Origin: a virus
Length of the DNA stretch: 64,000 nucleotides
Direction: 5' to 3' (one strand)
Virus record (IMG/VR): IMGVR_UViG_3300023174_009221
Shown here: in pieces, positions 1-64,000 of the stretch
Layout: each line of letters starts with the position of its first letter
Numbering within the stretch: the first letter of the stretch is position 1
Notes under the pieces: model-generated
The model's input: the letters and a program-made list of their open reading frames with translations, nothing else
Told to the model about the DNA's origin: nothing
Databases searched by the model: none
Made by a program: the position numbers and the translations under genes

Positions 1-113
1 TTTTCTAAGTATTTTGAGGTTTTGAGTTGTTTTTTTAAGGAAAGAAGAAAAGTATTATCCCCAGTATATGCTCTTAGTTTTTTGTTGAGTTCGATTTTCT
101 CTGTGATGTCCAT
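1..113 (-). CDS. 5' part of a hypothetical protein running off the left edge (MDITEKIELNKKLRAYTGDNTFLLSLKKQLKTSKYLE...)
   Basis: ATG at 113 on the minus strand, frame open to position 1, preceded by a Bacteroidota-type promoter at 131-162; not in the ORF track. Confidence 0.75.
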   Translation of the reverse strand, partial: MDITEKIELNKKLRAYTGDNTFLLSLKKQLKTSKYLE

Positions 114-130
114 ATTAAATTAACTTTCTA

Positions 131-162
131 CAAATATAATGTTATTATCAGTAATTTTCAAA
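131..162 (-). promoter_or_regulatory. Bacteroidota primary-sigma-type promoter (TTTG-N20-TATATTTG)
   Basis: Reverse complement matches the -33 TTTG / -7 TAnnTTTG consensus with a 20-nt spacer. Confidence 0.7.
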
Positions 163-225
163 TTTTAATCAAAAAAACTTTATCCCCAAATTATCATATA
201 AAATAAAAAAAAATATTAAATAGAT

Positions 226-717
226 ATGGAAATAACTCTACAGGCCGACGAGCTGATAAAAAGGTGCGTCTGGGACAACTATGTATATTACGTTGTTGGA
301 TCAGAAAAGGAATCGGAAAAAATACTAAAAGAAAATCAAATCATCAAACTCTCTGAAAGAGATGCGCTCGTTATAGGTTTACTTAAAGTAATTGAAACCG
401 ATAATTTAATTCATAAGTTCAATACCTACGTAGTTGAAATTCTATCCAATAAATCGATACAATCACCTCAAAAAGAGTATCTTTTAATTAGAAAAAAAAC
501 TTTTGATGCAGCGGTGGATAAATTTTTAGATAAATTTCCAAGCTATTGGCAACCTACAACTTCTTGGAGTATCGCACTTAAAGAACTTAAAATCTGTATA
601 GATGAAATAAAAAATGAATTAGAAAAATTAGAAATTCACAAAATTGTTGATAAAAACATAACCTATGAATTTTATAACTCTAACAATATAAAAAAACTAC
701 TCAAATTTAATTACTAA
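226..717 (+). CDS. hypothetical protein
   Basis: 163-aa ORF, first of a tightly packed plus-strand run. Confidence 0.75.
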   Translation: MEITLQADELIKRCVWDNYVYYVVGSEKESEKILKENQIIKLSERDALVIGLLKVIETDNLIHKFNTYVVEILSNKSIQSPQKEYLLIRKKTFDAAVDKFLDKFPSYWQPTTSWSIALKELKICIDEIKNELEKLEIHKIVDKNITYEFYNSNNIKKLLKFNY

Positions 718-719
718 TC

Positions 720-1205
720 ATGACTGAAAAGAAAAATAAAAAATCTAAAACCGAAAACATCACTCAGACCACTGACTCATCTGAAACAATATCAACCTTA
801 GAATCAAGTTTAAGAGAATCTACCGAGAAATATTTACGGCTTTCTGCCGAATTTGAAAACTATAAAAAAAGGGTTCAAAAAGAAAAAGAAGAGTTAGTCA
901 ATGGCACAAAGGTTAAAATGCTGCAATCAATTCTTGATATGGATAATGATTTAAGTTATGCCGTAAAATCTTCTAAAGAGGTAGGAAGTGGTCTAAAATT
1001 AATTATCACCAAGTTAGACACCTTTTTAAAATCTCAAGGTATAGAACCTATTCAAACCGAAACTTATGACGAAGAATTACATGAAGTTCTTTCTATTATA
1101 AAAAGCGATAAATCAGGAATAGTAGATGTGGTAAGCAAAGGCTACACCTTAAACGGTAAACCTTTTAGATATCCTAAAATAATTTTATCTCAAGGTGAAC
1201 AGTAA
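720..1205 (+). CDS. grpE: nucleotide exchange factor GrpE
   Basis: YLRLSAEFENYKKR coiled coil, LHEV, and VVSKGYTLNGK motifs. Confidence 0.92.
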   Translation: MTEKKNKKSKTENITQTTDSSETISTLESSLRESTEKYLRLSAEFENYKKRVQKEKEELVNGTKVKMLQSILDMDNDLSYAVKSSKEVGSGLKLIITKLDTFLKSQGIEPIQTETYDEELHEVLSIIKSDKSGIVDVVSKGYTLNGKPFRYPKIILSQGEQ

Positions 1206-1779
1206 ACCAAGTTTCTTTGAGATTCACAAAAACGAATCTTATAAAAATGCCCTAATTGATTCATTGACTGGCGGAATTACCGACCAGTGGATGGATTATT
1301 TTGAAATGACCTTAAATTATGTCATTTCTGAAAAGTATCATCTTTTTAATAGGAAAGAATTTTTAGGCTCATTCTACGAAGATGAAGATGAAACTCTGGA
1401 CTTAATTCTACCCACAATTAGAAGAGTTTTTGCAAAAGTTTTTGTAAGTCCACCAGGAATTTTTAGCTCACATGAGACTATACTTTCACTGATGGGTAAT
1501 ACGGGTCAAGAAAATAATTCTAAAGATTATAAATCCGACGCAAGACTGGAACTTTTTAGATTACACTATGACATTGATGAATTTATTGACTATTTAATAG
1601 AAAAATTATTAGAAAACAAAAATTGTCTTAGTAAATTTGAAAATATAGACAAGACCTCGACAACATTAGAAATTATTGTTGATAATTACATTGGAAAATT
1701 AGTAAAGTTGGTATCAGAATCTGAAAATATCTCAGAAGAAATCAGAGACTTAAAGTTAAAAAGAACCATAAAGCAGTGA
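1195..1779 (+). CDS. hypothetical protein with C-terminal RDxKL motif
   Basis: 194-aa ORF overlapping the grpE stop; ends IRDLKLKRTIKQ. Confidence 0.75.
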   Translation: MNSKPSFFEIHKNESYKNALIDSLTGGITDQWMDYFEMTLNYVISEKYHLFNRKEFLGSFYEDEDETLDLILPTIRRVFAKVFVSPPGIFSSHETILSLMGNTGQENNSKDYKSDARLELFRLHYDIDEFIDYLIEKLLENKNCLSKFENIDKTSTTLEIIVDNYIGKLVKLVSESENISEEIRDLKLKRTIKQ

Positions 1780-2090
1780 CAGATTGGTATATTGAAATAT
1801 CTGAATCGGCTCCTCTAAACTTTAAGAGCGATGATTATCTAGCAGGGGTGATAGACACAGCTAAACCATTTATGGATTACTTTTGTGAAAGGTTAACAGA
1901 GTTAAGTGATTGGAAATTAGAAGAAGCACATAGAATATTTAAAGAGATTATAGAAGAAATGCCAATTATGAGCTCGACAATTTCTGAAAATGAATTTTGG
2001 ATTAATTACAATAAGTGGGTTACAATTAGACTAACTGAAACCACTCAACAGATATATAGAGATTCCAAAATAAAACAAATATTGGCATAA
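1776..2090 (+). CDS. hypothetical protein with C-terminal RDxKI motif
   Basis: GTGA overlap with the upstream gene; ends YRDSKIKQILA. Confidence 0.75.
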   Translation: MTDWYIEISESAPLNFKSDDYLAGVIDTAKPFMDYFCERLTELSDWKLEEAHRIFKEIIEEMPIMSSTISENEFWINYNKWVTIRLTETTQQIYRDSKIKQILA

Positions 2091-2111
2091 AAATTGACAA
2101 ATTAATAAATT

Positions 2112-3182
2112 ATGAATAAAGACTATTATAACATTTTAGGAGTTGATCGAGGTGCTACTGAAGAAGAAATCAAAAAGGCTTACAGAAAATCAGCGCTTCA
2201 ATACCACCCAGACCGTAATCCAGATAATCCTGAAGCCGAATCAAAATTTAAAGAAGCAGCCGAAGCGTATGATGTTCTTTCAAATCCAGAAAAGAAATCA
2301 AACTACGACAAATTTGGAACTGCTGATCCAAATCCATTTGGCGCAGGCGGTAATCCATTTGGCGGATTTGGCCACGGCTTTTCAATGGATGATATCTTTT
2401 CACAATTTGGTGATATATTCGGTGGTGGATTTGGAAATTCAAGACAAAAAAAGACCAGAAGAGGTGGTGATTTAAGATTAAAGGTAAATTTGACAATTTC
2501 TGAAATTTTGACAGGTTGTAAAAAGAAAGTTAAATATAGAAGGCAAAAAAATTGTGAGTCTTGTAACGGAAATGGCGGATCTGATGTTAGAGATTGCTTA
2601 CCCTGTTCAGGTAGGGGAACTAGAATTGTAATTCAAAATACACCGTTTGGTCAAATGAGACACGAAAGCACTTGTCCGGATTGCGGAGGCAATGGAAAAA
2701 AAGTTGCCAAAATTTGTCAACAATGTCAAGGCGAAGGTACAAGATCAGTCGAACAAGTAGTAGATATTGACATACCAGCAGGAGTTTCAAGTGGTATGGC
2801 ACTTTCAATGCGTGGATATGGAAACGACATTAAGGGTGGAATACCGGGTGATCTGCAAGTGATTATAGAGGAGCTAAGAGAATTTTGGTTTCAGAGAGAC
2901 GGTGGCAATTTAATAGTCGAAAAAGAGATATCAGTAATAGACGCAATCGTTGGGTCACATATTAAAGTCAAAACACCACACGGAATGATACCAATTACAA
3001 TTGAACCAGGGACCACACACGGTAAATCAATTCGAGTTAGACAAAAAGGTGTCAATGATATAAACTTAGGATTAGGTGATTTAATTGTTAATATTAAAAT
3101 ACACATCCCAAACAACATCACACTTGAAGAAAAATACCTCCTACAAAAACTACAAACATCAAGAAATTTTGTAGTCGAATAA
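2112..3182 (+). CDS. dnaJ: class A chaperone DnaJ
   Basis: J domain with HPD, G/F-rich linker, four CxxCxGxG zinc motifs, C-terminal domains. Confidence 0.97.
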
Positions 3183-3204
3183 CTGAAATTTTCTATTGCT
3201 AGAT

Positions 3205-3214
3205 TTAATATATA
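3205..3214 (+). promoter_or_regulatory. TTAATATATA motif (putative phage late promoter)
   Basis: Same decamer or near match precedes virion-type genes throughout the window. Confidence 0.65.
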
Positions 3215-3233
3215 GATTAAATATATTAAAGTC

Positions 3234-4034
3234 ATGGCAGATACCAATGGATATGATGACGTGTATGTACCTTATCAAGGAGGCTACACAATCGAAGAAT
3301 TTATAGACCAAATTCAAACTGAGTTAACTATTGCTTGTGCACTTCCAAAGACACTACCAGACGCATCAATAAGACAAATCATCGAAAATAAATGCTTACC
3401 TTATTTTTATCGCAGATATCAATATGCGGTTCAAAAAATGTATTTTTTAATTCAAAAGGAAGCCTTTTTCACCGAAGAGTTCACCAGATATAATTATGTT
3501 AATGTCCCATGTGAGATACAATCAGTCATCTATCTCTATGAAGTCAGAGGGGCTTCTTTGTTTCAATTGGGTATAAACACGCCAAATCTTTCGGTAAACT
3601 TGGGGGTAACAAACCAACCTTACCTATCATCTTATGTGACAACAATTGGAGAATTAGGGGTTTATAAAACCTTATTAGACAATATGTCAGATATGTTAAA
3701 CCAGTTAAACAAATATACACTGAAGCATCACTTTAATCAGCTAAATCACAGGATTCATATTTTAACAAATGTAAACTATGATGTAATTATGGAGGCTTAC
3801 GCTAATATACCAAGAGAGAATTTATTCAAAGATGATCTTTTTTACAGACATGTTTTAGGAAATTCAAAAATTATGTTAGGGAACTTAGTAGGCAGATATG
3901 ACTTCACGCTTCCCGGTTCGGTGAAGATAAATGCGGCTGATTTAGTAACTCAAGGAAAAGAAGATGTTCAGGCAGTTGAAGATGAAATAAAAGGCCAATC
4001 AGATTCGGCTTGGTTCTATTTAGTGAAAAAATAA
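3234..4034 (+). CDS. T4 gp13-like neck (head-tail adaptor) protein
   Basis: C-terminal KIMLGNLVGRYDFTLPGSVKINAADLVTQGKEDVQAVEDEI resembles the gp13 LPGGV.LNG..I..EA..EI motif; size fits; late motif upstream. Confidence 0.75.
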   Translation: MADTNGYDDVYVPYQGGYTIEEFIDQIQTELTIACALPKTLPDASIRQIIENKCLPYFYRRYQYAVQKMYFLIQKEAFFTEEFTRYNYVNVPCEIQSVIYLYEVRGASLFQLGINTPNLSVNLGVTNQPYLSSYVTTIGELGVYKTLLDNMSDMLNQLNKYTLKHHFNQLNHRIHILTNVNYDVIMEAYANIPRENLFKDDLFYRHVLGNSKIMLGNLVGRYDFTLPGSVKINAADLVTQGKEDVQAVEDEIKGQSDSAWFYLVKK

Positions 4035-4061
4035 ACATTATCAACATCTAAAATAAAATAA

Positions 4062-4637
4062 ATGTCGATGAGATATTTATTCATAATATTGATAGCGACA
4101 CTTTGTGTGTCCCAGGTTTTTTCTAAGCCACCAGATTCATTAAAGACAGAAGACTCAATCTTAGAAATTGCAGTTGTTAAGGAGTTAAATCAGCTTAGAA
4201 GTCAAAATAATTTGTCTAATTTTGTTTTTTCTAAAACATTAAAGCAGTGGATATCAGATTCAATAACTGATTACAACATCAGATATGGCGTCAATAAATA
4301 CTTTTTGATAAATGGAATAAATGACAGCGTCAATAATCTACTATTAACTGAACTCCAAAACTCGGTAAAAAAGAATCCGCTATTTTCAGAAATAACTGAT
4401 GTTTTTATTGATCGACATTATGAAATGATTCTGCTGTTAAAATCACCGACTGCGGCCAAGATATCTGACGAATGGATTGTAAATCAACTTTTATCACATA
4501 TCAATTACTTAGATATTTTTAGATTGAAATTATTAGACCACTACGGAAATCCGGCACTTATTTCCTGTTCAATAAAACGAGAGGGAAAAAATCAACTGTC
4601 TGTAGCAATAAATATAGTTGTCTTGGGTTATTACTAA
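4062..4637 (+). CDS. secreted/periplasmic protein, possibly a divergent CAP/SCP-like domain
   Basis: Signal-peptide-like N-terminus (MRYLFIILIATLCVSQVFS); ELNQLRSQNNL resembles the start of CAP domains. Confidence 0.5.
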   Translation: MSMRYLFIILIATLCVSQVFSKPPDSLKTEDSILEIAVVKELNQLRSQNNLSNFVFSKTLKQWISDSITDYNIRYGVNKYFLINGINDSVNNLLLTELQNSVKKNPLFSEITDVFIDRHYEMILLLKSPTAAKISDEWIVNQLLSHINYLDIFRLKLLDHYGNPALISCSIKREGKNQLSVAINIVVLGYY

Positions 4638-4667
4638 AACAATTTACGATAATTTTATATAAGATTT

Positions 4668-5291
4668 ATGGAAAAAAATTTACACAAATATCAATATAGG
4701 GTTAGTAAAAAAGAAAGGCAAAATAAATACGGTCAACTTTCACCTGTGTTATGGTTTACCGGACTATCAGGCTCAGGTAAATCAACAATAGCCAATGGAG
4801 TAGAGTCAAAACTTTTTGAATTGGGTTATAAAACTTATGTACTCGACGGAGACAACATTAGAATGGGTCTTAATAAAGATCTTGGATTTTCAAATGAAGA
4901 CCGAAAAGAAAATATTAGAAGAATTTCAGAAGTCGCACAGCTTTTTTCAGATTCTGGAACACTAACTCTAACTGCCTTTATTTCACCATTTATCGAAGAT
5001 AGGGATCAAGCCAGAGAAATTATTGGAACTAATTTTATTGAAATATATGTTAGCGCCTCACTTCAAAGCTGCGAGTCAAGAGACCCAAAAGGGCTCTATA
5101 AAAAAGCTCGACTTGGTGAAATTAAAAACTTTACCGGAATTGACTCACCGTATCAGGCACCCGATTCACCGGAGATTGTTATAGATACAGACACCCTAAC
5201 AATTGAACAATCAGTTGATTTAGTTATCGAATACTTAGTTAATCAAAAAATAATCAAAAATTTAAAAATTACAGAAAATGGAATGGTCTAA
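4668..5291 (+). CDS. cysC: adenylyl-sulfate (APS) kinase
   Basis: [13 protein letters not shown]-loop, [36 protein letters not shown]. Confidence 0.97.
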
Positions 5292-5748
5292 AATTAATCA
5301 CGGTGGTCAGCCCACTAACAACCCAGATAAAAAAAGAGCAATTTTTATTGGTAGATACCAACCTTATCACTGGGGTCATATCGAACTAGTAAATCAAAAA
5401 TTAAATGCTGGAGTTGCGGTTTTAATTATGGTAAGAGACATTGAACCAGATGAAAAAAATCCGTTCACAACTCAACAAACTTGTGATATGATTAAAAAGT
5501 ATCACAAATCAAAAGGAGATGATGTTGAAGTTATGATAATTCCTGATATAGAATCAGTTAATTATGGCAGAGGAGTTGGTTATGAAATTAATGAATTCAC
5601 ACCACCAGACAATATTGGATTTATCTCTGCCACTAAAATTAGAGACTCGATAAAATTAGGAGATGACAATTGGAAGCAAATGGTTGATGATTCAATACAG
5701 GGGGACATTGTGAATTACTTAATGTCTTCTGAAAGTCAAACTATTTAA
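5278..5748 (+). CDS. HxGH-superfamily (cytidylyltransferase-like) nucleotidyltransferase
   Basis: [15 protein letters not shown] and ISATKIR motifs; overlaps cysC. Confidence 0.85.
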
Positions 5749-5772
5749 TAATTTTTTTACCACCTTAAATCA

Positions 5773-6219
5773 ATGTCTAAAAAAGAGAACAAAACATATC
5801 AAATTAGGTTTAACACTAATTCAAAAGACGATTCATCGAGATGGCGTTTAATTGAAAATGGAAAAGAAATTATAGTCGGTGATATCATAGTTGATGGTCA
5901 TACTAAAACGACTAAGGATTGGATCGAAGAAATTGGTGATTGGAAGTGGCATATTTCATGCGTTGGTAATTGTGTGATAAAAAATAATGTGGCACATATC
6001 ACAACGATAAAACAAGAATCAACCATTGTTAGGCATATCTTAAAAACAATTTCTTATAGATTTGTTGGAACAATCACCACTGTTTCTGTTGCCTACTCAC
6101 TTGGGGCTTCTATTGAAATGTCTTCGCTTTTAGGAGTTGGTGAATTAGTTCTAAAGCCGGTCCTTTATTTTTTACACGAAAGAGTTTGGTATAAATACCT
6201 TTCAATAAAGAAAAAGTAA
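5773..6219 (+). CDS. DUF2061-like membrane domain fused to an unknown N-terminal domain
   Basis: RHILKTISYR...LYFLHERVW pattern, a family often found beside cysC. Confidence 0.75.
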   Translation: MSKKENKTYQIRFNTNSKDDSSRWRLIENGKEIIVGDIIVDGHTKTTKDWIEEIGDWKWHISCVGNCVIKNNVAHITTIKQESTIVRHILKTISYRFVGTITTVSVAYSLGASIEMSSLLGVGELVLKPVLYFLHERVWYKYLSIKKK

Positions 6220-6258
6220 AAAATATAATTTAATATATAAAAAAAATTAAATTATACC

Positions 6259-6726
6259 ATGTCTGATATAAGATCGTCTTTTTACGAAGCAATAAATAAG
6301 GCAAATACACAAAAACCGAAACCTCGTCCAAAAAAAGTTAGACCGGTTGAAAAAATTTCTTTAGAAGAACAAGTTAACCTTATCTTAAACGAATCATATT
6401 CAGCGTTAATAGATACCAGCATTGTTATTAATAACCAACCTCTTATTGATTGGCTTTGGGAAAAAACAAAGCTTGATGAAAAAGAACAACTAAGAAATCA
6501 AAAAATTGAAGAGGAATTAAAATTAATCAACGATCTAAGGGAAGTTGCTAGAAAAGAATGGAGAAACAGAATGAGAATGTTGGAATTTACAGCATTCAAT
6601 CCTTCGGCCGCCGCTGCTGCGGCATCATCTTCGGCTGGTGCGGGTGGAGGCCGATTAGTCATTACCGTTGACCCATCAACTAATACTTATGTAGTCGATG
6701 ATTACGTCGATAATTACCTTGTATAA
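6259..6726 (+). CDS. hypothetical late protein
   Basis: TTAATATATA at 6230-6239; Ala/Ser/Gly linker; acidic C-terminus. Confidence 0.7.
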   Translation: MSDIRSSFYEAINKANTQKPKPRPKKVRPVEKISLEEQVNLILNESYSALIDTSIVINNQPLIDWLWEKTKLDEKEQLRNQKIEEELKLINDLREVARKEWRNRMRMLEFTAFNPSAAAAAASSSAGAGGGRLVITVDPSTNTYVVDDYVDNYLV

Positions 6727-6769
6727 ACTCATTACCAAAGTTTTGGTGAATTAAAAATAAATAGTAAAA

Positions 6770-7003
6770 ATGAAAATTACTTTACAAAATCCGAAGAAAG
6801 TTGTTTTACAAGAAGAAAAGAGTAAAACAGTTTCAACACTAACAGTTACAAGAGTGGTTGACTTACCGAAGAAGAAAATTGTAAGAGCATTCGTAGAAGA
6901 AATCGAAGGTCCTATTACACTTTGGGAAGGCGCAGCTTATGATGCAGCTGGCCAGTGGACTGATTCTGATGTTCAAGCTAGACTTACTCAATTGTACTCT
7001 TAA
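6770..7003 (+). CDS. small hypothetical protein, possibly fibre-associated
   Basis: 77-aa ORF followed by a terminator hairpin. Confidence 0.7.
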   Translation: MKITLQNPKKVVLQEEKSKTVSTLTVTRVVDLPKKKIVRAFVEEIEGPITLWEGAAYDAAGQWTDSDVQARLTQLYS

Positions 7004-7018
7004 TATTGAAGCACTTTC

Positions 7019-7053
7019 AAAAAAGGGTCTCATTTTTATGAGACCCTTTTTTT
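7019..7053 (+). terminator. intrinsic terminator
   Basis: AAAAAAGGGTCTCAT-TTTT-ATGAGACCCTTTTTTT. Confidence 0.85.
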
Positions 7054-7103
7054 GTTTTAAACAAATAAATATTCACTTATATAATAATAAAAAAATTAAT
7101 TTA

Positions 7104-7979
7104 ATGTATTCAATCTTCCATGTAGAAGGAGGTATAGGAAAAAATATCTTAGCAACCTCTGTAATAGAATCACTCAAAAAATCAGATCCAGAAAGAGAAA
7201 TTATCGTAGTAACGGCCTGGCCTGCTGTTTGGTTCAACAATCCAAATATCTCTCAAATTTATCCACTTGGTCAAGTGGCTAACTTTTATAAAAAATTTAT
7301 TAAGAATCAAGATGTTAAAGTATTTAGACAAGACCCCTATCACACAGAAGACTATATTCTAAATAGAAAACACTTAATAAATATCTGGTGTGATTTGATT
7401 GGGGTAGAAAATAAATCACAAGGTCCAAATTTACACTTCTCACCACTTGAATTACAAAGTGTTCAATTAAAAATGTTAAGCGGTGCTCAAAAACCAATAT
7501 TCTTACTACACTCAAATGGCGGAGGCCAAAGTGGTAGACCTTACTCTTGGTACAGAGATATTCCAATTCAAAATTTACAAGATATTGTAGAATACTTTAA
7601 AAACGATTACCATATTTATCAAATTGGATATGAAAATCAACTAATGATAGAAGGGTGTCACAGATTAACATTAGACACTAGAGAAATTTTAGCAAGTGTT
7701 ATATTTTGTAGAAAAAGATTACTGATTGATTCCTTTTCTCAACACGCTGCTGCTGCGTTGGGTCAAAAATCAGTTGTGTGTTGGGTTGGAAATAAACCAG
7801 AAGTATTAGGTTACGCATCACATATTAATGTGGTTCCAAACATTGAGCCAAAATTTGATACGCTACACTCTTCGTATCTAGATGACGCTGATATCTCAGG
7901 AAATCCAATTCAATTTCCATACGATAGACTCAAAATCTTTGATTCAAATGAGATAATAAATAAATTAATAGAACTATGA
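7104..7979 (+). CDS. GT-B glycosyltransferase, GT9/heptosyltransferase-like
   Basis: HVEGGIGKNI start, YQIG, LLIDSFSQHAAAALG, VLGYASHIN. Start moved from 6939 to ATG 7104 because the longer frame crosses a terminator. Confidence 0.8.
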   Translation: MYSIFHVEGGIGKNILATSVIESLKKSDPEREIIVVTAWPAVWFNNPNISQIYPLGQVANFYKKFIKNQDVKVFRQDPYHTEDYILNRKHLINIWCDLIGVENKSQGPNLHFSPLELQSVQLKMLSGAQKPIFLLHSNGGGQSGRPYSWYRDIPIQNLQDIVEYFKNDYHIYQIGYENQLMIEGCHRLTLDTREILASVIFCRKRLLIDSFSQHAAAALGQKSVVCWVGNKPEVLGYASHINVVPNIEPKFDTLHSSYLDDADISGNPIQFPYDRLKIFDSNEIINKLIEL

Positions 7980-8782
7980 GAGAAATTCATTTCATTAGTG
8001 GACTACCAAGAAGTGGCTCTACATTACTAACAAATGTTCTTTTACAAAATCCAAAATTTGCGACAACAGCAACTTCTTCTCTTTTAGAATTTCTTCTTCA
8101 AATTAGAGACAATTGGAATAAATTAGAAGGACATAAAGTTTATCCAGATGGACAAGATAAATGGTCAGTCATTAGATCAATAATGCAAAATTATCATAAA
8201 ACGGATAAGAATATTATTTTTGATAAAAACCGTGGATGGACTACACATATTGAGTTTGTAGAAAAAGTTACTGGTAAAAAACCAAAAATTATCGCGTGTG
8301 TAAGAAACTTAGAAGATATATGTTCATCTTTTGAGAAATTGTTTAGAAGAAATAGAGCCGATGGTGAGATACATGGTGAATTTTCAAATCCAAAAATGAA
8401 AACCATCGATGGTAGGGTTGAAGTTTGGGTTGCTGACGAAGGTGTTATAGGAAGACCGTATGTTTCATTACTCGATACTCTGCAACGCGGACTGGGTGAT
8501 AGAATTTTAATTTTTCCATACGAAGAATGGACAGCTAATCCCGAGATGTGGTTTAGAAAATTGTATGATTTTATTGGAGAAGATTATTTTCAACATGATT
8601 TTAATAATATAGTTCAAACCATTAGAGAAAATGACGCTGGTTATGGCTGGGGAGAAAATCTCCATGAATTAAGAACCGGTAAATTAGAATATTTAAAATC
8701 TGACGCCACAAAAATATTAGGAGATATTTGGCCAAAAAAACTACATAATACCGAATTTTGGAAAAAAATGAAAAAATCCTAA
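7976..8782 (+). CDS. PAPS-dependent sulfotransferase
   Basis: 5'-PSB motif SGLPRSGSTLL, 3'-PB motif VRNLEDICSSF, later YEE..NP; ATGA-coupled to the GT. Confidence 0.9.
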   Translation: MREIHFISGLPRSGSTLLTNVLLQNPKFATTATSSLLEFLLQIRDNWNKLEGHKVYPDGQDKWSVIRSIMQNYHKTDKNIIFDKNRGWTTHIEFVEKVTGKKPKIIACVRNLEDICSSFEKLFRRNRADGEIHGEFSNPKMKTIDGRVEVWVADEGVIGRPYVSLLDTLQRGLGDRILIFPYEEWTANPEMWFRKLYDFIGEDYFQHDFNNIVQTIRENDAGYGWGENLHELRTGKLEYLKSDATKILGDIWPKKLHNTEFWKKMKKS

Positions 8783-8802
8783 CCCAAAGTTAGGATTTTT
8801 TT
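8771..8802 (+). terminator. intrinsic terminator
   Basis: AAAAAATCCTAAC-CCAAA-GTTAGGATTTTTTT. Confidence 0.8.
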
Positions 8803-8859
8803 ATTTTTTATTTTTTTTGAAATTAGACTTTTAATATATAAAAAAAATTAAATAAAATT

Positions 8860-11367
8860 ATGTCACTAATATTAAGGCAAGTAAAAGGTAGTAAATTGAC
8901 CATTCCTGAAATGGACGACAATCTCACCTACTTAGAAAGTTTAGCTCTTTCAAATAGCGGAAGCAATTACGCACAAACCGTAGGAACTCAGCAAGTTATA
9001 TCAGACGGTGATACAGGTACAGTTGTTAGTGTATCTATAACTGTAAACAACCACCCAGTATTAGTAACCGTAACAGGAGATGCTAATAATCTTGCAGCAG
9101 CTTCTTTCTGTAGATTACAGCTTTATAGAGATGGTGGTCCAATTGGAAATGTAGTTCAATGTGAATCATCTGCAGCAAATGAAAATGTTCCCTATTCGAT
9201 TTCTTATGTCGATGAACCAGGAACTGGAACATTTACTTATACATTAGAAGCAATCCAAGTTTCTGGAGGTAATTTCCAATTTGGTGAAGTTAATGGACCA
9301 GTTATTTCAGCAATTGAATTAGTAGTAGGAACTGGTTCTGGCTTTGAAGAAAACAACAATTCTGTAGTCGACTCAACTTATTCTAATACAAAAGGTGGTG
9401 AATATAACACTATTTGTTGTTCGTGCAATTCCACAATAATCGGTGGTAGTAATAATGAAATATTAGGAAGTTACTATAATTCTGTCTGTGACAGTGGAAT
9501 TTTCGGAGGACGTAATAACACCATCTGTGACTCGGAACAATCTGTAATTATTGGTGGATGTGATAATGAAATATGCACAAGTGATAATTATAATGCAATT
9601 ATAGCTGGATGTTATAATAGAATTTGCGGAGGTGTTGATTATTCAGCTATCGTAGCAGGTGCTTGTAACGTAATTTACGGTGATGCTGATGCTGATTACT
9701 CAGCTATTTTAGCAGGTTGTTACAACCAAAACTGTTACTCAGAATATGGTGTTATATTAGGAGGTGCTTGTAACCGTTTATTGGATAATAGTGATTACAG
9801 TGGAATTCTAGCTGGATGTTGCAACACAATTGAAAACGACTCTTGTAATAGTGCTATTGTAGCGGGTTGCTACAACTGTATTTGTGGGAATAATGATGCT
9901 TCTGCAATTTTAGCTGGTTGTGCAAACCGAATCTATAGTAATTCAGACCAATCTACATTAGTGGGTGGATCTTACAATCGTATTTATAACAATAGTCAAA
10001 ATTCATCAATTATTGCGGGTAGAGATGCTTGTATTCAAGATTATAGTTGCAACTCTACAATATTAGGAGGTTATGATAACTGTATAACTTGTAATTCTTG
10101 TAACTCGGCTATAATAGGTAGCTATGATAGTTGTATGTGTTTAAATGTTCAAGGTTCTTCAATTATATCAGGTGACGATCATTGTATGAGAGGTGGTTTT
10201 TCTTATTTCACATTAGTAACTGCACCATACACACAGTATTGCACTACAGGATTTGTATGTGCTAGTTCAATGTTAGCAGGTTGTGATAATAGAATCACAA
10301 ATGAAGTAAGAAACTCTGCGATAATAGGCGGTAGAAATAACGACATCTGTGGAACAGTTTGTCAATATGACCAATGTACTAGTTATACTTGTCAAACATG
10401 TAATTCAACAATTATTGGTTCAAAATCTACATTAATTCACAACTCTTGTAATAGTAGTATAATAGCAACAAGTGAAGGGGCTATACTTTGTTCTAATTAT
10501 TCATCAGTTATAAGTTCAAAAGGATATTACTACAACTGTTCATACATTGGAGGATCTGACAGGTCTACAATAATGTCATCATATCTGTCCAGAGTAATTA
10601 ATTCAAATCAAGCATCTGTAATATCGACATCAGATTATACTTGTATTTGTGATGGTAATTCAGTTGCAATAATCGCTGCTAATGAAGGATGTATCAACAA
10701 TTCAAGTAGATCTGCTATATTAGGTGGATATGATGGATGTATCAATAATTCTAACAATACATCAATTTTAGGCGGAACATACAATATTTTAGTAAATACT
10801 TACAACTCAAGTGTTATTGGGGGTTATGGTAACCACATATGTTGTAATTCAAATGACTCTTCAATTTTAGGTGGTAGAAATAATAGGATAAAAAATTACT
10901 CTAATAAATCTTCAATAGTTGGAGGTAGTTCTAACAGTATATGTAATAATTCTTCTTACTCATCAATTATAGGTGGTCAAAACAATCAAATTAAAGACTT
11001 TTCAAACTGTTCATCAATTATAGGTGGTGGTAGTCATATAATTACTTATGGCTCTAATTGCGCAGGTATCATAGGTGGTAGAAACAATACAATTAGCGAC
11101 TCACAATGGTCATCAGTGTTTGGAGCGGTTGACTCTTGCATTTGTGGTTCAACAGGTTCTATGATATTTGGTGGTAGCTGTAATGCTATTGTTAATACTG
11201 ATAATGTTATCTTAATTCCTACATTGACTACAGCTACTTTCTCTTCCGGTAATTTTGATAAGTGGAAACTTGGAAAAACAGCTTCTGGGGCTGTTAGTTT
11301 GGATGCAAATCAATACATAGAAGTAGAGATAAATGGTATCGTTTATAAGTTAGGAGTAGTATCTTAA
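8860..11367 (+). CDS. Cys-rich repetitive (beta-solenoid) fibre/virion protein
   Basis: N-terminal LILRQVKGSKLTIPEMDDN fibre-attachment-type motif; about 16-17-aa S-x-I-x-GG-x-x-N-x-I repeats; about 53 Cys by hand count; TTAATATATA at 8831-8840. Confidence 0.75.
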   Translation: MSLILRQVKGSKLTIPEMDDNLTYLESLALSNSGSNYAQTVGTQQVISDGDTGTVVSVSITVNNHPVLVTVTGDANNLAAASFCRLQLYRDGGPIGNVVQCESSAANENVPYSISYVDEPGTGTFTYTLEAIQVSGGNFQFGEVNGPVISAIELVVGTGSGFEENNNSVVDSTYSNTKGGEYNTICCSCNSTIIGGSNNEILGSYYNSVCDSGIFGGRNNTICDSEQSVIIGGCDNEICTSDNYNAIIAGCYNRICGGVDYSAIVAGACNVIYGDADADYSAILAGCYNQNCYSEYGVILGGACNRLLDNSDYSGILAGCCNTIENDSCNSAIVAGCYNCICGNNDASAILAGCANRIYSNSDQSTLVGGSYNRIYNNSQNSSIIAGRDACIQDYSCNSTILGGYDNCITCNSCNSAIIGSYDSCMCLNVQGSSIISGDDHCMRGGFSYFTLVTAPYTQYCTTGFVCASSMLAGCDNRITNEVRNSAIIGGRNNDICGTVCQYDQCTSYTCQTCNSTIIGSKSTLIHNSCNSSIIATSEGAILCSNYSSVISSKGYYYNCSYIGGSDRSTIMSSYLSRVINSNQASVISTSDYTCICDGNSVAIIAANEGCINNSSRSAILGGYDGCINNSNNTSILGGTYNILVNTYNSSVIGGYGNHICCNSNDSSILGGRNNRIKNYSNKSSIVGGSSNSICNNSSYSSIIGGQNNQIKDFSNCSSIIGGGSHIITYGSNCAGIIGGRNNTISDSQWSSVFGAVDSCICGSTGSMIFGGSCNAIVNTDNVILIPTLTTATFSSGNFDKWKLGKTASGAVSLDANQYIEVEINGIVYKLGVVS

Positions 11368-11383
11368 TAGATAAAAATATAAC

Positions 11384-11412
11384 AAAAAACCCAGTCAAAT
11401 GACTGGGTTTTT
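11384..11412. terminator. bidirectional intrinsic terminator
   Basis: AAAAAACCCAGTC-AAAT-GACTGGGTTTTT between convergent genes. Confidence 0.85.
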
Positions 11413-12429
11413 TTATTTGTTAAATCTTGAAAAAGCATTTTGAGAAATTACTTCAAATCTTACTTCTCCAACAAAATCTTTTAAGGTTCTACTATCTGTA
11501 TATGACATGGCAGAACGCAAATAATCGGTAAAGTTTTCAGTCCAACCAGATAGTTTAGAATCAACTTTATTATATTTAGTGATTCCTTCTCCGGTTTTTA
11601 ACTCAGCTCTGTTCCAAGATTTTTGAACTTCTTTAGTAGACATCCCTCTGTAATATTTATAGACTGGCATTCCAGCATCAAAAGCCTGGAGCGCTTTTGC
11701 AGAATCGACTTGATAATATTGATCTTGTGAGTCTTTCATAAAATTCTCACCACAACTTTCTAAACATTTATTAAAGATACCACCAAGCATTACATAGTCG
11801 GCACCAAGAGCCAAGGCTTTGATAATCTCTGAATAGTTCCTAAAACCACCATCTGCGATAATTTTTGTTGGACTATCATAAGCGGTTTTGAAGTAAGCAC
11901 ATTCTTCTATAAGAGATGCCATCGGATAATGTATGGAAACATTGGCAGAGGTCGTACAAGCCGAACCTCCACCAATACCCGCTCTTATATAATCGACGCC
12001 TATTTGACAATACTTAAGATAAGTATCCGGGTTGGCGATATTCCCTACCATTAACTCAATTTTGTCACCCCAAGTTTCTTTAATTAATTTAGCAGTATCA
12101 TAAAGCTTTTGCATATGTCCATTTGCGACATCAATCAGAACCTTTTTAGGCAGTGTGGATTTTTTATCCATAAGTTCAATTATTTCATCTAATCCATATG
12201 AATAAAAGTAGTTTTCATTTCTTAAATCTGAAAACTTTATATGACGAGGAAGACAGATATTAATATTATTACTTTGAAAATGTTGAATATTAGTATCGTC
12301 AATTACTTTGTCCATAGGTGCTGTGAATAGAGGAAGCATTCCACTATAAGTTGGTTCAATTTCTTTTCTTGAAGAAATGCTACTTAGTGATTCAGGGACA
12401 ATTGAGATGTCGTTCCAGTCGAATTTCAT
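11413..12429 (-). CDS. IMP dehydrogenase / GMP reductase family protein without CBS domains
   Basis: TAPMD, IDVANGH, GNIA, AGIGGGSACTT catalytic Cys loop, ADGG, YRGMST, LRSAMSY. Confidence 0.9.
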   Translation of the reverse strand: MKFDWNDISIVPESLSSISSRKEIEPTYSGMLPLFTAPMDKVIDDTNIQHFQSNNINICLPRHIKFSDLRNENYFYSYGLDEIIELMDKKSTLPKKVLIDVANGHMQKLYDTAKLIKETWGDKIELMVGNIANPDTYLKYCQIGVDYIRAGIGGGSACTTSANVSIHYPMASLIEECAYFKTAYDSPTKIIADGGFRNYSEIIKALALGADYVMLGGIFNKCLESCGENFMKDSQDQYYQVDSAKALQAFDAGMPVYKYYRGMSTKEVQKSWNRAELKTGEGITKYNKVDSKLSGWTENFTDYLRSAMSYTDSRTLKDFVGEVRFEVISQNAFSRFNK

Positions 12430-12444
12430 AAAATTATTAGACTT

Positions 12445-12759
12445 TTAATAAAAAATATATCTATCGGATTCTTTAATACAATATACAGATATAGGATAAA
12501 GTCTGATTTCATTTTGGTTTTGTTCATCAATTAGAACTCTTAAAGTTCCGTCAATCACCTCGTCATTCAAAATTTTACAAGTTGTGTTGTTTAGACCACT
12601 GAAAATTGACCAATTGATATCATCTTCTGGTGTGATGGATAAAAAGTGTTGTTTACCAATTATTTTACCACCAAAACCATCTCTAAAATAAGCCTCTTCG
12701 ATAAGTGTTTGGATTTCTTCAGTTTTTGATAGCTCTACTTTGATTTCGTATTTTACCAT
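12445..12759 (-). CDS. hypothetical protein
   Basis: 104-aa ORF co-oriented with the reductase. Confidence 0.65.
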   Translation of the reverse strand: MVKYEIKVELSKTEEIQTLIEEAYFRDGFGGKIIGKQHFLSITPEDDINWSIFSGLNNTTCKILNDEVIDGTLRVLIDEQNQNEIRLYPISVYCIKESDRYIFY

Positions 12760-12842
12760 TTTAATTAAGTTTATAATCTTATGTTCTATACCCTATGATT
12801 AAAAAGTTTATAAACTTTTAGACATAAATTTGTAAAACATCT

Positions 12843-13703
12843 ATGTCTATTACATACTACAACGAGTCTTTCGAAGGTTCTCAAAAATATATTACACCAG
12901 AATCAGTAGACCTTTTTTTCTTAGATCCACCTTACTTTATAAGTGGTAGGTCAAAAAATCCAGATTTAGAAACCGGAATTAGGCAAGATTGGGACTGTCA
13001 GTGGAAAAGTGTCGATGAATATAAAACCTGGACTAAATCATACCTACAATTAGCCTACAATCAGTTAAAACAGACAGGTTCAATCTATGTTTGTATTAGT
13101 TGGCAACATTCACCTATCATTCACCAGACTCTACAAGAAGTAGGATTTAATGTTATTAATAGAATTACCTGGAAAAGAGATAAAGGCAGAGGTGCTAATA
13201 AAAACTGGAAATCCATGCACGAAGATATTTTCTTTGCTACAAAAGATAAAAATAGTTGGACTTTTAACATAGATAATGTTAAAATTAAAAAGAATGTTGT
13301 AGCTCCATACCGAAATGCTGATGGCACACCAAAGGACTGGTGGGAAGATGAAGACGGAAATAAAGTTCGTTTAACTTATCCTGGAAACCTGTGGGATGAA
13401 TTTTGTGTTCCGTATTGGAGTATGATAGAAGTAAAGTCATATGCAAAGACCAAAAAAACCCCACAAAATACACTGATAAAACACAATACACAAAAACCAA
13501 AAGACTTAGTTAAAAGGGCTATTTTAGCTTCTTCTAACCCAGGAGACTTAGTATGTGATTATTTCTCTGGAAGCGGAACCACAGCCATTGCTTCAGAAGA
13601 ATTAGGTAGAAACTCAATTGTTTTTGATGTCAATAAAAACTGCATTGAAATGTTAAAAACAAGAATGCAAAATGAATTGACACGGTCCAATTTTAATATA
13701 TAG
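12843..13703 (+). CDS. beta-class amino-DNA methyltransferase (probably N6-adenine)
   Basis: DPPY catalytic motif, then HNTQKP and DYFSGSGTT SAM-binding motif. Confidence 0.92.
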   Translation: MSITYYNESFEGSQKYITPESVDLFFLDPPYFISGRSKNPDLETGIRQDWDCQWKSVDEYKTWTKSYLQLAYNQLKQTGSIYVCISWQHSPIIHQTLQEVGFNVINRITWKRDKGRGANKNWKSMHEDIFFATKDKNSWTFNIDNVKIKKNVVAPYRNADGTPKDWWEDEDGNKVRLTYPGNLWDEFCVPYWSMIEVKSYAKTKKTPQNTLIKHNTQKPKDLVKRAILASSNPGDLVCDYFSGSGTTAIASEELGRNSIVFDVNKNCIEMLKTRMQNELTRSNFNI

Positions 13704-13800
13704 AGTGTAACCGGTGGACAAAAGTCCCTATTTAGGACCGGTATAGTTTTGGCTATAGAAAAAGGGGAATTCGCTACTCCCCTTTTTCGCTTTTATACAC
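13703..13800 (+). ncRNA. candidate structured small RNA
   Basis: TTAATATATA at 13693-13702, then nested stems GTGTA/TACAC, ACCGGT/ACCGGT, GGAC/GTCC, TATAG/CTATA and GAAAAAGGGGA/TCCCCTTTTTC; no ORF; strand uncertain. Confidence 0.45.
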
Positions 13801-13801
13801 C

Positions 13802-15481
13802 CTAAAAAGTTTGATTTTGTAATATCATTTCGAATTTGATTTTACCACAATCCCATATTTTATTTATATCTAACTTAGACTCTGATATACCAGTTCTTGA
13901 TTTTCTATATCTGGATTTATGTATTTTTTTATCACCAACAACATACTTATAATCAGGATTTGAGTTATGAACAACCATAAATTTCAATTTATTATATAAA
14001 GAGCCGTTTGACCAGGAATTGTCAGCGTAACTGATAATTCTTTTTGGTTGTCTAGTTGATATGAAATAAGACAATAATTTAGAGGCTCCGCCAATGACGT
14101 TGTGGTTTAACTTATTGCAAAATCTAGATAAATTCCAACCTCCTTCTTCCATTTTATTACGACCCTCAAAATAATCAAAAGTCATTATCGATACCAATTC
14201 ACCACCATAGAATAGACCAATTCTAATAATAGATTTATCACCGCCCTGTAAATGATTTTTTTCTAAAAACTTATTAGATAATTTACTGTCTAAAATTTCC
14301 TTTACTTCACATTTTCTAGCAAATATTTTATTTTTTATCAATCCTATAAAATTTGTAATCTGTGATTCCAATATGTCTCTCTTATAAACCCAATCATCTT
14401 CCCATATGTGTATAATTTGAATACCTCTGTTCCTAAAGTGATTAGTTTTATTTATATGATACCACTTACCCTTAAAGACCTCAGAATGCCAATAGATTCC
14501 ATTAAATTCAAATCCTATACCTAATTCTGGTAGATAGATATCTATTTCTAAACCATCTCTATAGTTTCTAATAACCTCACCACAATAGACTGACTTAATA
14601 AAATTCAACAATTCAGATTCTCTTAATGAAATCAATCCAGATATTGGGTTACAAATTGTACAGAGTGGAAGATTTAATTTATAACGATGATAATAGTTGT
14701 CATATTTTATCTCGAAGTTATGCCCCACGTCACATTTCAATAAGTAAAGAGAATTTGAAATATACTTTATAAAATTTGGATCTTTCAATATCAGAGTATT
14801 TTCTTTATCAACACCAGATGATTTATAGTTGTCTACTCCCCATCTCTCTATATTTGTTTTTTTAATTTTATTTTGTATTTCACTGGACATAACTGGGTGT
14901 GTGTATCCCCATCTTTCTAAGTTTGTTTTTCTGATTTTATCTTTGATTATCTCGGCCTGAAAAGGATTTGCCACACCCAGTCTGGATTTATTGACTTTTT
15001 CTTTTTTATCTTTGACCTGTTGTAACTTTGATGGGTTATCAACGCCCCATTTATTTAGAAATGTCTCCTTAAACTTTTTATTAATAAGTTCATAATCTAA
15101 ATATTTTTTTGATTTTTTTATTTTTTCTATTACTATCTCTGCCTTAGATGCATTATCTACGCCCCATTTGTGTAAACAAGTTTCTTTATAATTTTCTAAT
15201 TTTTGAGACACCAGTTCTGAGTCACTATTTGAGCATTTTTTTGAGCAATAAATTCTATAGCCCCTTTTATAGGATAAAAATTTTACTTTTGATTTACAAA
15301 CTTTACAAATACCCTCGTTGGCACTCAACAAATATATTTTTTCAGATATGCTACTTCCTGGTCTATTTTCTAGAAAATTATAAAGATTTGGTAGATTAAA
15401 AATTACCCACGACTCTTTAACGGAGTGTAGGTTTATCTTTTCCAAATAAATCAGATATTCTTCCTTTGTAACATCATTCAT
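13802..15481 (-). CDS. homing-endonuclease-like protein: Zn motifs, KxTNxERWGVDN repeats, PD-(D/E)XK/Vsr-like nuclease, C-terminal GNAT/Mom-like domain
   Basis: CKVC..YCSKKC; five WGV-type repeats; EIDIYLPELGIGFEFNGIYWHS; LSRFC..IGGASKLL..ISYAD..WSNGSLY. Confidence 0.75.
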   Translation of the reverse strand: MNDVTKEEYLIYLEKINLHSVKESWVIFNLPNLYNFLENRPGSSISEKIYLLSANEGICKVCKSKVKFLSYKRGYRIYCSKKCSNSDSELVSQKLENYKETCLHKWGVDNASKAEIVIEKIKKSKKYLDYELINKKFKETFLNKWGVDNPSKLQQVKDKKEKVNKSRLGVANPFQAEIIKDKIRKTNLERWGYTHPVMSSEIQNKIKKTNIERWGVDNYKSSGVDKENTLILKDPNFIKYISNSLYLLKCDVGHNFEIKYDNYYHRYKLNLPLCTICNPISGLISLRESELLNFIKSVYCGEVIRNYRDGLEIDIYLPELGIGFEFNGIYWHSEVFKGKWYHINKTNHFRNRGIQIIHIWEDDWVYKRDILESQITNFIGLIKNKIFARKCEVKEILDSKLSNKFLEKNHLQGGDKSIIRIGLFYGGELVSIMTFDYFEGRNKMEEGGWNLSRFCNKLNHNVIGGASKLLSYFISTRQPKRIISYADNSWSNGSLYNKLKFMVVHNSNPDYKYVVGDKKIHKSRYRKSRTGISESKLDINKIWDCGKIKFEMILQNQTF

Positions 15482-15582
15482 AATATATATATTATAATAA
15501 CATCTCTACCCGCGAAGAAATTGAAAAAGAGTATAAAACAAAACAGTATTTATATAATATATAACCTAAATAAAAATAATAA

Positions 15583-16542
15583 ATGAAAGAACACATACTA
15601 ACTGAAAATCCAAATCGTTTTGTACTTTTTCCACTAAAATATAATGATATCTGGGAACTTTATAAAACTGCTGAGCATTCATTTTGGACTGCCGAGGAAA
15701 TTGATTTAGTTCAGGATTTAACAGACTGGAATGAAAAATTAAATGACGATGAAAGACATTATATTAAACATGTTTTGGCTTTCTTCGCGGCCTCAGATGG
15801 AATAGTTAACGAAAACTTAGCCGAAAATTTTCTAAAAGAAGTCCAATATCCCGAGGCAAAATGTTTTTATGGTTTTCAAATAGCTATTGAAAATATCCAC
15901 TCTGAAACCTATTCTCTTTTAATTGATACTTATATCAAAGATTCATCTGAGAGGGACTATCTTTTTAATGCTATTCAAACAGTTCCAGCTGTCACTAAAA
16001 AAGCACAGTGGGCTCTTAAATGGATTAGTTCAGAATCTTTTGCTGAAAGAATAATTGCTTTTGCGGCAGTGGAAGGAATTTTCTTTTCTGGTTCTTTCTG
16101 TGCGATTTTCTGGTTAAAGAAAAGAGGTCTGATGCCGGGTCTTACATTCTCTAATGAGTTAATTTCAAGAGATGAGGGTCTTCATTGTATGTTTGCCTGT
16201 TTACTACACAACAAACACATTCAAGCTAAAGTCACCGAAGAAAGAATCAAAGAGATTATCTGCGAAGCTGTAGAAATTGAAAAAGAATTCATCACAGATT
16301 CTCTTCCAGTCGCACTGATTGGAATGAATGCAAAACTTATGCAACAATACATTGAATATGTTGCAGATTTTTGGCTTACCGAACTTGGTTGTCAAAAAGT
16401 TTACGGAGTTGAAAATCCATTTGATTTTATGGAAATGCTATCTTTACAAAATAAATCAAACTTTTTTGAAAAGAGGACCTCTGAATATCAAAAAACATCA
16501 GATAGAACAATTGATTTTGAAAATCTCGATGAGGATTTTTAA
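15583..16542 (+). CDS. nrdB: class Ia ribonucleotide reductase beta subunit
   Basis: [30 protein letters not shown] (radical Tyr), [16 protein letters not shown]. Confidence 0.97.
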
Positions 16543-16566
16543 CTGTTTTTTTCTTTTTTTTTGTTT

Positions 16567-16594
16567 AACCCACTTAATTTTAAGTGGGTTTTTT
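16567..16594 (+). terminator. intrinsic terminator
   Basis: AACCCACTTAA / TTAAGTGGGTT hairpin with a T tail. Confidence 0.8.
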
Positions 16595-16610
16595 ATTTAA
16601 TATATACGAT

Positions 16611-16898
16611 ATGAAGATATTAAAATTTGCAGAGTTTGAATTAAACGAGTCTTTACCACGTAAAAAGACTGTCGATCAGTGGAATAAACTTAGAAGGATG
16701 ACAAAAGGTGTCGATATAGGTGACCGTATATCTGACTTAAACAAACAGGGAGCAAATATCCAATATTATCAGAATCCAGTAGATACTGGGATTGAATCAT
16801 ATGAAGATTATGAAGAGCATAATAAAAAGTTTGTTCCAAGTTGGAACTTAAAAGGAATGTTGTCTCCGTTTTCTGGTGAAGGGAAAAAGAAGTCATAA
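16611..16898 (+). CDS. hypothetical late protein with N-terminal tag (MKILKFAEFELNES)
   Basis: Start moved to ATG 16611, 4 nt after TTAATATATA (16597-16606); the track start lies inside the terminator. Confidence 0.75.
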   Translation: MKILKFAEFELNESLPRKKTVDQWNKLRRMTKGVDIGDRISDLNKQGANIQYYQNPVDTGIESYEDYEEHNKKFVPSWNLKGMLSPFSGEGKKKS

Positions 16899-16937
16899 AA
16901 AGATATAAATAATTCCGATTGATTTAATATATACTAA

Positions 16938-17342
16938 GTGAAATACATTAAAATATTTGAGAATTTTCTTACTACATCAGAGATAGAATCTATCTTTTGG
17001 GACTTAAAAGACAATGGATTTACTATTGATATTCACGATTTTAAAAATATTGACCAATATCTAATTGGAATAAAAAAGTTTGAAGGTTACTTAAGACCAT
17101 TTTTGATAGACTCTGAAATCATCAGTTCTATTTTAACTTTGGAAAGTTTCGCAGAGGAGCAAGGATTCAAAATTTCTAACATTTCAATAAATCATCCCTA
17201 TCATAAACAAAGTTCAAGAGACGTCACCATTTCAGATGGGGCTTTTTTTGTCAAAAGTGTGTATGGTCCACCTTTTCAACCAGAAAGGGTAAAAGTCGAA
17301 GATAAAGTTATGTGGATATCTATAAAATTAGAGAAAATGTGA
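16938..17342 (+). CDS. hypothetical late protein with N-terminal tag (MKYIKIFEN)
   Basis: GTG start 4 nt after TTAATATATA (16924-16933). Confidence 0.75.
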   Translation: MKYIKIFENFLTTSEIESIFWDLKDNGFTIDIHDFKNIDQYLIGIKKFEGYLRPFLIDSEIISSILTLESFAEEQGFKISNISINHPYHKQSSRDVTISDGAFFVKSVYGPPFQPERVKVEDKVMWISIKLEKM

Positions 17343-17424
17343 AGGAATTAAAGATGCTTAGTCAGAGTAGAGAAGAGTTGGAATTCGCATAGGTATTTAT
17401 CCTGGTTAGAAAAAAAAGGTATAG

Positions 17425-18285
17425 ATGAAGAAACTAAAAAAATATAGCATATTTCTAGAGTCTTTTCGAAAAGACACAGCAGTTTCGCGTGAATATTCTA
17501 TATTTGATTGGTTTGAGGATTTGAAAAGAGATAATTGGAATGCTTCAAATATTGAAAGACATAAAATATGGACTGAACATTTTATTGGCGAGGGTTGGTG
17601 GGATAAAATCACATCACATGTTGATAAAATATTTAAAGCTTTATCAGAAGTAAATATTAGACACATCAAAGATGCTATGCTAGAAGTTTTTGATACTCTA
17701 CCAGAACAAAAAAGTAGAAATATTTATACCGCCATTTTAAATGGAGACTATGAAAGAATTGATGATTCTAATAATTTTAAATTCAACGGCACTATGCCAA
17801 TTATGGATTTAAATGATAAAAATAGAAAAGATTATGTAATCATAAGTATTCTAATATCAATGGTCCATCCAACCCTTTACTATTCTCGTTTCAAAGAAGA
17901 TGCGGTATTAAGAGATACTAAAGAAAGTGAATATGTAACTGACCAGAGATGGCAATGTCAGAATTTTGACTTTGAACAATTTCATAAAACAGGACATCTT
18001 AGAGACTATGAATTTAGTAAAGTTCAAAAGTATTCACCTAAAAATGTCCTTTCAATGTATAGACCAGGTATAGTTATAAACATTGGTGGATGGGGTTCTG
18101 ATTCAAGATACACTGGTGAAATGTATTTAGATGATTTAGAAGCTGCACTAGACGCGGTAATTGAGGTTGTAGAATCAGAGGTTGATTACGAAGAAGTTAT
18201 TTGGCCATATACAAGAGGTGAGAGACATTATGACACATCAAAACCTATATATGAATATGATTTAAAAATATTACTTAAAATGTGA
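17425..18285 (+). CDS. hypothetical protein with N-terminal tag (MKKLKKYSIFLES)
   Basis: 286-aa ORF within the tagged-gene cluster. Confidence 0.75.
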   Translation: MKKLKKYSIFLESFRKDTAVSREYSIFDWFEDLKRDNWNASNIERHKIWTEHFIGEGWWDKITSHVDKIFKALSEVNIRHIKDAMLEVFDTLPEQKSRNIYTAILNGDYERIDDSNNFKFNGTMPIMDLNDKNRKDYVIISILISMVHPTLYYSRFKEDAVLRDTKESEYVTDQRWQCQNFDFEQFHKTGHLRDYEFSKVQKYSPKNVLSMYRPGIVINIGGWGSDSRYTGEMYLDDLEAALDAVIEVVESEVDYEEVIWPYTRGERHYDTSKPIYEYDLKILLKM

Positions 18286-19025
18286 TGAAGTATATAAAGT
18301 CATATAAATTATTTGAATCTGTTAGTAAAATACAGTTTCCAACATATACAGAGTTACATGATTTCTTTATAGAGTTAGAAGATGATGAGATAACTAAATT
18401 TAACTATAATAGTAGTGCCGAATCGCTCAGCAAATTCATTGACGGTGGATATCTTTTCTTTCCACAAAGATGGGATAGAACTATTCAATCACAACTCTAC
18501 TTTGATATGTCTTTTAGAGAAGACTATTTAAATCATAAACCAAAAGAACTAATGGGTGAAACTTGGAGTGAATTTTTTTTGGATCCTCTGACTTTTCCCG
18601 ATAAAAAATTCCTTAGAAGAAGAACTGAATGTATACATTTGGACGATGTAGAACAAAGTGTGACAAATGTAAAACAGCTAGGCCGAAAAGAAAAAACCTT
18701 CAAAGAATTATTTATAGAAGAAATTGAAAAAGGTAATATAAAAGCTTATCCTTTTATTTATATGACATTTGATATATTTCTACCAAAACATTTAGACAGG
18801 GTTATAGAAAGACTAGAAATGGTTTATGAATCAACTGGTTTTAGACCACTTTATGGATTCTGGGAAGAAGATTATGTAGATGAAAATAACGATGGTGTGG
18901 TCACTTTTATAAACTCAAACTTGTGTTTGGTAAATGTTTCGGATGAAGAATATAAAAATCTTATTAAGATATTTGATGATCATAATGTTGATAAACAAGT
19001 AACGAAACATTTTTTAAATCAATGA
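18285..19025 (+). CDS. hypothetical protein with N-terminal tag (MKYIKSYKLFES)
   Basis: TGATG coupling to the upstream gene gives ATG 18285. Confidence 0.75.
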   Translation: MKYIKSYKLFESVSKIQFPTYTELHDFFIELEDDEITKFNYNSSAESLSKFIDGGYLFFPQRWDRTIQSQLYFDMSFREDYLNHKPKELMGETWSEFFLDPLTFPDKKFLRRRTECIHLDDVEQSVTNVKQLGRKEKTFKELFIEEIEKGNIKAYPFIYMTFDIFLPKHLDRVIERLEMVYESTGFRPLYGFWEEDYVDENNDGVVTFINSNLCLVNVSDEEYKNLIKIFDDHNVDKQVTKHFLNQ

Positions 19026-19182
19026 TGTAATCTCTATATTTATACCAATAGAGAAAGAAGAATTACCTTTAATTATAGTGAATTTCTACAATAATTATCT
19101 TAAATATAAACAACTTTATTAATATAAACGAATATAATCTTTATCAGTTAAATGACTGAATATTAAAAAATAAAAAGCAATT

Positions 19183-20154
19183 ATGGCAAATGATGAAATG
19201 GATGACCTATTTAATGGCGGCTTAGACAGCAAAATGAGTTTTTTGAACGAACAAAAAACAACAACAAACAACGACGGTATCTACCGAGTTGACCTTTCAA
19301 AATGTAAGGATAAAAAAAGAGGTTGGAGATCTGTGGTAAGATTATTACCAAATCTAACAAAAGAGGGCAAAGTAGGAGAAAGCGCAATCGAGAAAGTGAC
19401 ACACTATGTCGATATCAAAAACTCTAAAGAGTTGAGCGGATGGTTTGATAGTCCTAAAAACTTCAACGAAAAATGTCCACTTACAGACCTTTACTACACT
19501 ATGCAGAATTCTAAAAATGCAATTCTTATGGAAAAGTCAAAAATGTTGAAGTATTCTAAAAAATACTACTCTTATGTTTTGGTTTTGGAAGACGAACAAC
19601 AACCAGAATTAGTCGGTAAAATTATGATTTTCCAATATGGAAAAACTATCAAAGACAAAATCATGGCTGAGAAAAACGGAGAAATCTCTGGAGTTCCTTG
19701 TAATGTATTTGATCTTTCAGCTGGTAAAGATTTTGTTCTTGTAGTTAAAGAAATTCAAACCGGTGACGAGACTTACCCAGACTATAAAATGAGTATGTTT
19801 AAGCCAGAAACTTCTTCACTTCCTATCTACTTTAAAGAAAAGTCAGTTTTCAAAAATGCACCACTTGTAGATGGAAAAATTGAATCTTCTGTTCAGGCTA
19901 AAATCAAAGAATTTTTACTTGATAGAGACCACGATTTAGAAGAATTTTCAGCTAAAAAACTTACCGAAGAACAACAAGCTAAAATTACCGAGATTACAAA
20001 CTATTTGACCGGTAAAGCTTCTTCGTCTTTTTCAGGTTCAAAATCTGAATCTAAACCAACTCAAGATGATTTTGATTTTGAAGACAATTTCTCATCTTCT
20101 AATCAAAATCCGGCTGTAGAAAGTGAAGAAGATGACTTTTTTGGTGACTTTTAA
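19183..20154 (+). CDS. T4 gp32-like single-stranded DNA-binding protein
   Basis: VRLLP, KYYSYVLVLEDEQQPELVGKIMIFQYGKTIKDKI, FDLSAGKDF, YPDYKMSMF; acidic tail EEDDFFGDF. Confidence 0.88.
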   Translation: MANDEMDDLFNGGLDSKMSFLNEQKTTTNNDGIYRVDLSKCKDKKRGWRSVVRLLPNLTKEGKVGESAIEKVTHYVDIKNSKELSGWFDSPKNFNEKCPLTDLYYTMQNSKNAILMEKSKMLKYSKKYYSYVLVLEDEQQPELVGKIMIFQYGKTIKDKIMAEKNGEISGVPCNVFDLSAGKDFVLVVKEIQTGDETYPDYKMSMFKPETSSLPIYFKEKSVFKNAPLVDGKIESSVQAKIKEFLLDRDHDLEEFSAKKLTEEQQAKITEITNYLTGKASSSFSGSKSESKPTQDDFDFEDNFSSSNQNPAVESEEDDFFGDF

Positions 20155-20180
20155 TTAGCCAAAAAAAAACAACATCGACG

Positions 20181-20210
20181 AAATCCCACAAATTTTTTGT
20201 GGGATTTTTT
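20181..20210 (+). terminator. intrinsic terminator
   Basis: AAATCCCACAAA / TTTGTGGGATTT hairpin with a T tail. Confidence 0.8.
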
Positions 20211-20268
20211 GTTAATAAACAACAAATCGGGTTTATATAATATAACCTATAAATAATTTCCAAAGAAA

Positions 20269-21162
20269 ATGAATTTAGCAAATAAGACTTTTAAGAACAT
20301 CAAAACTGGTGAAGTTATCAAAGTTATAGATTCTTTTGAAGATATAGCAATTCTTGAAAATAAAAAAAAGATGAGCGTCACAGAACTGATAAACTCAAAT
20401 CTTTTTACAGAAGAAATTGATCCTAACAACTTTTTCAACAATCAAAATTCGTATAACCTTTTGGCCGATAAGATAAAAAATATACCAACTGATATGATAA
20501 AAGATGAAGACGGAACGACTCCAATTTCAACAAATATTTACGATGATAACTTCAAACCACTAACTAATGAAAGCGCAATTATCTATTCTTCTGAAGAAGA
20601 TGAAAAAGAAGAACTAATTAGAAAATACAGTCTTAAAGAAGGTTCCACACAACAAGTTAATAGACAAAATGAAGTATTTCAAAAAATATTAGAAGAAGAC
20701 AGACAATCCGACATAAAATCAGAACCGGTCAAATATCAACCACCGGTTTTACAACAAACAGAAGACCCTATTATTTCAATGTTTAAAAGGGCAAAAAAGA
20801 GTGTTGAGTTTAGTATGTCGATAAGTATTGAAAATAAAATACCAAGACTTGATTTTATTGAAATGATGGAGGATTCTTATGATATCTCTATGATTGATTT
20901 TTTAGCCGATGAGTTTACAAAAGAAATCTTACTTGATCCTAAGTTCATTCAACAACAAATTAAAAATAAAATCACAGAAATGGTTTATAGTAAACCAAAA
21001 TCAGATTCACAAATTACAGACTCAGTCACTACTTCTTATGAAAATGTAGTAAATTCACAAATCACAGATTCGGTGACTACTGTAAATACCAACACAGAAA
21101 AAAAACCTACCCCAAAGCCTAGAACTACAAGGGCAAAAAAACAACCGGTGTCAAATGATTGA
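20269..21162 (+). CDS. hypothetical protein
   Basis: 297-aa ORF; duplicated SQITDSVTT peptide; basic low-complexity tail. Confidence 0.75.
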   Translation: MNLANKTFKNIKTGEVIKVIDSFEDIAILENKKKMSVTELINSNLFTEEIDPNNFFNNQNSYNLLADKIKNIPTDMIKDEDGTTPISTNIYDDNFKPLTNESAIIYSSEEDEKEELIRKYSLKEGSTQQVNRQNEVFQKILEEDRQSDIKSEPVKYQPPVLQQTEDPIISMFKRAKKSVEFSMSISIENKIPRLDFIEMMEDSYDISMIDFLADEFTKEILLDPKFIQQQIKNKITEMVYSKPKSDSQITDSVTTSYENVVNSQITDSVTTVNTNTEKKPTPKPRTTRAKKQPVSND

Positions 21163-21547
21163 TGAGAATTTTATTCAAGCTGCTATAAAAATAAGAAGAC
21201 AATATCTAAAACTTATTAATAACCTAAATTTTTATAAAACACAAGCAAATAAAGTGCTTTCTAATCTACAGGATATAATTGAAAAATTAGAAAACATATC
21301 AAAAAATGTTGATTCGGACCCAAATTCAGAAGCCACGTCAGCAAAATTAGTTGAAGTACTTAAAGATCTTGAAAAAGAAGGAAATCAAGTAAATCAATTA
21401 ATTGACCCTCTCAACACAGAAATTGAAAAATTAGCCATTGAAGAAAAAGAGCTTTGGAACAAAATCAAAGAAAAACACTCAAATATATCAGATAATCAAA
21501 TTATTGAGTATGTAAAATTGCGACTTGCTGAGCAAAATCTTCAATAA
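21155..21547 (+). CDS. hypothetical coiled-coil protein
   Basis: Heptad-rich 130-aa ORF overlapping the upstream gene. Confidence 0.7.
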   Translation: MIDENFIQAAIKIRRQYLKLINNLNFYKTQANKVLSNLQDIIEKLENISKNVDSDPNSEATSAKLVEVLKDLEKEGNQVNQLIDPLNTEIEKLAIEEKELWNKIKEKHSNISDNQIIEYVKLRLAEQNLQ

Positions 21548-21590
21548 TAGAAACGGATTCAAATTTTATATATAAAATAAAAATCTATTA

Positions 21591-23732
21591 ATGGCTAAAT
21601 TATCAAAATTTGTTAAAGTTGATAAAAACGTCCTGTTAGAATTCGTTTATGACGAAGATAATAATATAAGTGAGTCTTATGAGATTTTAGTCAACTCAAA
21701 AGAAAGAAGACAATCGTATTTAGCCAATCCTAATTCAGCAACAAATAATATTCAGGGCAATTCCCTTTTTGCATTAGATAAATTGTCTAATAAATTCGGA
21801 AAAATAAACACCTCTCAATATAGTTTTTTACAAATAAAAAATTACTCATCAACCGCTCCTATCAGACATGATAGGCTGGTGATACACTTACCTATCAATT
21901 GGACATTTGGTGAGTATCTTGGATGCTATGTCAGAATTTATACATTTGATACACTAAATCAGAAAACCTATGATTTAAGTAACTATTATTTCGATATGAG
22001 TGACTCGGCTCAGGCATATCTGTTAAACTTTACATCACCTCCTCTGCTTTTTCAAGAAAAACTTTGGGGCAAAAGCCTCACAATAGATTTTCCAGCAGCC
22101 TCGGCATTATCACAACAAAGAACAGGTAGTCTACCAAAAGTAAATTCAATAAATGCCAATTTGACATCAGGTTCAGGTGTGAGTTTAACATCACCGGTAT
22201 TTATAGATTTTCACTTTATTCTTAACTTACAGACTATAAACGCGGTCACTACCTATACGCTTTCTGCCCCAACAACCGTTTCAATACCACAAACCCCAGA
22301 ATTTGAAAATTTAGGCCTTAAAATACAACACTCATCTAACGGTGATTACTTTGAAATTTTTGGAACTTATAACGGAAATATTGCCGAATTCAAGCAATTT
22401 ATTGACGATTCTGTCTATACCGGCCACCGATATTATGTAATCTATCAAATAACGACATTTGAACAAAACATCAGGGGAAAAACACTGACAGTTGAAGTTA
22501 AAGAAAGCTTTAACGAAACTGTTGATTTTAGACCAATAATTAAATTTTCCACGACTACAGCGATTATTGATGTAGAAATGAGGTTAATTGACTCAGTTGA
22601 TGATAGTTATATCACTCGTAGGGCGACTTATGGAATGCTACAAGACGAAGTTTCAAGATACGCCTTAAAGCTTATTAAAATCAACCTTAAAAATGCAAAC
22701 AAACCTAAAATCTATAATATCAAAAACGCTATTGACCCAAGTTTAGTAGGATTTTCAAACTCAATGGGTAAATTAAATCTTAGTAGAAGGCTACCACCAA
22801 TACCTATGTCGTTACCGGTAACAACAAACTCTGTATTATCGGGTAATAGTCAATTGGTAAGTAACCCAGTTGATACTTCTACCGGTCTAATTACAAACGC
22901 TACGTCAATGATATCACCAACAACTCTCACTGCAAATCCCGGTCTTTCAGTTGGTCAATCTGAATTAGCCTCAACCATGATTGACTTACAAAATACAACA
23001 CCGGCCTCTGGAACAACTATACAACAAATTCAAGTTGATAGACCAATTCTATATGATAGAGCCAATATTGTAACAAAATCAGGAACAGGTCCACTGACCA
23101 GTGGTTCAGAAAAGTATTTTCCAGAAGGCACTCTTAAAATTACAATCAGATCAGTTGGTGACACTATTCTTAAATTTGACATCGCAAGAGATGTCAACGG
23201 AGGGGGCGGAAATTCTCAAAAAGTAGATATATTTAATTTATCAGGATTCACTGATATAAGTTTTGTAATCAAAAACGATAGTAAAGAAGTAAATATTCCA
23301 GTAACAACAGAATTAGGAATAGATTCCGTTAATCTTAAACAAGGTAAAATAACTTTCAAGATTCCAGAATCTAGATATCAGGAAATTAAATCAATCTGGT
23401 CACAAGGAAACAAAATGTTTTACATAACAGCAAAATCAGCAGGTAGTAGGTTTTCTATTTACTCAGGACTTTATGAAGTCTCTGATAGCCCACAACAACA
23501 GCAACAACTAGAACAAACATCTCAACAAATTTCAAATAACCCAACTTCAACGGCGTCTGGTCAAACTGCGACAGCTGCTGGAACGATTTCATTAGATCCG
23601 GGTATTTCAGCCCCAAGTACCGTAGTCGATACCAGTGGAACTACCGCAAAAGTGCCAGCAAAAGAACAGGCACCTACTCCGAAACCTACCGGAAATAAAG
23701 ATTATCTTGATAAATCAAATAAAGTTCAATGA
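21591..23732 (+). CDS. probable virion structural protein
   Basis: TTTATATATA upstream (21565-21574); beta-rich with S/T/P linkers; coupled to the tail protein gene. Confidence 0.6.
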   Translation: MAKLSKFVKVDKNVLLEFVYDEDNNISESYEILVNSKERRQSYLANPNSATNNIQGNSLFALDKLSNKFGKINTSQYSFLQIKNYSSTAPIRHDRLVIHLPINWTFGEYLGCYVRIYTFDTLNQKTYDLSNYYFDMSDSAQAYLLNFTSPPLLFQEKLWGKSLTIDFPAASALSQQRTGSLPKVNSINANLTSGSGVSLTSPVFIDFHFILNLQTINAVTTYTLSAPTTVSIPQTPEFENLGLKIQHSSNGDYFEIFGTYNGNIAEFKQFIDDSVYTGHRYYVIYQITTFEQNIRGKTLTVEVKESFNETVDFRPIIKFSTTTAIIDVEMRLIDSVDDSYITRRATYGMLQDEVSRYALKLIKINLKNANKPKIYNIKNAIDPSLVGFSNSMGKLNLSRRLPPIPMSLPVTTNSVLSGNSQLVSNPVDTSTGLITNATSMISPTTLTANPGLSVGQSELASTMIDLQNTTPASGTTIQQIQVDRPILYDRANIVTKSGTGPLTSGSEKYFPEGTLKITIRSVGDTILKFDIARDVNGGGGNSQKVDIFNLSGFTDISFVIKNDSKEVNIPVTTELGIDSVNLKQGKITFKIPESRYQEIKSIWSQGNKMFYITAKSAGSRFSIYSGLYEVSDSPQQQQQLEQTSQQISNNPTSTASGQTATAAGTISLDPGISAPSTVVDTSGTTAKVPAKEQAPTPKPTGNKDYLDKSNKVQ

Positions 23733-24328
23733 GATTAAATAGTCAATCGTCACAGTTCATTTTTAACCTACCAAGTGATTTTCTACCAAGAGAAATAATA
23801 GAAAGTTACAATCCAATACTTGAAAAGAACTGGATTCAATATGAAGATATCATATCGTATTTAAATTCGACGATAAAAAGTGTCAATTTTCCAGGTCTTT
23901 CTTTTGATATGCCAAAACAAATTTTAATGAGAGGCAAAGAAAGGCAATATAAACCGGCTAAAAACCCTCAAGACATCACAACATCTCACGACCTAACAGT
24001 GACTTTTAGAAGCGTGGATTCTGACTTGAATTACTGGTTGATGTTTGATATTATCACAAAACACTATTTAGATGTTGTAAATTTATTTGTCTATCCATTT
24101 TCTATCACTTGCGTGGATATTCACCGAGATGCTATTTATGTAATTAGATTTTATGAGATTATATTAAAAGCTATGTCTGAAAACACATTTAATTACTCGA
24201 TGCAAAAAATATCGTCTAAGGAATTTAACATCACTTTTCACTTTAATTTTTATGATATCGAATTCCTGCTAGATCAAAGCAAAGTTATATCTCTAAAAGA
24301 AACTCCGATTATAATTCAGAGGATTTAA
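23729..24328 (+). CDS. T4 gp3/gp19-fold tail completion or tube-like protein
   Basis: IKSVNFPGLS, LTVTF..VDSDLNYWLMFD, FNITFHF pattern typical of this fold. Confidence 0.6.
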   Translation: MRLNSQSSQFIFNLPSDFLPREIIESYNPILEKNWIQYEDIISYLNSTIKSVNFPGLSFDMPKQILMRGKERQYKPAKNPQDITTSHDLTVTFRSVDSDLNYWLMFDIITKHYLDVVNLFVYPFSITCVDIHRDAIYVIRFYEIILKAMSENTFNYSMQKISSKEFNITFHFNFYDIEFLLDQSKVISLKETPIIIQRI

Positions 24329-25191
24329 TTAAAATCTTTGATGATTTCTACTAATTTTTCCGCTCTTTTAAGATAGGTATGATCTTTCTTGGCTCTATTA
24401 TATCCAGCTTCGGCAATAATCATTCGTTCATTATCATTTAAGAGATAGTATTTAATTTTTTCATCTAGCTCTGTCAAATTTCTATAAACGACTATTTCTT
24501 TGTCTATCTCAAAAAGATTTTCAATACCAGGAGTCCAGTTGGTGACAAGTAAAGTTTTACATCCACAAGTTTCAAATGTCCTATAATTTATATCGTCAGC
24601 TATATTACAATTCAGATGTATTTTATAAGAGTTTATAGCCCGGACCATATCATCACCTATTACAAAAATATCCTTTTTTATATTATATTTATCGAGTGAA
24701 TCAATAACATGACCTCTATTAAGAATGTTGCCACAGAAACCAACATCGACTGTTTTCTCGATGGTCATCGGATACATCAAATCATCTGGATATGAATTAG
24801 GAAACCAATAAGATTTTTTACATAAATTTTCAAAATACGGCAAATACCGCTGTGTTGAATTGAGGTGTATATCTATATTTAACAGCTGGCAAAGTTGTAA
24901 ATGTTGTTGTAAGACGCAATGGCTATCAATGGACCAAAATATTTTTATTTTTTTACTTTCTGAGATTTCTTTTAATGGCATCCAACTCGAGGTGTAGTTT
25001 TCTATAATAAAGATAACATCTGCCCATTTTTCTATCTCAAAAAATGGTGTGTTGAATTCATCATAGTTTAGACCCCATACTTTAGACTCAACGCCATCAA
25101 TTTTAGATAGAGACCTGTGTAGATTTAGAGATTCTCTAAAATTTTTATTTTTCTCATGCCTTCCGGCTTCCTGTATTATTACTATTTTCAT
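24325..25191 (-). CDS. CgeB-like (Glyco_trans_1_2) glycosyltransferase
   Basis: DVGFCG, YKIHLN, INYRTFE..GC, EIVVY, IAEAGYNRAKKDHTY. Confidence 0.88.
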   Translation of the reverse strand: MKIVIIQEAGRHEKNKNFRESLNLHRSLSKIDGVESKVWGLNYDEFNTPFFEIEKWADVIFIIENYTSSWMPLKEISESKKIKIFWSIDSHCVLQQHLQLCQLLNIDIHLNSTQRYLPYFENLCKKSYWFPNSYPDDLMYPMTIEKTVDVGFCGNILNRGHVIDSLDKYNIKKDIFVIGDDMVRAINSYKIHLNCNIADDINYRTFETCGCKTLLVTNWTPGIENLFEIDKEIVVYRNLTELDEKIKYYLLNDNERMIIAEAGYNRAKKDHTYLKRAEKLVEIIKDFN

Positions 25192-25197
25192 TTTAAA

Positions 25198-25761
25198 TCA
25201 TTTATAAAGATATATAGTCACGTCATTTGGTAAATAGTCATGTCTTATGGCAAATTTATTAGATAATTGTTCAATTATTTCTATCAACTCACCTGTTGAG
25301 ACATACTTCATATCACTATCTTTCAGACCAGTTGTTAAATTTGACAAAAAGTTAATTGATAGACCCCTTTCACACATGCACCACATTTGTCTTATAATAT
25401 CGTCGGTATTTTGTTTCCAATTTTCATGGAAGCAAAAAATACCAGAAGCGATTATCCAATCAAATTTATCATTCATCTCGAACAAACTTTTTTGAAAGAA
25501 TTTTTTGTCTGGGTATTTTCTACTAGCTATGGTTATCGCACTTTCTCTGAGATCTATACCGGTATAATTTTCTATAAATACAGAGGCGTCTCCGTATCCA
25601 CAACCAACATCTAAAACAGAGTCTTCGACCTTAATACCTATTTCCAATAAAACTTCCAATCTTTTTGATTGTGAGTATAAACTACCCCATCCCAAAGATT
25701 TGACATCATCTGTATTGCCAAACTTTTTTTCATAAATGTTATTTAAAAAATTAGAATCCAT
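25198..25761 (-). CDS. class I SAM-dependent methyltransferase (glycan cluster)
   Basis: VLDVGCGYG, YTGID, FDWIIASGIF. Confidence 0.88.
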   Translation of the reverse strand: MDSNFLNNIYEKKFGNTDDVKSLGWGSLYSQSKRLEVLLEIGIKVEDSVLDVGCGYGDASVFIENYTGIDLRESAITIASRKYPDKKFFQKSLFEMNDKFDWIIASGIFCFHENWKQNTDDIIRQMWCMCERGLSINFLSNLTTGLKDSDMKYVSTGELIEIIEQLSNKFAIRHDYLPNDVTIYLYK

Positions 25762-26587
25762 TAATCAATACATCTTCTTTCTTGACACCATCATCATTGA
25801 AAATATATTTAACAATAGGCTCAATTAAATGGTAGTTATCACCAAATGGTCTAAGAAAATTACATAATACATATTTGTCATTTACCAACATATTTTGATC
25901 TATTGCCCACCAAGATCTATCAATCCAATATTTATGAATATCGACACCTCTTTCAATAAAGCAATATTGTTCTTCGTCTAAACCATGATTATGTAATAAT
26001 ACACGCCATAATGACTCATCTGAAAATCCTTTCCAGCCGGATAAATCGGGTATATTATCAATTGATTCTTTATGATCAAAGACTTTAATTCCACACCAAG
26101 ATTTAAATAAATCCTCATCAGATAGATTATGTGGATTTACAATTTTTTGAAACAGAAAAGATTCACCGGTGATATTACTTATCGGAAATTTACCTTCATC
26201 TGTCCCGTTGCCTTTATACACTTCTCTTCCAATAAACAATAGCTTACCAACTTCTCTTTTGGATAACCTATCAATTACAAAGTTTTGCTGCAAAGGTATA
26301 GTATCGATATCCTCAATCATACAAATTTCTTGTCCAAATCTACCAGCTAAGATGTGTCTTGCCATTTTAGCAAGATTTGGAGTAGGAATTCCATCAACAA
26401 TAGGAAATAAATGCACATCTCCGTATTTTTTTATCCTTTTTATTAAATCATCATCTTCGATTCTATCGGTAACAAAAGCTAAAGAAATTTTTACTTTCGG
26501 AAAATATTTCTCCCAAGATTTACAAACTATGGGCCAAAAGTCGATGAAGTGCGAATCATCAGAACTTACTATCACTCTGTCAAACAT
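25751..26587 (-). CDS. putative GT-A glycosyltransferase
   Basis: FIDFWPIVCKSW start, EDID (DxD) motif, SDE motif; cluster context. Confidence 0.55.
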   Translation of the reverse strand: MFDRVIVSSDDSHFIDFWPIVCKSWEKYFPKVKISLAFVTDRIEDDDLIKRIKKYGDVHLFPIVDGIPTPNLAKMARHILAGRFGQEICMIEDIDTIPLQQNFVIDRLSKREVGKLLFIGREVYKGNGTDEGKFPISNITGESFLFQKIVNPHNLSDEDLFKSWCGIKVFDHKESIDNIPDLSGWKGFSDESLWRVLLHNHGLDEEQYCFIERGVDIHKYWIDRSWWAIDQNMLVNDKYVLCNFLRPFGDNYHLIEPIVKYIFNDDGVKKEDVLINGF

Positions 26588-26588
26588 T

Positions 26589-27155
26589 TTAAATTTTATT
26601 TTTTATTATATCAATTATAGGTTTTTTTATCATTTTGGTTTCTTGTTGAAATTCGACTTTTATATTATTAATATAAAATTTTTCTAATTCTAAATACTTT
26701 CTACCGGAAATACCGGATATGTAAGTTGTTGCTCCGTTTTTCAAACATATATCAACTAGTCTATCCGAGGACTTTAAAATAGTTGGCTCATCAAATACTA
26801 TATTAGTTTTTATTTGTAGAATATCTCTTATTTTGAGAATAATTTTAGAGTTAGTTTCTGACAAGTTATCACCGACGCAATCGTCAAACAAATCCAAAAC
26901 ATTTCTATATCCAGGTAACATATTTTTAATTCTTAACCAATCTTTTTCGTAGTTCAAATATAACTTTTCAGTGATTGGTTGAAGACCTTTATTGACAGAC
27001 ATAGTATACCATTTATCACCTATATTAAATCTATTTTGATAATTATTTTTTTCAAATTGACAATGTTTAAGAATAACAAAAGTATCAGAATCTTCCATTT
27101 TTTGAAAAAATGGATAATAAGGAAAAAAATTAGGCTGATGTATAGAGATTGTCAT
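26589..27155 (-). CDS. WbqC-like protein
   Basis: IHQPNFFPY, QFEKNNYQNR, RLVDIC..GATTYISG.SGRKYL; start reassigned to ATG 27155. Confidence 0.85.
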   Translation of the reverse strand: MTISIHQPNFFPYYPFFQKMEDSDTFVILKHCQFEKNNYQNRFNIGDKWYTMSVNKGLQPITEKLYLNYEKDWLRIKNMLPGYRNVLDLFDDCVGDNLSETNSKIILKIRDILQIKTNIVFDEPTILKSSDRLVDICLKNGATTYISGISGRKYLELEKFYINNIKVEFQQETKMIKKPIIDIIKNKI

Positions 27156-27159
27156 ATAT

Positions 27160-27990
27160 TTAAACTGTCTTATAAAAATCAATTAAACTATCAAATAGAT
27201 ACTCAGGTTCTATATCAGAAACGTTATCAGTTTCAAATACATATTTGTAATTTATACCCTTTTTTGTAAAAATATTATTTTCTGGAAATTTCTCTAAATC
27301 TGATTTTATACCATACATAAAAATAGGAGTCTTCTCAGAATTCATCACGTTTAAAAAAACTGAACCACTTACATTGTAAATTACAAATTTCGAAACAGCT
27401 TGAAGATTCAATTGTGTCTTAATATCCGGTCTGATTATATAATTGACTTTGGTTAAATCAGATTGAAAATTATCATTAAATAAAACCACATTTATTTCAA
27501 ATCCAACAAACTGTTTAATTATTTTTTCCAAAAAAATATTAAATTTATTTATGTTGTAGTTTCTGTGCTCATGAGTAGTGTGTATTCTTGGAAACAATGT
27601 AATAATATTTTCATTTTGATTCTTTTTTGTATTCAAAGGCGGATATTTTCCGAAATCACCAGTCAAATCTAGTTTAATATCAAGTGGATAATCATTGAAA
27701 ATTTTTCTTCTATGGTAAACATTGAAACCATCATTTTCATATTCACCTACTAATTTATTTATATCCTCATCTGACATTGTGTTAAGACTATCACTTCTAT
27801 CGAATTTAGAAAGGAACCACTCTGGAATTTCAACAAATTTGTCTACAAAATCCTCATAAAAAATTTTACTTTCTTTATACGAACAAACATATAAGGTTTC
27901 GAAATTACTTCTTAATTTTCTTAAAATACCCTGGAATGAAATTATCTCGTATCCAAATTCCCCAGTAAATAAAAAAAATGCTTTTTTCAT
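27160..27990 (-). CDS. putative GT-B (GT9-like) glycosyltransferase
   Basis: GEFGYEI start, ITLFPR..HRNY, NVSGSVFL; cluster context. Confidence 0.5.
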   Translation of the reverse strand: MKKAFFLFTGEFGYEIISFQGILRKLRSNFETLYVCSYKESKIFYEDFVDKFVEIPEWFLSKFDRSDSLNTMSDEDINKLVGEYENDGFNVYHRRKIFNDYPLDIKLDLTGDFGKYPPLNTKKNQNENIITLFPRIHTTHEHRNYNINKFNIFLEKIIKQFVGFEINVVLFNDNFQSDLTKVNYIIRPDIKTQLNLQAVSKFVIYNVSGSVFLNVMNSEKTPIFMYGIKSDLEKFPENNIFTKKGINYKYVFETDNVSDIEPEYLFDSLIDFYKTV

Positions 27991-27992
27991 TT

Positions 27993-28751
27993 TTAAGCCT
28001 CTAAAAATTTATTTATGTAGTATGATAAAGTCAACTTTTCGAAATCATATTCTTTATTAATGATTTCAAAATATTTTTCCTCTAAAAAATTTGAATTTAC
28101 TTGTTGCCAATCATCAATCCAAAGAATAGGTAGGTTTTCAAAATCTTTCATAGCAACACACCTTTTTACTATCGGAATTGTTCTCAAATACAAACTCTCC
28201 CATATTCTATGTGTATCTATTCCGTTTCCACGAGGACAAAGAGTAAATTTGTGATTGTATATATTATCTATATAACTTGAGTGACCTTCATTTGTTCTAT
28301 CATAGACAGTTGTAGTGGTCCAGATTTCTTCGGAAAACATTTTTCTAACCATGCTTCTTTCAGATAGATAAGTCTCGTCACGAAAACCAATATAGCATAA
28401 ATTTTTAATAATTTTTTTATCTTGATTCTTTTCAATTATTCGGTCTAAATTTCCTATGATTTTATCATGTGAGAACGAAGGCATTCCTATTGGCATGGCT
28501 AATATTCTATCAGAAATCATATTTAGATTCTGACCTATCATAAGTTTTAACTCGTCTTTAATTAAAAAATTAGATTCATTTATTTCCCAATCACCACCCC
28601 CAATAAAAACTTTTTCATAATCTTTATCATATCTATTGTAAACTATATCGTCTACTTTAATCCAGGGAACATTTATCTGTGATAAAAGCATTAGAAATCT
28701 ATCCCATTCGATTATTTCTTCTTTTATGATGTAAAATTCTTGTAATTTCAT
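27993..28751 (-). CDS. exostosin/GT47-like glycosyltransferase
   Basis: HKFTLCPRGNGIDTHRIWESLYLRTIPIV. Confidence 0.82.
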   Translation of the reverse strand: MKLQEFYIIKEEIIEWDRFLMLLSQINVPWIKVDDIVYNRYDKDYEKVFIGGGDWEINESNFLIKDELKLMIGQNLNMISDRILAMPIGMPSFSHDKIIGNLDRIIEKNQDKKIIKNLCYIGFRDETYLSERSMVRKMFSEEIWTTTTVYDRTNEGHSSYIDNIYNHKFTLCPRGNGIDTHRIWESLYLRTIPIVKRCVAMKDFENLPILWIDDWQQVNSNFLEEKYFEIINKEYDFEKLTLSYYINKFLEA

Positions 28752-28753
28752 AA

Positions 28754-29311
28754 TTAAATATTAAACCAATTTTTAAAGGACTCGAAATCGAATTCCCTAG
28801 CATGTAAATACCACCTTTGTTGACCATCATTATAATTGTTATATTCCATACATAACCAACCATCTTCAAATTTGATTAACTCTATACCATGTTCGTCACA
28901 TATAGACTCGGTGTCTTTATTCCACTTATTAAACGGAGGGATAAATACTTTAGCATTTACCAAACTAGCACTTGTTAATATACTAAGCTCCTGAGCTTCC
29001 TTTGTGAGTAATCTATGATCCACATGAATTAATCCATGTGAAGCCATAATAGCCTTATCATGCAACTTTGGTATACCGGCTTTATCAACTCGATAAAATA
29101 TTCTGTAATCAGAATGCGCGTTGTATATTTTAGGGAAAATTCTTTGTTTTGAAATATCACTTTTCTCATTAGACATATCATTTACCAAAGGAGAAACTCC
29201 CCAGAGAACTTTACAATCCGGAAATCTATCGAATAGAAAATCCGTCATGTCGTTTACTAATTTCATATCTGCGTTAATACAAACATCATCAAATCTAAAT
29301 ATTTTACTCAT
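28754..29311 (-). CDS. polysaccharide-deacetylase-like (NodB/DUF2334-type) protein
   Basis: FRFDD, ASHGLIH, FIPPFN motifs. Confidence 0.75.
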   Translation of the reverse strand: MSKIFRFDDVCINADMKLVNDMTDFLFDRFPDCKVLWGVSPLVNDMSNEKSDISKQRIFPKIYNAHSDYRIFYRVDKAGIPKLHDKAIMASHGLIHVDHRLLTKEAQELSILTSASLVNAKVFIPPFNKWNKDTESICDEHGIELIKFEDGWLCMEYNNYNDGQQRWYLHAREFDFESFKNWFNI

Positions 29312-29985
29312 TATCCTATTATATTTTTAATTAATTTCCAGTGATCTGGATGTCTTTGGTCATTTTCATCATAAATTTCACCTACAAATTGATAATCAAT
29401 TCTGTCGGTTGGAAACGGTTTAGTTTCGCCACCATAGTTAAGACCAAACTCTGAGTGCTCAAAAGCGTATTCTTTTAAAGAAGGGTATATCTGTGATAAA
29501 AAATCTTGGTCACATCCTTTCTTCGAATATCTATTCCATTCCGCTATTGAATTAGACAAATTTGATTCCCTTAAGATACCCCTTCGACAACCCCACATTC
29601 CACCTAATATAGGAACTGTATGATAAGGGTGGTCTCTCATAATATGAATGTCTTTATCGGACTTTAACCACTCATCTATGGCAAAAAACTCCCTGTCTGT
29701 AAATCTACTATCACAATCTCTTGAAAGAAAAATATCAACTTCTGGATCTTCTACAGCCCAGAATCTCCAAAACATGCCGTGAAAAGAATCTTTAGAATCC
29801 ACTAACACAACTTCAACACCATCACCTTTAATCGTTTCAATGAGTTCTTGATTGCAATTTTTATCTATATAAAATCTGCAAATCCAATCTGGAAAGTATT
29901 TTTTAACACCTTCAATATTTCTGATTGCACCAACCCAATACATTGGGTGATCTCCCCATAGAGAATAGGCTACGACATTTTTCAC
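29311..29985 (-). CDS. putative glycosyltransferase
   Basis: YSLWG, GMFWRF, SRDCDSR (DxD), HIMRDHPYH, ILGGMWG, DQDFL. Confidence 0.65.
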   Translation of the reverse strand: MKNVVAYSLWGDHPMYWVGAIRNIEGVKKYFPDWICRFYIDKNCNQELIETIKGDGVEVVLVDSKDSFHGMFWRFWAVEDPEVDIFLSRDCDSRFTDREFFAIDEWLKSDKDIHIMRDHPYHTVPILGGMWGCRRGILRESNLSNSIAEWNRYSKKGCDQDFLSQIYPSLKEYAFEHSEFGLNYGGETKPFPTDRIDYQFVGEIYDENDQRHPDHWKLIKNIIG

Positions 29986-30722
29986 TCTAAAATTGATTTA
30001 ATTTTCTGAACCACACCATCAAATCTAGACTTGTTTGTCATTTTATGCAGTGGTGATACTACCCGGTCTACCCATCTTTCTCTTTGGTGCCACATATGAA
30101 TTATAGTGTTGTTTAACAAATTTGTTGTTTGAAACTCCTCGCCAAAAACTGGCTCTAAATAATGAAACCTACACCCGGCTTCTTTTAACACCCACATAAA
30201 ATCATAATACGGTTCAGTTTCAGGCTTCCAAATCAACCCAAGGGGTTTTCCAGAAGATCCGAACTCCATATCCCATTCATAGTGCGAATGGTTCTTTTTT
30301 TCATACGGGTATTCTTCGATCCACTCACTTTTGAATTGACAAACTGCTGTTCGGTTGTTCCAAGAGTCAATACATTTTCTATTCATTATCATAAAAAATG
30401 AATTAAGAGCCATGTGATTTCCACTTCTATACTCAAAATGGCCGTCTGGTGGTCCGGCTATATCATAGTTGTTATCGGTCATATATTGAATCAAATTGTG
30501 AATTTCATCTGCTGATGTGATAAAGCAATCTTCATCAATATGAACATACCAATCGGCTTCATAACTTTTAGCAAAATCTAACCATTGATACCAAACAGTA
30601 AACCAACCAGATCTACCATCAAATTTGACTATATGTGATTCTCGGAAAAATTTTCTAATACAAGCTGACTGAAGCTCCTGTATATCAGAAAATGTGGAGG
30701 TGGTGAAAAATACTATCTTCAT
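29982..30722 (-). CDS. putative GT-A glycosyltransferase
   Basis: YVHIDEDCF (DxD), NSFFMIMN, EPYY, HMW. Confidence 0.6.
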   Translation of the reverse strand: MKIVFFTTSTFSDIQELQSACIRKFFRESHIVKFDGRSGWFTVWYQWLDFAKSYEADWYVHIDEDCFITSADEIHNLIQYMTDNNYDIAGPPDGHFEYRSGNHMALNSFFMIMNRKCIDSWNNRTAVCQFKSEWIEEYPYEKKNHSHYEWDMEFGSSGKPLGLIWKPETEPYYDFMWVLKEAGCRFHYLEPVFGEEFQTTNLLNNTIIHMWHQRERWVDRVVSPLHKMTNKSRFDGVVQKIKSILE

Positions 30723-30730
30723 TTAATTTT

Positions 30731-31324
30731 TTATTTTTTTATACCCCAGAAATATAAATCACAGTGTTTCGTCTCAACTTCGAATCTATAGGAAGAAAAT
30801 ATTGCATCAACATCAATGCAATTTCTGACATCTTCTTCTGTTACGTTTCTATAATACTCAGAATCCCAGTCTTCTCTGAAAACATTTGGCATAGTTATCC
30901 AATTTTCAGCAGAGTTACCTTGTGATGTTACAAGTTTTTCTCTATCTATCTTATCCTGTGTTTTAGTCCCGTGAATAGGTCTACCTGTAGTTGCGCAAGT
31001 AAATATTAAATACCCACCGGGTTTTAACATTCTAACAGCGTTCTGTATACTTTCTTTATAAAACGGATTGTGCTCCCAACACTCACAAGATATAATAGTA
31101 TCAAATGTTTCATCCGGTGCATCGTATTCGTTTGCAGGACAAACAACATCAACTCCTTTTCCTGGACCTATGTCCAATCCAGTAAAGTCGCAATTATCAA
31201 ACCAAGGTTTTTCGTTTCCATTAACATCAAATGATCCAATGTCTAAAACTTTACAGTTTGTAAATGCAGATGGGAATTCTTTTTTTATTCTGTCTAAATA
31301 ATCTTTTTGTTCTTTATGTGCCAC
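30731..31324 (-). CDS. class I SAM-dependent methyltransferase
   Basis: VLDIGS.DVNG, GLDIGPGKGVD, FDTIISCECWEH, LKPGG. Confidence 0.9.
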   Translation of the reverse strand: MAHKEQKDYLDRIKKEFPSAFTNCKVLDIGSFDVNGNEKPWFDNCDFTGLDIGPGKGVDVVCPANEYDAPDETFDTIISCECWEHNPFYKESIQNAVRMLKPGGYLIFTCATTGRPIHGTKTQDKIDREKLVTSQGNSAENWITMPNVFREDWDSEYYRNVTEEDVRNCIDVDAIFSSYRFEVETKHCDLYFWGIKK

Positions 31325-31372
31325 TCTTTTTTTGTTTTTTATATTTTAATTTTAATAAGGTACAAGACTAAG

Positions 31373-32074
31373 TCATATTTTAATTCTTTCTTCTACCGGT
31401 AATAATTTTCTCCTATTCCAAGTTATTTCATCTTCTTTCCACTTTTGATTATAAGCCCTATCTGCTTCATCTGAGTTTCTTTTACCAGCTGCATAGTGAA
31501 GATGTTCGAAAACCGTCTCGTCGTTTAATCTATCATCATAAAGTAAGCCCAAATCTTTTAAGTTATTATATAACTCACAATCTGAGAACATATGATTGTA
31601 AGAGGGGTGGTAAATTACGGAGTTTAACTTTTTTAAACAACCCCAAGTCATAATAGGAATTGTAATAGCCGGATGTAACATATTAGAAGAATCCGGTAAT
31701 TGATAACCATCTCTAACCATAAGACCAACATCTCCCATTTTTTCAAATTTATTTATTAAATAGGTGTCCCAATTTTGAGGAGCTAAAAAATCATCAGAGG
31801 CAAAAATAACAATATCACTTTCATCTACTACACCCATTTTAATTCCTAAATTAGAAGAAAGTTGATAAGAAGGATAACAAACACCAATCTTATTGGTGTT
31901 TAGAGTTATTATATAATCGTTTTTCAAATAATCTCTTAAATTATCAGCATGTTCCACCCAATTAACGGCGACATATGTTTTTATATTGTCTGGCGCATCA
32001 GACCGCCGAATCCACTCAGAGTGTGCGTCTTTAAATTGCTCTGGACGAATTGTGGCCCATAAAATATGTATCAT
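31373..32074 (-). CDS. GT2-like glycosyltransferase
   Basis: ATIRP, IVIFASDDF..PQNWD, YHPSY.HMFSD.EL, FEHLH. Confidence 0.75.
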   Translation of the reverse strand: MIHILWATIRPEQFKDAHSEWIRRSDAPDNIKTYVAVNWVEHADNLRDYLKNDYIITLNTNKIGVCYPSYQLSSNLGIKMGVVDESDIVIFASDDFLAPQNWDTYLINKFEKMGDVGLMVRDGYQLPDSSNMLHPAITIPIMTWGCLKKLNSVIYHPSYNHMFSDCELYNNLKDLGLLYDDRLNDETVFEHLHYAAGKRNSDEADRAYNQKWKEDEITWNRRKLLPVEERIKI

Positions 32075-32080
32075 ATCTGC

Positions 32081-33121
32081 TTAGTTATTTTCTATATCGT
32101 GTTTTGTCATAATTTCAACAAGTTGGTTGAATTTCACCTGTGGAGTCCACCCTAACACATCTTTTGCTTTAGAATAGTCTCCTAAGAGTAAATCTACTTC
32201 ACTTGGTCGATAGTATTTTTGACTAACTTCAATTATTGGGGTTCCATCTTCTAAAACTGCCTTTTCATCACTACCACTTCCAATCCATTTAATCCTTAAA
32301 TCACAATTGTGACAAGCCAATTCGACAAATTCTCTAATCGAATGCGTTTCACCGGTTGCAAGTACAAAGTCGTTAGGTCTATCTTGTTGTAACATCATCC
32401 ACATTCCTCTAACAAAGTCTTTAGCATAACCCCAGTCTCTTTTAGAATCAAGATTTCCTAATTTAATGGCGTCAAAATTATGACCGGATTCTATTGCTTT
32501 TTTAATCTTAGCTAATCCTTTTGTGATTTTTCTTGTCACAAAAGTCTCACCTCTGCGTTCACCTTCGTGATTAAAGAGTATACCATTACAAATATACATA
32601 CCATAAGATTCTCTATAATTTTTACAAATCCAAAGACCATACAACTTTGCAACACCATACGGGCTTCTGGGGTGCATTTTAGACTCCTCATTATATCCAG
32701 TCTGGGGCATATTATAACCGACCCCACCATATAATTCTGATGTAGAAGCTTGGTAAACTCTGGCTTGTGGGCAGTGGTTTTTAACGGCCTCTAAAATAGT
32801 TAGAGTTCCCAGCGCGTCAACTTGTGCCGTGTAATAGGGAATTTCAAAGCTAACTTTAACATGTGACTGGGCGGCTAAATTATAAACTTCATCTGGTTGT
32901 ATTTCTGAAATTAAATTTGATATAACAAGCGGATCGGTGACATCTCCATAATGTAATTTTAATTTATCAAAAATGTGATCGATTCTTTCAGTGTTAAAAG
33001 AAGACGTTCTTCTAATAATACCATGAACTTGGTAACCTTTTTCTAAAAGTAAGTCCGCAAGGTGACTTCCCGATTGACCGGTTATTCCTGTAATAAGCGC
33101 CTTTTTAGGTGATGTAGTCAT
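32081..33121 (-). CDS. gmd: GDP-mannose 4,6-dehydratase
   Basis: [53 protein letters not shown]. Confidence 0.97.
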
Positions 33122-34025
33122 GATAAGTTTTTTTAATTCCTTCTTTTAATGTTGTTGAATGTTGCCAACCTAAACCTTTTAGTTTTGAAACATCTAAAAG
33201 TTTTCTCAATGTTCCATCTGGCATATCTAAATTAAAGTGGACTTCACCAGAAAATCCGACAATATCTCGTATTAAATAGGCCAAGTCTTTTATAGATATA
33301 TCAACACCTGTTCCGATATTTACAATTTCTGACCCATTGTAAGTTTTCACCAAATGTAGGCAAGCATCTGCTAAGTCATCAACATAGAGAAACTCCCTCA
33401 TAGGAGTTCCCGATCCCCATATTTCAACCGAACCTTTATTAGTTATTTTAGCCTCGTGAAATTTACGAATCAGGGCAGGAAGTACGTGCGAATTGTTTAA
33501 GTCGTAGTTGTCTTGAGGACCATACAAATTAGTCGGCATAACTGAAATAAAATTTGTCTGGTATTGCTTATTGAAATCCTGGCACATTTTTATACCCGCA
33601 ATTTTAGCAATTGCATAGGCGTCATTTGTCTTTTCGAGTAGACCTGATAAGAGATACTCTTCTTTAATTGGCTGTGGGCAATTTTTTGGATAGATACACG
33701 ATGAGCCTAAAAATAATAGTTTTTTTACCCCAAAATCAAAACAAGATTTGATAACATTGGTTTGTATCATTAAATTTTGATAGATAAAATCAGCTCGGTA
33801 TTTATCGTTAGCCAATATCCCACCAACTTTAGCAGCGGCTAAAAAAACATATTCTGGTTTTTCGTTTTTGAAGAAATTGACCACCTCAGATTGATTAGTT
33901 AAATCTAGTTCAGATTTAGATTTGAGAACTAAATTTGTGTAACCTAAATCTTTTAATTTTCTAACAATAGCAGACCCCACCATTCCACGGTGACCAGCCA
34001 CCCAAATTTTTGACGATAAGTCCAT
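33105..34025 (-). CDS. fcl: GDP-L-fucose synthase
   Basis: [48 protein letters not shown]. Confidence 0.97.
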
Positions 34026-34029
34026 TATA

Positions 34030-34782
34030 TTATAATTGTTTTAGAGGATATCCTAACTCTAAGATAAGGTCTTTTAATTCATTATCAGAATTGACTAATG
34101 ATTTTGTTTGGTCAGTAAATTCTACTTGCGACACTCTGTCATTTATTTTCGATTTATCAAGATCTTCAAAAGAACTAACAGTTCCCTTAACTTGTGTATG
34201 GTCCCAAATTTCAAATGTCTTAAAGTTCTCAAAAAGAAATTGTTGTCTTATCTTTGGAGAATTAATCCAATCTTCAAATTTCAAGTGGTGACATTTTCTA
34301 TTAATTATCTCATAAGCTTGTTGTTTCCAGATTTGAATAAAGTGATTAGAAATATCGAATTGTATCTCTTTTCCTTGATTATCAAAAATTCCACCTAAAT
34401 TTTTTTTAACTCTGGAGGCCAAATTATCATAGAAATCCCTAATTAAAATAATCTTATGTCTTTCAATTGGGTAGTCTAAGCCATCATAACAAAAGTCATA
34501 AGGTGTCTGCCAGTTTTTGTCAGGTGAAAAAAGTGAAAAATTAGGTTCTACATTTTCATATCCAACAAACAGGTGTTGTATTCTTTTTCGTCGTTGGGTG
34601 AGATAAGGATGGATTTCGTGCTGGTCAAAATTTGCTTCATTTATATAATATAAATATTTATCTTCAATTTCTTGAAACTTACCCTGCATAGGTAATTCTT
34701 TTCCACAATAATTTTTAATTACCCAATTGATGATTGCGTGGTGTCCAGATCTGGCCAATCCTGTAAATTCAAATAACTTCAT
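34030..34782 (-). CDS. divergent sulfotransferase-fold protein
   Basis: [14 protein letters not shown] (5'-PSB-like), [12 protein letters not shown] (3'-PB-like). Confidence 0.6.
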
Positions 34783-36881
34783 TATTCACCTTTTTTCTTT
34801 CTAACTTTTTTCTTTTTCTCACCTTCAATGGTAACTTTGATTGATTCAGTTGATGGATCAAAATCAAGATTCAATAAAGAACCTTTTTCAGGATTAGATT
34901 GTATGATTTCTTCTGTTAAGACATCTTCGACATTTCGCTGTATGGACCTTTTAAGTGGTCTAGCACCATACTGTGGATCAAATCCTTCTTTTGCAATATG
35001 GTCAATAGCCGATTGTGTGATATTTAGTGTAAATTCCATTTTCTGAACTCTATCAGTTAACTTAGACAACTCAATTTTGATAATCTCATCAATGTTTTCT
35101 TTTGAAAGTGAGTTAAACATAACAACATCATCTACACGATTCAGAAATTCAGGTGAAAATTTCTTTTTCAATTCTTTTTCTATCACCGCCTTAGTGTCAT
35201 CTTCTGCTTGTGCCTGTTTAGTTTTAGTAGAAAATCCGACTCCTGCTCCAAAATCTTTAACTTGTCTAGAACCGGTATTTGATGTCATAATAATAATCGT
35301 GTTCTTAAAATTAACTTTACGACCCAGTGAATCAGTTAGTTGACCGTCATCTAAAACCTGAAGAAGTAGATTGAAAACTTCAGGGTGTGCCTTTTCAATT
35401 TCATCTAATAAGACAACTGAATAAGGTTTTCTTCTGACTTTTTCTGTCAACTGACCACCCTCATCGTGACCGACATATCCCGGAGGTGCTCCAACAAGTC
35501 GAGATACGGCAAATTTTTCCATAAATTCAGACATGTCAATTCTAATTAAAGAGTCTTCTGAATCAAAAAGGTATTTAGCCAACACTTTAGCCAGTTGAGT
35601 TTTTCCAACTCCGGTTGGACCTAAAAACATAAATGAACCAATCGGTCTATTTGGATCCTTTAAGCCAACTCGACCTCTTTGAATAGCTTTAACAATTTTC
35701 TTCACAGCGTCGTCTTGGCCAATCACCTTACCGGAAATAGATTCCAACATTTTAGATAATTTTTCATTTTCATTTTGACTTACCTTAGTTACCGGAATAC
35801 CCGACATCATAGCAACAACTTCAGCCACTGAGTTTTCATCTACTTCGACTCGATTATTCTTTTGGTCATTTTCCCAGTTAACTCTTGCTTCTTCAAGTTG
35901 AAGATTAAGTTGTTTTTCGACATCTCGCAATTTAGCGGCTTCTTCGTATCTTTGACCCCGGATAACATCATTTTTCTTGTCTTTGATTTCAGACAATTTT
36001 TTCTCAACATCTGTAATTTCTTTGGGAACTACAATATTTGAAATATGGACACGGGCTCCAACTTCATCTAAGGCATCGATTGCCTTATCTGGTAGAAATC
36101 TATCTGTTAAATATCTTTCAGTTAAATCAACACAAGCCTTAATAGCATCTTCGGTGTAAATCACATTGTGGTGGTGCTCGTATCTATCTTTTATGTTATT
36201 TAGAATCTGAAAAGTTTCTTCATTAGAAGCTGGTTCAACTTGAACTTTTTGAAACCTTCTTTCCAAAGCACCATCTTTTTCGATATGTTTTCGATACTCA
36301 TCTAAAGTTGTAGCCCCAATGATTTGAATCTCACCTCTAGCAAGCGCTGGTTTTAACATATTTGAAGCATCAAGTGAACCGGAAGCCCCACCTGCACCAA
36401 TGATAGTATGGATTTCATCAATAAAAAGTATGACATCTGGTTCTTTTTCTACTTCTGCCATAAGGGCTTTAATTCTTTCTTCAAATTGACCACGGTATTT
36501 AGTCCCAGCAACCATTGAGGCCAAGTCTAACATAACAACTCTTTTATTAAAAAGTAGACGACTAACTTTTCTTTGAATAATTCTAAGTGCCAATCCCTCG
36601 GCAATTGAAGATTTTCCAACACCAGGCTCACCAATTAAAACCGGGTTATTCTTTTTTCTTCTAGATAAAATCTGGGAAACTCTTTCGATTTCTTTTTCAC
36701 GACCGACAATAGGATCTAATTTATTTTCCTCAGCCATTTTTGTTAAATCACGGCTATATGTGTCCAACACCGGTGTCTTAGACTTTGACTCACTTTTCTT
36801 CTGTGAACCAAATTTATCATCATCGTCATCATCATGCAAAGCGGCTTTGATATCTGGGTAAACTTGTTTTTGATTGTTCAT
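34782..36881 (-). CDS. clpC: ClpC-type AAA+ unfoldase lacking the N-terminal Clp domain
   Basis: Walker A motifs GEPGVGKS and GPTGVGKT, UVR-type middle coil QRYEEAAKLRD, GVGF ClpP-docking loop; only about 35 aa precede TPVLD. Confidence 0.93.
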   Translation of the reverse strand: MNNQKQVYPDIKAALHDDDDDDKFGSQKKSESKSKTPVLDTYSRDLTKMAEENKLDPIVGREKEIERVSQILSRRKKNNPVLIGEPGVGKSSIAEGLALRIIQRKVSRLLFNKRVVMLDLASMVAGTKYRGQFEERIKALMAEVEKEPDVILFIDEIHTIIGAGGASGSLDASNMLKPALARGEIQIIGATTLDEYRKHIEKDGALERRFQKVQVEPASNEETFQILNNIKDRYEHHHNVIYTEDAIKACVDLTERYLTDRFLPDKAIDALDEVGARVHISNIVVPKEITDVEKKLSEIKDKKNDVIRGQRYEEAAKLRDVEKQLNLQLEEARVNWENDQKNNRVEVDENSVAEVVAMMSGIPVTKVSQNENEKLSKMLESISGKVIGQDDAVKKIVKAIQRGRVGLKDPNRPIGSFMFLGPTGVGKTQLAKVLAKYLFDSEDSLIRIDMSEFMEKFAVSRLVGAPPGYVGHDEGGQLTEKVRRKPYSVVLLDEIEKAHPEVFNLLLQVLDDGQLTDSLGRKVNFKNTIIIMTSNTGSRQVKDFGAGVGFSTKTKQAQAEDDTKAVIEKELKKKFSPEFLNRVDDVVMFNSLSKENIDEIIKIELSKLTDRVQKMEFTLNITQSAIDHIAKEGFDPQYGARPLKRSIQRNVEDVLTEEIIQSNPEKGSLLNLDFDPSTESIKVTIEGEKKKKVRKKKGE

Positions 36882-36925
36882 TGTTTAAATTATATTTTTT
36901 ATTATATCTAATTTTTTGTTCTGGT

Positions 36926-37441
36926 TTATAAAACCACTTGGTTCAATTTTGATTTTTTTGTGTATTTATTTGAAAGACTCCTATTACTAAACTGCTTGAA
37001 ACCAGTGACTTCCATAATTAATTTATCATTTATAAATTTTGGTATTTCGAAATTAAAATCGATAGTTGGAATTTCAATTTCGGCTATTATCAAATGGTGA
37101 CCTCCGGTAAACAGGTCGACTTCCCAGAATAAATTACCATGGTCATAAATATATCTAGTCTTTGTTATAAATTTTGATTGATTGGTTTTACAATCATCAA
37201 CAAATTGGTTGTATTGTTGCTGTGATAGCGGTTTTTCTTGTTCATCATTGATACCCACATCAATTGATTTTTTAATTGTGTGAACAAAAAAAGAACCTCT
37301 GACATCAGAGTAGCAACACCTGGCTCTTTCCCAGACATTGTCGCTATTTTTAAGATACCATTGAAATATGTCGATTTTTTCGACCGGTTCTCTATTTGGA
37401 AGAGATTTTAGTAGGAATTTTCTTTCGATTTCTAAACCCAT
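36926..37441 (-). CDS. CYTH (triphosphate tunnel) domain protein
   Basis: EIERKF, KTRY, WEVD, IAEIE, EVTG..FSN; start reassigned to ATG 37441. Confidence 0.88.
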   Translation of the reverse strand: MGLEIERKFLLKSLPNREPVEKIDIFQWYLKNSDNVWERARCCYSDVRGSFFVHTIKKSIDVGINDEQEKPLSQQQYNQFVDDCKTNQSKFITKTRYIYDHGNLFWEVDLFTGGHHLIIAEIEIPTIDFNFEIPKFINDKLIMEVTGFKQFSNRSLSNKYTKKSKLNQVVL

Positions 37442-37506
37442 CAATAAAAAAGTTAAATTGTTAAAGTATCTTTTATACTCCTTCTTCAATAAAAAGTTTT
37501 AAAAAT

Positions 37507-37533
37507 AAAAAAACCTACAAAAATTGTAGGTTT
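37507..37533 (-). terminator. terminator of the tRNA transcript
   Basis: AAACCTACAA / TTGTAGGTTT hairpin followed by a T run on the minus strand. Confidence 0.75.
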
Positions 37534-37607
37534 AAGTGAATTTGGGTATTCACACTGATAAAATCAGACCCCCTATCAAGGGAAAGTTAACCACTACGAA
37601 AACTTTG

Positions 37608-37680
<73 letters not shown>

Positions 37681-37690
37681 ATATATTAAG

Positions 37691-37775
37691 CAGAGAAGGA
37701 GGGATTCGAACCCCCGGATCCGTAAAGATCAACGGTTTTCAAGACCGCCTCATTCGACCGCTCTGACACTTCTCT
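37691..37775 (-). tRNA. tRNA-Ser(TGA); CCA not encoded
   Basis: Cloverleaf with long variable arm, anticodon loop CT-TGA-AA, GGTTCGAATCC, G discriminator. Confidence 0.95.
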
Positions 37776-37847
37776 GTAAGAACTTTAATTATATCACAAA
37801 CTTAACAAAAAGATTTAAAATAAAAAAAATAATATCAAAAAAAATCT

Positions 37848-39794
37848 TCATATAGTCTCTTCGTCACCACCTTCTAAATAGTCTAAGAGATTTTCTATCA
37901 GGTTATCAGCTCTTTCGAAAAATTCAGAATTTTTAAAAAGTGTCTGATTCGCCACATAATAATTGATTCCCCTATTGGTATAAAAGGCCTCTATCAAGTT
38001 ATCAGGAACAAAAACTCCAGAATATTTCAATTGCATGACATAAGGCATCACCGTTGCCTTTGGATTATTTGAAAATCCATCATCTAAAACGTCACTATAA
38101 GACTGCGGTAATTCTTTTTCGCTATAATCATCAGCTCCGTCGTCACCGTGAACATAAAATGCGGCCACTTTTCCTTCAAGATGATTTCTTAACATATCAT
38201 CAAATTGTCCAGATTTAGCAAATTTACCAGTAATTTCTGGATTTTTTATATTACCATCACCCATCAGTTTTTTAGCATCATCAATTGTCAAAGTTAGATT
38301 GACACAAACTAATCGGTCAAATAAGGCCTTAATTTGAGAAGAAAGGGCGTGCCAATGAATAGGTGAAAAAACAATAAAAGCGTCACATTGTTGAAGAAGT
38401 TGATAAACACCCTCTTCTTTTAAAAGGTCTGGTTTTTGGGTATCTCCTTTAAAATAACATGAACAATTATGAATATTTATACCCTCGCAGTTAAATTGAT
38501 GTGAATTTGAAACCTCTATATCATAAACTGGTTTATATCCAATCTCTTTAATAGATTTTACTTTTGAATATTGATGTTTTAAAACCCTTCTTTCTAAATT
38601 AGAATATTCACTTAATTTTAATCTTTTTTTAATATTCAATAATTTTATATTATCACTAAATATCTTAACAGATTTTTGGTCTGATATCACTAAACAAGAT
38701 GTTCTTTGATGTTTTTTACCTCTAACCAAAATTTCTTTATGACTAATATCTGATATATTAGACCTTATACCAACTCTAGATAATAATAATTGAGCATCTC
38801 TTAAACAATTATAACTCGTATTGTATAGACTTATCTTACCACCTGATATACTACCATCTGTTGATATCCAACCATTGAAAAAGTTAAATATATCAGAGTT
38901 TGATTTAAAAACATTTATATTTAATCTTCTATTCTTAGCTCTTGTTTTTGGTAAGATACTTATCATTTTCTTACCTATTTCCGTACCAAAGTTAATTTTA
39001 ATCATTTCAGTATTATACTCATCATATAAATCATTAATTTTACAAGAATGATCAATTTTATGATCAATTATTGATACGAACTTATCGCTTAAAATACTTT
39101 GTATCTCCTTTATAAAATCAGATTCTTTTTTATCAACATATAATAAAGGCGTATTATTCACGAAAGTACCATCACCCCATATTAATCCATATATTAGAAA
39201 GTCATTATATATAACATCATCATTAAATACATTATCAGTTTCTATATAAGGAATATTATCACCTATTTTTATATTCTGTAACTCAACCCATTCCTCTTTT
39301 CTAAAGAATTTCCAATTAGATTCTTTTGTTCTAAACCTTTCTTTTGATAAAATTTTCACTTTATGTTCATTAGTTAATTCCAACTTTCTACCATCTGTTA
39401 ATTTTAACTCATAGACTAACTCAGAATCAGATGTTCTAACATGATTTAAAACAATATTACCATCTTGTAATATGTCACCTATTTTTAGATTTTGTATTTC
39501 TACAAATCCCTCATTTGTATGAACCCTTTGATCATAAGCAACACACTTAAAATGACAATGGTATCCACCAGCAGTCGATACGCATCCTTTACACGGCTGA
39601 ATTATAGCCTTCTTTTTATGATTTACAGCTAAATCGATTACTTTAAAATTGACAAAAGGCGACCACTTTTCTACTATGTAGTCTACAATCTTGTGAGTTT
39701 TTGAAACCATATGTGAACAGGTGTCGGGGTCTCTTGGAGAACCTTGAAAAACTAAAACCATTGGCTTTATATCACCTAATTTCCTGACTTTCAT
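37848..39794 (-). CDS. NAD(P)H-dependent FMN reductase / iron-sulfur flavoprotein, intein-containing
   Basis: FQGSPR, PCKGC, FSPIHWHALSSQIKALFDRL, LEGKVAAF; 288 aa after intein removal; TTAATATATA upstream (39801-39810). Confidence 0.85.
   Translation of the reverse strand: MKVRKLGDIKPMVLVFQGSPRDPDTCSHMVSKTHKIVDYIVEKWSPFVNFKVIDLAVNHKKKAIIQPCKGCVSTAGGYHCHFKCVAYDQRVHTNEGFVEIQNLKIGDILQDGNIVLNHVRTSDSELVYELKLTDGRKLELTNEHKVKILSKERFRTKESNWKFFRKEEWVELQNIKIGDNIPYIETDNVFNDDVIYNDFLIYGLIWGDGTFVNNTPLLYVDKKESDFIKEIQSILSDKFVSIIDHKIDHSCKINDLYDEYNTEMIKINFGTEIGKKMISILPKTRAKNRRLNINVFKSNSDIFNFFNGWISTDGSISGGKISLYNTSYNCLRDAQLLLSRVGIRSNISDISHKEILVRGKKHQRTSCLVISDQKSVKIFSDNIKLLNIKKRLKLSEYSNLERRVLKHQYSKVKSIKEIGYKPVYDIEVSNSHQFNCEGINIHNCSCYFKGDTQKPDLLKEEGVYQLLQQCDAFIVFSPIHWHALSSQIKALFDRLVCVNLTLTIDDAKKLMGDGNIKNPEITGKFAKSGQFDDMLRNHLEGKVAAFYVHGDDGADDYSEKELPQSYSDVLDDGFSNNPKATVMPYVMQLKYSGVFVPDNLIEAFYTNRGINYYVANQTLFKNSEFFERADNLIENLLDYLEGGDEETI
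38466..39545 (-). mobile_element. 360-aa intein with LAGLIDADG homing endonuclease
   Basis: Block A CVAYDQRV, block B LTNEHKV, LAGLIDADG helices IYGLIWGDG and FFNGWISTDG, block F/G VYDIEV...IHN followed by Cys. Confidence 0.93.
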
Positions 39795-39815
39795 CGCCAG
39801 TATATATTAAAAAAA

Positions 39816-40175
39816 TTATGCCAAATAAGAAGTATCGTTTTTTAGCATTTTAGCAATTACGTGTTCCATTTCCCTGATAGATTCTTTAGATTCTATCTCT
39901 ACACCATCGATAGTGAAACTGGAAATAGAAACCGCTACAGAAGTGATATTGACTTCACCTTCAGATGGTTGCAGATAACTTTCTGGAATATACCAAAAGT
40001 CTCCAGAAATTCTAAGACTGAACTCTACAAAGACTTCCTGGTTTAGATAATCAAAACAAATATATTGGCCTTCTCTAAAATACTCGCCACTATTTTCACA
40101 GATAAGTGTTTCCCAGTCACCGAAAACATTTATATCAGTTATTGTCAAATTTTCTAATTCTGTTTGTTTTTCCAT
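39816..40175 (-). CDS. hypothetical protein
   Basis: 119-aa acidic ORF. Confidence 0.65.
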   Translation of the reverse strand: MEKQTELENLTITDINVFGDWETLICENSGEYFREGQYICFDYLNQEVFVEFSLRISGDFWYIPESYLQPSEGEVNITSVAVSISSFTIDGVEIESKESIREMEHVIAKMLKNDTSYLA

Positions 40176-40176
40176 A

Positions 40177-40662
40177 TTAATTTGATGTTATATTAATTAT
40201 TTGATTAAAACCCTCATCTAAAGTTGGAGTCTCAAAAGATTGTATCATATCTAAAATGACTCCAGTAGACACCCATTTATTTTCTTGTAAAGATCTTTGT
40301 TTATTTCTAATCTGATATTCTTCAGGTGTCAATATTGGAAAAACAACGGCTATTTTTTGAAAATCAGGACTAAAATAACTTAGTGTTTTCATTCTTCGTT
40401 TTTTTGTGATATTAGTCATATCAACAATAGTCGATGTTTTTGTCTGATTTGCTTCGATAAATTTTTTTAGTAATAATTTATCAACCTCTTTCCCATCAAC
40501 ACTTCGAAACGCCAAATTGTAGTCTTCTATCTTAGAAAGTTGTAAAATGATTTCATCACGAGAAATAACATTCACACCAGAATAATTGTTTTTTATCCAG
40601 GTTGATTTTCCAGATAGCACCGTTCCAACAAGAACTAAAATATATGGATTGTCCCACTTCAT
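40177..40662 (-). CDS. P-loop kinase (AAA_33 / polynucleotide-kinase-like)
   Basis: LVGTVLSGKSTW, ISRD, IVDMTN, FETPT..EGF; -7 TATATTTG at 40667-40674. Confidence 0.8.
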   Translation of the reverse strand: MKWDNPYILVLVGTVLSGKSTWIKNNYSGVNVISRDEIILQLSKIEDYNLAFRSVDGKEVDKLLLKKFIEANQTKTSTIVDMTNITKKRRMKTLSYFSPDFQKIAVVFPILTPEEYQIRNKQRSLQENKWVSTGVILDMIQSFETPTLDEGFNQIINITSN

Positions 40663-40698
40663 GTATCAAATATACAAAAAATTTTTAATATATACCAT

Positions 40699-42636
40699 AT
40701 GATTTTAGATTATAATCGGTTCAAAGATGATTTTCTTTTTGAAAATATGATAAATGAAACTTTTATTTACTTCATAAAAGATTTTAAAGACGTTCTCTAT
40801 AAGTTGTCAAAATCCGGAAATCAAATAGCAACAGATCTAATTGATATAGAGTATAAGGATAGTAAATCTGATAATACATTTATTTCATTAGGCCGAGAGG
40901 GTTATATAACTTATAACAGACTTAGAGATTTAAAAAGAAATATTGAAAAGTCTTTTACAGAATGGGCCAAATCACGAAGTTTATCAGATGAAGACGCTCA
41001 GTCAATATTAGATACTCTTCTTAAAAAAATCGAAAATGGTGAAACTTCGCAATCAGATGTAAATAATCTTTTCAAAGACTACGAATTAGATAAAAAGTCC
41101 AGAAACGAAGTCAAATTAGGGAGATTTGTAAATGCGGTTTTACCCGGTAAGTTCACACCAAAAGACATTGAAGAATTTACTAATCAATTCAAAGCAACTT
41201 TAGAAAAACAGGGCCAACATTTTATGGAAGTTTCTGGTGATGAAATAAATCACTGGTATAACTTTGAAAACTATCTTTCAATGGAAGGAACTCTTGGAAA
41301 CTCCTGCATGGCTCGAAAAAAAGGTATTTTCCAACTCTATGTAGAGAACCCAGATGTCTGTAAATTACTGGTCTTAGTAGAAGATGAAAAGTTAATAGGC
41401 CGAGCACTTGTTTGGAAACTAAACTCAATCAAGTCATATGGTCTTAAGTCAGAGGGCGTATGGTTTATGGATAGGCAATACACTATAAATGATTCGTATG
41501 TGGAAAAATTTAGAAACTACGCAAAAGAAAAAGGGTGGTATTACAAATCATATAACAACCATCATTCACTTACAACAGTGACAGTGGTAGGCGAAGAAAA
41601 GAATTGCGAGATGTCGGTTAAAATAAAATCGGGTAAATACAGTAAATATCCTTATATGGACACATTCAAAAGATATAATCCAGAAGACGGTATGCTATAC
41701 AATGACGAAGGTGATAGTTCTGATTATGAAGGTCAGTTTATCTTAAACGACACTGGTGGTGGATTTGAAGAAATTCGAGGTGGTGTTTGGTCAGAATGGC
41801 ACGATAGAATGATTCCAGAAGATGAAGCAGTGTGGTCTGATTGGGCTGATTCATATCTTCATAGAGACTCGGCTATTTATATTTCTGTAGGTTCTCGTAG
41901 ATACCGTAATAGTTATTATCCAGAGGACTGTGACGACATTGTTTATGATGAGTGGATTGATGAACCCCTCCATGTTGATGATGCGGTTTATTCAGAGCCT
42001 TATGGGTATTATCTTTATGTTGAAAACGCGGTAAGAACAATTGTTGAAATATACTCAGATGGAGATGTTAATCCAGAAGATAATTGGATGCATAAAAATG
42101 ATAGTGACATCATTAAAATTTCAGAATTTGATGATATGTTGTGGTATGAAAAATTATCAGATGAATTTGGAGAATGGACTTATAATGACCACACGCATAT
42201 TGTTAAGTCTAATTTAACCAAGAATTATAAAGAGGAGTGGATTCCAAAAATTTTGGAAACCGAGGTTTATAAAGTTTTAGAGGAGGATCCAAATGATGAA
42301 GTTCCAACTGATTTATTAAAAATTGGAGTTGAATGGCTAACAGAAACAGATGCTCTTATTTTAGGTTGGAAAGTTGATACATCAGAAGAAAGAGTAATTG
42401 ATAAAATTCAATATAATAAAGGTATTGAAAATTTACTTTCGTTACTACTTAGAAAATTAAAACCAAAATTAAGATTCTGGACTGATAAAGTTGAAGGAAA
42501 GGGACAACAAAGATTTCAATTTGAAGAGCCAGAAGGAATTAAAAAGGCTGAACAACTAATGAATGAGAAAATTTTAAAAGATTTAAGAATTAGACAAGAA
42601 GAATTAGATTCTAGAGAATGGATTTACGAAAATTAA
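40699..42636 (+). CDS. large late protein with conserved SCM/RALVW/PYMD phage domain and acidic aromatic repeats
   Basis: GTLGNSCM, IGRALVW, FMDRQY, YPYMDTF; TTAATATATA 4 nt upstream. Confidence 0.7.
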   Translation: MILDYNRFKDDFLFENMINETFIYFIKDFKDVLYKLSKSGNQIATDLIDIEYKDSKSDNTFISLGREGYITYNRLRDLKRNIEKSFTEWAKSRSLSDEDAQSILDTLLKKIENGETSQSDVNNLFKDYELDKKSRNEVKLGRFVNAVLPGKFTPKDIEEFTNQFKATLEKQGQHFMEVSGDEINHWYNFENYLSMEGTLGNSCMARKKGIFQLYVENPDVCKLLVLVEDEKLIGRALVWKLNSIKSYGLKSEGVWFMDRQYTINDSYVEKFRNYAKEKGWYYKSYNNHHSLTTVTVVGEEKNCEMSVKIKSGKYSKYPYMDTFKRYNPEDGMLYNDEGDSSDYEGQFILNDTGGGFEEIRGGVWSEWHDRMIPEDEAVWSDWADSYLHRDSAIYISVGSRRYRNSYYPEDCDDIVYDEWIDEPLHVDDAVYSEPYGYYLYVENAVRTIVEIYSDGDVNPEDNWMHKNDSDIIKISEFDDMLWYEKLSDEFGEWTYNDHTHIVKSNLTKNYKEEWIPKILETEVYKVLEEDPNDEVPTDLLKIGVEWLTETDALILGWKVDTSEERVIDKIQYNKGIENLLSLLLRKLKPKLRFWTDKVEGKGQQRFQFEEPEGIKKAEQLMNEKILKDLRIRQEELDSREWIYEN

Positions 42637-42683
42637 AAAAAATCAAAAAAAAATTAATATATAATAAAAATTAAAATAAAAAT

Positions 42684-43634
42684 ATGAAGTACGTTAAATC
42701 TTATAAATTATTTGAAAGCACTGAGTATAATAAGTCCCAGGAAGTAAATGAAGCCAATATTTTTGGAAATGTTTGGAACAAAATTAAAAATCTTTTCGCA
42801 AGAGGTGTAGATAGAACTACATTGGACTTATGGAAGAAAAATGGATTACCTACATATGGCGAGTTCTATGAAATTTCTTCTAACGAGTATTCTCTATATA
42901 ATCCAACTTTTGGTCAACAACCTTGGAGTAAAAAAATGACTTTATCAGATATACCTGCAGATAAGGTAAGAGAAGTAAGCTCACCGGTAGATTTTCTTCT
43001 TTTGACTGGAAGCTATTTTCAAGATGGAAACTTAGTATATAACTTAGATAGATTAGCAATAGCAAAAGTTTCAAAGAACTTTCCAAAAGCATTTGATTTG
43101 TCTAAACATCCATCTCAGATGTCATTACTTAATTTAAAAGTTCCTAACTTTTGGGGACATCCAGAAATGACAGATAGTGATAAACTTTTAAGTAGAGTCT
43201 TTCAACATGTTGATTTTGAATTTTCAGGAAGCACAATTACTACAGAAACTACACAATGGTCTATGTTAGAACAAGATTGGATAGCTTACAAAGAGCAATC
43301 GGATAGATATGTCCCTTTTAGCGATATTGAATCAGGTGAAATGAAAATGGGACAGCAATACGCCAGTGGTGGTATTGGTGATGTCATGCCAGTAGAATTT
43401 AAAAATGAAGAAGAAAAACAAAAAGAATTTAATAAGATGAAAGCTCATTTTTCATTTAGACCAAAAATGATTACACTTGGAGAATGGTTAAATATATATA
43501 ATTCAAGTCGTCAGAAAAATAATGACTTAATGAAATTAGGTGAAGTTTGGAAAAATGAGCCAAATAAAGATATGTCTTTAGCAAAAACTGAAGAACCAGC
43601 TATGATGGAAAGAAGAAGATATAAAAATAATTAA
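42684..43634 (+). CDS. hypothetical late protein with N-terminal tag (MKYVKSYKLFES)
   Basis: TTAATATATA at 42654-42663. Confidence 0.75.
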   Translation: MKYVKSYKLFESTEYNKSQEVNEANIFGNVWNKIKNLFARGVDRTTLDLWKKNGLPTYGEFYEISSNEYSLYNPTFGQQPWSKKMTLSDIPADKVREVSSPVDFLLLTGSYFQDGNLVYNLDRLAIAKVSKNFPKAFDLSKHPSQMSLLNLKVPNFWGHPEMTDSDKLLSRVFQHVDFEFSGSTITTETTQWSMLEQDWIAYKEQSDRYVPFSDIESGEMKMGQQYASGGIGDVMPVEFKNEEEKQKEFNKMKAHFSFRPKMITLGEWLNIYNSSRQKNNDLMKLGEVWKNEPNKDMSLAKTEEPAMMERRRYKNN

Positions 43635-43643
43635 AATAATAAC

Positions 43644-43676
43644 AAAAAAAAGAGAGTCAAATGACTCTCTTTTTTT
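43644..43676. terminator. bidirectional intrinsic terminator
   Basis: AAAAAAAAGAGAGTC-AAAT-GACTCTCTTTTTTT between convergent genes. Confidence 0.85.
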
Positions 43677-44394
43677 ATATCCTATCTTCTGCTAAACTGC
43701 AATACTCTTCAGTAATGTCATATCCAATCCACTTTCTTCCCAACTTATTAGCAACTGATGTTGTAGTTCCACTGCCATTAAATGGATCTAAAACAACTGC
43801 TCCGATATAAGAATGCATCTTAATACATCTTTTTGCTAACTCTTCTGGAAAAGGAGCTGGGTGATTTCTTCTTTTAGCACTCTCAGGACCAATTACCCAA
43901 AGGCCGTTTGTCCATTCAACAAATTCTTCTTTAGTTAAATCTGTTTCACCCCTTTCTAAAATCTTAGGACTTGCCTTATGAAAATTGATAATCATTTCAA
44001 AAGGCGGAGATATTCTTGGATTAGAAGGACTTTTCCAACTTCCCCAAGCTGTTCTTTTAGGAATTGTGTTTTTATTCCAAATAATGAATTCTCGAAAAAT
44101 AAAGCCTTCTTTTCTAAACAACTCGGTAAAAGTTGAATAAGTTGGTTCATTCTGTGATGATTGAAAACAACCAATTTGAAGACAAAATCTTCCACCCGGT
44201 TTTATGACTCTCCAACTTTCTTTAATCCACTCTTTACACCACCCATAATAACTTTCCAAAGTCATATCATCTCCATATTCAGCATATTGAATATTCAAAT
44301 TATAGGGAGGTGAAGTAACAATTAAATCAATTGAATCATCGGGTAATTTTTTCATACCTAATACACAATCTTCGTTATAGATTTTATTAAACAT
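43675..44394 (-). CDS. beta-class DNA methyltransferase (SPPY, probably N4-cytosine)
   Basis: TSPPY, HPAPFPEEL, LDPFNGSGTT. Confidence 0.92.
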   Translation of the reverse strand: MFNKIYNEDCVLGMKKLPDDSIDLIVTSPPYNLNIQYAEYGDDMTLESYYGWCKEWIKESWRVIKPGGRFCLQIGCFQSSQNEPTYSTFTELFRKEGFIFREFIIWNKNTIPKRTAWGSWKSPSNPRISPPFEMIINFHKASPKILERGETDLTKEEFVEWTNGLWVIGPESAKRRNHPAPFPEELAKRCIKMHSYIGAVVLDPFNGSGTTTSVANKLGRKWIGYDITEEYCSLAEDRI

Positions 44395-44418
44395 ATTTTA
44401 GGTTATATTCTGGTAATT

Positions 44419-45141
44419 CTATATGTTTTCAGCAACAATAACTTTTACAATTCTATTTTCAGATTTAGAAATTCGGTGATACCCATCAATGATTTTCCAA
44501 CCATCGCCTTTTTTTATAACAACTCCTCTTATGCCGTGGTAATTTTTATCTGAATAGAAATCTAAGTCTAATTTCTGAACTCGATTTTGATGTTGCTTGT
44601 TTCCAAAAACTAATTTGTCTCTTTCGATATCCTGAATTGAATAATTCATCGACTCCAATTCATCTAAGAGGTAACCATTCTCGATTGTTAACAGGTATTG
44701 AACTCTCTCAGATAAACTTGAAATCAAAAATGCCTGCTGCAAATCCAGATTTATTTTTGTCAAAACTTCTTCTAAAATAGTTACTGTTCCAATTTCTTGA
44801 CCATAATATCCTTCTGCGATTTCAATATTCCACAAATTACCGTCAAAAATCTTATTTGCTCTAAGTATTCTATCTATTGTGTATCTTTGCATATCTTCAG
44901 AAATACCCCAGATCAATAAATTTATTTTGTTATTTCTTGAATTAGTGATGTTATTTTCAAAAATCTTACAAAATATTTTATTTGTTATTTTTGATATATT
45001 GACTCCACTTACAGTAGCACGCTCAACTGTTCCACATCGGCATATTCCTTCTACAAAGCAACCAGAAAACTCACATGTGTATGTGATATCGTAGTCTAAG
45101 GTTACCTGTTCCTTAAAATCTTGCCTTAGAACTTCTATCAT
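44419..45141 (-). CDS. hypothetical protein with Cys cluster and C-terminal ParB/Srx-like motif
   Basis: CEFSGCFVEGICRC; IIDGYHRI. Confidence 0.55.
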   Translation of the reverse strand: MIEVLRQDFKEQVTLDYDITYTCEFSGCFVEGICRCGTVERATVSGVNISKITNKIFCKIFENNITNSRNNKINLLIWGISEDMQRYTIDRILRANKIFDGNLWNIEIAEGYYGQEIGTVTILEEVLTKINLDLQQAFLISSLSERVQYLLTIENGYLLDELESMNYSIQDIERDKLVFGNKQHQNRVQKLDLDFYSDKNYHGIRGVVIKKGDGWKIIDGYHRISKSENRIVKVIVAENI

Positions 45142-45478
45142 GTTTTTTTGGTCTTATTTTATGTGATTTTCCAGAAATAGAGTTGTAGGTAAAAAATTTA
45201 TTATCTTTTAAATCAGAGTATATCTGGAGTAGCGAAGTGGCGTCTATTAAATGCCACTTGGTTGGAACTACCTCTTCTTTTTCATAGATAAAAAAATCAT
45301 TAATTCGGTTAATAATTCGACCTTTGCAGTTTATAGGTCTATCAAAATAAAGGAATCCAATTGAACTTAGTAGCTTTTTTTTAGCACACGCCTCTTTTCT
45401 AATTTTTTCAATAATGTGACTTCTAATAAATGTGCTCATTAATTTTAGTCTAAATAAATTCCACAATAAACTTCGCAA
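45113..45478 (-). CDS. hypothetical protein (start uncertain, possibly MSTFIRS)
   Basis: ORF in a minus-strand run. Confidence 0.55.
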   Translation of the reverse strand: MRSLLWNLFRLKLMSTFIRSHIIEKIRKEACAKKKLLSSIGFLYFDRPINCKGRIINRINDFFIYEKEEVVPTKWHLIDATSLLQIYSDLKDNKFFTYNSISGKSHKIRPKKHDRSSKARF

Positions 45479-45624
45479 TAGGCGTTAAACTGCGCGGCCA
45501 GTTGGTAAAATTTATCAAATCTATCAAAGTCGCCTCGTTGGAGAGAATGTTGCAAAACGTTTTCTAAGATTTGGGAAATTTCATTGAAAACCCGTGTCAA
45601 AATTTTAGTTTTAATTTTTTGCAT
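45445..45624 (-). CDS. small hypothetical protein
   Basis: ATG 45624 lies downstream of a -7-like TAAATTTG at 45637-45644. Confidence 0.55.
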   Translation of the reverse strand: MQKIKTKILTRVFNEISQILENVLQHSLQRGDFDRFDKFYQLAAQFNAYCEVYCGIYLD

Positions 45625-45655
45625 GTTATTTTTTTTCAAATTTAAGTAATATATT

Positions 45656-46114
45656 TTAATTATGATAATTTTTTAAGAACTCTTTTTCAACATTTGACAA
45701 ATTACCAATTCCTATCAGCAAAATTCTGTCTAAAACAACATCTATTTCTAAATTTTGTAACAACCATTGATTTATATCATCAACAAAAAAACTGTATTTA
45801 ATAGAGTTTGTTGAACTTAGTAGTGGCTTTAATTCCGACTCTAAATCTATTTTAAAGTTCAAAATATCACTAGTCAGGTCCGATATAGTGTGTATTACTA
45901 AATTATTTAATAAAATTTCAGAATATTTTTTCATTTCGGTTGGTTGACAAATAATAAAACAGACATAATTATTGTCATGCTCGTGATAGTCAAAAAATGA
46001 TTCACAATCTAAATCGGCTATTTTTTGTTTTTCTTGCTCTGAAAATCGGTCATATTCGTCATTTAATTCCAGTGAGGAATTTGTAAATTTTATTTTATAT
46101 ACCGAATTTTTCAT
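45656..46114 (-). CDS. hypothetical protein with C-terminal DUF6576-like helix pair
   Basis: IDVVLDRILLIGIGNLSNVEKEFL. Confidence 0.55.
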   Translation of the reverse strand: MKNSVYKIKFTNSSLELNDEYDRFSEQEKQKIADLDCESFFDYHEHDNNYVCFIICQPTEMKKYSEILLNNLVIHTISDLTSDILNFKIDLESELKPLLSSTNSIKYSFFVDDINQWLLQNLEIDVVLDRILLIGIGNLSNVEKEFLKNYHN

Positions 46115-46179
46115 ATAATATATATTATTAATTTTTCAGTAGTTTAAATCTTTAACCACCGAGATACTATAAAATAAAT

Positions 46180-46566
46180 ATGGAAAATCAAAAATTACCT
46201 GATTCTTTTGTGACAGATAGAAGGCTGAGAAGTTATCCAACTGAAATAGGTTCCCAAAATTTTTCACCAGAAGATACTTCGCTATTTAGACTTGAAAAGG
46301 CTAAGGCACTTAAGTCTCACTTCACTCAAAAACTTACCGAGATACAAAAAGAATATCAAAATCTAATTTCGCAAATTTCCATAAATGAAAGGCTCTATTC
46401 AGCAAAAATAAACTTCCAACCGGTAGTAGGTCACATCTACTTTCTCTATTTGTCAAAAAATGGTGAGTTTATTTCGATAATATCTCCAGAAGAATGGAAT
46501 AATAAATTTGAATTAATTGGTAAATTTCAACTGCTATCAGATGGCAGATGGGAAGAAGTTATTTAA
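46180..46566 (+). CDS. DUF2452-like protein
   Basis: FQPVVGHIYFLY..FISIISPEEW..GKFQLLSDGRW. Confidence 0.75.
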   Translation: MENQKLPDSFVTDRRLRSYPTEIGSQNFSPEDTSLFRLEKAKALKSHFTQKLTEIQKEYQNLISQISINERLYSAKINFQPVVGHIYFLYLSKNGEFISIISPEEWNNKFELIGKFQLLSDGRWEEVI

Positions 46567-47971
46567 AACGTTTGCTAAAACTTTCAAAAGTCTCCAGTTG
46601 ATATGTTTTTTGAACTTCTCTATTGCTTTGTAGTTCTTTGCAATGTTCAATAAAATTATCAAATACAGGCCAAGTTTCTTCTAATTCTTCAGGATGAAAA
46701 AGAATACCATATCTTTCTAAATTTGTATTTGATATACCAGAAATTTTACCATCGATATAAGAAATCACCGAAAATCCATCAGGACAGCTGGTTGGAAAAT
46801 CATGAAAACAAAATCTAAATTCAAGCCCTCCAGTATCCACTCCACTAAAAAGAAAATGTGAAGTGTCTGGGTTTTCTAATTTGAAATTTCCACATTTTTC
46901 TGACTCACCTGATATCTCACTTCCGTAAAATTTGGCCATTGATTGAAAACCATAACAAAGTGCTAAAATTGGACAATCTAAATTTTCAAGCGCATACTCA
47001 GATGTCTGATATTCCCTTCTGTCCTCGGGTTTCAACATTCTGTAGTCAGAACCGGTAGAAATTGCTCCTATAATATTGAATTCACTACTGATTCTTTTAA
47101 CATCATCCGGTGTAACTGCTACTTGATAGGGTATATCATTTACTCTTAAGTATCTTGCAACTTTTGGGAAATACTTAAACTGCGGAGATTTTGCATTATT
47201 GATAACCAAAACTATATCATTTTGCTGATAGGATTCTTTATAAGCATTCCCAAACTGAATCAGATCAGATGTGTCATTGTATAAGTGGTCGGTATTATTA
47301 ATTACGTGGTGGTAACTGTCATATTTTTCATCTAAAAAACTAAGGTCACTTTCTGTGATATTTATACCATGTTCAAATGCGTTAAAAAACTTACACAACG
47401 CTGTTATTGATTCGTCAGCAAATCCCCAATGTGTTTCAGAATCATACTTAGCGCCTATACCTGTATAGTGGATAATATTTATTTTATTTGGGGTTTCAAT
47501 TGAAAACTCACACGCCATATGGTCACCGTAAGTAATATCGACAAGTAGTTTAATACCTCTTTCATTTTTTACAAAGTGTATGTCAAATTCCAACATCGAA
47601 GGTTCGCCGTTTTGAAGAGCATCATTTGGGTCTAATTCAGTGGGCTTTGGTCTTTCTAAATCAATATCATCTTGTCGAGCACTATTGTAGAAATAATTGA
47701 ACTGCACAATATCAGCCTCTATTGAACAATCATTTTTATCAAAAATATACTCGGTCGGGTGATCAGTGTCAGTAAGTGTTAAATCCGGATTTAAATTTTT
47801 AAGTTTAGGATTTGAATGTATTATAAAATAATCCGGCAGAAACTTCTCGAACCAATCCTGTTGAAATATTGAAATGGAACCGGGTTTTGAAATTACCCCA
47901 CCCATATGAGGCATAGATTTGTTTCTATAAGGTTTGTTTACACCTTCGTTGAATTTCTTAAGATATTTCAT
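46559..47971 (-). CDS. tagged late protein: unknown N-domain fused to a class I glutamine amidotransferase domain
   Basis: MKYLKKFNE start; PILALCYGFQ (Cys nucleophile) and GILFHPE (His-Glu). Confidence 0.8.
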   Translation of the reverse strand: MKYLKKFNEGVNKPYRNKSMPHMGGVISKPGSISIFQQDWFEKFLPDYFIIHSNPKLKNLNPDLTLTDTDHPTEYIFDKNDCSIEADIVQFNYFYNSARQDDIDLERPKPTELDPNDALQNGEPSMLEFDIHFVKNERGIKLLVDITYGDHMACEFSIETPNKINIIHYTGIGAKYDSETHWGFADESITALCKFFNAFEHGINITESDLSFLDEKYDSYHHVINNTDHLYNDTSDLIQFGNAYKESYQQNDIVLVINNAKSPQFKYFPKVARYLRVNDIPYQVAVTPDDVKRISSEFNIIGAISTGSDYRMLKPEDRREYQTSEYALENLDCPILALCYGFQSMAKFYGSEISGESEKCGNFKLENPDTSHFLFSGVDTGGLEFRFCFHDFPTSCPDGFSVISYIDGKISGISNTNLERYGILFHPEELEETWPVFDNFIEHCKELQSNREVQKTYQLETFESFSKRFK

Positions 47972-48012
47972 ACTAAACTATATATTTTTTTCTGAAGATG
48001 TAATTTTGAAAA

Positions 48013-49233
48013 TTAATCCCAGTAATCATCATAGTAATCATTAGAGTAATCGAAATCCAGTGGATTTCTACCAACGAATTTGTTTGGCGAGTTTTTAATA
48101 TAATCTAGCTCTGGTAAAAATTCTATAAGTTCATTTCTATCAGAAATCTTTTTCATTTTGGTAGCATCAGAATCACCTTCTCGAATAATTTTCAAATTCA
48201 CACCATCCCAGTCAATTTTATCAAATTCAATTTCTAAAGACTTTAAAAAATCGAATATAATTGATTCTTCTTCAAGAATTCTACCTTCGTGTAAATCTAC
48301 ATTGACGACCTTATTTGTCCACTTTTCATACTCAACCTTTGATACGTAGTTCCACTTTTTATCATGAAACCATTTATTTTCAGTAATCGGTTTGGTAATA
48401 GAGCCCCAATTTTTACCAGAATAATAACCAGAGCTTCTTGACGGATAATCGTATGAATCATAATCATAATATCCCCCATAACTCTTATATTCTACTTTAC
48501 TTGGGTCTCGTTCAACCGGTAGTGAATTCCAATCAACCAATAAGCAAGCTTTTGCTAGTTTTTCTAAGTGTTTAATATCTTGCGTTTCACCAAAGGTGTG
48601 CTCAGATTGGTAACCAACAGAAATGTTAGTACACTCTGGATAAATACTAACAAATTGGAAAGAGTCTGTTAATATACCGGTATCGTCAGTTTGATATTTG
48701 AAATCATCATCGGCGCTGTTTAATTGTTCGGCCAGTGAATTGGTAAAAGTATCAGAGGCGCATCTTTTAGATGACTGAAAACTAATCACAGAAGTAGTTC
48801 CTCTTCTATCAAATGAGATAACTTTGTTAATACCTTCGATTTTATCTTGCTTGTGTTTAGCTGATAATTTTTTAGAACCTACACACCCGACTTCTTCTCC
48901 TAAAAAGAAGTAATAAAGTCCTGGTATGTTATTTTGTATCATATAAAGCATGATAGTTACACCGGCTTTATCATCGGCTCCTAAAATAGACGTTCCGTCA
49001 GTTTTGATAATATCACCATCTATGACATGGTTTACTTGGACATTTTGAGGAGTTGCTGTATCTAAGTGTGATGTAAACATAACATCGCTTTTACCAATCA
49101 TTACAAATAGGTTTCCAAATTCATCCTGTTCGAGACCATCAACGGTAGAATGTAGTATTGGAAATAATAAGCTTTCGGTGCCATGTGGATAAGTTCTACT
49201 TGTTAACTCCAAGAACTTTTGTTTAATATTCAT
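48013..49233 (-). CDS. M28/M20-family zinc peptidase-like protein
   Basis: SHLDT, LGADDKAG, GEEVG, FDRRG, NISVGY..EH. Confidence 0.85.
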   Translation of the reverse strand: MNIKQKFLELTSRTYPHGTESLLFPILHSTVDGLEQDEFGNLFVMIGKSDVMFTSHLDTATPQNVQVNHVIDGDIIKTDGTSILGADDKAGVTIMLYMIQNNIPGLYYFFLGEEVGCVGSKKLSAKHKQDKIEGINKVISFDRRGTTSVISFQSSKRCASDTFTNSLAEQLNSADDDFKYQTDDTGILTDSFQFVSIYPECTNISVGYQSEHTFGETQDIKHLEKLAKACLLVDWNSLPVERDPSKVEYKSYGGYYDYDSYDYPSRSSGYYSGKNWGSITKPITENKWFHDKKWNYVSKVEYEKWTNKVVNVDLHEGRILEEESIIFDFLKSLEIEFDKIDWDGVNLKIIREGDSDATKMKKISDRNELIEFLPELDYIKNSPNKFVGRNPLDFDYSNDYYDDYWD

Positions 49234-49271
49234 ATTTCAATTTTTTTAGATATACTTTAATATCATTTTTA

Positions 49272-49303
49272 CAAAGATACAAACTTATTAACAATATAAC
49301 AAA
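49272..49303 (-). promoter_or_regulatory. Bacteroidota-type promoter (TTTG-N20-TATCTTTG)
   Basis: Exact consensus and spacing upstream of the peptidase. Confidence 0.75.
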
Positions 49304-49349
49304 TTTTGATTGAAATTATTGTAAATAAATATTTTTAATATATAAACGT

Positions 49350-52142
49350 ATGGATATTTCTCAAGATTTGACAACGGGTATAATTACATTTTCAAACAAA
49401 TTTGACGTAAATAAGATTACAACTATCCCACTTGTACTACCATCAGAAGATGGTGGTTTTGAGAGTTCACCGATTTCAGGAACTGCTGGATTCCAAGCTA
49501 ATGGTTGGACAGTTGTAAATGACACCACTAGTCAATGGTTTGTAGGAGTGACAGGAGCCACTGGTCAATCGCAATTTGGAGCTTATATTTCATCAAATGG
49601 CGGACTAAGTGCCACTTATGGGAAAACAAGTTCAGTAAGTTGGTTTTACAGAGATATTAATCTACCACCGTATTCAAAAAAGATAGACCTGACATTTGAT
49701 TTAAAAGTAGGCGGTGATTCATTTTATGATAAAGTTAGGGTTTTCAATCTACCCTCTGATTATAATTTGCTACCAGGAAAATTTATTTCTGGTCACTTAG
49801 AGGAATTTTCGAATGTTGGCTGGAAAAAAATAAAATTGTCGTCAAATCTAAACTTCTCTACGGCTACTCAATCGAGAAAGATAGCTTTTGGTTGGAATAA
49901 TAATAAAGGTGTCCAATTTGGAGATAGCGCTAAAATCGACAACATAGAAATTTCAGTAGACTGCGCATACCAAGACTTAAATTCTCCTCCAATTTTTACA
50001 AGCCCGGGTCAAGAATTTGTTTTAAGCTTTCCGGAACAACAATTTGTTAAAAACTTAAAATCTTTTAATTATGATACACTAGGCATCAACCAAGAAAGAT
50101 ATTTAATACCTTATTATAGAATCTCAAGAGATAGTCTATCATGGACAGAATGGACAACCATAAAGACAAATTTTGATGACTTTCCAAAAATTGATCCACT
50201 TGATCCGTTTTATCTTGAAATAAAATGGATAAGAAAAGGAACATCTGATATAGGCATTATTAGACTAATTGAATATAAAATAGAAGGCCAACTTGAAAGA
50301 GAAATTCAAGAAGAAGATGGGGTTACCACTTTGGTGCAAAAAGATAAATCAATTGTGATAAAACCACCCTTTATCTATAAAGTTTTTAAAATATTTGACA
50401 CAGAAATTATATCATCAACTGGCATACCAGAGGGTTGTAAAGTATCATACAGGTATTCTCAAGACAACTCTAAAAGTTGGTCAAAATGGGAACCTTTTGA
50501 TAAACAACACATCACAACTATTAGAATAAATCCTATCAGATTTTTTCAAATAGAGTATTTAATCGAAAATAATTCGCAAATCCCTGTCAGTATTCAGGAC
50601 ATAAATTTAATAGGTGATTTTCAAAACGTCACAGAAGACTATAAAAAAACAAATCTTTTTGGTATAAGACAATGTTGCCAATCAAATATAATGGGAACTT
50701 ATGACCAAAACGGAGTATTTATACCAAACACAACGCTTAATCAAACCGGCGGTCAGGGTGGACCAGGTTGTGACCCAAATATTAGTTCACTTCCACAAAT
50801 GACAACCGATGAAAAAGCCGGTTTATACAACCCTTATCAACAGAGTCAGGCTATGAATCTTCTACAAAAGTTGTCTAATGATTCCCAGATGATATTTGGA
50901 CACCGTGTTATCTATTTTGCCACCGACCCAGATAAAAAAGGAACCGATCATATTATAAACGAATATCAGTTGTTTAATGTTGTTTGCGAAGGTGAATTAA
51001 AAATATCGGTGGATAATAATCAATTTCCAGACTCGCAGATTGTTATGAATCAATTTGACTTGAATTTATTTGAAACATTCCAAGTTCATGTAACAAAACA
51101 ACAGTTTAAAGAATTATTTGGTCCACAAAGAAGACCAGCAAAAGAAGATTTTCTCTATTTTTGCGACTTAAATAGGATGTATTCTGTAGATCACGCTCAA
51201 CAATTTAGAAATTTTAACAACGCGGCTGTTTATTACAAATTGGTGCTGAAAAAATACAACAGAACAGCAAACATCGACTACGCAGACAACAACATCAAAA
51301 ATACTGTTAGTAACCTTACTAAAAATACAACTATTGATGAGTTATTTTCACCAGAAATTACAGAACAAAAAGACGCAATTGCTAATAAAAATCAAAATCA
51401 GCCTCTTACAAGAGAACCAATAAGGTTGGAATACTTAGCAGAAATTAGTAAAGAACTAATTGAGAATTCATCTACAATTATTTCAAAATCTCATTACGAT
51501 TTATCATCAGTAAAGTTTGGTGATGTTGCGGTAAGGTATAAAAACTTAAAAACGGTATTCAATTCAACCAGCAATTTTGGCTTTTATTGTTGGTTTAATT
51601 TAAATAATTATATCCAAGATGAATCGTATAATCTATTTCACTTTTTTGACAGACTAAATATAAAAGGGTGGAAAGTGAATTTAATAAATGATCAAATAAA
51701 CCTACAAATGGAAAATGACGTTTACACCTGGAACTTAAAATCGTCTCCAACAGGTGACACCACCGCATTATCAGAAGAGACTTGGTATTGCTATGTAATA
51801 AACATAGACCAAAGAAATAGCCAAGTTTCACAGTGGATTTACAAAAGAGACGTAGAAGAAGAAGAACAAGCATCAACGTTATTCTTTACAACTTTAAGAA
51901 AAGTCTATGATAATACTCAATCGATTTCGACCATTTCATTTGAAGTAGATGGATTTGCTCCAGAAATTTTAGCTTCTGATATGAAAATGACTAACATTCG
52001 TCTATTTAACGATATTATACCAGAAACAACACACAACAAAATTTTGAATCAATATATTATCGGAGATGACTCTAAATATTTAATTTTTGCAGATAATGCA
52101 ACTACTAGGATTTATTTACCTAAATTTCCGCTTTTTGAGTGA
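49350..52142 (+). CDS. gp14-like neck protein with extra N-terminal beta domains and C-terminal LamG-like domain
   Basis: SQMIFGHRVIYF, FKELFG..RRPAKEDFLYF, YYKLVLKKY core; FYCWF..TWYCYVIN..TNIRLFN at the C-terminus; TTAATATATA at 49335-49344. Confidence 0.65.
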   Translation: MDISQDLTTGIITFSNKFDVNKITTIPLVLPSEDGGFESSPISGTAGFQANGWTVVNDTTSQWFVGVTGATGQSQFGAYISSNGGLSATYGKTSSVSWFYRDINLPPYSKKIDLTFDLKVGGDSFYDKVRVFNLPSDYNLLPGKFISGHLEEFSNVGWKKIKLSSNLNFSTATQSRKIAFGWNNNKGVQFGDSAKIDNIEISVDCAYQDLNSPPIFTSPGQEFVLSFPEQQFVKNLKSFNYDTLGINQERYLIPYYRISRDSLSWTEWTTIKTNFDDFPKIDPLDPFYLEIKWIRKGTSDIGIIRLIEYKIEGQLEREIQEEDGVTTLVQKDKSIVIKPPFIYKVFKIFDTEIISSTGIPEGCKVSYRYSQDNSKSWSKWEPFDKQHITTIRINPIRFFQIEYLIENNSQIPVSIQDINLIGDFQNVTEDYKKTNLFGIRQCCQSNIMGTYDQNGVFIPNTTLNQTGGQGGPGCDPNISSLPQMTTDEKAGLYNPYQQSQAMNLLQKLSNDSQMIFGHRVIYFATDPDKKGTDHIINEYQLFNVVCEGELKISVDNNQFPDSQIVMNQFDLNLFETFQVHVTKQQFKELFGPQRRPAKEDFLYFCDLNRMYSVDHAQQFRNFNNAAVYYKLVLKKYNRTANIDYADNNIKNTVSNLTKNTTIDELFSPEITEQKDAIANKNQNQPLTREPIRLEYLAEISKELIENSSTIISKSHYDLSSVKFGDVAVRYKNLKTVFNSTSNFGFYCWFNLNNYIQDESYNLFHFFDRLNIKGWKVNLINDQINLQMENDVYTWNLKSSPTGDTTALSEETWYCYVINIDQRNSQVSQWIYKRDVEEEEQASTLFFTTLRKVYDNTQSISTISFEVDGFAPEILASDMKMTNIRLFNDIIPETTHNKILNQYIIGDDSKYLIFADNATTRIYLPKFPLFE

Positions 52143-52143
52143 T

Positions 52144-52326
52144 TTAAGAGTTTTGAGTTCCAGAATCCTTTTGAATTTTCTTCTTTTTCCAAATTTCTAT
52201 ATCCTGTTCCATAAATCTCCTCAGTCTTTTTGAAGCATTCATGGAATTCTCATCACAAAATTGCTTATATTCTTCTAATAATTTTTCCGATACTCTGATT
52301 GCGAACATTTTATCTTTTGATGCCAT
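52144..52326 (-). CDS. ribbon-helix-helix (CopG/Arc-like) DNA-binding protein
   Basis: MFAIRVSEKLLEEYKQFCDENSMNASKRLRRFM. Confidence 0.75.
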   Translation of the reverse strand: MASKDKMFAIRVSEKLLEEYKQFCDENSMNASKRLRRFMEQDIEIWKKKKIQKDSGTQNS

Positions 52327-52389
52327 TGATTTATATTTTTTAAGATATATATAAATGTATGGACATTCCCAGTAATCAAATCGGATAAA

Positions 52390-52980
52390 TTAAATATTTC
52401 TTAGAAAATTAAAATCTTCAATCTCTAAATTACCTAAGTCGGTAGTAGGTGTTTTTCTACCACTTAATCTAAATCCAAATCTATTAAAAAACGCTACAAG
52501 TTGTCGCACATTTGAATCTTCAAAAGCAAATAGAGTATTACTTGGGTCAAACTTTGAACCATAACTGGTTTGTTGAAAACAATTAACTCCGCTTTTTTCA
52601 TCAATAGTAAACTCACAAGCCATTTCATCACCAAAAGTGATGTCAACATCTAATCTTAAATTTTTATTTTTTGTAAGATCCTCATTTTCATAACTCAAAG
52701 ATCCAGAACTAACCACGGTTGTTGAATCAGCATATGATTTTTCAGTGTCATACTGTGCCATATAGATATCAATTTCAAGTGTATCAGGAGCCCCCTCACC
52801 TTCAAAATAGTAGGTTATTTGTATCATATCGCTATTTAACATAATATTTCCTCGAGTATAGCGGACTCTTTGAATTTCATTATATTGGCCTTTAATAACT
52901 ATTATTTGATTTGGCAGAAAAGATTCCCAGGCCGGATCATAAATGTAAAGTCTTTCATTAAATCTCTTTAAATATTTCAT
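52390..52980 (-). CDS. tagged late protein (MKYLKRFNE), paralogue of the 46559..47971 N-domain
   Basis: Shares VDIT[FY]GD.MACEF and flanking motifs. Confidence 0.75.
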   Translation of the reverse strand: MKYLKRFNERLYIYDPAWESFLPNQIIVIKGQYNEIQRVRYTRGNIMLNSDMIQITYYFEGEGAPDTLEIDIYMAQYDTEKSYADSTTVVSSGSLSYENEDLTKNKNLRLDVDITFGDEMACEFTIDEKSGVNCFQQTSYGSKFDPSNTLFAFEDSNVRQLVAFFNRFGFRLSGRKTPTTDLGNLEIEDFNFLRNI

Positions 52981-52990
52981 ATCTCTTAGT

Positions 52991-53006
52991 TTTAATATAT
53001 ATTAAA
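52991..53006. promoter_or_regulatory. palindromic, bidirectional TTAATATATA motif
   Basis: TTTAATATATATTAAA is a perfect 16-bp palindrome between two divergent tagged genes. Confidence 0.7.
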
Positions 53007-53007
53007 T

Positions 53008-53451
53008 ATGAAATATTTAAGAAAGATATTTGAAAATAACGAAAAAACAATCAAATATGTAGGGGATTGCTTTTTAGATATTTGTGAAAATCCAAACTTT
53101 GAAGTTGATGATTTAGTAGAAATTGATAGTCCAGTCGAGATTGCTCAAACTTTACACGACTTAGAAACTAGTAAAAACCTATCAATCGGTGACGTGATGG
53201 TCTTAAAACTACATATAGAATTGGGTAAAAAATTATCTTTTTCACAACCTATTAGTTCAAATCTTTATATCGGAAAAGTTAAAACTGATCTAGAATTTTT
53301 AAGAATGAAAAATGATAAATTGACTGAGTTATATAATGACATAGAAGTGGCTTTAAATAGAATAAAAGATGTATTTGATTGGAAGTCTGATTTTATAATA
53401 AAAGCTAATAGAAGAGAAGAAATTGATATCATAATACTAATTATAAAATAA
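53008..53451 (+). CDS. tagged late protein (MKYLRKIFEN)
   Basis: 147-aa ORF after the palindromic motif. Confidence 0.75.
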   Translation: MKYLRKIFENNEKTIKYVGDCFLDICENPNFEVDDLVEIDSPVEIAQTLHDLETSKNLSIGDVMVLKLHIELGKKLSFSQPISSNLYIGKVKTDLEFLRMKNDKLTELYNDIEVALNRIKDVFDWKSDFIIKANRREEIDIIILIIK

Positions 53452-53463
53452 AATTTAAAAATC

Positions 53464-53829
53464 ATGCAAAGACCACAGACAACAATTATTGACCAACAAC
53501 AAGTAGAATCTGAAAGAGAAGTCACCGGATGGGAAGCAGAGCAGTTGCTTAGAAAGTATGGACATCAACCTCAACAATTTTCTTCATTACCAATAGTCGA
53601 ACAACCGACACAAGATCAAAATTTAACCTTTGAAGAAATGTTGAAAGTAGAAGAAGATAAAAGAAGAGATTTAATTCTAAAACAACAGCAAAGAATCAAC
53701 GGACCAAAGCCGGTCACTTTTGATGGCTCTCGCGGTTACGATTCAGAGATTAAATATTCACAGGACGAAGATTCTGGATTTGGCTTCAAAGTTGAAATTA
53801 CTTCTGATATGAAAATTCCAAAATATTAA
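53464..53829 (+). CDS. hypothetical protein
   Basis: 121-aa Q/E-rich ORF. Confidence 0.7.
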   Translation: MQRPQTTIIDQQQVESEREVTGWEAEQLLRKYGHQPQQFSSLPIVEQPTQDQNLTFEEMLKVEEDKRRDLILKQQQRINGPKPVTFDGSRGYDSEIKYSQDEDSGFGFKVEITSDMKIPKY

Positions 53830-54434
53830 ATTTTTTGAAAAACCACAATATCATCAATTTCAACTTTTTTGACACCCGACAACTCGGTCAATATACCATG
53901 CATACCAATACCAGCATTTTTATTTTCGATAAGCAATGCTCCAGAAGATATTTCTTCAATAACCTTTTGGTAAAACTTTCTTAATTTTTCAAGAGTCTTG
54001 AAAGGGGTAAAACAATAAACAATATTAAAATTAGAATAATCAAAATCCATAATATCACCGTCTACAACAGTTAAATTATTTTGCCAAAAATCTAATAATT
54101 TATTTTTTAGAAAATCTAAATAAGTTTTTTCTTTTTCAATTCCGGTAAAGAAGAACTTTTTTCCATCATTAAATAATTTAGACTGTAGGTAAATATCAAA
54201 TAAGGCAACTCCCAGTCCTATCCCACAATCACAAATTTGATTATTTTCTAATAAAAGACCCCTTTCATCTAATCTTTGAAGTAAAAAAATATTTTGTTCG
54301 ATATTTGACATAACATAGTGCCACTCTTCATTTGCTAAAAAATTATCTTTTGATGAGTCGAATTCAGTCCACTGTGTTTTTGAGAGCTGATAATATTTGA
54401 TGAGTAATTGATTGGGTTCCACTTCTTCTACCAT
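53826..54434 (-). CDS. class I SAM-dependent methyltransferase
   Basis: ICDCGIGLG, FTGIE, VDGDI, IVYCFTPF; start reassigned to ATG 54434. Confidence 0.75.
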   Translation of the reverse strand: MVEEVEPNQLLIKYYQLSKTQWTEFDSSKDNFLANEEWHYVMSNIEQNIFLLQRLDERGLLLENNQICDCGIGLGVALFDIYLQSKLFNDGKKFFFTGIEKEKTYLDFLKNKLLDFWQNNLTVVDGDIMDFDYSNFNIVYCFTPFKTLEKLRKFYQKVIEEISSGALLIENKNAGIGMHGILTELSGVKKVEIDDIVVFQKI

Positions 54435-54519
54435 ACGATTATAATATAATTTTTGAAATAAGTTTATCAAATAAGAGTTTAATAAATAATATATACACCA
54501 TAAAAATAAAATCATTTTA

Positions 54520-57500
54520 ATGAGTTATATATCATTTGGTTCGTCCTTTTCATTTGCTACTTCCGCTACGCCTTCAGGATGGTTATTAGGTTATGATGTA
54601 GATGGAATACTTAAACAAAAAGATTCTTCTGGAAACATAACACTTGTTGGAGGAGGACCAACAGCAGGAAACTTAGGCACATACTCACTTAGTGATATTC
54701 TATCAATTGGAAACAACACATCGAATCAAAATATTATTTTTGGAACGCAAACCTATTTGAAAAGTTCTAACGGGGGTGGAAAAATTGAATTAGATTATTT
54801 AGGTTTGACAAATTCCATTTTATTATCAACCGATAATAGCGCACTTGGTGAATCTGGTTTACTTTTACAGAATTCTGTGGTTAATCTCTTCTCAAAAGCA
54901 TATAAATCGGCTATTAATTTTGGAGGCAGTGGAAATAACATTTCTATCTACAATTTAAATCCAGGTGGCTGGATTTCAATTGGAGTTGATTCTACACTTA
55001 ATTATTCACAAATAGACGAAATTAAAGTCATGGATAACACATCACTTACCGCATCAACGGGTAATAGTGACAAATCAGCTGTATTAATTGGAACAAAAAA
55101 CTCAAAAATATATCCAGGTGTTTCAAATACGGTAATATTAGGTGGAGATAACATTGTAGCGTCTCAGTCTAATTCAGTTTATGTTCCAGACTTATATTTT
55201 GGTGTGAATAACTCGATTAGATCAACTGGTTCAGACACGATGTTTACACTAAGTGAAGGTAATGGCTTAACGATTTTAGACCGAAATATGTTTAATTACG
55301 ACAAAGCTTGGGTTGTTTTAGGAACTGATTGGAATCCGCTACTCTTTCCACTTTCACCTAAACAATACAGGGAGCTGATAGACATAGGTGTTAACTCTGA
55401 TCCTGGTTCTGGAACCAATTCGATTATTGTAATTTCAAATACTAAAGGACCCACATTTGCTTGGGTTGAATACTCTTCGCTAATAATGGATAAAAGTGAT
55501 TTAACGATTAGCTCATCTGACCCCGATACGACTTATGATACGATTAAATTGAATCTTAATGCTGAAATTGGAACAGCTAAAATATCAGGCCCAATATCAA
55601 CATTTAAAGGGTTAGAATACACAGATGATTATTCTCTAAATTTCTCAACACATTCATTAGTAGATAAAAATTATGTTACAAGTATTTTATCCAATCCGAA
55701 TTTATCTACTGTCTTAACATCAGGAAATGACTCTGGTGTGAAAGATATTATTATGGGAACCGGAACGGTTATAAAATCCAACAATGGAGGCGGTCAATTA
55801 GACTTGGACTTTTCAAGCACATCAGACGACGTTTTGATATCGACCGATTCAGGAGCACTTTCTCAAGCTTATGTTTATTTACAAGGAAATAACATACAAA
55901 TAGAAGCCCCTGGTCAATTTGATTTGACTGCCAATTCGGCCTATATTGATACAGGGGATTCACTTGGTTTGCAATACTCAAATTCTTTTGAATCGACATT
56001 TGTAACCTACTCACTTGTATCAAAAAGATATGTCGATTTAGGAACAGCTTCAATTTGGAATGTTTTGTCTTTGTCTGCAACAGGTTCTGGATCAACTAAT
56101 TATGTTCCTAAATGGAAATCTTCACAAAATTTATCTTCAACATCATCTGTTTATATTACTGATGCTATAGCAAAAGATACATTTTCTACGCTAAATTGCG
56201 GAAATAGACCTATTGGCGTTGAATATGATGGATATAATAATTTAATTTGGGTCACAAACGCACTTTCAAATAATTTATCTATATTCAACTCAGACACTTT
56301 ACAAATAGTAGCCACTGTATCAGTTGGTAACTATCCAATATCAATAAGTTGGGACTCAGTAAATAATCAGATGTTTGTAGCAAACCAAAACTCAGACAAT
56401 GTTTCGGTTATTGATACGGTTACAAAAGCAGTCACGGCTACAATTTCAGTTGGAAACTTTCCTACCGGTGTAATTGTCGACAATAGTAACGGCTTAACGT
56501 TTGTTTCCAATCAAATTGGAGCTTCGGTAAGTGTAATTAACAACAACTCACTTTCAATTACCTCTTCTATATCAATAGCTACCCCAAGACAGTTTACAAT
56601 AGATTCTGATAACGGAAATCTTTGGGTCACTGGAGTTGGTCCAGATTTTATCGCAAAAGTAGATATAAATACACTGACCATAAGTTCAACAGTTTCGGTT
56701 GGAACAAACCCGTATGGGGCGACCTGGGATAAATATGGTGGCAAAATATATGTATCAAACTATGTATCAAACAACGTATCAGTTATTGACACTACAAGCG
56801 ACACAATAGTAGCAACGGTATCTGTTGGTAATAACCCAGATGGAGTTTTATATGACGGAGTAAACAAAAGAGTTTATGTTGCCTGTAGCGGCTCTGGTGT
56901 GGTATCAGTAATTGATACTTTATCAGATACTGTTATCTCATCAATTTTGGTTAATAATTCACCAAAAGAATTTGCCTATGACTTAAAAAACAGTAGAGTG
57001 GCTGTTTCTAATTCAACTGTGAACACTTTACAACTCATTGAAACAATTGATAAACAAGATTTTGTTGGAATAAACACTCATCTACCAACTTCTAAATTAG
57101 ATGTCAGGGGCAGAATCACAACAGAAGAACTTAGAATTTCAACAGGAGCAGTCAATGGATATATTTTGGTTTCTGATGACGCAGGTATTGCAAGTTGGAC
57201 ATCTTCGAATTTTACTTTTTCTAGCACAAGTGGTACTAGCGGAACTTCACCAGCAATCAACACACAAATGAACTGGTCTAATTCAAATAACTCCTATCAA
57301 CAGTTGACAATTTTCGGAGTTACTGCAAACGGATCAATGATAGGAGCAACAGGTGGATTTTACTTTACACCACAATCTACCGGTGATGTTTGGGTATCAT
57401 ATCAGTTTTCAGGCGAACCACAAGATGATGCCATTATTCAACTAAGATATGGAACTGGAACCGCACCTCAAGATGGCGACCCAACATCAGGGGCTCCAAC

Positions 57501-59814
57501 ATCTGAAAAAGCTTTAAAATACATTGGTGGTGACGCTATGGAAATTAATACGATAATTTCCGGCCTCACAGCATCTACTCAATACTGGTTTGCGCTTTCA
57601 ATAAAACCATCGAGCGTAGCTAGTATATACTTTATATATGATTACATAAATGCCTCGGCTATTGAGTTATCTGGAGCAGCTGGTGCCACAGGAAATTCAG
57701 GAACAAGTGGAACATCTGGATTAAGTGGAACTTCAGGAGTTAATGGAACTTCTGGGATATCGGGTTCATCAGGAAGTTCCGGAGTATCGGGTTCATCAGG
57801 AAGTTCCGGAGTATCGGGTTCATCAGGAAGTTCCGGAGTATCGGGTTCATCAGGAAGTTCCGGAGTATCGGGTTCATCAGGAAGTTCCGGTTCATCAGGG
57901 ACCTCTGCAACTTCTGGAACTTCTGGTTCTTCTTTTGCCTGGAAAAATTCTTGGAGTCCATTTACAACATACAATATAAACGATGTTGTTGAGTATGTAG
58001 GCAGCTCTTACATTTGTCTTGCGAATGGGACAAATGGAACACCTCCGCCTCCTTTAAATTCTTCTTGGGCATTGGTGTCACAAGCCGGGACTTCTGGCTC
58101 ATCTGGAACTTCAGGAGTTAATGGAACTTCTGGTATAAATGGAACTTCTGGTATCTCAGGCACATCTGGAACCTCAGGCATCGGTTCATCTGGAACTTCT
58201 GGAACTTCCGGAGTATTGTCACTATCAGGAACAACCGACAATGGTCTAATAACTCTGGACGGTTCAGCTCCGAACGGAACAGTAGAATCAAATTTGACAT
58301 TTGATGGAAATACACTATCGGTATTTGGAGGGTTAGTAGTAAGCGGAGGATTTACTGTAAGTGGTTCGTCTACAGTTATTAATACCACTAATTTAAGTGT
58401 TCAAGACCCTATTATACTTCTAGCATCAACACAATCTGGCACACCAACACTTGACTCTGGTATCTTTATATCAAGAGGAAGTGGTCAAACTCAATCACTT
58501 ATCTGGGATGAATCAGATGATGTTTTTGCATTCATTAAAACCAATGACTCAAGTTCGGTGATTGGTAATGTGGCAATAGATTCTTATTCTGATTTGAGAG
58601 TTGCCAATTTATCAGTAGAAGGATTTAAATTGACCGCAACTCCAAGTAACGGATACTTTTTACAATCCGACGCATCTGGAAACGGAAGTTGGGTTCAATT
58701 ATCATCAATTCAAGGCTCAGGGACATCAAGTTATCTACCGAAATGGTCTTCTGCAACTGGATTAACTAACTCATTGATTTATGACAATGGAAGCAGGGTA
58801 AGTATTGGAACTACCTCAGCAAACACAGAATCGGTGTTTCATATAAGAACATCCACTCAAGGTAGAAGAAACTTCTATATACAAGACACAGCAAACAACA
58901 CATCATCGGCTTTTAACCAATCTTATGGTCTTTACACCGATATGAGTAATTCAGGAACAAGTAGTTATGGCGTTTATAATCAAGTTACGGGGTCAACAGT
59001 TAACAACTACGGTATCTATAATTACATATCGAGTTCAACTAACAGTTACGGGCTTTATAACTCACTTTCATCAACTGGAACTAAATATGGACTCTATAAT
59101 TCATCCCAAGCAACCGGAGTTGTATATGGGGTCTATAACACGTTTGTATCAAACTCTGGGACAAAATATGGATCATACACTTTTCTTGGCGAAGGCGGAA
59201 GTCCAACAAACACAACCACCACTTATGGATCATATACACTAATACATTCAGGTCAAAACACCTATGGTCAATATATTTATACTAGTCCTGGTCTACCTAA
59301 TTCAAACAACAGAGGTCAATATATCCGAATGTCAACCACTGCTTCAAATTGGGGTCAACAAATATGGATAGATGGTCCAGGAAGTGGAACAGGTTCATAT
59401 ATTCAAGTTTCGGGAACCGGATCTCTTAATTATGGTGTCTACATCGACTCATATTCAGCTTCAACTAATTATGGATTGGTTGTAAATAAAGGAACATCAA
59501 TATTTAATGAATCATCCCTAGACAACGATTTCAAAATAAAGGGAATAACAAATTCAAACTTATTCTTTGTCGATGCCTCAAATGATAATATCGGTATAGG
59601 AACATCAACTCCGAACGCAAGTGCGATACTACACATCAGTTCAACCACATCAGGTTTCTTACCACCAGTAATGACAGGTTCGCAAGCAGAAGCAATAGTC
59701 GGACCAACAGAAGGACTATTAGTTTATGCAAATGCAGGTGATGGTGCTTTAATAACACAAAAGGGTTGGTGGGGATATAATGGGGCTACTTGGAGTAAAC
59801 TAAATAATTTCTAA
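54520..59814 (+). CDS. long mosaic tail fibre / receptor-binding protein with YVTN beta-propeller and Ser/Thr-Gly triplet repeats
   Basis: VATVSVGNxP blades; (SGT/SGS)n tracts; IGIGTSTP trimer motifs; YGxYN repeats; TAATATATA at 54487-54495. Confidence 0.8.
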   Translation: MSYISFGSSFSFATSATPSGWLLGYDVDGILKQKDSSGNITLVGGGPTAGNLGTYSLSDILSIGNNTSNQNIIFGTQTYLKSSNGGGKIELDYLGLTNSILLSTDNSALGESGLLLQNSVVNLFSKAYKSAINFGGSGNNISIYNLNPGGWISIGVDSTLNYSQIDEIKVMDNTSLTASTGNSDKSAVLIGTKNSKIYPGVSNTVILGGDNIVASQSNSVYVPDLYFGVNNSIRSTGSDTMFTLSEGNGLTILDRNMFNYDKAWVVLGTDWNPLLFPLSPKQYRELIDIGVNSDPGSGTNSIIVISNTKGPTFAWVEYSSLIMDKSDLTISSSDPDTTYDTIKLNLNAEIGTAKISGPISTFKGLEYTDDYSLNFSTHSLVDKNYVTSILSNPNLSTVLTSGNDSGVKDIIMGTGTVIKSNNGGGQLDLDFSSTSDDVLISTDSGALSQAYVYLQGNNIQIEAPGQFDLTANSAYIDTGDSLGLQYSNSFESTFVTYSLVSKRYVDLGTASIWNVLSLSATGSGSTNYVPKWKSSQNLSSTSSVYITDAIAKDTFSTLNCGNRPIGVEYDGYNNLIWVTNALSNNLSIFNSDTLQIVATVSVGNYPISISWDSVNNQMFVANQNSDNVSVIDTVTKAVTATISVGNFPTGVIVDNSNGLTFVSNQIGASVSVINNNSLSITSSISIATPRQFTIDSDNGNLWVTGVGPDFIAKVDINTLTISSTVSVGTNPYGATWDKYGGKIYVSNYVSNNVSVIDTTSDTIVATVSVGNNPDGVLYDGVNKRVYVACSGSGVVSVIDTLSDTVISSILVNNSPKEFAYDLKNSRVAVSNSTVNTLQLIETIDKQDFVGINTHLPTSKLDVRGRITTEELRISTGAVNGYILVSDDAGIASWTSSNFTFSSTSGTSGTSPAINTQMNWSNSNNSYQQLTIFGVTANGSMIGATGGFYFTPQSTGDVWVSYQFSGEPQDDAIIQLRYGTGTAPQDGDPTSGAPTSEKALKYIGGDAMEINTIISGLTASTQYWFALSIKPSSVASIYFIYDYINASAIELSGAAGATGNSGTSGTSGLSGTSGVNGTSGISGSSGSSGVSGSSGSSGVSGSSGSSGVSGSSGSSGVSGSSGSSGSSGTSATSGTSGSSFAWKNSWSPFTTYNINDVVEYVGSSYICLANGTNGTPPPPLNSSWALVSQAGTSGSSGTSGVNGTSGINGTSGISGTSGTSGIGSSGTSGTSGVLSLSGTTDNGLITLDGSAPNGTVESNLTFDGNTLSVFGGLVVSGGFTVSGSSTVINTTNLSVQDPIILLASTQSGTPTLDSGIFISRGSGQTQSLIWDESDDVFAFIKTNDSSSVIGNVAIDSYSDLRVANLSVEGFKLTATPSNGYFLQSDASGNGSWVQLSSIQGSGTSSYLPKWSSATGLTNSLIYDNGSRVSIGTTSANTESVFHIRTSTQGRRNFYIQDTANNTSSAFNQSYGLYTDMSNSGTSSYGVYNQVTGSTVNNYGIYNYISSSTNSYGLYNSLSSTGTKYGLYNSSQATGVVYGVYNTFVSNSGTKYGSYTFLGEGGSPTNTTTTYGSYTLIHSGQNTYGQYIYTSPGLPNSNNRGQYIRMSTTASNWGQQIWIDGPGSGTGSYIQVSGTGSLNYGVYIDSYSASTNYGLVVNKGTSIFNESSLDNDFKIKGITNSNLFFVDASNDNIGIGTSTPNASAILHISSTTSGFLPPVMTGSQAEAIVGPTEGLLVYANAGDGALITQKGWWGYNGATWSKLNNF
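57760..57890 (+). repeat. perfect 27-bp tandem repeat, four full copies plus 23 nt, encoding SGSSGSSGV
   Basis: Unit TCGGGTTCATCAGGAAGTTCCGGAGTA at 57760, 57787, 57814, 57841 and partial at 57868. Confidence 0.95.
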
Positions 59815-60027
59815 TTAACCACCAAATACATCAGTGACTCTACCAAAGCTGACTCTAAAGTTTAGTCGTCTTGCATCAACTGACATATCCAACATGTGTT
59901 GTATTCCATCAGTTTCTACTATTCTGACTACAAATCCACCATCATTTGCCCATTTGGTGGCATCTTCTATTGTTTTTCCGACATATTCTTCTTTAGATAT
60001 AATTCCAGAATTTCTTAATTGTTCCAT
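59815..60027 (-). CDS. potato inhibitor I / I78-like protease inhibitor fold protein
   Basis: EYVGKTIEDA..VRIV..G..MLDM....RRLNFRV..GRV....G pattern. Confidence 0.6.
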   Translation of the reverse strand: MEQLRNSGIISKEEYVGKTIEDATKWANDGGFVVRIVETDGIQHMLDMSVDARRLNFRVSFGRVTDVFGG

Positions 60028-60068
60028 AATAATTTTTTTTAATATATATCTAAAAAAGACGGTAAGTT

Positions 60069-60329
60069 ATGCCATCAGTATCAAAAAAACAACAAAGACT
60101 TATGGGAATGGCTTATGCTTGGGCTAAGGGCGAAATGCCAGGGGCTTCAAAATCAGTAAAGGATCTAGCCAACTCTTTTCTAAAAGGCAGTGACAAAAAG
60201 AAACCAGCTAAAGACTCCAATACCTATAGGAGAAGGTTGAAAAAACTAAGAGATTTTGCAGCAACAAAACATGATAATCTTCCTGAAAAAGTTTCAGAGA
60301 ATCACATTCTAAGATTTACAGAGTTCTAA
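60069..60329 (+). CDS. DUF3008-like small basic late protein
   Basis: MPSVSKKQQRLMGMA..LRDFAATKHDNLPEKV; TTAATATATA at 60039-60048. Confidence 0.7.
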   Translation: MPSVSKKQQRLMGMAYAWAKGEMPGASKSVKDLANSFLKGSDKKKPAKDSNTYRRRLKKLRDFAATKHDNLPEKVSENHILRFTEF

Positions 60330-60566
60330 CTATTTCGACTCTGGTTTTAATCCCCTATCTCCAATTAATTTCATTTTTCTCCCGTCGCTCCATATAAAGG
60401 CCTCATTGGGTGAAATCATCTGAAATGAATCACATTCAACATATGTTACGGTGTAGTTAATGTTATCACCTTGGCAAACACCAATTGTAAAATTTTTTTT
60501 CCTTCTCGGGCCTACACAAGAAAAAAATGTAGATAGAATCACCAATACGAATAAACTTTTTTTCAT
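60330..60566 (-). CDS. small lipoprotein
   Basis: MKKSLFVLVILSTFFSC signal peptide with lipobox-type Cys. Confidence 0.7.
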   Translation of the reverse strand: MKKSLFVLVILSTFFSCVGPRRKKNFTIGVCQGDNINYTVTYVECDSFQMISPNEAFIWSDGRKMKLIGDRGLKPESK

Positions 60567-60576
60567 ATATTATACT

Positions 60577-60690
60577 TTAAGCAGTTTTGTTTTTATGTTT
60601 TTCTTTTCTGGAGTATGTTTTCTTACTTTTCTCAATTTGAGGTCGAGTTGCTGCCCAGATTTCTTGAAGAGTAAGTTGAATTGTTTTCAT
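60577..60690 (-). CDS. 37-aa ArfA-like basic peptide (MKTIQLTLQEIWAATRPQIEKSKKTYSRKEKHKNKTA)
   Basis: Below the ORF-track cutoff; own -7 TATCTTTG at 60711-60718; R..IEK.KK..Y.RK.KH pattern. Confidence 0.6.
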   Translation of the reverse strand: MKTIQLTLQEIWAATRPQIEKSKKTYSRKEKHKNKTA

Positions 60691-60779
60691 TTGTTCTACT
60701 TTTAATTATTCAAAGATAGTAAATTTTTCTTAGATAAAAAAAAATAAAAAAAAATAAGAAATTTTTTATATATAGTCAT

Positions 60780-62411
60780 ATGAGATATTTAAAATTATAT
60801 GAGGCCTTTTCTTCCAAGGGCATTTCTAAAACTATAAATTTTTTATCACAAAAAATATCAAGTCAATCGAAAGAAAAATTCTTAGAAGATCTAAAAGAAT
60901 TTATGCAAAATTCAGATTATCCGCTAAATAAATTAACGGATGACTTTATACAATATCTACCGTTCAAAAAGGCTATTTTATTAAAAAATGACAAAGATGT
61001 GTCCAACAGAAAGGGTATCTGGGTAATTAAATATTGGTTTTCAGTTGAAAATGGCTATTTAGGATATACCGCAACAGGAAATAAAACATACACCTTTCGA
61101 GAACCAAAAACAATCCATAACAGCCCAAATAGAAAAGACCCACCCTTCACTAATCGAGAGTTAGACTATATCAAAAAAAATATTACAGAAACCGGTATAA
61201 TCTGCAGAGTAACAGACTATAGTAAATTAAAAACCGGTCAAGTTGTAATTGGTATATTTGGTGGTGACATTGCGATAGCTACTGTTTATGTTGATAACAG
61301 AGATAGAGTCTACGCCATACAGAATGTAGCATCTGGTTCGTATCCATCAGACTCAGGTTGGCGTGAATACACAGAATACGGTGACCAATCTTGGTATATT
61401 TATGAACCAAGAACTATACCAGATGACCACGAAAAGCTTACTTTTTATACACCAGGTGATGAACCACTAAGATATGAAGAAAAAGAAGAGCCATCGCAAT
61501 CAGAAAATCTGTCTCATCTGAATTGGAATTTACCTTTAGACTATAATTTTAACCAAGTAATATGGTCTGACTCTGATATGAACTCCATTTCAAGTTATAA
61601 AGAAGTTAGTAATGCTGACTTTGCTTTAGTTTTAATGTATGATGATTTATTGAATCCGGATGTAGATGCTCCCACTTTTGAGCCAGTATCGGATATCAAA
61701 AAATTTAGAGAGGAGTCAAAATCTGGGTCAACTCACTTTATGACAGATGAAGAGATAGCTAAGTCTAATTATAACAGATTAATGGATAGGTTAATTTCTA
61801 TTTATGGTCTGGAATTGAAATCTCAAGAGCAGGATTTATTGAATTTACAAAAATTATTTTCCACTTTTTTATGTGGAGAAAAAATCCTTTACAGTTTAAT
61901 TGCAGGCGAACCAGACACTGAAAATATTTATCGGTTTGAACAAAATATAAAATATTTGATAACATGTGAAGATGATGAGGAATCAAAAAAGTGGGCCTTT
62001 GAAAAAGTCAAAAAAAGCTTTTTTTCATATAAAGAGGAATCAAAAAAATATGTTGATAGATTTTCTGGATCTTTAAAAAGAGTTCAGGACGAGGGCGACG
62101 AAGAAACGATTGAAATTTTTGATAAACTATCAAAACTAAGTAAAAAGATTTTACAACTTATTTTTATAAAACCCGTAACAACTCTTAATGAATTAAGATA
62201 CTTACTGTCTAAAATATACAGTATAACTTATTACTACTCAAAAACCGATAAATCAAGAGGCCTTTACAAAGTATTCAGTAATATAAAATTTAATGATAGT
62301 GACGTATCAGATGGTATAGGTATAATGGCAAAAAGAACGCAAGTAGAAATAGAAGAAGACAGAAAATTCGTTGACGAATTAGAAAAATACATTTTACAGC
62401 TGTTAGGTTAA
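60780..62411 (+). CDS. tagged late protein (MRYLKLYEAF)
   Basis: TTTATATATA 5 nt upstream; 543-aa ORF. Confidence 0.75.
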   Translation: MRYLKLYEAFSSKGISKTINFLSQKISSQSKEKFLEDLKEFMQNSDYPLNKLTDDFIQYLPFKKAILLKNDKDVSNRKGIWVIKYWFSVENGYLGYTATGNKTYTFREPKTIHNSPNRKDPPFTNRELDYIKKNITETGIICRVTDYSKLKTGQVVIGIFGGDIAIATVYVDNRDRVYAIQNVASGSYPSDSGWREYTEYGDQSWYIYEPRTIPDDHEKLTFYTPGDEPLRYEEKEEPSQSENLSHLNWNLPLDYNFNQVIWSDSDMNSISSYKEVSNADFALVLMYDDLLNPDVDAPTFEPVSDIKKFREESKSGSTHFMTDEEIAKSNYNRLMDRLISIYGLELKSQEQDLLNLQKLFSTFLCGEKILYSLIAGEPDTENIYRFEQNIKYLITCEDDEESKKWAFEKVKKSFFSYKEESKKYVDRFSGSLKRVQDEGDEETIEIFDKLSKLSKKILQLIFIKPVTTLNELRYLLSKIYSITYYYSKTDKSRGLYKVFSNIKFNDSDVSDGIGIMAKRTQVEIEEDRKFVDELEKYILQLLG

Positions 62412-62842
62412 ATACCCCTTTGTGACTCTCTTTTCAAATCTCGTTCTTTTATAGTTTGTCTTTTATCCCATAATTTTTTTCCTTTAACAACCCCAATTTT
62501 TAATTTTATTTTGTTGTTTTTTATAAATATTTGAAGTGGAACACAAGTAACACCGTTATCTGAAAAAAGTTTGGAGATTTTTAAAATCTGAGACTTGGTG
62601 AGTAACAATTTTTTTTGTCTGTTTTCATCATGAGTATCAGCAAAATGTTGTTGTTTGTATCTACTGACTTTGAAATTTTTTATCCACAATTCTCCGTTAT
62701 TAAAAAATATATATGAATCAGTTAGATTAACACCACCCAAACGAATAGACTTTACTTCGGTGCCTATTAATATAATACCAGCATCAAATTCTTCAATGAT
62801 TTGATATTCAAAATAAGCCTTTCTATTGTTTGCTAAATTCAT
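62408..62842 (-). CDS. smpB: SsrA-binding protein SmpB
   Basis: NRKAYFEY, AGIILIGTEVKSIR, KKLLL, KGKKLWDKRQTIKERD. Confidence 0.95.
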   Translation of the reverse strand: MNLANNRKAYFEYQIIEEFDAGIILIGTEVKSIRLGGVNLTDSYIFFNNGELWIKNFKVSRYKQQHFADTHDENRQKKLLLTKSQILKISKLFSDNGVTCVPLQIFIKNNKIKLKIGVVKGKKLWDKRQTIKERDLKRESQRGI

Positions 62843-62847
62843 AAATA

Positions 62848-62878
62848 CAAAGATAAATAGAATTTCTTAAACAACAAA
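62848..62878 (-). promoter_or_regulatory. Bacteroidota-type promoter (TTTG-N19-TATCTTTG) for smpB
   Basis: Consensus match ending 5 nt before the ATG. Confidence 0.75.
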
Positions 62879-62894
62879 CCGTAAATATATGCAA

Positions 62895-63236
62895 TTAAAG
62901 ATACTTGTCTAAAATTTCCACTAATTTATCCTTCTGAAAACTACCAATAATTTTAACAGGGTTTCCCTCTTCATTTAAAATTGGATTTCCAGCTTTATAA
63001 AAAAGAATAGTTGGGACATTTCTGACTGATAGAGTTTTTAACAACTCACTACACTCGTCAGCATTTAATTTACCACACCAGACTCTGCCTTGATATTGTG
63101 AAGAGACTTCGTCTATAATTGGAGCAATTGTTTTACAAGGACCACACCAAGGGGCCCAGATATCTATAAGACTAAAATCATTTTTAGTGAAACTTTCAAA
63201 GTTTCCTTCATTCAATTCTGTTATGTAAGCCATCAT
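62895..63236 (-). CDS. trxA: thioredoxin
   Basis: WAPWCGPCK, KLNAD, VRNVPT. Confidence 0.92.
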   Translation of the reverse strand: MMAYITELNEGNFESFTKNDFSLIDIWAPWCGPCKTIAPIIDEVSSQYQGRVWCGKLNADECSELLKTLSVRNVPTILFYKAGNPILNEEGNPVKIIGSFQKDKLVEILDKYL

Positions 63237-63251
63237 AATTTATTTATTTTT

Positions 63252-64000
63252 TTAAAAAGGTAATTTGTTTTGTTCGTTAACTACCCCATCATTATATTTA
63301 TTAGGATCTAAAATGTTTCCTACTTTATTTCTTGTATCATTTACAATTTCTCTGCGAACAGATAATTCCAAAAGTAACAAGTTTTGAGAATCCAGTTCAA
63401 TTTCACTAATTTTATGTTTTTCTAAAATTGAAATAGCAACCAGGGGATCGTGTTGGTAAATTTCTAAAACCGATTTCACAATTTTAATCTGCTCTGAAAG
63501 TTTCAAACCCTTTAAGTTTTTTATTGAATTTGGTGCATATCTACCCAATCTATTTAGTAATTCTAGATCTGAATTATCAGGACGACAGTCTACATAATCA
63601 GTATCAGAAAAGAAAAAATAAAGTTTTTTCCAAAGTTCGACAAACTCAGGATTATTGTAAACATTTCTCATATAAAATAAAAACTCATTAGAAGTGTAAA
63701 TGCTCCCAAGATTAGTATCCTGGAATAAATTCATTGTCTCCTTTTCATCTTTTAGGTCAAGCGCGTATATCTCAGAGTTGACCCCATACGCCTCTAATAT
63801 AAATTCTTCTACTAGTTTATCACGACGTATATTAAAATATTGTTCTAAAATCTTAGAATAAGTCTGAAATAAATCATGGTATCTTTTTTTGAATTTTAAT
63901 TTAATCGTATCTCCGAACCTCCAATAGTGGCAGTATCTTAATAAATCTATTTCAAATTTATCTAACTGACATTGTAACTCCTGCTGTTTTTTTACAATTC
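63252..64000 (-). CDS. 3' part of a hypothetical protein starting beyond the right edge
   Basis: The frame of the 160-aa track ORF stays open from 63734 to the window end (IVKKQQELQCQLDKFE...DLKDEKETMNLFQ). Confidence 0.75.
   Translation of the reverse strand, partial: IVKKQQELQCQLDKFEIDLLRYCHYWRFGDTIKLKFKKRYHDLFQTYSKILEQYFNIRRDKLVEEFILEAYGVNSEIYALDLKDEKETMNLFQDTNLGSIYTSNEFLFYMRNVYNNPEFVELWKKLYFFFSDTDYVDCRPDNSDLELLNRLGRYAPNSIKNLKGLKLSEQIKIVKSVLEIYQHDPLVAISILEKHKISEIELDSQNLLLLELSVRREIVNDTRNKVGNILDPNKYNDGVVNEQNKLPF

Follow-up and report, generated by a model that had tools for sequence, protein, structure and literature searches.

Sulfation genes adjoin the gene for a repetitive tail-fibre-like protein in a giant, uncultured phage

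What could a phage do with the activated sulfate that its own APS kinase would supply? The question is raised by a giant, uncultured phage, in which sulfation genes adjoin the gene for a repetitive tail-fibre-like protein within the window (the whole stretch of 64,000 nucleotides analysed here). Phage surveys place cysC under assimilatory sulfate reduction (bioRxiv 10.1101/2020.02.13.942896), the usual auxiliary-metabolic-gene reading, whereas a preliminary description of this locus proposed that the PAPS is used for sulfating a glycan on the fibre or capsid, or on the host surface. Judging from gene content and from analogy with known systems, we give about an even chance to a two-module phage sulfation system, of which the adjacent fibre would be the target bearing sulfated sugars. 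No example of sulfation of a phage virion was found in the literature searched; if the reading is true, sulfated sugars on a phage particle would be something not shown before in that literature.

All genes named in the preliminary description were recovered where it had placed them (Table 1), except that the GT9-like ORF starts at 7104 and not at 6939 as first called, since its homologues are listed at about 291-297 aa (save the window's own record P0003, 336 aa) and a strong terminator hairpin and a promoter-like site lie upstream. Three terminator-like hairpins, after g6770, ST and the fibre gene, divide the locus into three units. The NT gene overlaps cysC by 14 nt, and the coupling of the GT9-like gene to ST is borne out by an ATGA overlap at 7976-7979. 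Two extra ORFs, g6259 (155 aa) and g6770 (77 aa), lie inside the 4668-11367 interval. For g6259, searches of Pfam, PHROG and NCBIfam, and tblastn against four related megaphages (L001-L004), gave zero matches, and it probably stands outside the sulfation system.

Table 1. Positions of the genes and predicted transcription signals of the locus, and of a second glycan gene cluster
Feature	Position	Strand	Assignment or basis
cysC	4668..5291	+	APS kinase, APS -> PAPS; PF01583 E 1e-68
NT (HxGH nucleotidyltransferase, 156 aa)	5278..5748	+	PF01467 E 8e-7; HxGH/ISxTxIR motifs
DUF2061 membrane protein	5773..6219	+	PF09834 E 7e-15, residues 89-139
g6259, 155-aa ORF	6259..6726	+	Ala/Ser/Gly-rich stretch near C-terminus
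g6770, small 77-aa protein	6770..7003	+	conserved in L001-L004
Intrinsic-terminator-like hairpin, end of cysC...g6770 unit	7019..7052	+	15-pair stem and T-run
Promoter-like site after the 7019-7052 hairpin	7056-7085		sequence read directly
GT9-fold GT-B glycosyltransferase, 291 aa	7104..7979	+	AF2 model and fold matches
ST, PAPS-dependent sulfotransferase, 268 aa	7976..8782	+	PF13469 E 4e-16, PF00685 E 4e-13
Terminator-like hairpin after ST	8764..8808	+	
Promoter-like site upstream of fibre gene	8831-8858		
Fibre-like protein, 835 aa, proposed acceptor	8860..11367	+	repeats, knob, AF2 model
Bidirectional terminator-like hairpin between fibre gene and convergent GMP-reductase-like gene	11384..11413	.	
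Separate glycan-building operon	24325..34782	-	gmd, fcl-like epimerase, several GTs, two methyltransferases, WbqC

No cysH, cysD, cysI or sat turned up in the scanned ORFs of the window, in agreement with the preliminary description, and PF01507, PF01747, PF01077 and PF00459 had no match in the records of three relatives (G001-G003). Two of these records are near-complete (95% and 98% complete; 385 and 465 kb) and lack CysH/CysD (PAPS reductase/CysD), Sat, sulfite reductase and CysQ. ST is always present in the window clade, and seven records from other lineages also have a sulfotransferase gene at a distance of 0.4-7 kb from cysC. Since the assimilation genes are absent from the near-complete relatives and ST is always present, our results support the proposal that PAPS serves sulfotransfer rather than assimilation.

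CysC scored 266 bits with TIGR00455 (cut-off 138.7) and 279 bits with NF003013 (cut-off 163), and its translation contains the P-loop GLSGSGKST. Together with NT and the DUF2061 gene it forms a widespread viral module separate from the GT9-like/ST pair: the trio is complete in 24 of the 37 viral cysC loci, with NT within ±10 kb of cysC and mostly adjacent (24/37), and a DUF2061 gene accompanies cysC in 30, being fused N-terminally to CysC in nine. The DUF2061 match is confined to the C-terminal third of the window protein, behind an extra N-terminal domain of 88 aa. The nearest families of NT are NadM-type NMNATs, yet it reached only 44 bits against a cut-off of 181, and every NMNAT and CoaD model scored far under its cut-off. 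G002 and G003, both near-complete, have no HxGH nucleotidyltransferase other than NT; three viral contigs (L022, L025 and L050) encode true CysC-NT fusions of 306-368 aa, and where NT is missing but a strong PAPS_reduct-family gene is present, in the two loci L041 and L042, long CysN-CysC-type frames adjoin that CysD-like gene. The recurrence of the trio, the fusions and these frames suggest that NT is most likely a non-canonical ATP sulfurylase candidate feeding APS to CysC.

HldE includes an HxGH adenylyltransferase that makes ADP-heptose, and the NMNAT-like sequence of NT, with NMNATs as its best matches, could instead suit synthesis of NAD, or of an ADP-sugar for the GT9-like enzyme in an HldC-like manner, with APS coming from host CysDN or Sat. 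GT9 enzymes use ADP-heptose (PMC4358343), and L050 holds a PfkB kinase, a CysC-NT fusion and a GT2-GT9 fusion together. Nevertheless, we consider this role for NT possible but doubtful, as NT follows cysC and not the GT, forms one protein with CysC in three loci, and occurs in trios that have no GT9-like gene within 10 kb in 23 of the 37 cysC loci; GmhA (SIS_2) was unmatched in any relative, PfkB was found only in G001, and the low NMNAT and CoaD scores also speak against it. A candidate sulfurylase beside CysC would resemble bifunctional PAPS synthases and the pairs or fusions Sat-CysC and CysN-CysC, where APS kinase has an adenylyl-transfer enzyme as its partner. However, the phage NT is a 156-aa NadM/PPAT-like HxGH enzyme and not Sat (PF01747) or CysD/CysN, and the phage module has the DUF2061 membrane protein as third partner.

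The window GT9-like protein falls under the Pfam GT9 threshold, and the label is upheld by its fold instead. Its AF2 model (pLDDT 96) matched 3TOV in Foldseek (E 7e-15, TM 0.74), as well as 1PSW, WaaC and TibC, and VIA-align gave Z 19.5-23.8 for five GT9-type chains (3TOV 23.8, 1PSW 21.3, 2H1F 20.1, TibC 19.5) versus 10.6 for the next GT-B, so that the modelled fold confirms a GT-B enzyme of the GT9 (heptosyltransferase) type. The best fold matches include the LPS inner-core heptosyltransferases (WaaC, RfaF/WaaF; CAZy GT9; PF01075), with which the phage GT has the motif DSxxxHxAAAL in common; the family profile matched RfaF across this motif (E 0.023). The phage GT is shorter than the matched solved GT9 chains (320-381 aa), and its gene neighbours are a fibre gene and ST rather than LPS core genes. 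In some members of the family the GT is joined to an FkbM methyltransferase or to GT25, and further GTs, namely a second GT9-like, GT8, PF11397 GlcNAc-transferase and GT1/4, recur beside the pair. ST matched phrog_27463 (E 3e-49); its 5'-PSB motif LPRSGSTLL is invariant, as are V, R and S of the 3'-PB motif VRNxxDxxxS in A3.

The 835-aa protein, described earlier as a fibre, has tail-fibre hallmarks that support this view. An N-terminal helix is followed by a TNF/C1q-like knob (aa 36-154), then by a beta-solenoid (aa ~190-785), in which repeat analysis counted about 35 Ser/Gly/Asn/Cys-rich coils of 17 residues, and lastly by a small domain at the C-terminus. The AF2 model had pLDDT 74.6 overall and ~90 in the solenoid. 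It contains 53 Cys (6.3%) and 47 Tyr, and neighbouring fibres in L001-L003 contain 7.8-9.4% Cys. The knob is 45-58% identical to modules of Mtd_N, Tail Collar, S74 or collagen-domain proteins, and its fold matched the cyanophage A-1(L) short-tail-fibre CBD, the Sf6 and HS1 needle knobs, BclA and TNF-like lectins. BFVD matches of the fibre included phage and giant-virus fibre proteins, giant-virus collagen-like fibril proteins among them, and the module in L002 is flanked by tail-fibre, baseplate and virion PHROGs.

The neighbourhood of these genes across phages, which the preliminary description had suggested as a check, is conserved, and the linkage is specific to the GT9-like/ST pair and solenoid fibres. 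In L001-L004, the cysC-NT-DUF2061 block, the g6770-GT9-like-ST block and a Cys-rich solenoid gene stay adjacent although inverted and re-ordered, and G002 carries a second GT9-like/ST pair (36% and 35% identity) ~5 kb from a second solenoid protein. A second ST lineage comprised 175 viral relatives, among which 43 loci were flanked on either side by 8 kb or more; a GT9-like gene, mostly abutting ST, was present in 39 of these, and so was a large S/G/N/T- and Cys-rich protein family (39/43), which showed at least five SxIxGGxxNxI coils in 44 of 59 members versus 1 of 125 other long ORFs. An ORF with the solenoid motif lay within 10 kb in 32 of 39 pair-bearing loci but in none of 18 pair-less control cysC loci (Fisher p 1.5e-9, which overstates independence because the loci come from related phages), and in 21 of 24 clusters after de-replication at 90% ST identity. 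The association is not without exception, as seven of the 39 pair-bearing loci have no such ORF and two S74-type solenoid loci have no pair within 10 kb. The N-terminal heads of the pair-linked fibres vary widely.

The pair is accompanied by fibres of this kind in dozens of other phages, which makes decoration of the fibre its probable role. In the proposed scheme, the first module would supply PAPS inside the infected cell, NT converting ATP and sulfate to APS in place of the usual ATP sulfurylase and CysC phosphorylating APS to PAPS; the cytoplasmic GT9-fold enzyme would then add a sugar from a putative donor to the acceptor, and ST would sulfate the added sugar with PAPS as donor, in this presumed order. 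The Ser/Thr-rich solenoid coils could offer sites for repeated O-glycosylation during cytoplasmic fibre synthesis, giving a virion fibre with sulfated sugars. Such a cytoplasmic modification fits the topology of the system, because the GT9-like protein and ST match soluble cytoplasmic enzyme families or folds only, and the scanned ORFs of the window's glycan genes showed no flippase, polymerase or initiating transferase. Gene neighbourhood and the TibC/AIDA analogy make the fibre the most likely acceptor. Non-assimilatory PAPS, linkage and fibre hallmarks thus support the preliminary description in part, but decoration of the capsid found no support here.

TibC, a GT9-type enzyme, heptosylates many serines of TibA/AIDA-I beta-helix repeats in the cytoplasm (PMC4358343). 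By analogy, TibC/Aah acting on beta-helical autotransporters would be the closest working system, with heptosylation of serines in TibA/AIDA-I passengers as the parallel to fibre glycosylation: in both, a GT9-type GT-B gene lies beside a long, regular beta-solenoid protein, an adhesin there and a fibre in the phage, and TibC is among the GT's best structural matches (257 residues aligned). However, the phage GT has no N-terminal beta-barrel (the alignment begins at TibC residue 97), beta-hairpin thumb or four-Cys iron finger insertion; its proposed substrate is a fibre rather than a secreted autotransporter, and it is coupled to a sulfotransferase in a phage that encodes no heptose pathway. 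Phage virions can be glycosylated, as in mycobacteriophage Che8 and relatives (Freeman et al. 2023, cited in PMC11256854); there, and in giant-virus fibrils, virus-encoded GTs modify proteins of the virion surface that are synthesised in the host's cytoplasm, but the GT families differ, and the target is the capsid and tail tube instead of the fibre proposed here. In rhizobia, NodPQ-NodH and LPS/K-antigen sulfation likewise pair a carbohydrate sulfotransferase with a dedicated PAPS supply encoded next to it and not tied to assimilation, though with a canonical sulfurylase in a cell and with Nod factor or envelope polysaccharides as acceptors. One viral record (G021) has a CysD-like gene, a CysN-CysC-type frame and ST together.

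The host surface, a bracketed alternative in the preliminary description, stays a serious if rather unlikely rival to the fibre as acceptor. At the inner membrane face, the GT9-like enzyme would attach a sugar to a capsule precursor or to the LPS core of the host and ST would sulfate it, altering the receptor so that superinfection is blocked or progeny are kept from sticking to debris. The GT9 acceptor is usually LPS inner core and not protein, a Veillonella GT9 and the LPS heptosyltransferases RfaF and WaaC come closest to the GT in fold, fusions to GT25 LPS glycosyltransferases occur in its family, and the DUF2061 partner is a membrane protein; in rhizobia, moreover, LPS and capsule sulfation occurs in the cytoplasm. 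Within the window, terminator-like hairpins part the fibre gene from the pair. Genes modifying a receptor would also be expected to adjoin the gene for the receptor-binding protein, because the two co-evolve; seroconversion genes of P22-like phages adjoin tailspike genes, as gtrABC does in P22. Against this, the pair tracks one structural fibre class despite the varying heads, and one genome has duplicated both pair and solenoid; the phage looks lytic and huge, with no integrase seen in the window, and the solenoid, with short regular 17-residue coils and no long loops, is unlike a polysaccharide-cleaving tailspike.

Glycan sulfation is also challenged by the nearest solved relatives of ST, which are protein-tyrosine and not carbohydrate sulfotransferases (TPST1 and TPST2, E 2e-9 to 3e-6), indicating that ST might directly sulfate fibre tyrosines, such as D-Y-S at coil starts, with the GT acting separately. 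Several of the fibre's tyrosines follow Asp (VDYS, ADADYS, SDYS, QDYS), but seven Asp/Glu-Tyr sites against ~3.5 expected from composition is a weak excess, the similarity to TPST is confined to the first 70 residues, where PAPS binds, and the near-obligate, translationally coupled GT9-like partner (39/43 loci) would be left unexplained, so that we regard this as improbable. A boost to sulfur assimilation, passing phage PAPS through host CysH/CysIJ/CysK to cysteine for a 6-9% Cys fibre, would suit the unusually Cys-rich neighbouring fibres but has very little likelihood given the missing phage genes, the constancy of ST in the window clade and its recurrence near cysC elsewhere, and the trio's presence in the 18 control loci without a nearby solenoid protein.

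The separate operon is a possible source of more sugars for the same glycan; family HMMs found no paralogue of the GT9-like gene or ST in it. The small protein g6770, absent from the second ST lineage, is 69-79% identical across L001-L004 and travels with the GT9-like/ST block in the window clade. In L002-L004 it directly precedes the GT9-like gene; in L001 it lies directly downstream of ST, on the opposite strand.

All of the genes named in the preliminary description could be found in the window, and their positions are collected in the table with those of the other features discussed here. The glycosyltransferase (GT) gene is present, although its start had been placed too far upstream; the homologues listed are all about 291-297 aa long, except for the window's own 336-aa record, and therefore the gene is taken as 7104-7979, not 6939-7979. 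Its translational coupling to the sulfotransferase (ST) gene holds, with the stop codon of the former overlapping the start codon of the latter as ATGA. Among the small ORFs between the DUF2061 and GT9-like genes, g6770 (77 aa) is kept in all four related megaphage loci (L001-L004), and g6259 has no counterpart in these four.

Positions of the features at the locus, elsewhere in the window and in other viral records
Feature	Record	Position	Strand	Remarks
Chaperone set (GrpE, full-length DnaJ with zinc-finger domain, ClpB-type disaggregase)	window	720-3182; 34782-36881	+; - (respectively)	
191-aa ORF	window	4062-4637	+	just 5' of cysC; clear Sec-type signal peptide at start, MSMRYLFIILIATLCVSQVFS
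cysC	window	4668-5291		scores far over curated equivalog cut-offs
Nucleotidyltransferase (NT), 156 aa, HxGH/ISATKIR	window	5278-5748		overlaps cysC by 14 nt
DUF2061 protein	window	5773-6219		DUF2061 confined to last 60 residues
Hairpin, 15-pair stem and T-run	window	7019-7052		followed by promoter-like site, then ATG at 7104
ST	window	7976-8782		two Pfam sulfotransferase models passed
Hairpin, weaker than that at 7019-7052	window	8764-8808		between ST and fibre genes
835-aa fibre gene	window	8860-11367		bidirectional terminator at its end
GMP-reductase/IMPDH-family gene	window	11413-12429	-	convergent with fibre gene
Glycan operon, ~14 genes	window	24325-34782	-	
tRNA-Met, tRNA-Ser	window	37607-37775		immediately downstream of intein-bearing flavodoxin-like gene
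Flavodoxin/FMN-reductase-like gene	window	37848-39794	-	split by intein with LAGLIDADG endonuclease
1,764-aa protein	window	54520-59814	+	matches collagen-like minor-tail and tail-fibre PHROGs
PF11397 'GlcNAc' glycosyltransferase	L060 (and four similar loci)	17229-18470		228 bits; ~7 kb from GT9-like/ST pair
Weak Sat-model matches	G029; G030	35417-35599; 13686-13868		within L051 and L052
CysC-NT single-frame fusions, 306-368 aa	L022; L025; L050	902-2005; 738-1841; 10022-10939		
DUF2061-CysC single-frame fusions, 238-401 aa	L021; L043, L047-L049, L051-L053	9743-10945 (L021)		nine loci

The four relatives in IMG/VR are contigs of 198-465 kb with a modular organisation, in which three units adjoin, namely cysC-NT-DUF2061 (the trio), g6770-GT9-like-ST and a Cys-rich solenoid protein of about 1,600-1,800 aa in L001-L003. 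In three of these contigs, the cysC unit is inverted relative to the g6770-GT9-like-ST unit, with the fibre gene divergent from cysC and not downstream of ST. G002, the whole record of one relative, contains a second, paralogous GT9-like/ST pair (36% and 35% identity), situated some 5 kb from another solenoid protein and adjoining a GT1/4-type transferase. Searches for related loci gave no match with the fibre (P0001) as query, and with P0123 only the L004 contig. The second ST of G002 retrieved 175 viral relatives; the best 80 loci were retained, and 43 of these have flanks of 8 kb or more on either side. Among these 43 loci from the best 80 of 175, a GT9-like gene is present in 39, mostly abutting ST, and the trio in 21, usually beginning only a few bases from the stop codon of ST, which makes a five-gene operon common. 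Clustering of all flanking proteins gave one other family as frequent as the glycosyltransferase (39/43 of the same loci), composed of large S/G/N/T- and Cys-rich proteins with diverse N-termini; at least five SxIxGGxxNxI coils could be found in 44 of its 59 members versus 1 of 125 other long ORFs at the same loci.

A solenoid gene lies within 10 kb in 32 of the 39 pair-bearing loci (best 80 of 175) and in none of the 18 control loci, which carry the cysC trio without the pair (Fisher p 1.5e-9, for loci that are non-independent because the phages are related); after de-replication at 90% ST identity, it occurs in 21 of 24 clusters. It is usually on the same strand, upstream and 20-6,700 nt away, and was not seen in 7 of the 39 loci. 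By this specific co-occurrence, the solenoid tracks the GT9-like/ST pair, not the PAPS genes, and the gene linkage expected from the window extends from L001-L004 to loci beyond this clade. The reverse test, from solenoid fibres to the pair, yielded two usable loci, both of S74 type, neither with a pair nearby.

The 835-aa protein had been taken for a fibre, and its modules are indeed common to proteins with recognised tail-fibre domains. Residues ~190-785 comprise some 35 coils that follow a strict 17-residue repeat, x-S-[SA]-I-[IL]-[GA]-G-x-x-N-x-I-x-x-x-S-x, the variable positions of which hold Cys (53 in total), Tyr and acidic residues, and AlphaFold predicts a single-chain beta-solenoid with a core pLDDT of ~90. 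Residues 36-154 are modelled as a TNF/C1q-like jelly roll, matching the short-tail-fibre domain of cyanophage A-1(L), the tail-needle knobs of Sf6 and HS1, the spike knob of phi812, BclA-type exosporium tips and trimeric TNF-like lectins. This 120-residue knob module recurs with 45-58% identity and at variable positions in proteins with Mtd_N, Tail Collar, collagen or S74 (Peptidase_S74, endosialidase-chaperone) domains, and S74 domains also stand at the end of solenoid homologues. In L002, tail-fibre, baseplate-wedge and virion-protein PHROG matches flank the gene module. The shared modules, the predicted knob fold and this context make the fibre label well supported.

The window GT9-like protein has no match to PF01075 at the Pfam gathering score, with TIGR02201 reached at E 0.006 only, and it is the fold of the AlphaFold model (pLDDT 96), not Pfam, that bears out its description as GT9-like. 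Five GT9-type structures, including 3TOV, 1PSW, 2H1F, 4RAP and among them the protein heptosyltransferase TibC, align to the model with Z 19.5-23.8, compared with 10.6 for the next GT-B fold (Foldseek best E 7e-15), so that the label is right at the level of the predicted fold. The C-lobe donor motif D-[ST]-G-x-x-H-x-A-A-A-L is present, with D209, S210 and H214 nearly invariant in the family alignment (A1), and a 71-member profile matches E. coli RfaF at the donor-site motif DSxxxHxAAAL (E 0.023). The family numbers 745 representatives (50% clustering, E up to 1e-3), of which two distant fused members pass PF01075 marginally (22.4-22.9 bits against 22); the long members, considered as possible GT-ST fusions, proved to be fusions with FkbM methyltransferases or GT25 glycosyltransferases. 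A search of the relatives for a phage-encoded ADP-heptose pathway found none, with no GmhA-type (SIS_2) gene among them and PfkB in G001 only.

TibC and Aah act on TibA and AIDA-I, heptosylating in the cytoplasm serines in sequences such as NSGGAVITNTSAAVSG (PMC4358343). The GT9-like protein and the solenoid fibre could be analogous to these enzyme-acceptor systems, with the fibre as the putative acceptor, and the adjacency of the GT9-like gene to solenoid protein genes is conserved. Unlike TibC, the phage enzyme lacks the N-terminal beta-barrel (residues 1-97), its whole 291-aa model aligning to TibC 97-386, and also lacks the four-Cys iron-finger insertion and the beta-hairpin thumb; the TibC chain (381 aa) is longer by ~90 residues, and the four Cys of the phage protein are scattered, none in conserved A1 columns. 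Without barrel, thumb and iron finger, it is not a member of the TibC family (BAHT).

During infection, the trio would make PAPS in the cytoplasm, the GT9-like enzyme would O-glycosylate exposed Ser/Thr along the solenoid while the fibre is made, and ST would then sulfate the sugar so placed, with nearby glycosyltransferases or the glycan operon of the window possibly lengthening the glycan. Each component fits a process confined to the cytoplasm. The main rival is that the enzymes modify the LPS core or capsule of the host, since GT9 enzymes usually act on the LPS inner core, and receptor-modifying genes are known to lie habitually beside those of receptor-binding proteins, so that adjacency to a fibre gene would also be expected from envelope modification. 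Fibre sulfation by the pair is a reading based on comparative genomics.

CysC passes curated cut-offs with ease (TIGR00455, 266 vs 138.7 bits; NF003013, 279 vs 163 bits), matches PF01583 at E 1e-68 and contains the Walker-A P-loop GLSGSGKST in its translation. The nearest families of NT are NadM-type NMN adenylyltransferases, but TIGR01527 scores 44.4 bits against a cut-off of 181 and aligns to the HxGH half alone (residues 20-94), so that by this model NT is not a NadM equivalog. By sequence model it is not a Sat-type ATP sulfurylase either, with no PF01747 match in the window protein, and Sat above cut-off was absent from every record of viral cysC loci searched; a sub-threshold 13-bit Sat match (positions 28-90) falls exactly on the NT gene beside cysC in G029 and G030. 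The Protein Atlas places NT in a mostly viral cytidylyltransferase-like cluster. For DUF2061, a search for longer family members gave one uninformative protein, and nothing on its function was found in the literature.

Among 37 viral loci that contain a relative of cysC, cysC, NT and DUF2061 occur together in variable order in 24, cysC and DUF2061 without NT in six, and cysC alone in seven. Natural fusions of CysC with NT or DUF2061 occur in unrelated viral contigs. L041 and L042, which lack NT and have a strong PAPS_reduct match, contain long CysN-CysC-type frames beside that CysD-like gene. This pattern parallels PAPS synthase (sulfurylase and APS kinase) and makes NT, by analogy, a good candidate for the APS-forming step, and perhaps a third kind of ATP sulfurylase; alternatively, NT may serve ADP-sugar or NAD synthesis. 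Seven records of more distant cysC lineages have a divergent sulfotransferase at 0.4-7 kb from cysC, and an eighth has one at 2.6 kb. In L050, from a complete 157-kb phage that has terminal repeats, the stretch 6994-12685 contains, one after another, RmlD, a PfkB sugar kinase, DUF2061, the CysC-NT fusion and a fusion of GT2 with GT9 (PF01075, 58 bits); no recognisable sulfotransferase was found in the genome of this phage. Within 12 kb of the cysC match in LR756500.1, which is alone among catalogued huge phages in having one, tblastn found no NT, GT or ST.

ST scores 60.5 bits with PF13469 (cut-off 27) and 49.9 bits with PF00685 (cut-off 22), and seven members of its family share an invariant 5'-PSB motif LPRSGSTLL and a 3'-PB motif VRNxxDxxxS in which V, R and S are invariant. 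Its profile also matches the tyrosylprotein sulfotransferases TPST1 and TPST2, on which rests the alternative that ST sulfates tyrosines of a protein directly. However, this match covers query residues 4-72 only, the PAPS-binding end, and stops short of the acceptor-binding part, so ST is not a full-length TPST relative, and direct tyrosine sulfation would leave the GT unexplained.

Surveys have classed phage cysC as a gene of assimilatory sulfate reduction (bioRxiv 10.1101/2020.02.13.942896), and it is routinely counted as an auxiliary gene of sulfur assimilation. The whole records G001-G003 (CheckV completeness 84%, 95% and 98%) each contain ST, and none has the PAPS reductase/CysD family, Sat (PF01747), sulfite reductase or CysQ; they offer PAPS no assimilatory outlet, in line with the earlier proposal that it is not used for assimilation, and the assimilatory reading of cysC finds no support in these gene contents. 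A boost of assimilation supplying the Cys-rich fibre is contradicted, since ST is always present in this clade and the trio is found also without such fibres.

Many large phages could make PAPS by an unrecognised minimal ATP sulfurylase coupled to CysC and use a dedicated GT9-type/ST pair to cover a beta-solenoid tail fibre in sulfated O-glycans, a tentative proposal that we regard as possible yet somewhat short of probable. If true, the fibre would be the first component of a phage virion known to be sulfated, and its polyanionic surface, similar to mucins or glycosaminoglycans, could govern adsorption, mucus adherence or resistance to proteases and antibodies. Were the fibre the acceptor, the sulfated glycan would be a new post-translational modification of virions that would affect host recognition, the behaviour of the phage in mucus and its recognition by the immune system, and the compact enzyme pair a tool for decorating beta-solenoid proteins. 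The cysC genes here and in dozens of viral contigs are, judging from their neighbours, part of a self-contained sulfation pathway, and cysC in viromes would need to be interpreted accordingly. For glycosylation of phage virions there is a recent example (Freeman et al. 2023, as cited in PMC11256854). Literature searches on phage sulfotransferase, cysC and sulfated virions gave nothing relevant, and no published account of a phage PAPS-to-sulfotransferase pathway or of a GT9-like/ST/solenoid association was found. The enzymes are all from known superfamilies; the new elements appear to be the counts that link the pair to solenoid fibres and the proposed TibC-type analogy.

The glycan operon contains GDP-mannose dehydratase, fcl-like epimerase, GT47-like, Glyco_trans_1_2, two methyltransferases, WbqC and several ORFs without family, with no flippase, polymerase or initiating transferase among the ORFs scanned. 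It is not a second copy of the system, since no paralogue of GT9-like, ST or solenoid was found elsewhere in the window. Glycosyltransferases recurring near the pair include a second GT9-like, GT8, GT1/4 and the PF11397 GlcNAc-transferase, a family known for cytoplasmic glycosylation of the protein Skp1 in protists.

The window has a G+C of 29-39%, also codes for gp32, the RNR small subunit and very large fibre-like proteins, and matches catalogued phages in short nucleotide stretches only, belonging to 460-640-kb 'uncultured phage' records and Lak megaphages. The 191-aa ORF, predicted from its signal peptide to be a secreted protein in a phage, has no family match and no counterpart in L001-L004. 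The 1,764-aa protein is a second, different fibre of the window, with no adjoining GT/ST pair. Within the region, nucleotide similarity to a catalogued 635-kb megaphage (LR745206.1) is confined to the GMP-reductase-like gene (75%). An intein-bearing gene lies near the sulfation genes in L050 as well.

Follow-up and report, generated by a model that had tools for sequence, protein, structure and literature searches.

Mullaney and Black are said to have characterised, in 1996, the capsid-targeting sequence (CTS) of the internal proteins of phage T4. On the T4 internal proteins IPI, IPII and IPIII, and on Alt, the CTS is removed by the prohead protease gp21 (PMC9026906, PMC3012670), and mutagenesis has assigned residues 4 and 7 to targeting, with residues 8 and 10 serving in processing (PMC9026906). 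Proteases of the gp21 family all cut after Glu (PMC5694885). The giant phages phiKZ, 201phi2-1 and SPN3US, whose inner-body and ejection proteins bear propeptides, offer a second parallel, in that many of their head proteins are cut after Glu by a gp21-related protease, and the SPN3US paralogues gp53 and gp54 have identical short N-termini (PMC5694885). They differ from the system described here in that their propeptides mostly exceed 100 residues and end in the cleavage motif A/S/G-x-E, only 8-19 proteins are processed, and there is no genome-wide short tag (PMC5694885).

The 64-kb window of DNA analysed here comes from an uncultured virus related to the megaphages LR745206 and LR756502, which measure 635-642 kb. 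An exact 40-mer from it had no match in IMG/VR. Nine of its genes begin with a shared peptide, M-[KR]-Y-[ILV]-[KR]-x(0-4)-[FY]-x(0-1)-E (Table 1). This tag is 8-12 residues long, conservation ends abruptly after residues 9-12, and virtually every tag has a Glu, at position 8, 9 or 11. We consider the chances about even that the peptide represents a T4-type capsid-targeting propeptide, deployed on a massive scale. All ten N-termini that an earlier note on this DNA had quoted are present where it placed them. A profile built from LR745206 tags gives eight of the window starts 15.8-20.6 bits, and 16611 scores weakly (6.4 bits). The tenth start, at 40699, receives no score with that profile; as the note had proposed, it carries a looser tag, a variant typical of its paralogue family (MISRYNKFRENLLLES, MILLKYNEYITEK). 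The window genome has a GC content of about 31%, and MK starts are also frequent among its untagged genes.

Table 1. Tagged genes, promoter-like motifs and related features of the window
Feature	Coordinates	Strand	Sequence	Remarks
Promoter-like motif	16599..16606	+	AATATATA	4 nt before ATG of 16611
Tagged ORFan, 95 aa	16611..16898	+	MKILKFAEFELNES	Weak tag variant; profile 6.4 bits
Promoter-like motif	16926..16933	+		4 nt before GTG of 16938
Tagged ORFan, 134 aa	16938..17342	+	MKYIKIFEN	GTG start; profile 19.5 bits
Tagged ORFan, 286 aa	17425..18285	+	MKKLKKYSIFLES	Profile 16.6 bits
Tagged ORFan, 246 aa	18285..19025	+	MKYIKSYKLFES	Profile 20.5 bits
ClpB/ClpC-like AAA+ protein	34782..36881			
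Promoter-like motif	40687..40694	+		4 nt before 40699
Multi-copy-family member, 645 aa	40699..42636	+	MILDYNRFKDDFLFEN	Looser N-terminal variant; 8 paralogues in LR745206
Promoter-like motif	42656..42663	+		20 nt before 42684
Tagged ORFan, 316 aa	42684..43634	+	MKYVKSYKLFES	Profile 20.6 bits
Tagged protein, 470 aa	46559..47971	-	MKYLKKFNE	Profile 19.6 bits
Promoter-like motif	47979..47986	-		7 nt before start at 47971
Tagged ORFan, 196 aa	52390..52980	-	MKYLKRFNE	Profile 18.0 bits
Palindromic promoter-like motif	52994..53003	.	AATATATATT	In 27-nt gap between divergent genes 52390-52980 and 53008; reads as motif on both strands
Tagged ORFan, 147 aa	53008..53451	+	MKYLRKIFEN	Divergent from 52390-52980; profile 15.8 bits
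Promoter-like motif	60767..60774	+		5 nt before 60780
Tagged conserved megaphage protein, 543 aa	60780..62411	+	MRYLKLYEAF	Homologues and AlphaFold2 model

The tagged genes also tend to share a promoter-like motif. [AT]ATATATA lies within 45 nt upstream of seven of the nine, as against 13 of the 60 untagged genes of the window (p=0.0017), and the remaining two (17425 and 18285) lie after 16938 and are co-directional with it, so the co-occurrence of tag and motif that the earlier note had suggested checking is borne out. The start of 18285 overlaps the stop of 17425, and directly upstream of 16611 are a terminator-like hairpin and TTTAATATATA. Among relatives, tagged genes are preceded by a TAATATATA motif, which likewise stands before the genes for portal, protease and capsid; in LR745206, 88 of 101 tagged genes, compared with 308 of 806 untagged ones, lie at most four co-directional genes from a motif. 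The description 'late', used in the earlier note, is not established for every motif-bearing gene, because in the window the same motif precedes the RNR beta gene (15583) and, on the minus strand at 13802-15481, a homing endonuclease gene; it also precedes UvsX. Where the motif lies 4-7 nt from the start, its closeness to the start codon suggests that the mRNAs may be leaderless.

Such an arrangement, together with the base composition and the common MK starts noted above, lends some credit to the idea that the tag is a by-product of AT-rich starts, or an RNA element for translation initiation on leaderless or near-leaderless late mRNAs. We regard this as very improbable. When the six frames of the window were searched with ^M[KR][YKI][ILV][KR].{0,6}[FYL].?E, nine of 3,145 ATG/GTG positions matched, all nine being starts of long ORFs, with no match to the tag pattern at the approximately 3,100 non-start positions. 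A profile scan of LR745206, of the kind the earlier note had called for, recovered 112 of 907 N-termini as against 4 of 2,805 internal-Met controls (0.14%), and 55 of 56 matches to a strict pattern were gene starts. Synonymous codons within the tag are used as they are genome-wide, which shows that selection acts on the tag peptide and not on the RNA, and the conserved Phe/Tyr and Glu sit 7-11 codons into the gene. The cultured relative Tenacibaculum phage PTm1, with the same base composition (29.7% GC) and a T4-like head, gave no tag when scanned, and therefore serves only as a negative control. The AT-bias on which the earlier note had thought its proposal might founder, and the mRNA-element reading with it, are largely refuted by the controls, the codon usage and PTm1. 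The literature searched contained none of the tag strings and did not refer to any megaphage tag for capsid targeting.

The scale of tagging in LR745206 is considerable: around 100 of its 907 genes carry the tag, approximately 12%, or about one gene in eight. Clustering with blast splits 101 tagged bodies into 89 groups, lengths run from 63 to 555 aa, and homologous domains recur behind the tag in differing architectures and at different distances from it. Most are ORFans, with Pfam matches for 5 of 99 tagged proteins compared with no fewer than 21 among 99 random controls; enzymes that carry the tag in this lineage include a GATase, a NUDIX protein, a glycosyltransferase (galactosyltransferase) and an M15 peptidase. 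Tagged proteins are acidic (18% D/E versus 13% K/R), and residues 12-40 reach 22% D/E.

Pfam and PHROGs searches of the tagged bodies in the window returned almost no matches. The earlier note had called these bodies unrelated, which holds in blastp with the tag removed except for one pair, 46559-47971 and 52390-52980 (both minus strand; E=8e-15), whose members share an N-terminal domain. Behind that domain the longer protein carries a class-I glutamine amidotransferase (GATase PF00117), a metabolic-type domain that contradicts the claim that no metabolic gene here bears the tag. Among its 113 homologues, 50 have the tag, and in one clade neither tag nor N-domain is present. The body of 16611 has 78% identity to the domain that ends a longer tagged LR745206 protein at the C-terminus, and the 17425 product is homologous to residues 128-409 of a tagged LR745206 protein of 410 aa. 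An ESM Atlas search with the 42684 protein found nothing. In the family of the 543-aa protein (60780), the tag is kept in homologues down to 23% identity, with E8 and F10 invariant. The AlphaFold2 model of this protein (mean pLDDT 85.8; no Foldseek match in the PDB) predicts that the tag is disordered, residues 1-7 having a pLDDT below 50.

A tag of this kind could also be the last conserved piece of one very old, fast-diverging paralogue family, its N-terminus having no addressing role. The tandem arrays of tagged genes (36 adjacent pairs observed versus 11 expected), the domains that some tagged bodies share and the clearly frequent gene duplication in the lineage all favour such a history. 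We nonetheless judge it improbable: it sits badly with the number of clusters and the span of body lengths, with a single body domain placed at varying distances behind the tag, and with homologous GATase enzymes that occur both with and without it. The abrupt stop in conservation after 9-12 residues, and a tag modelled as disordered and outside the fold, speak against it as well. The view of the tag as a modular N-terminal label, which the earlier note had put forward, is supported by peptide-level selection and by the diversity of the bodies, and the tag behaves as a disordered, conserved linear motif.

This label and the T4 signal have several features in common. Both are conserved N-terminal peptides, some 10 residues long, borne by proteins that evolve fast and are otherwise unrelated, with hydrophobic or aromatic residues at around positions 4 and 7 and a terminal Glu, and in both cases the genes lie in tandem arrays. 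The residues identified by T4 CTS mutagenesis match the positions conserved in the megaphage tag. When the megaphage-trained profile was run against 1,671 T4 starts, ipI (8.7 bits) and gp61.1 were the joint-best start-anchored matches; ipII and ipIII were not picked. The consensus differs, being MKY[ILV]K-x-[FY]-x-E here and MKTYQEFIAE and MKTFKEF in T4, and so does the scale, with about 100 tagged genes per genome (12%) as opposed to 3-5 in T4. T4 internal proteins are small, basic and DNA-associated, a class not matched by the net acidic tagged proteins of 63 to 555 aa, some of which are enzymes. The likeness to the T4 CTS drawn in the earlier note is partly supported: it covers length, the hydrophobic or aromatic positions and the terminal Glu, and among the T4 internal proteins the profile picks ipI alone. 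Acidity, the share of genes tagged and enzyme content set the tagged proteins apart from those of T4.

The relatives' genomes also encode a T4-type head module, with a portal, an S77-like protease and a Gp23 capsid protein in T4 order (homologues of gp20, gp21 and gp23). The score of the Gp23 match is 88.7 bits, and the portal aligns with gp20 at E=4e-21. Peptidase_S77 scores are 22.7 and 20.1 bits in LR745206 and LR756502, below the Pfam cut-off of 27, and 44.8 bits in LR756500, above it; the (E/D)HP His motif of the protease aligns to T4 gp21. Unlike in T4, the protease is fused to a scaffold-like region, and in four megaphages its ORF bears 10-12 repeats of NIAYSEY[IL]AE[N/S]LDK, in which Y-S-E-Y-I-A-E-N matches the T4 signal Y-Q-E-F-I-A-E in a common seven-residue pattern. 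This pattern, [YF]xE[FY][ILV]xE, is found in the scaffold repeats, in a minor tag class of LR745206 and, in LR756500, in the principal class, whose tag reads MKYIKEYEEFILE. It is N-terminally enriched in both genomes (7 of 12, p=3e-5, in LR745206; 9 of 11, p=1e-8, in LR756500). Within the T4 proteome only ipII and ipIII carry it, and there is therefore no T4 precedent for a CTS-like scaffold repeat. Ser (46%) and Asn (17%) are frequent at P1' after the tag Glu, and the scaffold repeats likewise read AE-N or AE-S. A derivation of the main tag from the scaffold repeat by copying was not supported, the repeat profile reaching at least 2 bits at 18 of 907 N-termini versus 25 of 2,805 controls; main tags of the form MKYLKxFNES gave no significant match, and only the minor Y-x-E-[FY]-I-x-E class fits. 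As for the gp21 protease that the earlier note had cited from T4, a probable member of its family occurs in the relatives; the main tag shows no significant match to the scaffold repeats.

If the tag is a T4-type capsid-targeting propeptide, tagged genes would share the TAATATATA-type promoter of the head genes. The tag, a flexible linear motif with hydrophobic or aromatic residues at positions 3-4 and 7 or 10, would dock its protein onto the scaffolding core while the prohead assembles. The gp21-family prohead protease would then cut behind the conserved Glu, which stands at position 8, 9 or 11 with Ser or Asn as the usual next residue, and the cleaved protein would stay inside the head and possibly enter the host with the DNA.

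Several observations count against this capsid reading. Tagging of some 12% of genes is far beyond any known packaged set, and GATase, NUDIX and galactosyltransferase enzymes have no obvious use on injection. The acidity of the tagged proteins also weighs against it, as does P3, where all nine window tags have a hydrophobic residue but the proportion in LR745206 is only about 72%. So do the motif before UvsX, RNR beta and the homing endonuclease, the below-cut-off S77 match in the two closest relatives, and the failure of the scaffold-repeat profile to match the main tags.

Some of these points would be better accommodated if the tag docked another late partner, such as an assembly chaperone, a phage Clp-type unfoldase or protease (which would time degradation), a membrane, or a compartment within the cell, with the prohead uninvolved. 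A disordered, conserved linear motif suits any docking role, and the number, acidity and enzyme content of the tagged proteins fit T4-type cargo poorly. The same lineage also carries a second, C-terminal label, R-[DN]-x-K-[IL]-x-x-L-G-I, which is mutually exclusive with the N-terminal tag; address labels in this lineage therefore need not all be capsid labels. Like the tag, it is a short terminal peptide, confined to this lineage and borne by about 20 unrelated small proteins per genome; it differs in its C-terminal location and in having no known analogue. A Clp-type reader would be at hand, given the ClpB/ClpC-like AAA+ protein in the window and ClpP in LR745206. To our knowledge, Clp recognises degrons of two kinds, N-end-rule residues and C-terminal tags, and M-K-Y-L-K is neither. 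The head module, moreover, is the only candidate reader with a sequence link to the tag, and the terminal Glu, the length of about 10 residues, the likeness to the T4 IPI, IPII and IPIII leaders and the CTS-like repeat in the protease ORF all favour the head as its destination. We therefore hold docking to another partner unlikely, although less so than the paralogue history.

Returning to capsid targeting, we speculate, with less assurance than for the propeptide reading itself, that megaphages may load more than 100 proteins, ready-made enzymes included, by means of a T4-like address peptide, and that the C-terminal label may specify another destination.

The tag suggests a very large packaged protein cargo in an uncultured phage of the ~600-kb class. 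If this is true, the protein cargo of the largest known phages would be an order of magnitude more diverse than that of any studied phage, and the packaged, possibly injected proteome of uncultured viruses would be predictable from sequence alone. Such a cargo would supply a catalogue of candidates for host takeover and anti-defence, and the tag itself would be a natural, portable packaging signal for phage engineering. It would also help to explain what purpose a large part of the 'dark' coding capacity in megaphages serves.

Otherwise unrelated proteins in the window share an N-terminal tag of 8-12 residues, M-[KR]-Y-[ILV]-[KR]-x(0-4)-[FY]-x(0-1)-E, and every N-terminus that an earlier note had listed as carrying it was found present. 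Across six frames, nine of 3,145 ATG/GTG positions match this expression, and each of the nine begins a long ORF. With a profile HMM made from the tags of a megaphage relative, LR745206, eight window starts reach 15.8-20.6 bits and gene 16611 reaches 6.4 bits. Gene 40699 receives no score on this profile; a looser N-terminal variant is common to the paralogue family that includes it. The tag is confirmed, far beyond chance, and the literature searched holds no description of it. The statement that no metabolic gene is tagged stands for the ~15 window genes of confident known function, none of which carries the tag, but is qualified by tagged gene 46559, which has an additional C-terminal GATase domain.

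The window (29-39% GC) encodes a T4-type gp32, RNR beta, DnaJ, a ClpB/ClpC-like ATPase, SmpB, thioredoxin, GDP-fucose pathway enzymes, two DNA methylases, a homing endonuclease and a collagen/tail-fibre-like protein of 1,764 aa. Two 'uncultured phage' genomes, LR745206 (635 kb) and LR756502 (642 kb), match its conserved 713-aa protein and ~38% of an 8-kb stretch; LR756504, LR756501 and LR756500 match more weakly. All of these genomes belong to the huge phages reported by Al-Shayeb et al. 2020 (PMC7162821). LR745206 additionally encodes ClpP, EF-G-like and DnaK-like proteins.

When the complete LR745206 sequence was scanned, the strict expression matched 56 of 36,555 ATG/GTG positions, 55 of them gene starts. 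At 8 bits or more, the profile recovers 112 of 907 N-termini versus four of 2,805 internal-Met windows, so ~12% of LR745206 genes are tagged. No 50-kb bin is without tagged genes, which bunch locally in arrays of up to five, with 36 adjacent pairs observed against 11 expected. The tag is also present in LR756502 and LR756500. An effect of composition or of the mRNA is scarcely credible as its source: at the conserved K, Y, L, F and E positions, synonymous codons are used as in the genome as a whole, indicating that constraint acts on the peptide, and a scan of PTm1, a cultured T4-like Tenacibaculum jumbo phage that does not differ in base composition or host phylum, found no tag, which excludes AT-rich start bias. 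A second, C-terminal label, R-[DN]-x-K-[IL]-x-x-L-G-I, ends ~22 small LR745206 proteins. The N-terminal tag is found on one of 26 LR745206 proteins with LGI near the C-terminus, and the ending of that one does not fit the motif.

The proposed association of the tag with a promoter-like motif was borne out, as [AT]ATATATA lies within 45 nt upstream of seven of nine tagged and 13 of 60 untagged window genes (p=0.0017), and the remaining two tagged genes come after a motif-bearing tagged gene. In LR745206, TAATATATA stands directly upstream of 41% of tagged versus 12% of untagged genes (p=4e-11), and 87% versus 38% have a motif no more than four co-directional genes away (p=1e-21). The same motif precedes the LR745206 portal, protease, capsid and head-decoration-like genes, but also UvsX there, and RNR beta and the homing endonuclease in the window, so that the description of motif-linked genes as 'late' is plausible, not proven. 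Distances from motif to start codon in the window are bimodal (4-7 nt or 15-24 nt); should the motif act as a -10-like element, the shorter class would yield leaderless or near-leaderless mRNAs. The position of a terminator-like hairpin supports ATG 16611 over GTG 16584 as the start of gene 16611.

Coordinates of features in the window, in LR745206 and in T4
Feature	Position	Strand	Remarks
C-terminal label variants	1195-1779; 1776-2090	+; +	endings ...IRDLKLKRTIKQ and ...YRDSKIKQILA
Full DnaJ	2112-3182	+	
Intrinsic-terminator-like hairpin	16567-16598		CCCACTTAA/TTAAGTGGG + T-run; after RNR beta, just before the promoter-like motif of 16611
Two-AAA ClpB/ClpC-like ATPase	34782-36881	-	
Flavodoxin/FMN-reductase-like gene with intein	37848-39794	-	intein carries a LAGLIDADG homing endonuclease domain and interrupts the gene
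Palindrome TTTAATATATATTAAA	27-nt gap 52981-53007		between two divergent tagged genes; promoter-like motif on both strands
SmpB	62408-62842	-	tmRNA partner
Protease-scaffold ORF (putative)	LR745206 198546-200669		locus L004, likewise L003, L072, L073; S77-like domain + ~500-aa region
T4 gp61.1	NC_000866 18966-19130	-	54 aa, hypothetical

That the tagged genes are a diverged paralogue family is improbable. Once the first 15 residues are cut off, 46559 and 52390 form the sole similar tagged pair in the window (E=8e-15), and blast sorts 101 tagged bodies into 89 clusters. The body of 16611 shares 78% identity with the C-terminal domain of a tagged LR745206 protein of 211 aa, and 17425 aligns with residues 128-409 of a 410-aa one, so the tag keeps its N-terminal place as domains are reshuffled behind it. 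Of the 113 homologue clusters in the GATase family of 46559, 50 carry the tag, and a clade of ~30 (392 aa) has neither tag nor N-domain. The 543-aa family of gene 60780 (62 clusters, on contigs up to 617 kb) keeps M[KR]YLK[LF]YEAF down to 23% identity, with E8 and F10 invariant. Its AlphaFold2 model has a mean pLDDT of 85.8, with residues 1-7 below 50, and a PDB fold search with its body gave no match. Conserved yet of low pLDDT, the modelled tag behaves as a conserved linear docking motif, and it might dock another late partner, although we consider this rather unlikely.

The likely reader of the tag is the T4-type head module of LR745206, in which portal, protease and capsid genes follow the T4 gene order. 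The portal hits phrog_213 and can be aligned with T4 gp20 (E=4e-21). The N-terminal part of a 707-aa ORF matches Peptidase_S77 (this match and that in LR756502, in the two closest relatives, fall below Pfam's cut-off), with its catalytic-His motif aligned to gp21, and the Gp23 capsid protein (88.7 bits) comes next. Proteases of the gp21 family in T4, phiKZ, 201phi2-1 and SPN3US all cleave a short motif after its Glu (PMC5694885). Behind the protease domain are 10-12 tandem 14-residue repeats, NIAYSEY[IL]AE[N/S/H]LDK, and then a poly-acidic stretch. These repeats recur in conserved form in LR756502, LR756504 and LR756501; LR756500 has degenerate copies, and PTm1 is different here. The ORF probably fuses protease and scaffold and contains its own cleavage sites.

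The T4 capsid targeting sequence (CTS), M-K-T-Y-Q-E-F-I-A-E, has the same pattern as the repeat core Y-S-E-Y-I-A-E. In T4, [YF]xE[FY][ILV]xE occurs at the N-termini of ipII and ipIII, whose sequences were checked to start MKTYQEFIAE, at one other site and nowhere else. LR745206 has ten occurrences in repeats, and seven of the 12 others lie within the first 20 residues (p=3e-5); in LR756500, where the dominant tag is MKYIKEYEEF[IL][LN]E, nine of 11 are N-terminal (p=1e-8). When a profile trained on megaphage tags only was run on 1,671 candidate T4 starts, its top start-anchored matches were ipI (MKTFKEFTST) and gp61.1 (MKTFKEFIKED). The gp61.1 leader is nearly that of IPI, suggesting that gp61.1 may be an unrecognised CTS-bearing protein. 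Mutagenesis of the T4 CTS assigned targeting to residues 4 and 7 and processing to residues 8 and 10 (PMC9026906), and these correspond to the conserved hydrophobic/aromatic and Glu positions of the megaphage tag. The first Glu of the tags is at position 8, 9 or 11, and the next residue is Ser in 46% and Asn in 17%, resembling AE-N and AE-S of the scaffold repeats. The main MKYLKxFNES tags gave no significant match to the scaffold-repeat profile, so that mimicry of the repeat is true only of a minor class here.

Tagged proteins are acidic, whereas T4 internal proteins are basic. Pfam domains occur in five of 99 (two NUDIX, one Peptidase_M15_4, one DUF6576, one Galactosyl_T); among 99 untagged proteins drawn at random, at least 21 have one. 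If cargo, the tagged proteins are functionally opaque. Judged from sequence, the most likely reading, to which we give an even chance, is that a capsid-targeting propeptide of the T4 type would have been expanded in these phages to approximately one gene in eight.

Follow-up and report, generated by a model that had tools for sequence, protein, structure and literature searches.

Two questions are raised by this locus: whether the 37-residue ORF at its centre is a real gene, and whether its product is a phage-borne ribosome rescue factor acting with the smpB gene that lies nearby. Phage-encoded tmRNA and SmpB are already known (PMC7162821), and the first-pass annotation had read the ORF as an ArfA-like peptide that might form one arm of a two-arm rescue kit. 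In what follows, the window is the whole 64-kb stretch of viral DNA that was analysed. The features concerned are these:

60330..60566 (-): 78-aa ORF with a lipoprotein-like signal peptide at its N-terminus; it starts 10 nt past the stop codon of the peptide gene
60577..60690 (-): coding sequence of the 37-aa ArfA-like small protein, with an ATG start and a TAA stop, containing RPQIEKSKKTYSRKEKH
60711..60718 (-): TATCTTTG, a putative -7 promoter element (Bacteroidota consensus TAnnTTTG) that ends 20 nt 5′ of the peptide ATG
62408..62842 (-): smpB, 144 aa (PF01668, E = 4.3e-52, profile positions 2-139 of 143)
62848..62855 (-): second copy of TATCTTTG, ending 5 nt 5′ of the smpB ATG

The layout that the first-pass annotation had described is thus present in each part: a small ORF with a -7 element of its own, smpB at about 1.7 kb (1,718 bp from the peptide ORF), and a host-type element at smpB, which proves to be the same octamer. 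SmpB appears intact, with a full-length PF01668 match and a DKR motif (W-D-K-R) in the C-terminal tail. Judged by its sequence, the TATCTTTG copy upstream of the 37-aa gene would serve as its promoter, and the second copy, if it is a promoter, would give rise to a leaderless or near-leaderless smpB mRNA. TAnnTTTG is not enriched across the window as a whole (116 occurrences versus 100 ± 10 expected), and among family members it is found at most 80 nt upstream of the gene in 69 of 124 unique upstream regions versus 6.9% of random 80-nt windows. The 78-aa ORF is a likely operon partner of the 37-aa gene, and it has no Pfam or PHROG family match.

A thioredoxin gene (window 62895-63236, minus strand) adjoins smpB. 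No tmRNA was found in the 64-kb window, the only RNA genes there being tRNA-Met (CAT) and tRNA-Ser (TGA), which lie side by side (37607-37775, minus strand). To the left of the small ORFs is a gene for a 1,764-aa protein (54520-59814, plus strand) with long collagen-like G-[ST]-S-G repeats and repeated YVTN-type beta-propeller-like units. It is likely to be a tail fibre or a protein for receptor binding. The nearest relatives of the window are the 'uncultured phage' genomes LR745206 and LR756502 (635-642 kb).

The gene family and its carriers

The ORF belongs to a large family of small proteins spanning 35-60 aa. A word-indexed search of 5.8 billion proteins returned 20 homologues of 36-39 aa with 66-95% identity, and when 1.84 billion cluster representatives were searched (the clusters being formed at 50% identity), 261 matched the family profile at E ≤ 1e-3 and 82 at E ≤ 1e-10. 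At least 165 relatives were confirmed in IMG/VR, and metagenome contigs hold at least 144 further relatives for one sub-clade. Across 124 unique 32-codon cores the median dN/dS is 0.13, and 99.9% of 1,494 pairs are below 0.5. Residues K24, Y26, R28, K29, and K31 are invariant in the family alignment (A2), and T7, E10, A14, K21, K23, and H32 are conserved in at least 90% of it. Conservation, which the first-pass annotation had left to be checked, is therefore plain: the homologues, the 261 matching clusters and the median dN/dS place the ORF beyond chance, and it is a real gene under strong purifying selection. A chance ORF is rejected on the dN/dS values.

Bacteroidota phages carry the family. 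Its profile matches none of 400 other sampled Bacteroidota genomes, which argues that the family is phage-borne, and a scan of GTDB species genomes gave six matches, all in metagenome-assembled genomes (MAGs); four of these are Bacteroidota, and the remaining two MAGs, in which the match is on a short contig, are labelled Pseudomonas and Microbacteriaceae. Within 50,697 phage records the only cultured carriers are three Flavobacterium phages, vB_FspM_immuto (four records), and the family gene of immuto is annotated as a 'hypothetical protein'.

Several variant forms of the gene were seen. The few copies on bacterial contigs from Bacteroidota MAGs (L083, L085, and L087; 63-268 kb) have lysine-rich N-terminal extensions of 10-45 aa, and one IMG/VR contig (L034) contains two diverged paralogues about 1 kb apart (4912-5052 and 6001-6111). 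In a 430-kb phage (G712; L136, ~4001-4400) and in P0273 the family member continues in frame into an extension of ~100 aa, which could reflect either a lost stop codon or a genuine fusion; the extension starts with a lipoprotein-like signal (a hydrophobic run followed by Cys), echoing the 78-aa lipoprotein-like ORF of the window. The 635-kb relative LR745206.1 has a distant family member of up to ~59 aa (~460,193-460,435; L241, 1333-1575), with a different N-terminus, KY in place of KH, and a score of 21.7 bits against the family profile.

The linked 'two-arm kit' proposed in the first-pass annotation does not extend to the family. Neither SmpB (by tblastn) nor tmRNA (by ARAGORN) was found within 4-6 kb on each side at any of 211 other family loci, so that adjacency of smpB to the family gene is not conserved. 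The usual neighbours are genes for DUF932, thioredoxin and glutaredoxin, and thioredoxin recurs beside the small-protein gene in unrelated smaller phages (39 loci). At the level of whole genomes, six of ten large family-carrying phage records, most of them near-complete, have a tmRNA scoring above the Rfam cut-off, and four of nine such large records encode SmpB; immuto has neither SmpB nor tmRNA. This co-occurrence is partial and, being counted among family carriers only, is no more than suggestive.

Likeness to ArfA and a terminator-like hairpin within the reading frame

The segment of E. coli ArfA that had been quoted in the first-pass annotation is correct and corresponds to residues 26-45 of the K-12 protein. 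The match had been called strong except for the missing GKG. The gap at GKG is confirmed and ArfA does top the list of PDB matches, but the likeness is weak, with reversed sequences scoring alike. A profile search of 177,635 distinct PDB sequences gave E. coli ArfA as hits 1-4, with E-values of 0.5-2 that are not significant taken alone; the alignment covers ArfA residues 26-51, which occupy the mRNA channel and include the KH motif. Alignment of the family with ArfA by hhalign gave P-values of 0.006 and 0.009 (48-50% identity over 22-23 columns), a comparison of limited power because the ArfA profile (A3), drawn from a search of one bacterial class with ArfA in three of 300 genomes, is thin (Neff 1.9). 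E. coli ArfA scores 17.0 bits against the family HMM as compared with a maximum of 8.3 over 4,800 shuffles, and the window peptide scores 11.7 bits against the ArfA HMM, a value reached by just 0.06% of shuffled family sequences. Reversed family sequences nonetheless score about as well as real ones against the ArfA HMM (medians of 4.0 and 5.0 bits and maxima of 15.2 and 12.5 bits, respectively), so the likeness is largely that of a lysine-rich cluster around S/T-Y and homology to ArfA is unproven. Against the family HMM, two true but divergent ArfAs have scores near zero. In a language-model search of the ESM Atlas, which we treat as a lead only, the 30 closest of 7.7 million included one cluster of DUF7230 (0.90) and one of ArfA (0.89).

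Against the ArfA model PF03889 (curated cut-off 25.5 bits) genuine ArfA proteins reach 32-89 bits. The model has no match in the window peptide (E ≤ 10), in 22 close relatives or in 137 family representatives (E ≤ 1). There is also no sequence match to BrfA among the PDB sequences at E ≤ 10, or to ArfT among the KGG-type Pfam families. The K-G-K-G-S loop of ArfA, in which G35, K36, G37, and S38 are invariant (alignment A3), is absent from the family, and every alignment of the family with ArfA has a three-residue gap at GKG. The Y-x-RK-x-KH motif of the ArfA basic tail is present, and the genes are located on phage contigs and in Flavobacterium phages rather than on proteobacterial chromosomes. 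With no match to the model, no GKG and similar scores for reversed sequences, membership of ArfA (PF03889) is rejected, as are membership of BrfA and ArfT for lack of a sequence match. The ArfA likeness is real but weak, and from the sequences convergence is as possible as common descent.

A different kind of resemblance is found in the organization of the gene. In some family members the C-terminal tail is long, hydrophobic and poorly conserved, and here a GC-rich hairpin with a T-run behind it begins 5-15 nt past the KH codon and is complete before any in-frame stop. This arrangement is present at 39 unique loci with 25 distinct hairpins, eleven of which were folded, giving -9.6 to -14.6 kcal/mol with z-scores of -2.0 to -5.6 relative to dinucleotide shuffles. 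Each of stem pairs 1-8 (numbered from the loop) is formed by several Watson-Crick pair types among the 25 hairpins; pair 4, for example, is A-T in 13, G-C in seven, C-G in three, T-A in one, and G-T in one. The stem pairs were counted by script, as MAFFT misaligned hairpins differing in loop length. It is the structure of the hairpin that is conserved, by covariation, and not its sequence. A separate terminator scan also places a terminator at 6104-6124 of locus L075, inside the ORF at 6001-6171.

The in-ORF terminator-like hairpin is concentrated in a sister clade with the motif QE[RK]W, where it occurs at 34 of 44 unique loci versus five of 119 other loci; one of these five (L190) groups by sequence with the window copy. 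The stop codon lies a median of 18 codons past KH in this clade, versus five elsewhere. Among the cultured phages, immuto gp147 (49 aa) has such a hairpin, with the T-run at ~67,330-67,345 of NC_055915.1. Most family members, including the window copy, end in ordinary stop codons, and most copies have no terminator at all. In the window copy there are five codons between KH and TAA with no hairpin 3′ of the stop, and the 3′ region is not more stably folded than its shuffled versions (z = 0.13).

A hairpin inside the ORF that leaves the mRNA without a stop codon is the control described in reviews for arfA and brfA. The brfA gene has a terminator ahead of its stop codon, arfA has a hairpin that yields a truncated mRNA, and in both cases tmRNA marks the product for destruction except when trans-translation cannot keep pace (PMC8012679). 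Reading from the DNA, the mRNA of the sister clade should lack a stop codon and follow the same logic, since a transcript that ends at the in-ORF terminator would give a product tagged by tmRNA unless trans-translation is saturated. The window copy, with its stop codon, lack of a hairpin and host-type promoter element, would instead be made unconditionally on infection. We know of no other gene class with a terminator placed inside the ORF in such a non-stop design, and for this reason we give it more weight than the sequence likeness. The ArfA-like reading of the first-pass annotation accordingly stands in part: the gene is real and the terminator-like hairpin in the ORF of its sister clade points to biology of the ArfA/BrfA type, but it is not a member of the ArfA family.

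A palindromic repeat, TTAAAG-N6-CTTTAA, is present in about four tandem copies right after immuto gp147 (NC_055915.1, ~67,368-67,458; L247, 3640-3730) and is also found just downstream of the family gene at two other loci (L067 and L070). The TAA stop of gp147 falls within the first copy, and the long tails probably owe their recurring ...SKA[FL]L end to this repeat holding the stop. The repeats may constitute an operator or promoter array.

Proposed function and its alternatives

An AlphaFold2 model of the peptide (137 sequences, mean pLDDT 81) has residues 1-7 extended, a helix at 8-15, and an extended, basic tail at 16-37, which in the window peptide carries KSKK-x-Y-x-RK-x-KH. We propose, with confidence slightly above even for the mechanism as a whole, that the family is a rescue back-up brought by phages, which releases ribosomes trapped on broken mRNAs. 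The basic tail would enter the 30S mRNA entry channel only when this is empty, as happens once a ribosome has reached the 3′ end of such an mRNA and stalled, and its KH pair would contact 16S rRNA in the manner of ArfA and BrfA. A host class-1 release factor, recruited by the short N-terminal strand and the helix, would then hydrolyse the peptidyl-tRNA. The phage would benefit in that ribosomes are kept free while host or phage nucleases, or RNA-cutting defences, create non-stop mRNAs. Binding to the ribosome, the identity of the partner release factor and the gain for the phage are all inferred, and a role in counter-defence is speculation. The smpB gene at 1.7 kb suits the model, as does the tmRNA of six of the ten large carrier records. 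A complex prediction for the window peptide (A2) with an RF2 from a Bacteroidota MAG (A6), run without controls, scored 0.00 and counts neither for nor against binding.

Could the product instead be a small basic nucleic-acid-binding protein unrelated to rescue, either an early-made DNA or RNA binder or a protein with another role at the ribosome such as translation modulation, whose likeness to ArfA is compositional? Reversed sequences score as high as real ones, there is no PF03889 match, and the neighbours in most phages (DUF932, thioredoxin and glutaredoxin) are not translation genes, all of which would fit. Such a protein would leave unexplained, however, why a whole clade keeps an in-ORF terminator without a prior stop codon and why ArfA tops the PDB list over many lysine-rich ribosomal and chromatin proteins, and we consider this account possible but rather unlikely. 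The tail might also act as a decoy that fills the empty mRNA channel in competition with the tails of SmpB or ArfB, such that host trans-translation is shut down or the non-stop products of the phage are shielded from tagging. A synthetic SmpB-tail peptide does inhibit tmRNA-SmpB binding (PMC8012679), and the tail is the most conserved part of the family while the N-termini vary (P0021, L241). Several phages nevertheless carry the family together with their own smpB and tmRNA, which a decoy would block too, and for the non-stop clade an inhibitor made only once trans-translation fails makes little sense; a decoy is improbable.

The in-ORF terminator could alternatively mark a sensor or regulator, the peptide of the non-stop clade accumulating when host trans-translation is saturated and then switching phage timing or lysis through nucleic-acid binding. 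Phages are said to sense the state of the host by tmRNA status (PMC7162821), which would suit this account, but most members end in ordinary stop codons, the window copy among them, and there is no evident target, leaving it quite improbable. That there is no functional protein at all, the ORF being either fortuitous or a leader peptide whose translation modulates the overlapping terminator, draws on its very short length, its lack of annotation and the overlap of terminator and ORF in one clade. The median dN/dS of 0.13 over the 124 unique cores, the five invariant residues (K24, Y26, R28, K29, and K31 in A2) and the lack of a terminator in most copies argue against this, and we give it hardly any credence.

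The rescue reading is directly testable, as there is a cultured pair in vB_FspM_immuto with its gp147 and Flavobacterium sp. LMO8. Were it true, ribosome rescue would join tRNAs, tmRNA, and SmpB as translation functions imported by phages, here through a factor spread over hundreds of Bacteroidota-infecting phage lineages that bring their own ribosome recycling against mass mRNA breakage, whether in takeover or from RNA-cutting defence. It would also name a family of hundreds as well as part of DUF7230 / phrog_6310, and the re-arrival at terminator-in-ORF control would mark this as a general solution rather than a peculiarity of arfA and brfA. In the literature searched there is no report of a virus-encoded ArfA-, BrfA-, or ArfT-like factor, and no release-factor-dependent rescue factor is named for Bacteroidota. 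Being tiny and independently evolved, further factors of this type are expected to be difficult to detect (PMC8012679). We put the chances at about even that release-factor-dependent rescue, with ArfA, BrfA, and ArfT as its named types, has in this family a fourth type and its first virus-borne one, with one clade wired to trans-translation and another unconditional.

Comparison with DUF7230 and the known rescue factors

The only library family matched is DUF7230 (PF23876) / phrog_6310, to which the family of the 37-aa peptide, having no Pfam family of its own, appears by sequence to be a sister. The window peptide matches it below threshold (21.9 bits, E = 2e-4, with a cut-off of 27) over profile positions 16-35 of 42, and 105 of 137 family representatives match it, the best at E = 4.2e-6. 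The two have the stretch [RK]P-x3-K-x-KK in common, whereas L088, a true DUF7230 member (36.9 bits), differs at the N-terminus and lacks Y-x-RK-x-KH. DUF7230 scores above its cut-off in one of 301 Bacteroidota genomes, and that member had no tblastn match in the 50,697 phage records. E. coli ArfA itself matches DUF7230 weakly (E = 0.11).

ArfT of Francisella, a release-factor-dependent rescue factor of ~40 aa with a charged segment, indicates that small size is no obstacle to a rescue role (PMC8012679). Its charged element differs in being a helix, often repeated, within a KGG-repeat family (PMC6514570), and the window peptide has no sequence match to the KGG-type Pfam families.

BrfA is longer (~62 aa), has two N-terminal helices touching the 50S subunit, and is absent from the PDB matches at E ≤ 10 (177,635 sequences). 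Like the phage family it has a KH motif within a basic tail (PMC6881298). Its gene has a rho-independent terminator ahead of the stop codon, such that active protein is made from a truncated mRNA (PMC8012679), a layout matched by the one predicted for the sister clade.

With ArfA the family shares a small size and an extended basic C-terminal segment, and 11 of 17 aligned positions (R26-H45) are identical between the window peptide and E. coli ArfA, including Y-x-RK-x-KH. A true but divergent ArfA (L106) is at least 38 aa long, its frame running off the contig end. The hairpin within the ORF of the sister clade, which is expected to yield a non-stop mRNA, is a further likeness. The arfA hairpin is an RNase III site, whereas that of the sister clade is terminator-like, with a T-run, and the window copy has a normal stop codon. 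Further differences are that the N-terminal half of the family has no likeness to ArfA, and that ArfA is encoded by beta- and gamma-proteobacterial chromosomes whereas the family belongs to Bacteroidota phages. ArfA cut to 40 residues, which loses RK-x-KH, is inactive (PMC8012679), and KH is the one contact common to ArfA and BrfA, being made to U534 of 16S rRNA (PMC6881298, PMC8012679). Convergence has likewise been argued for ArfA and BrfA (PMC6881298), and if our model holds, the family works like these two factors while being a member of neither.
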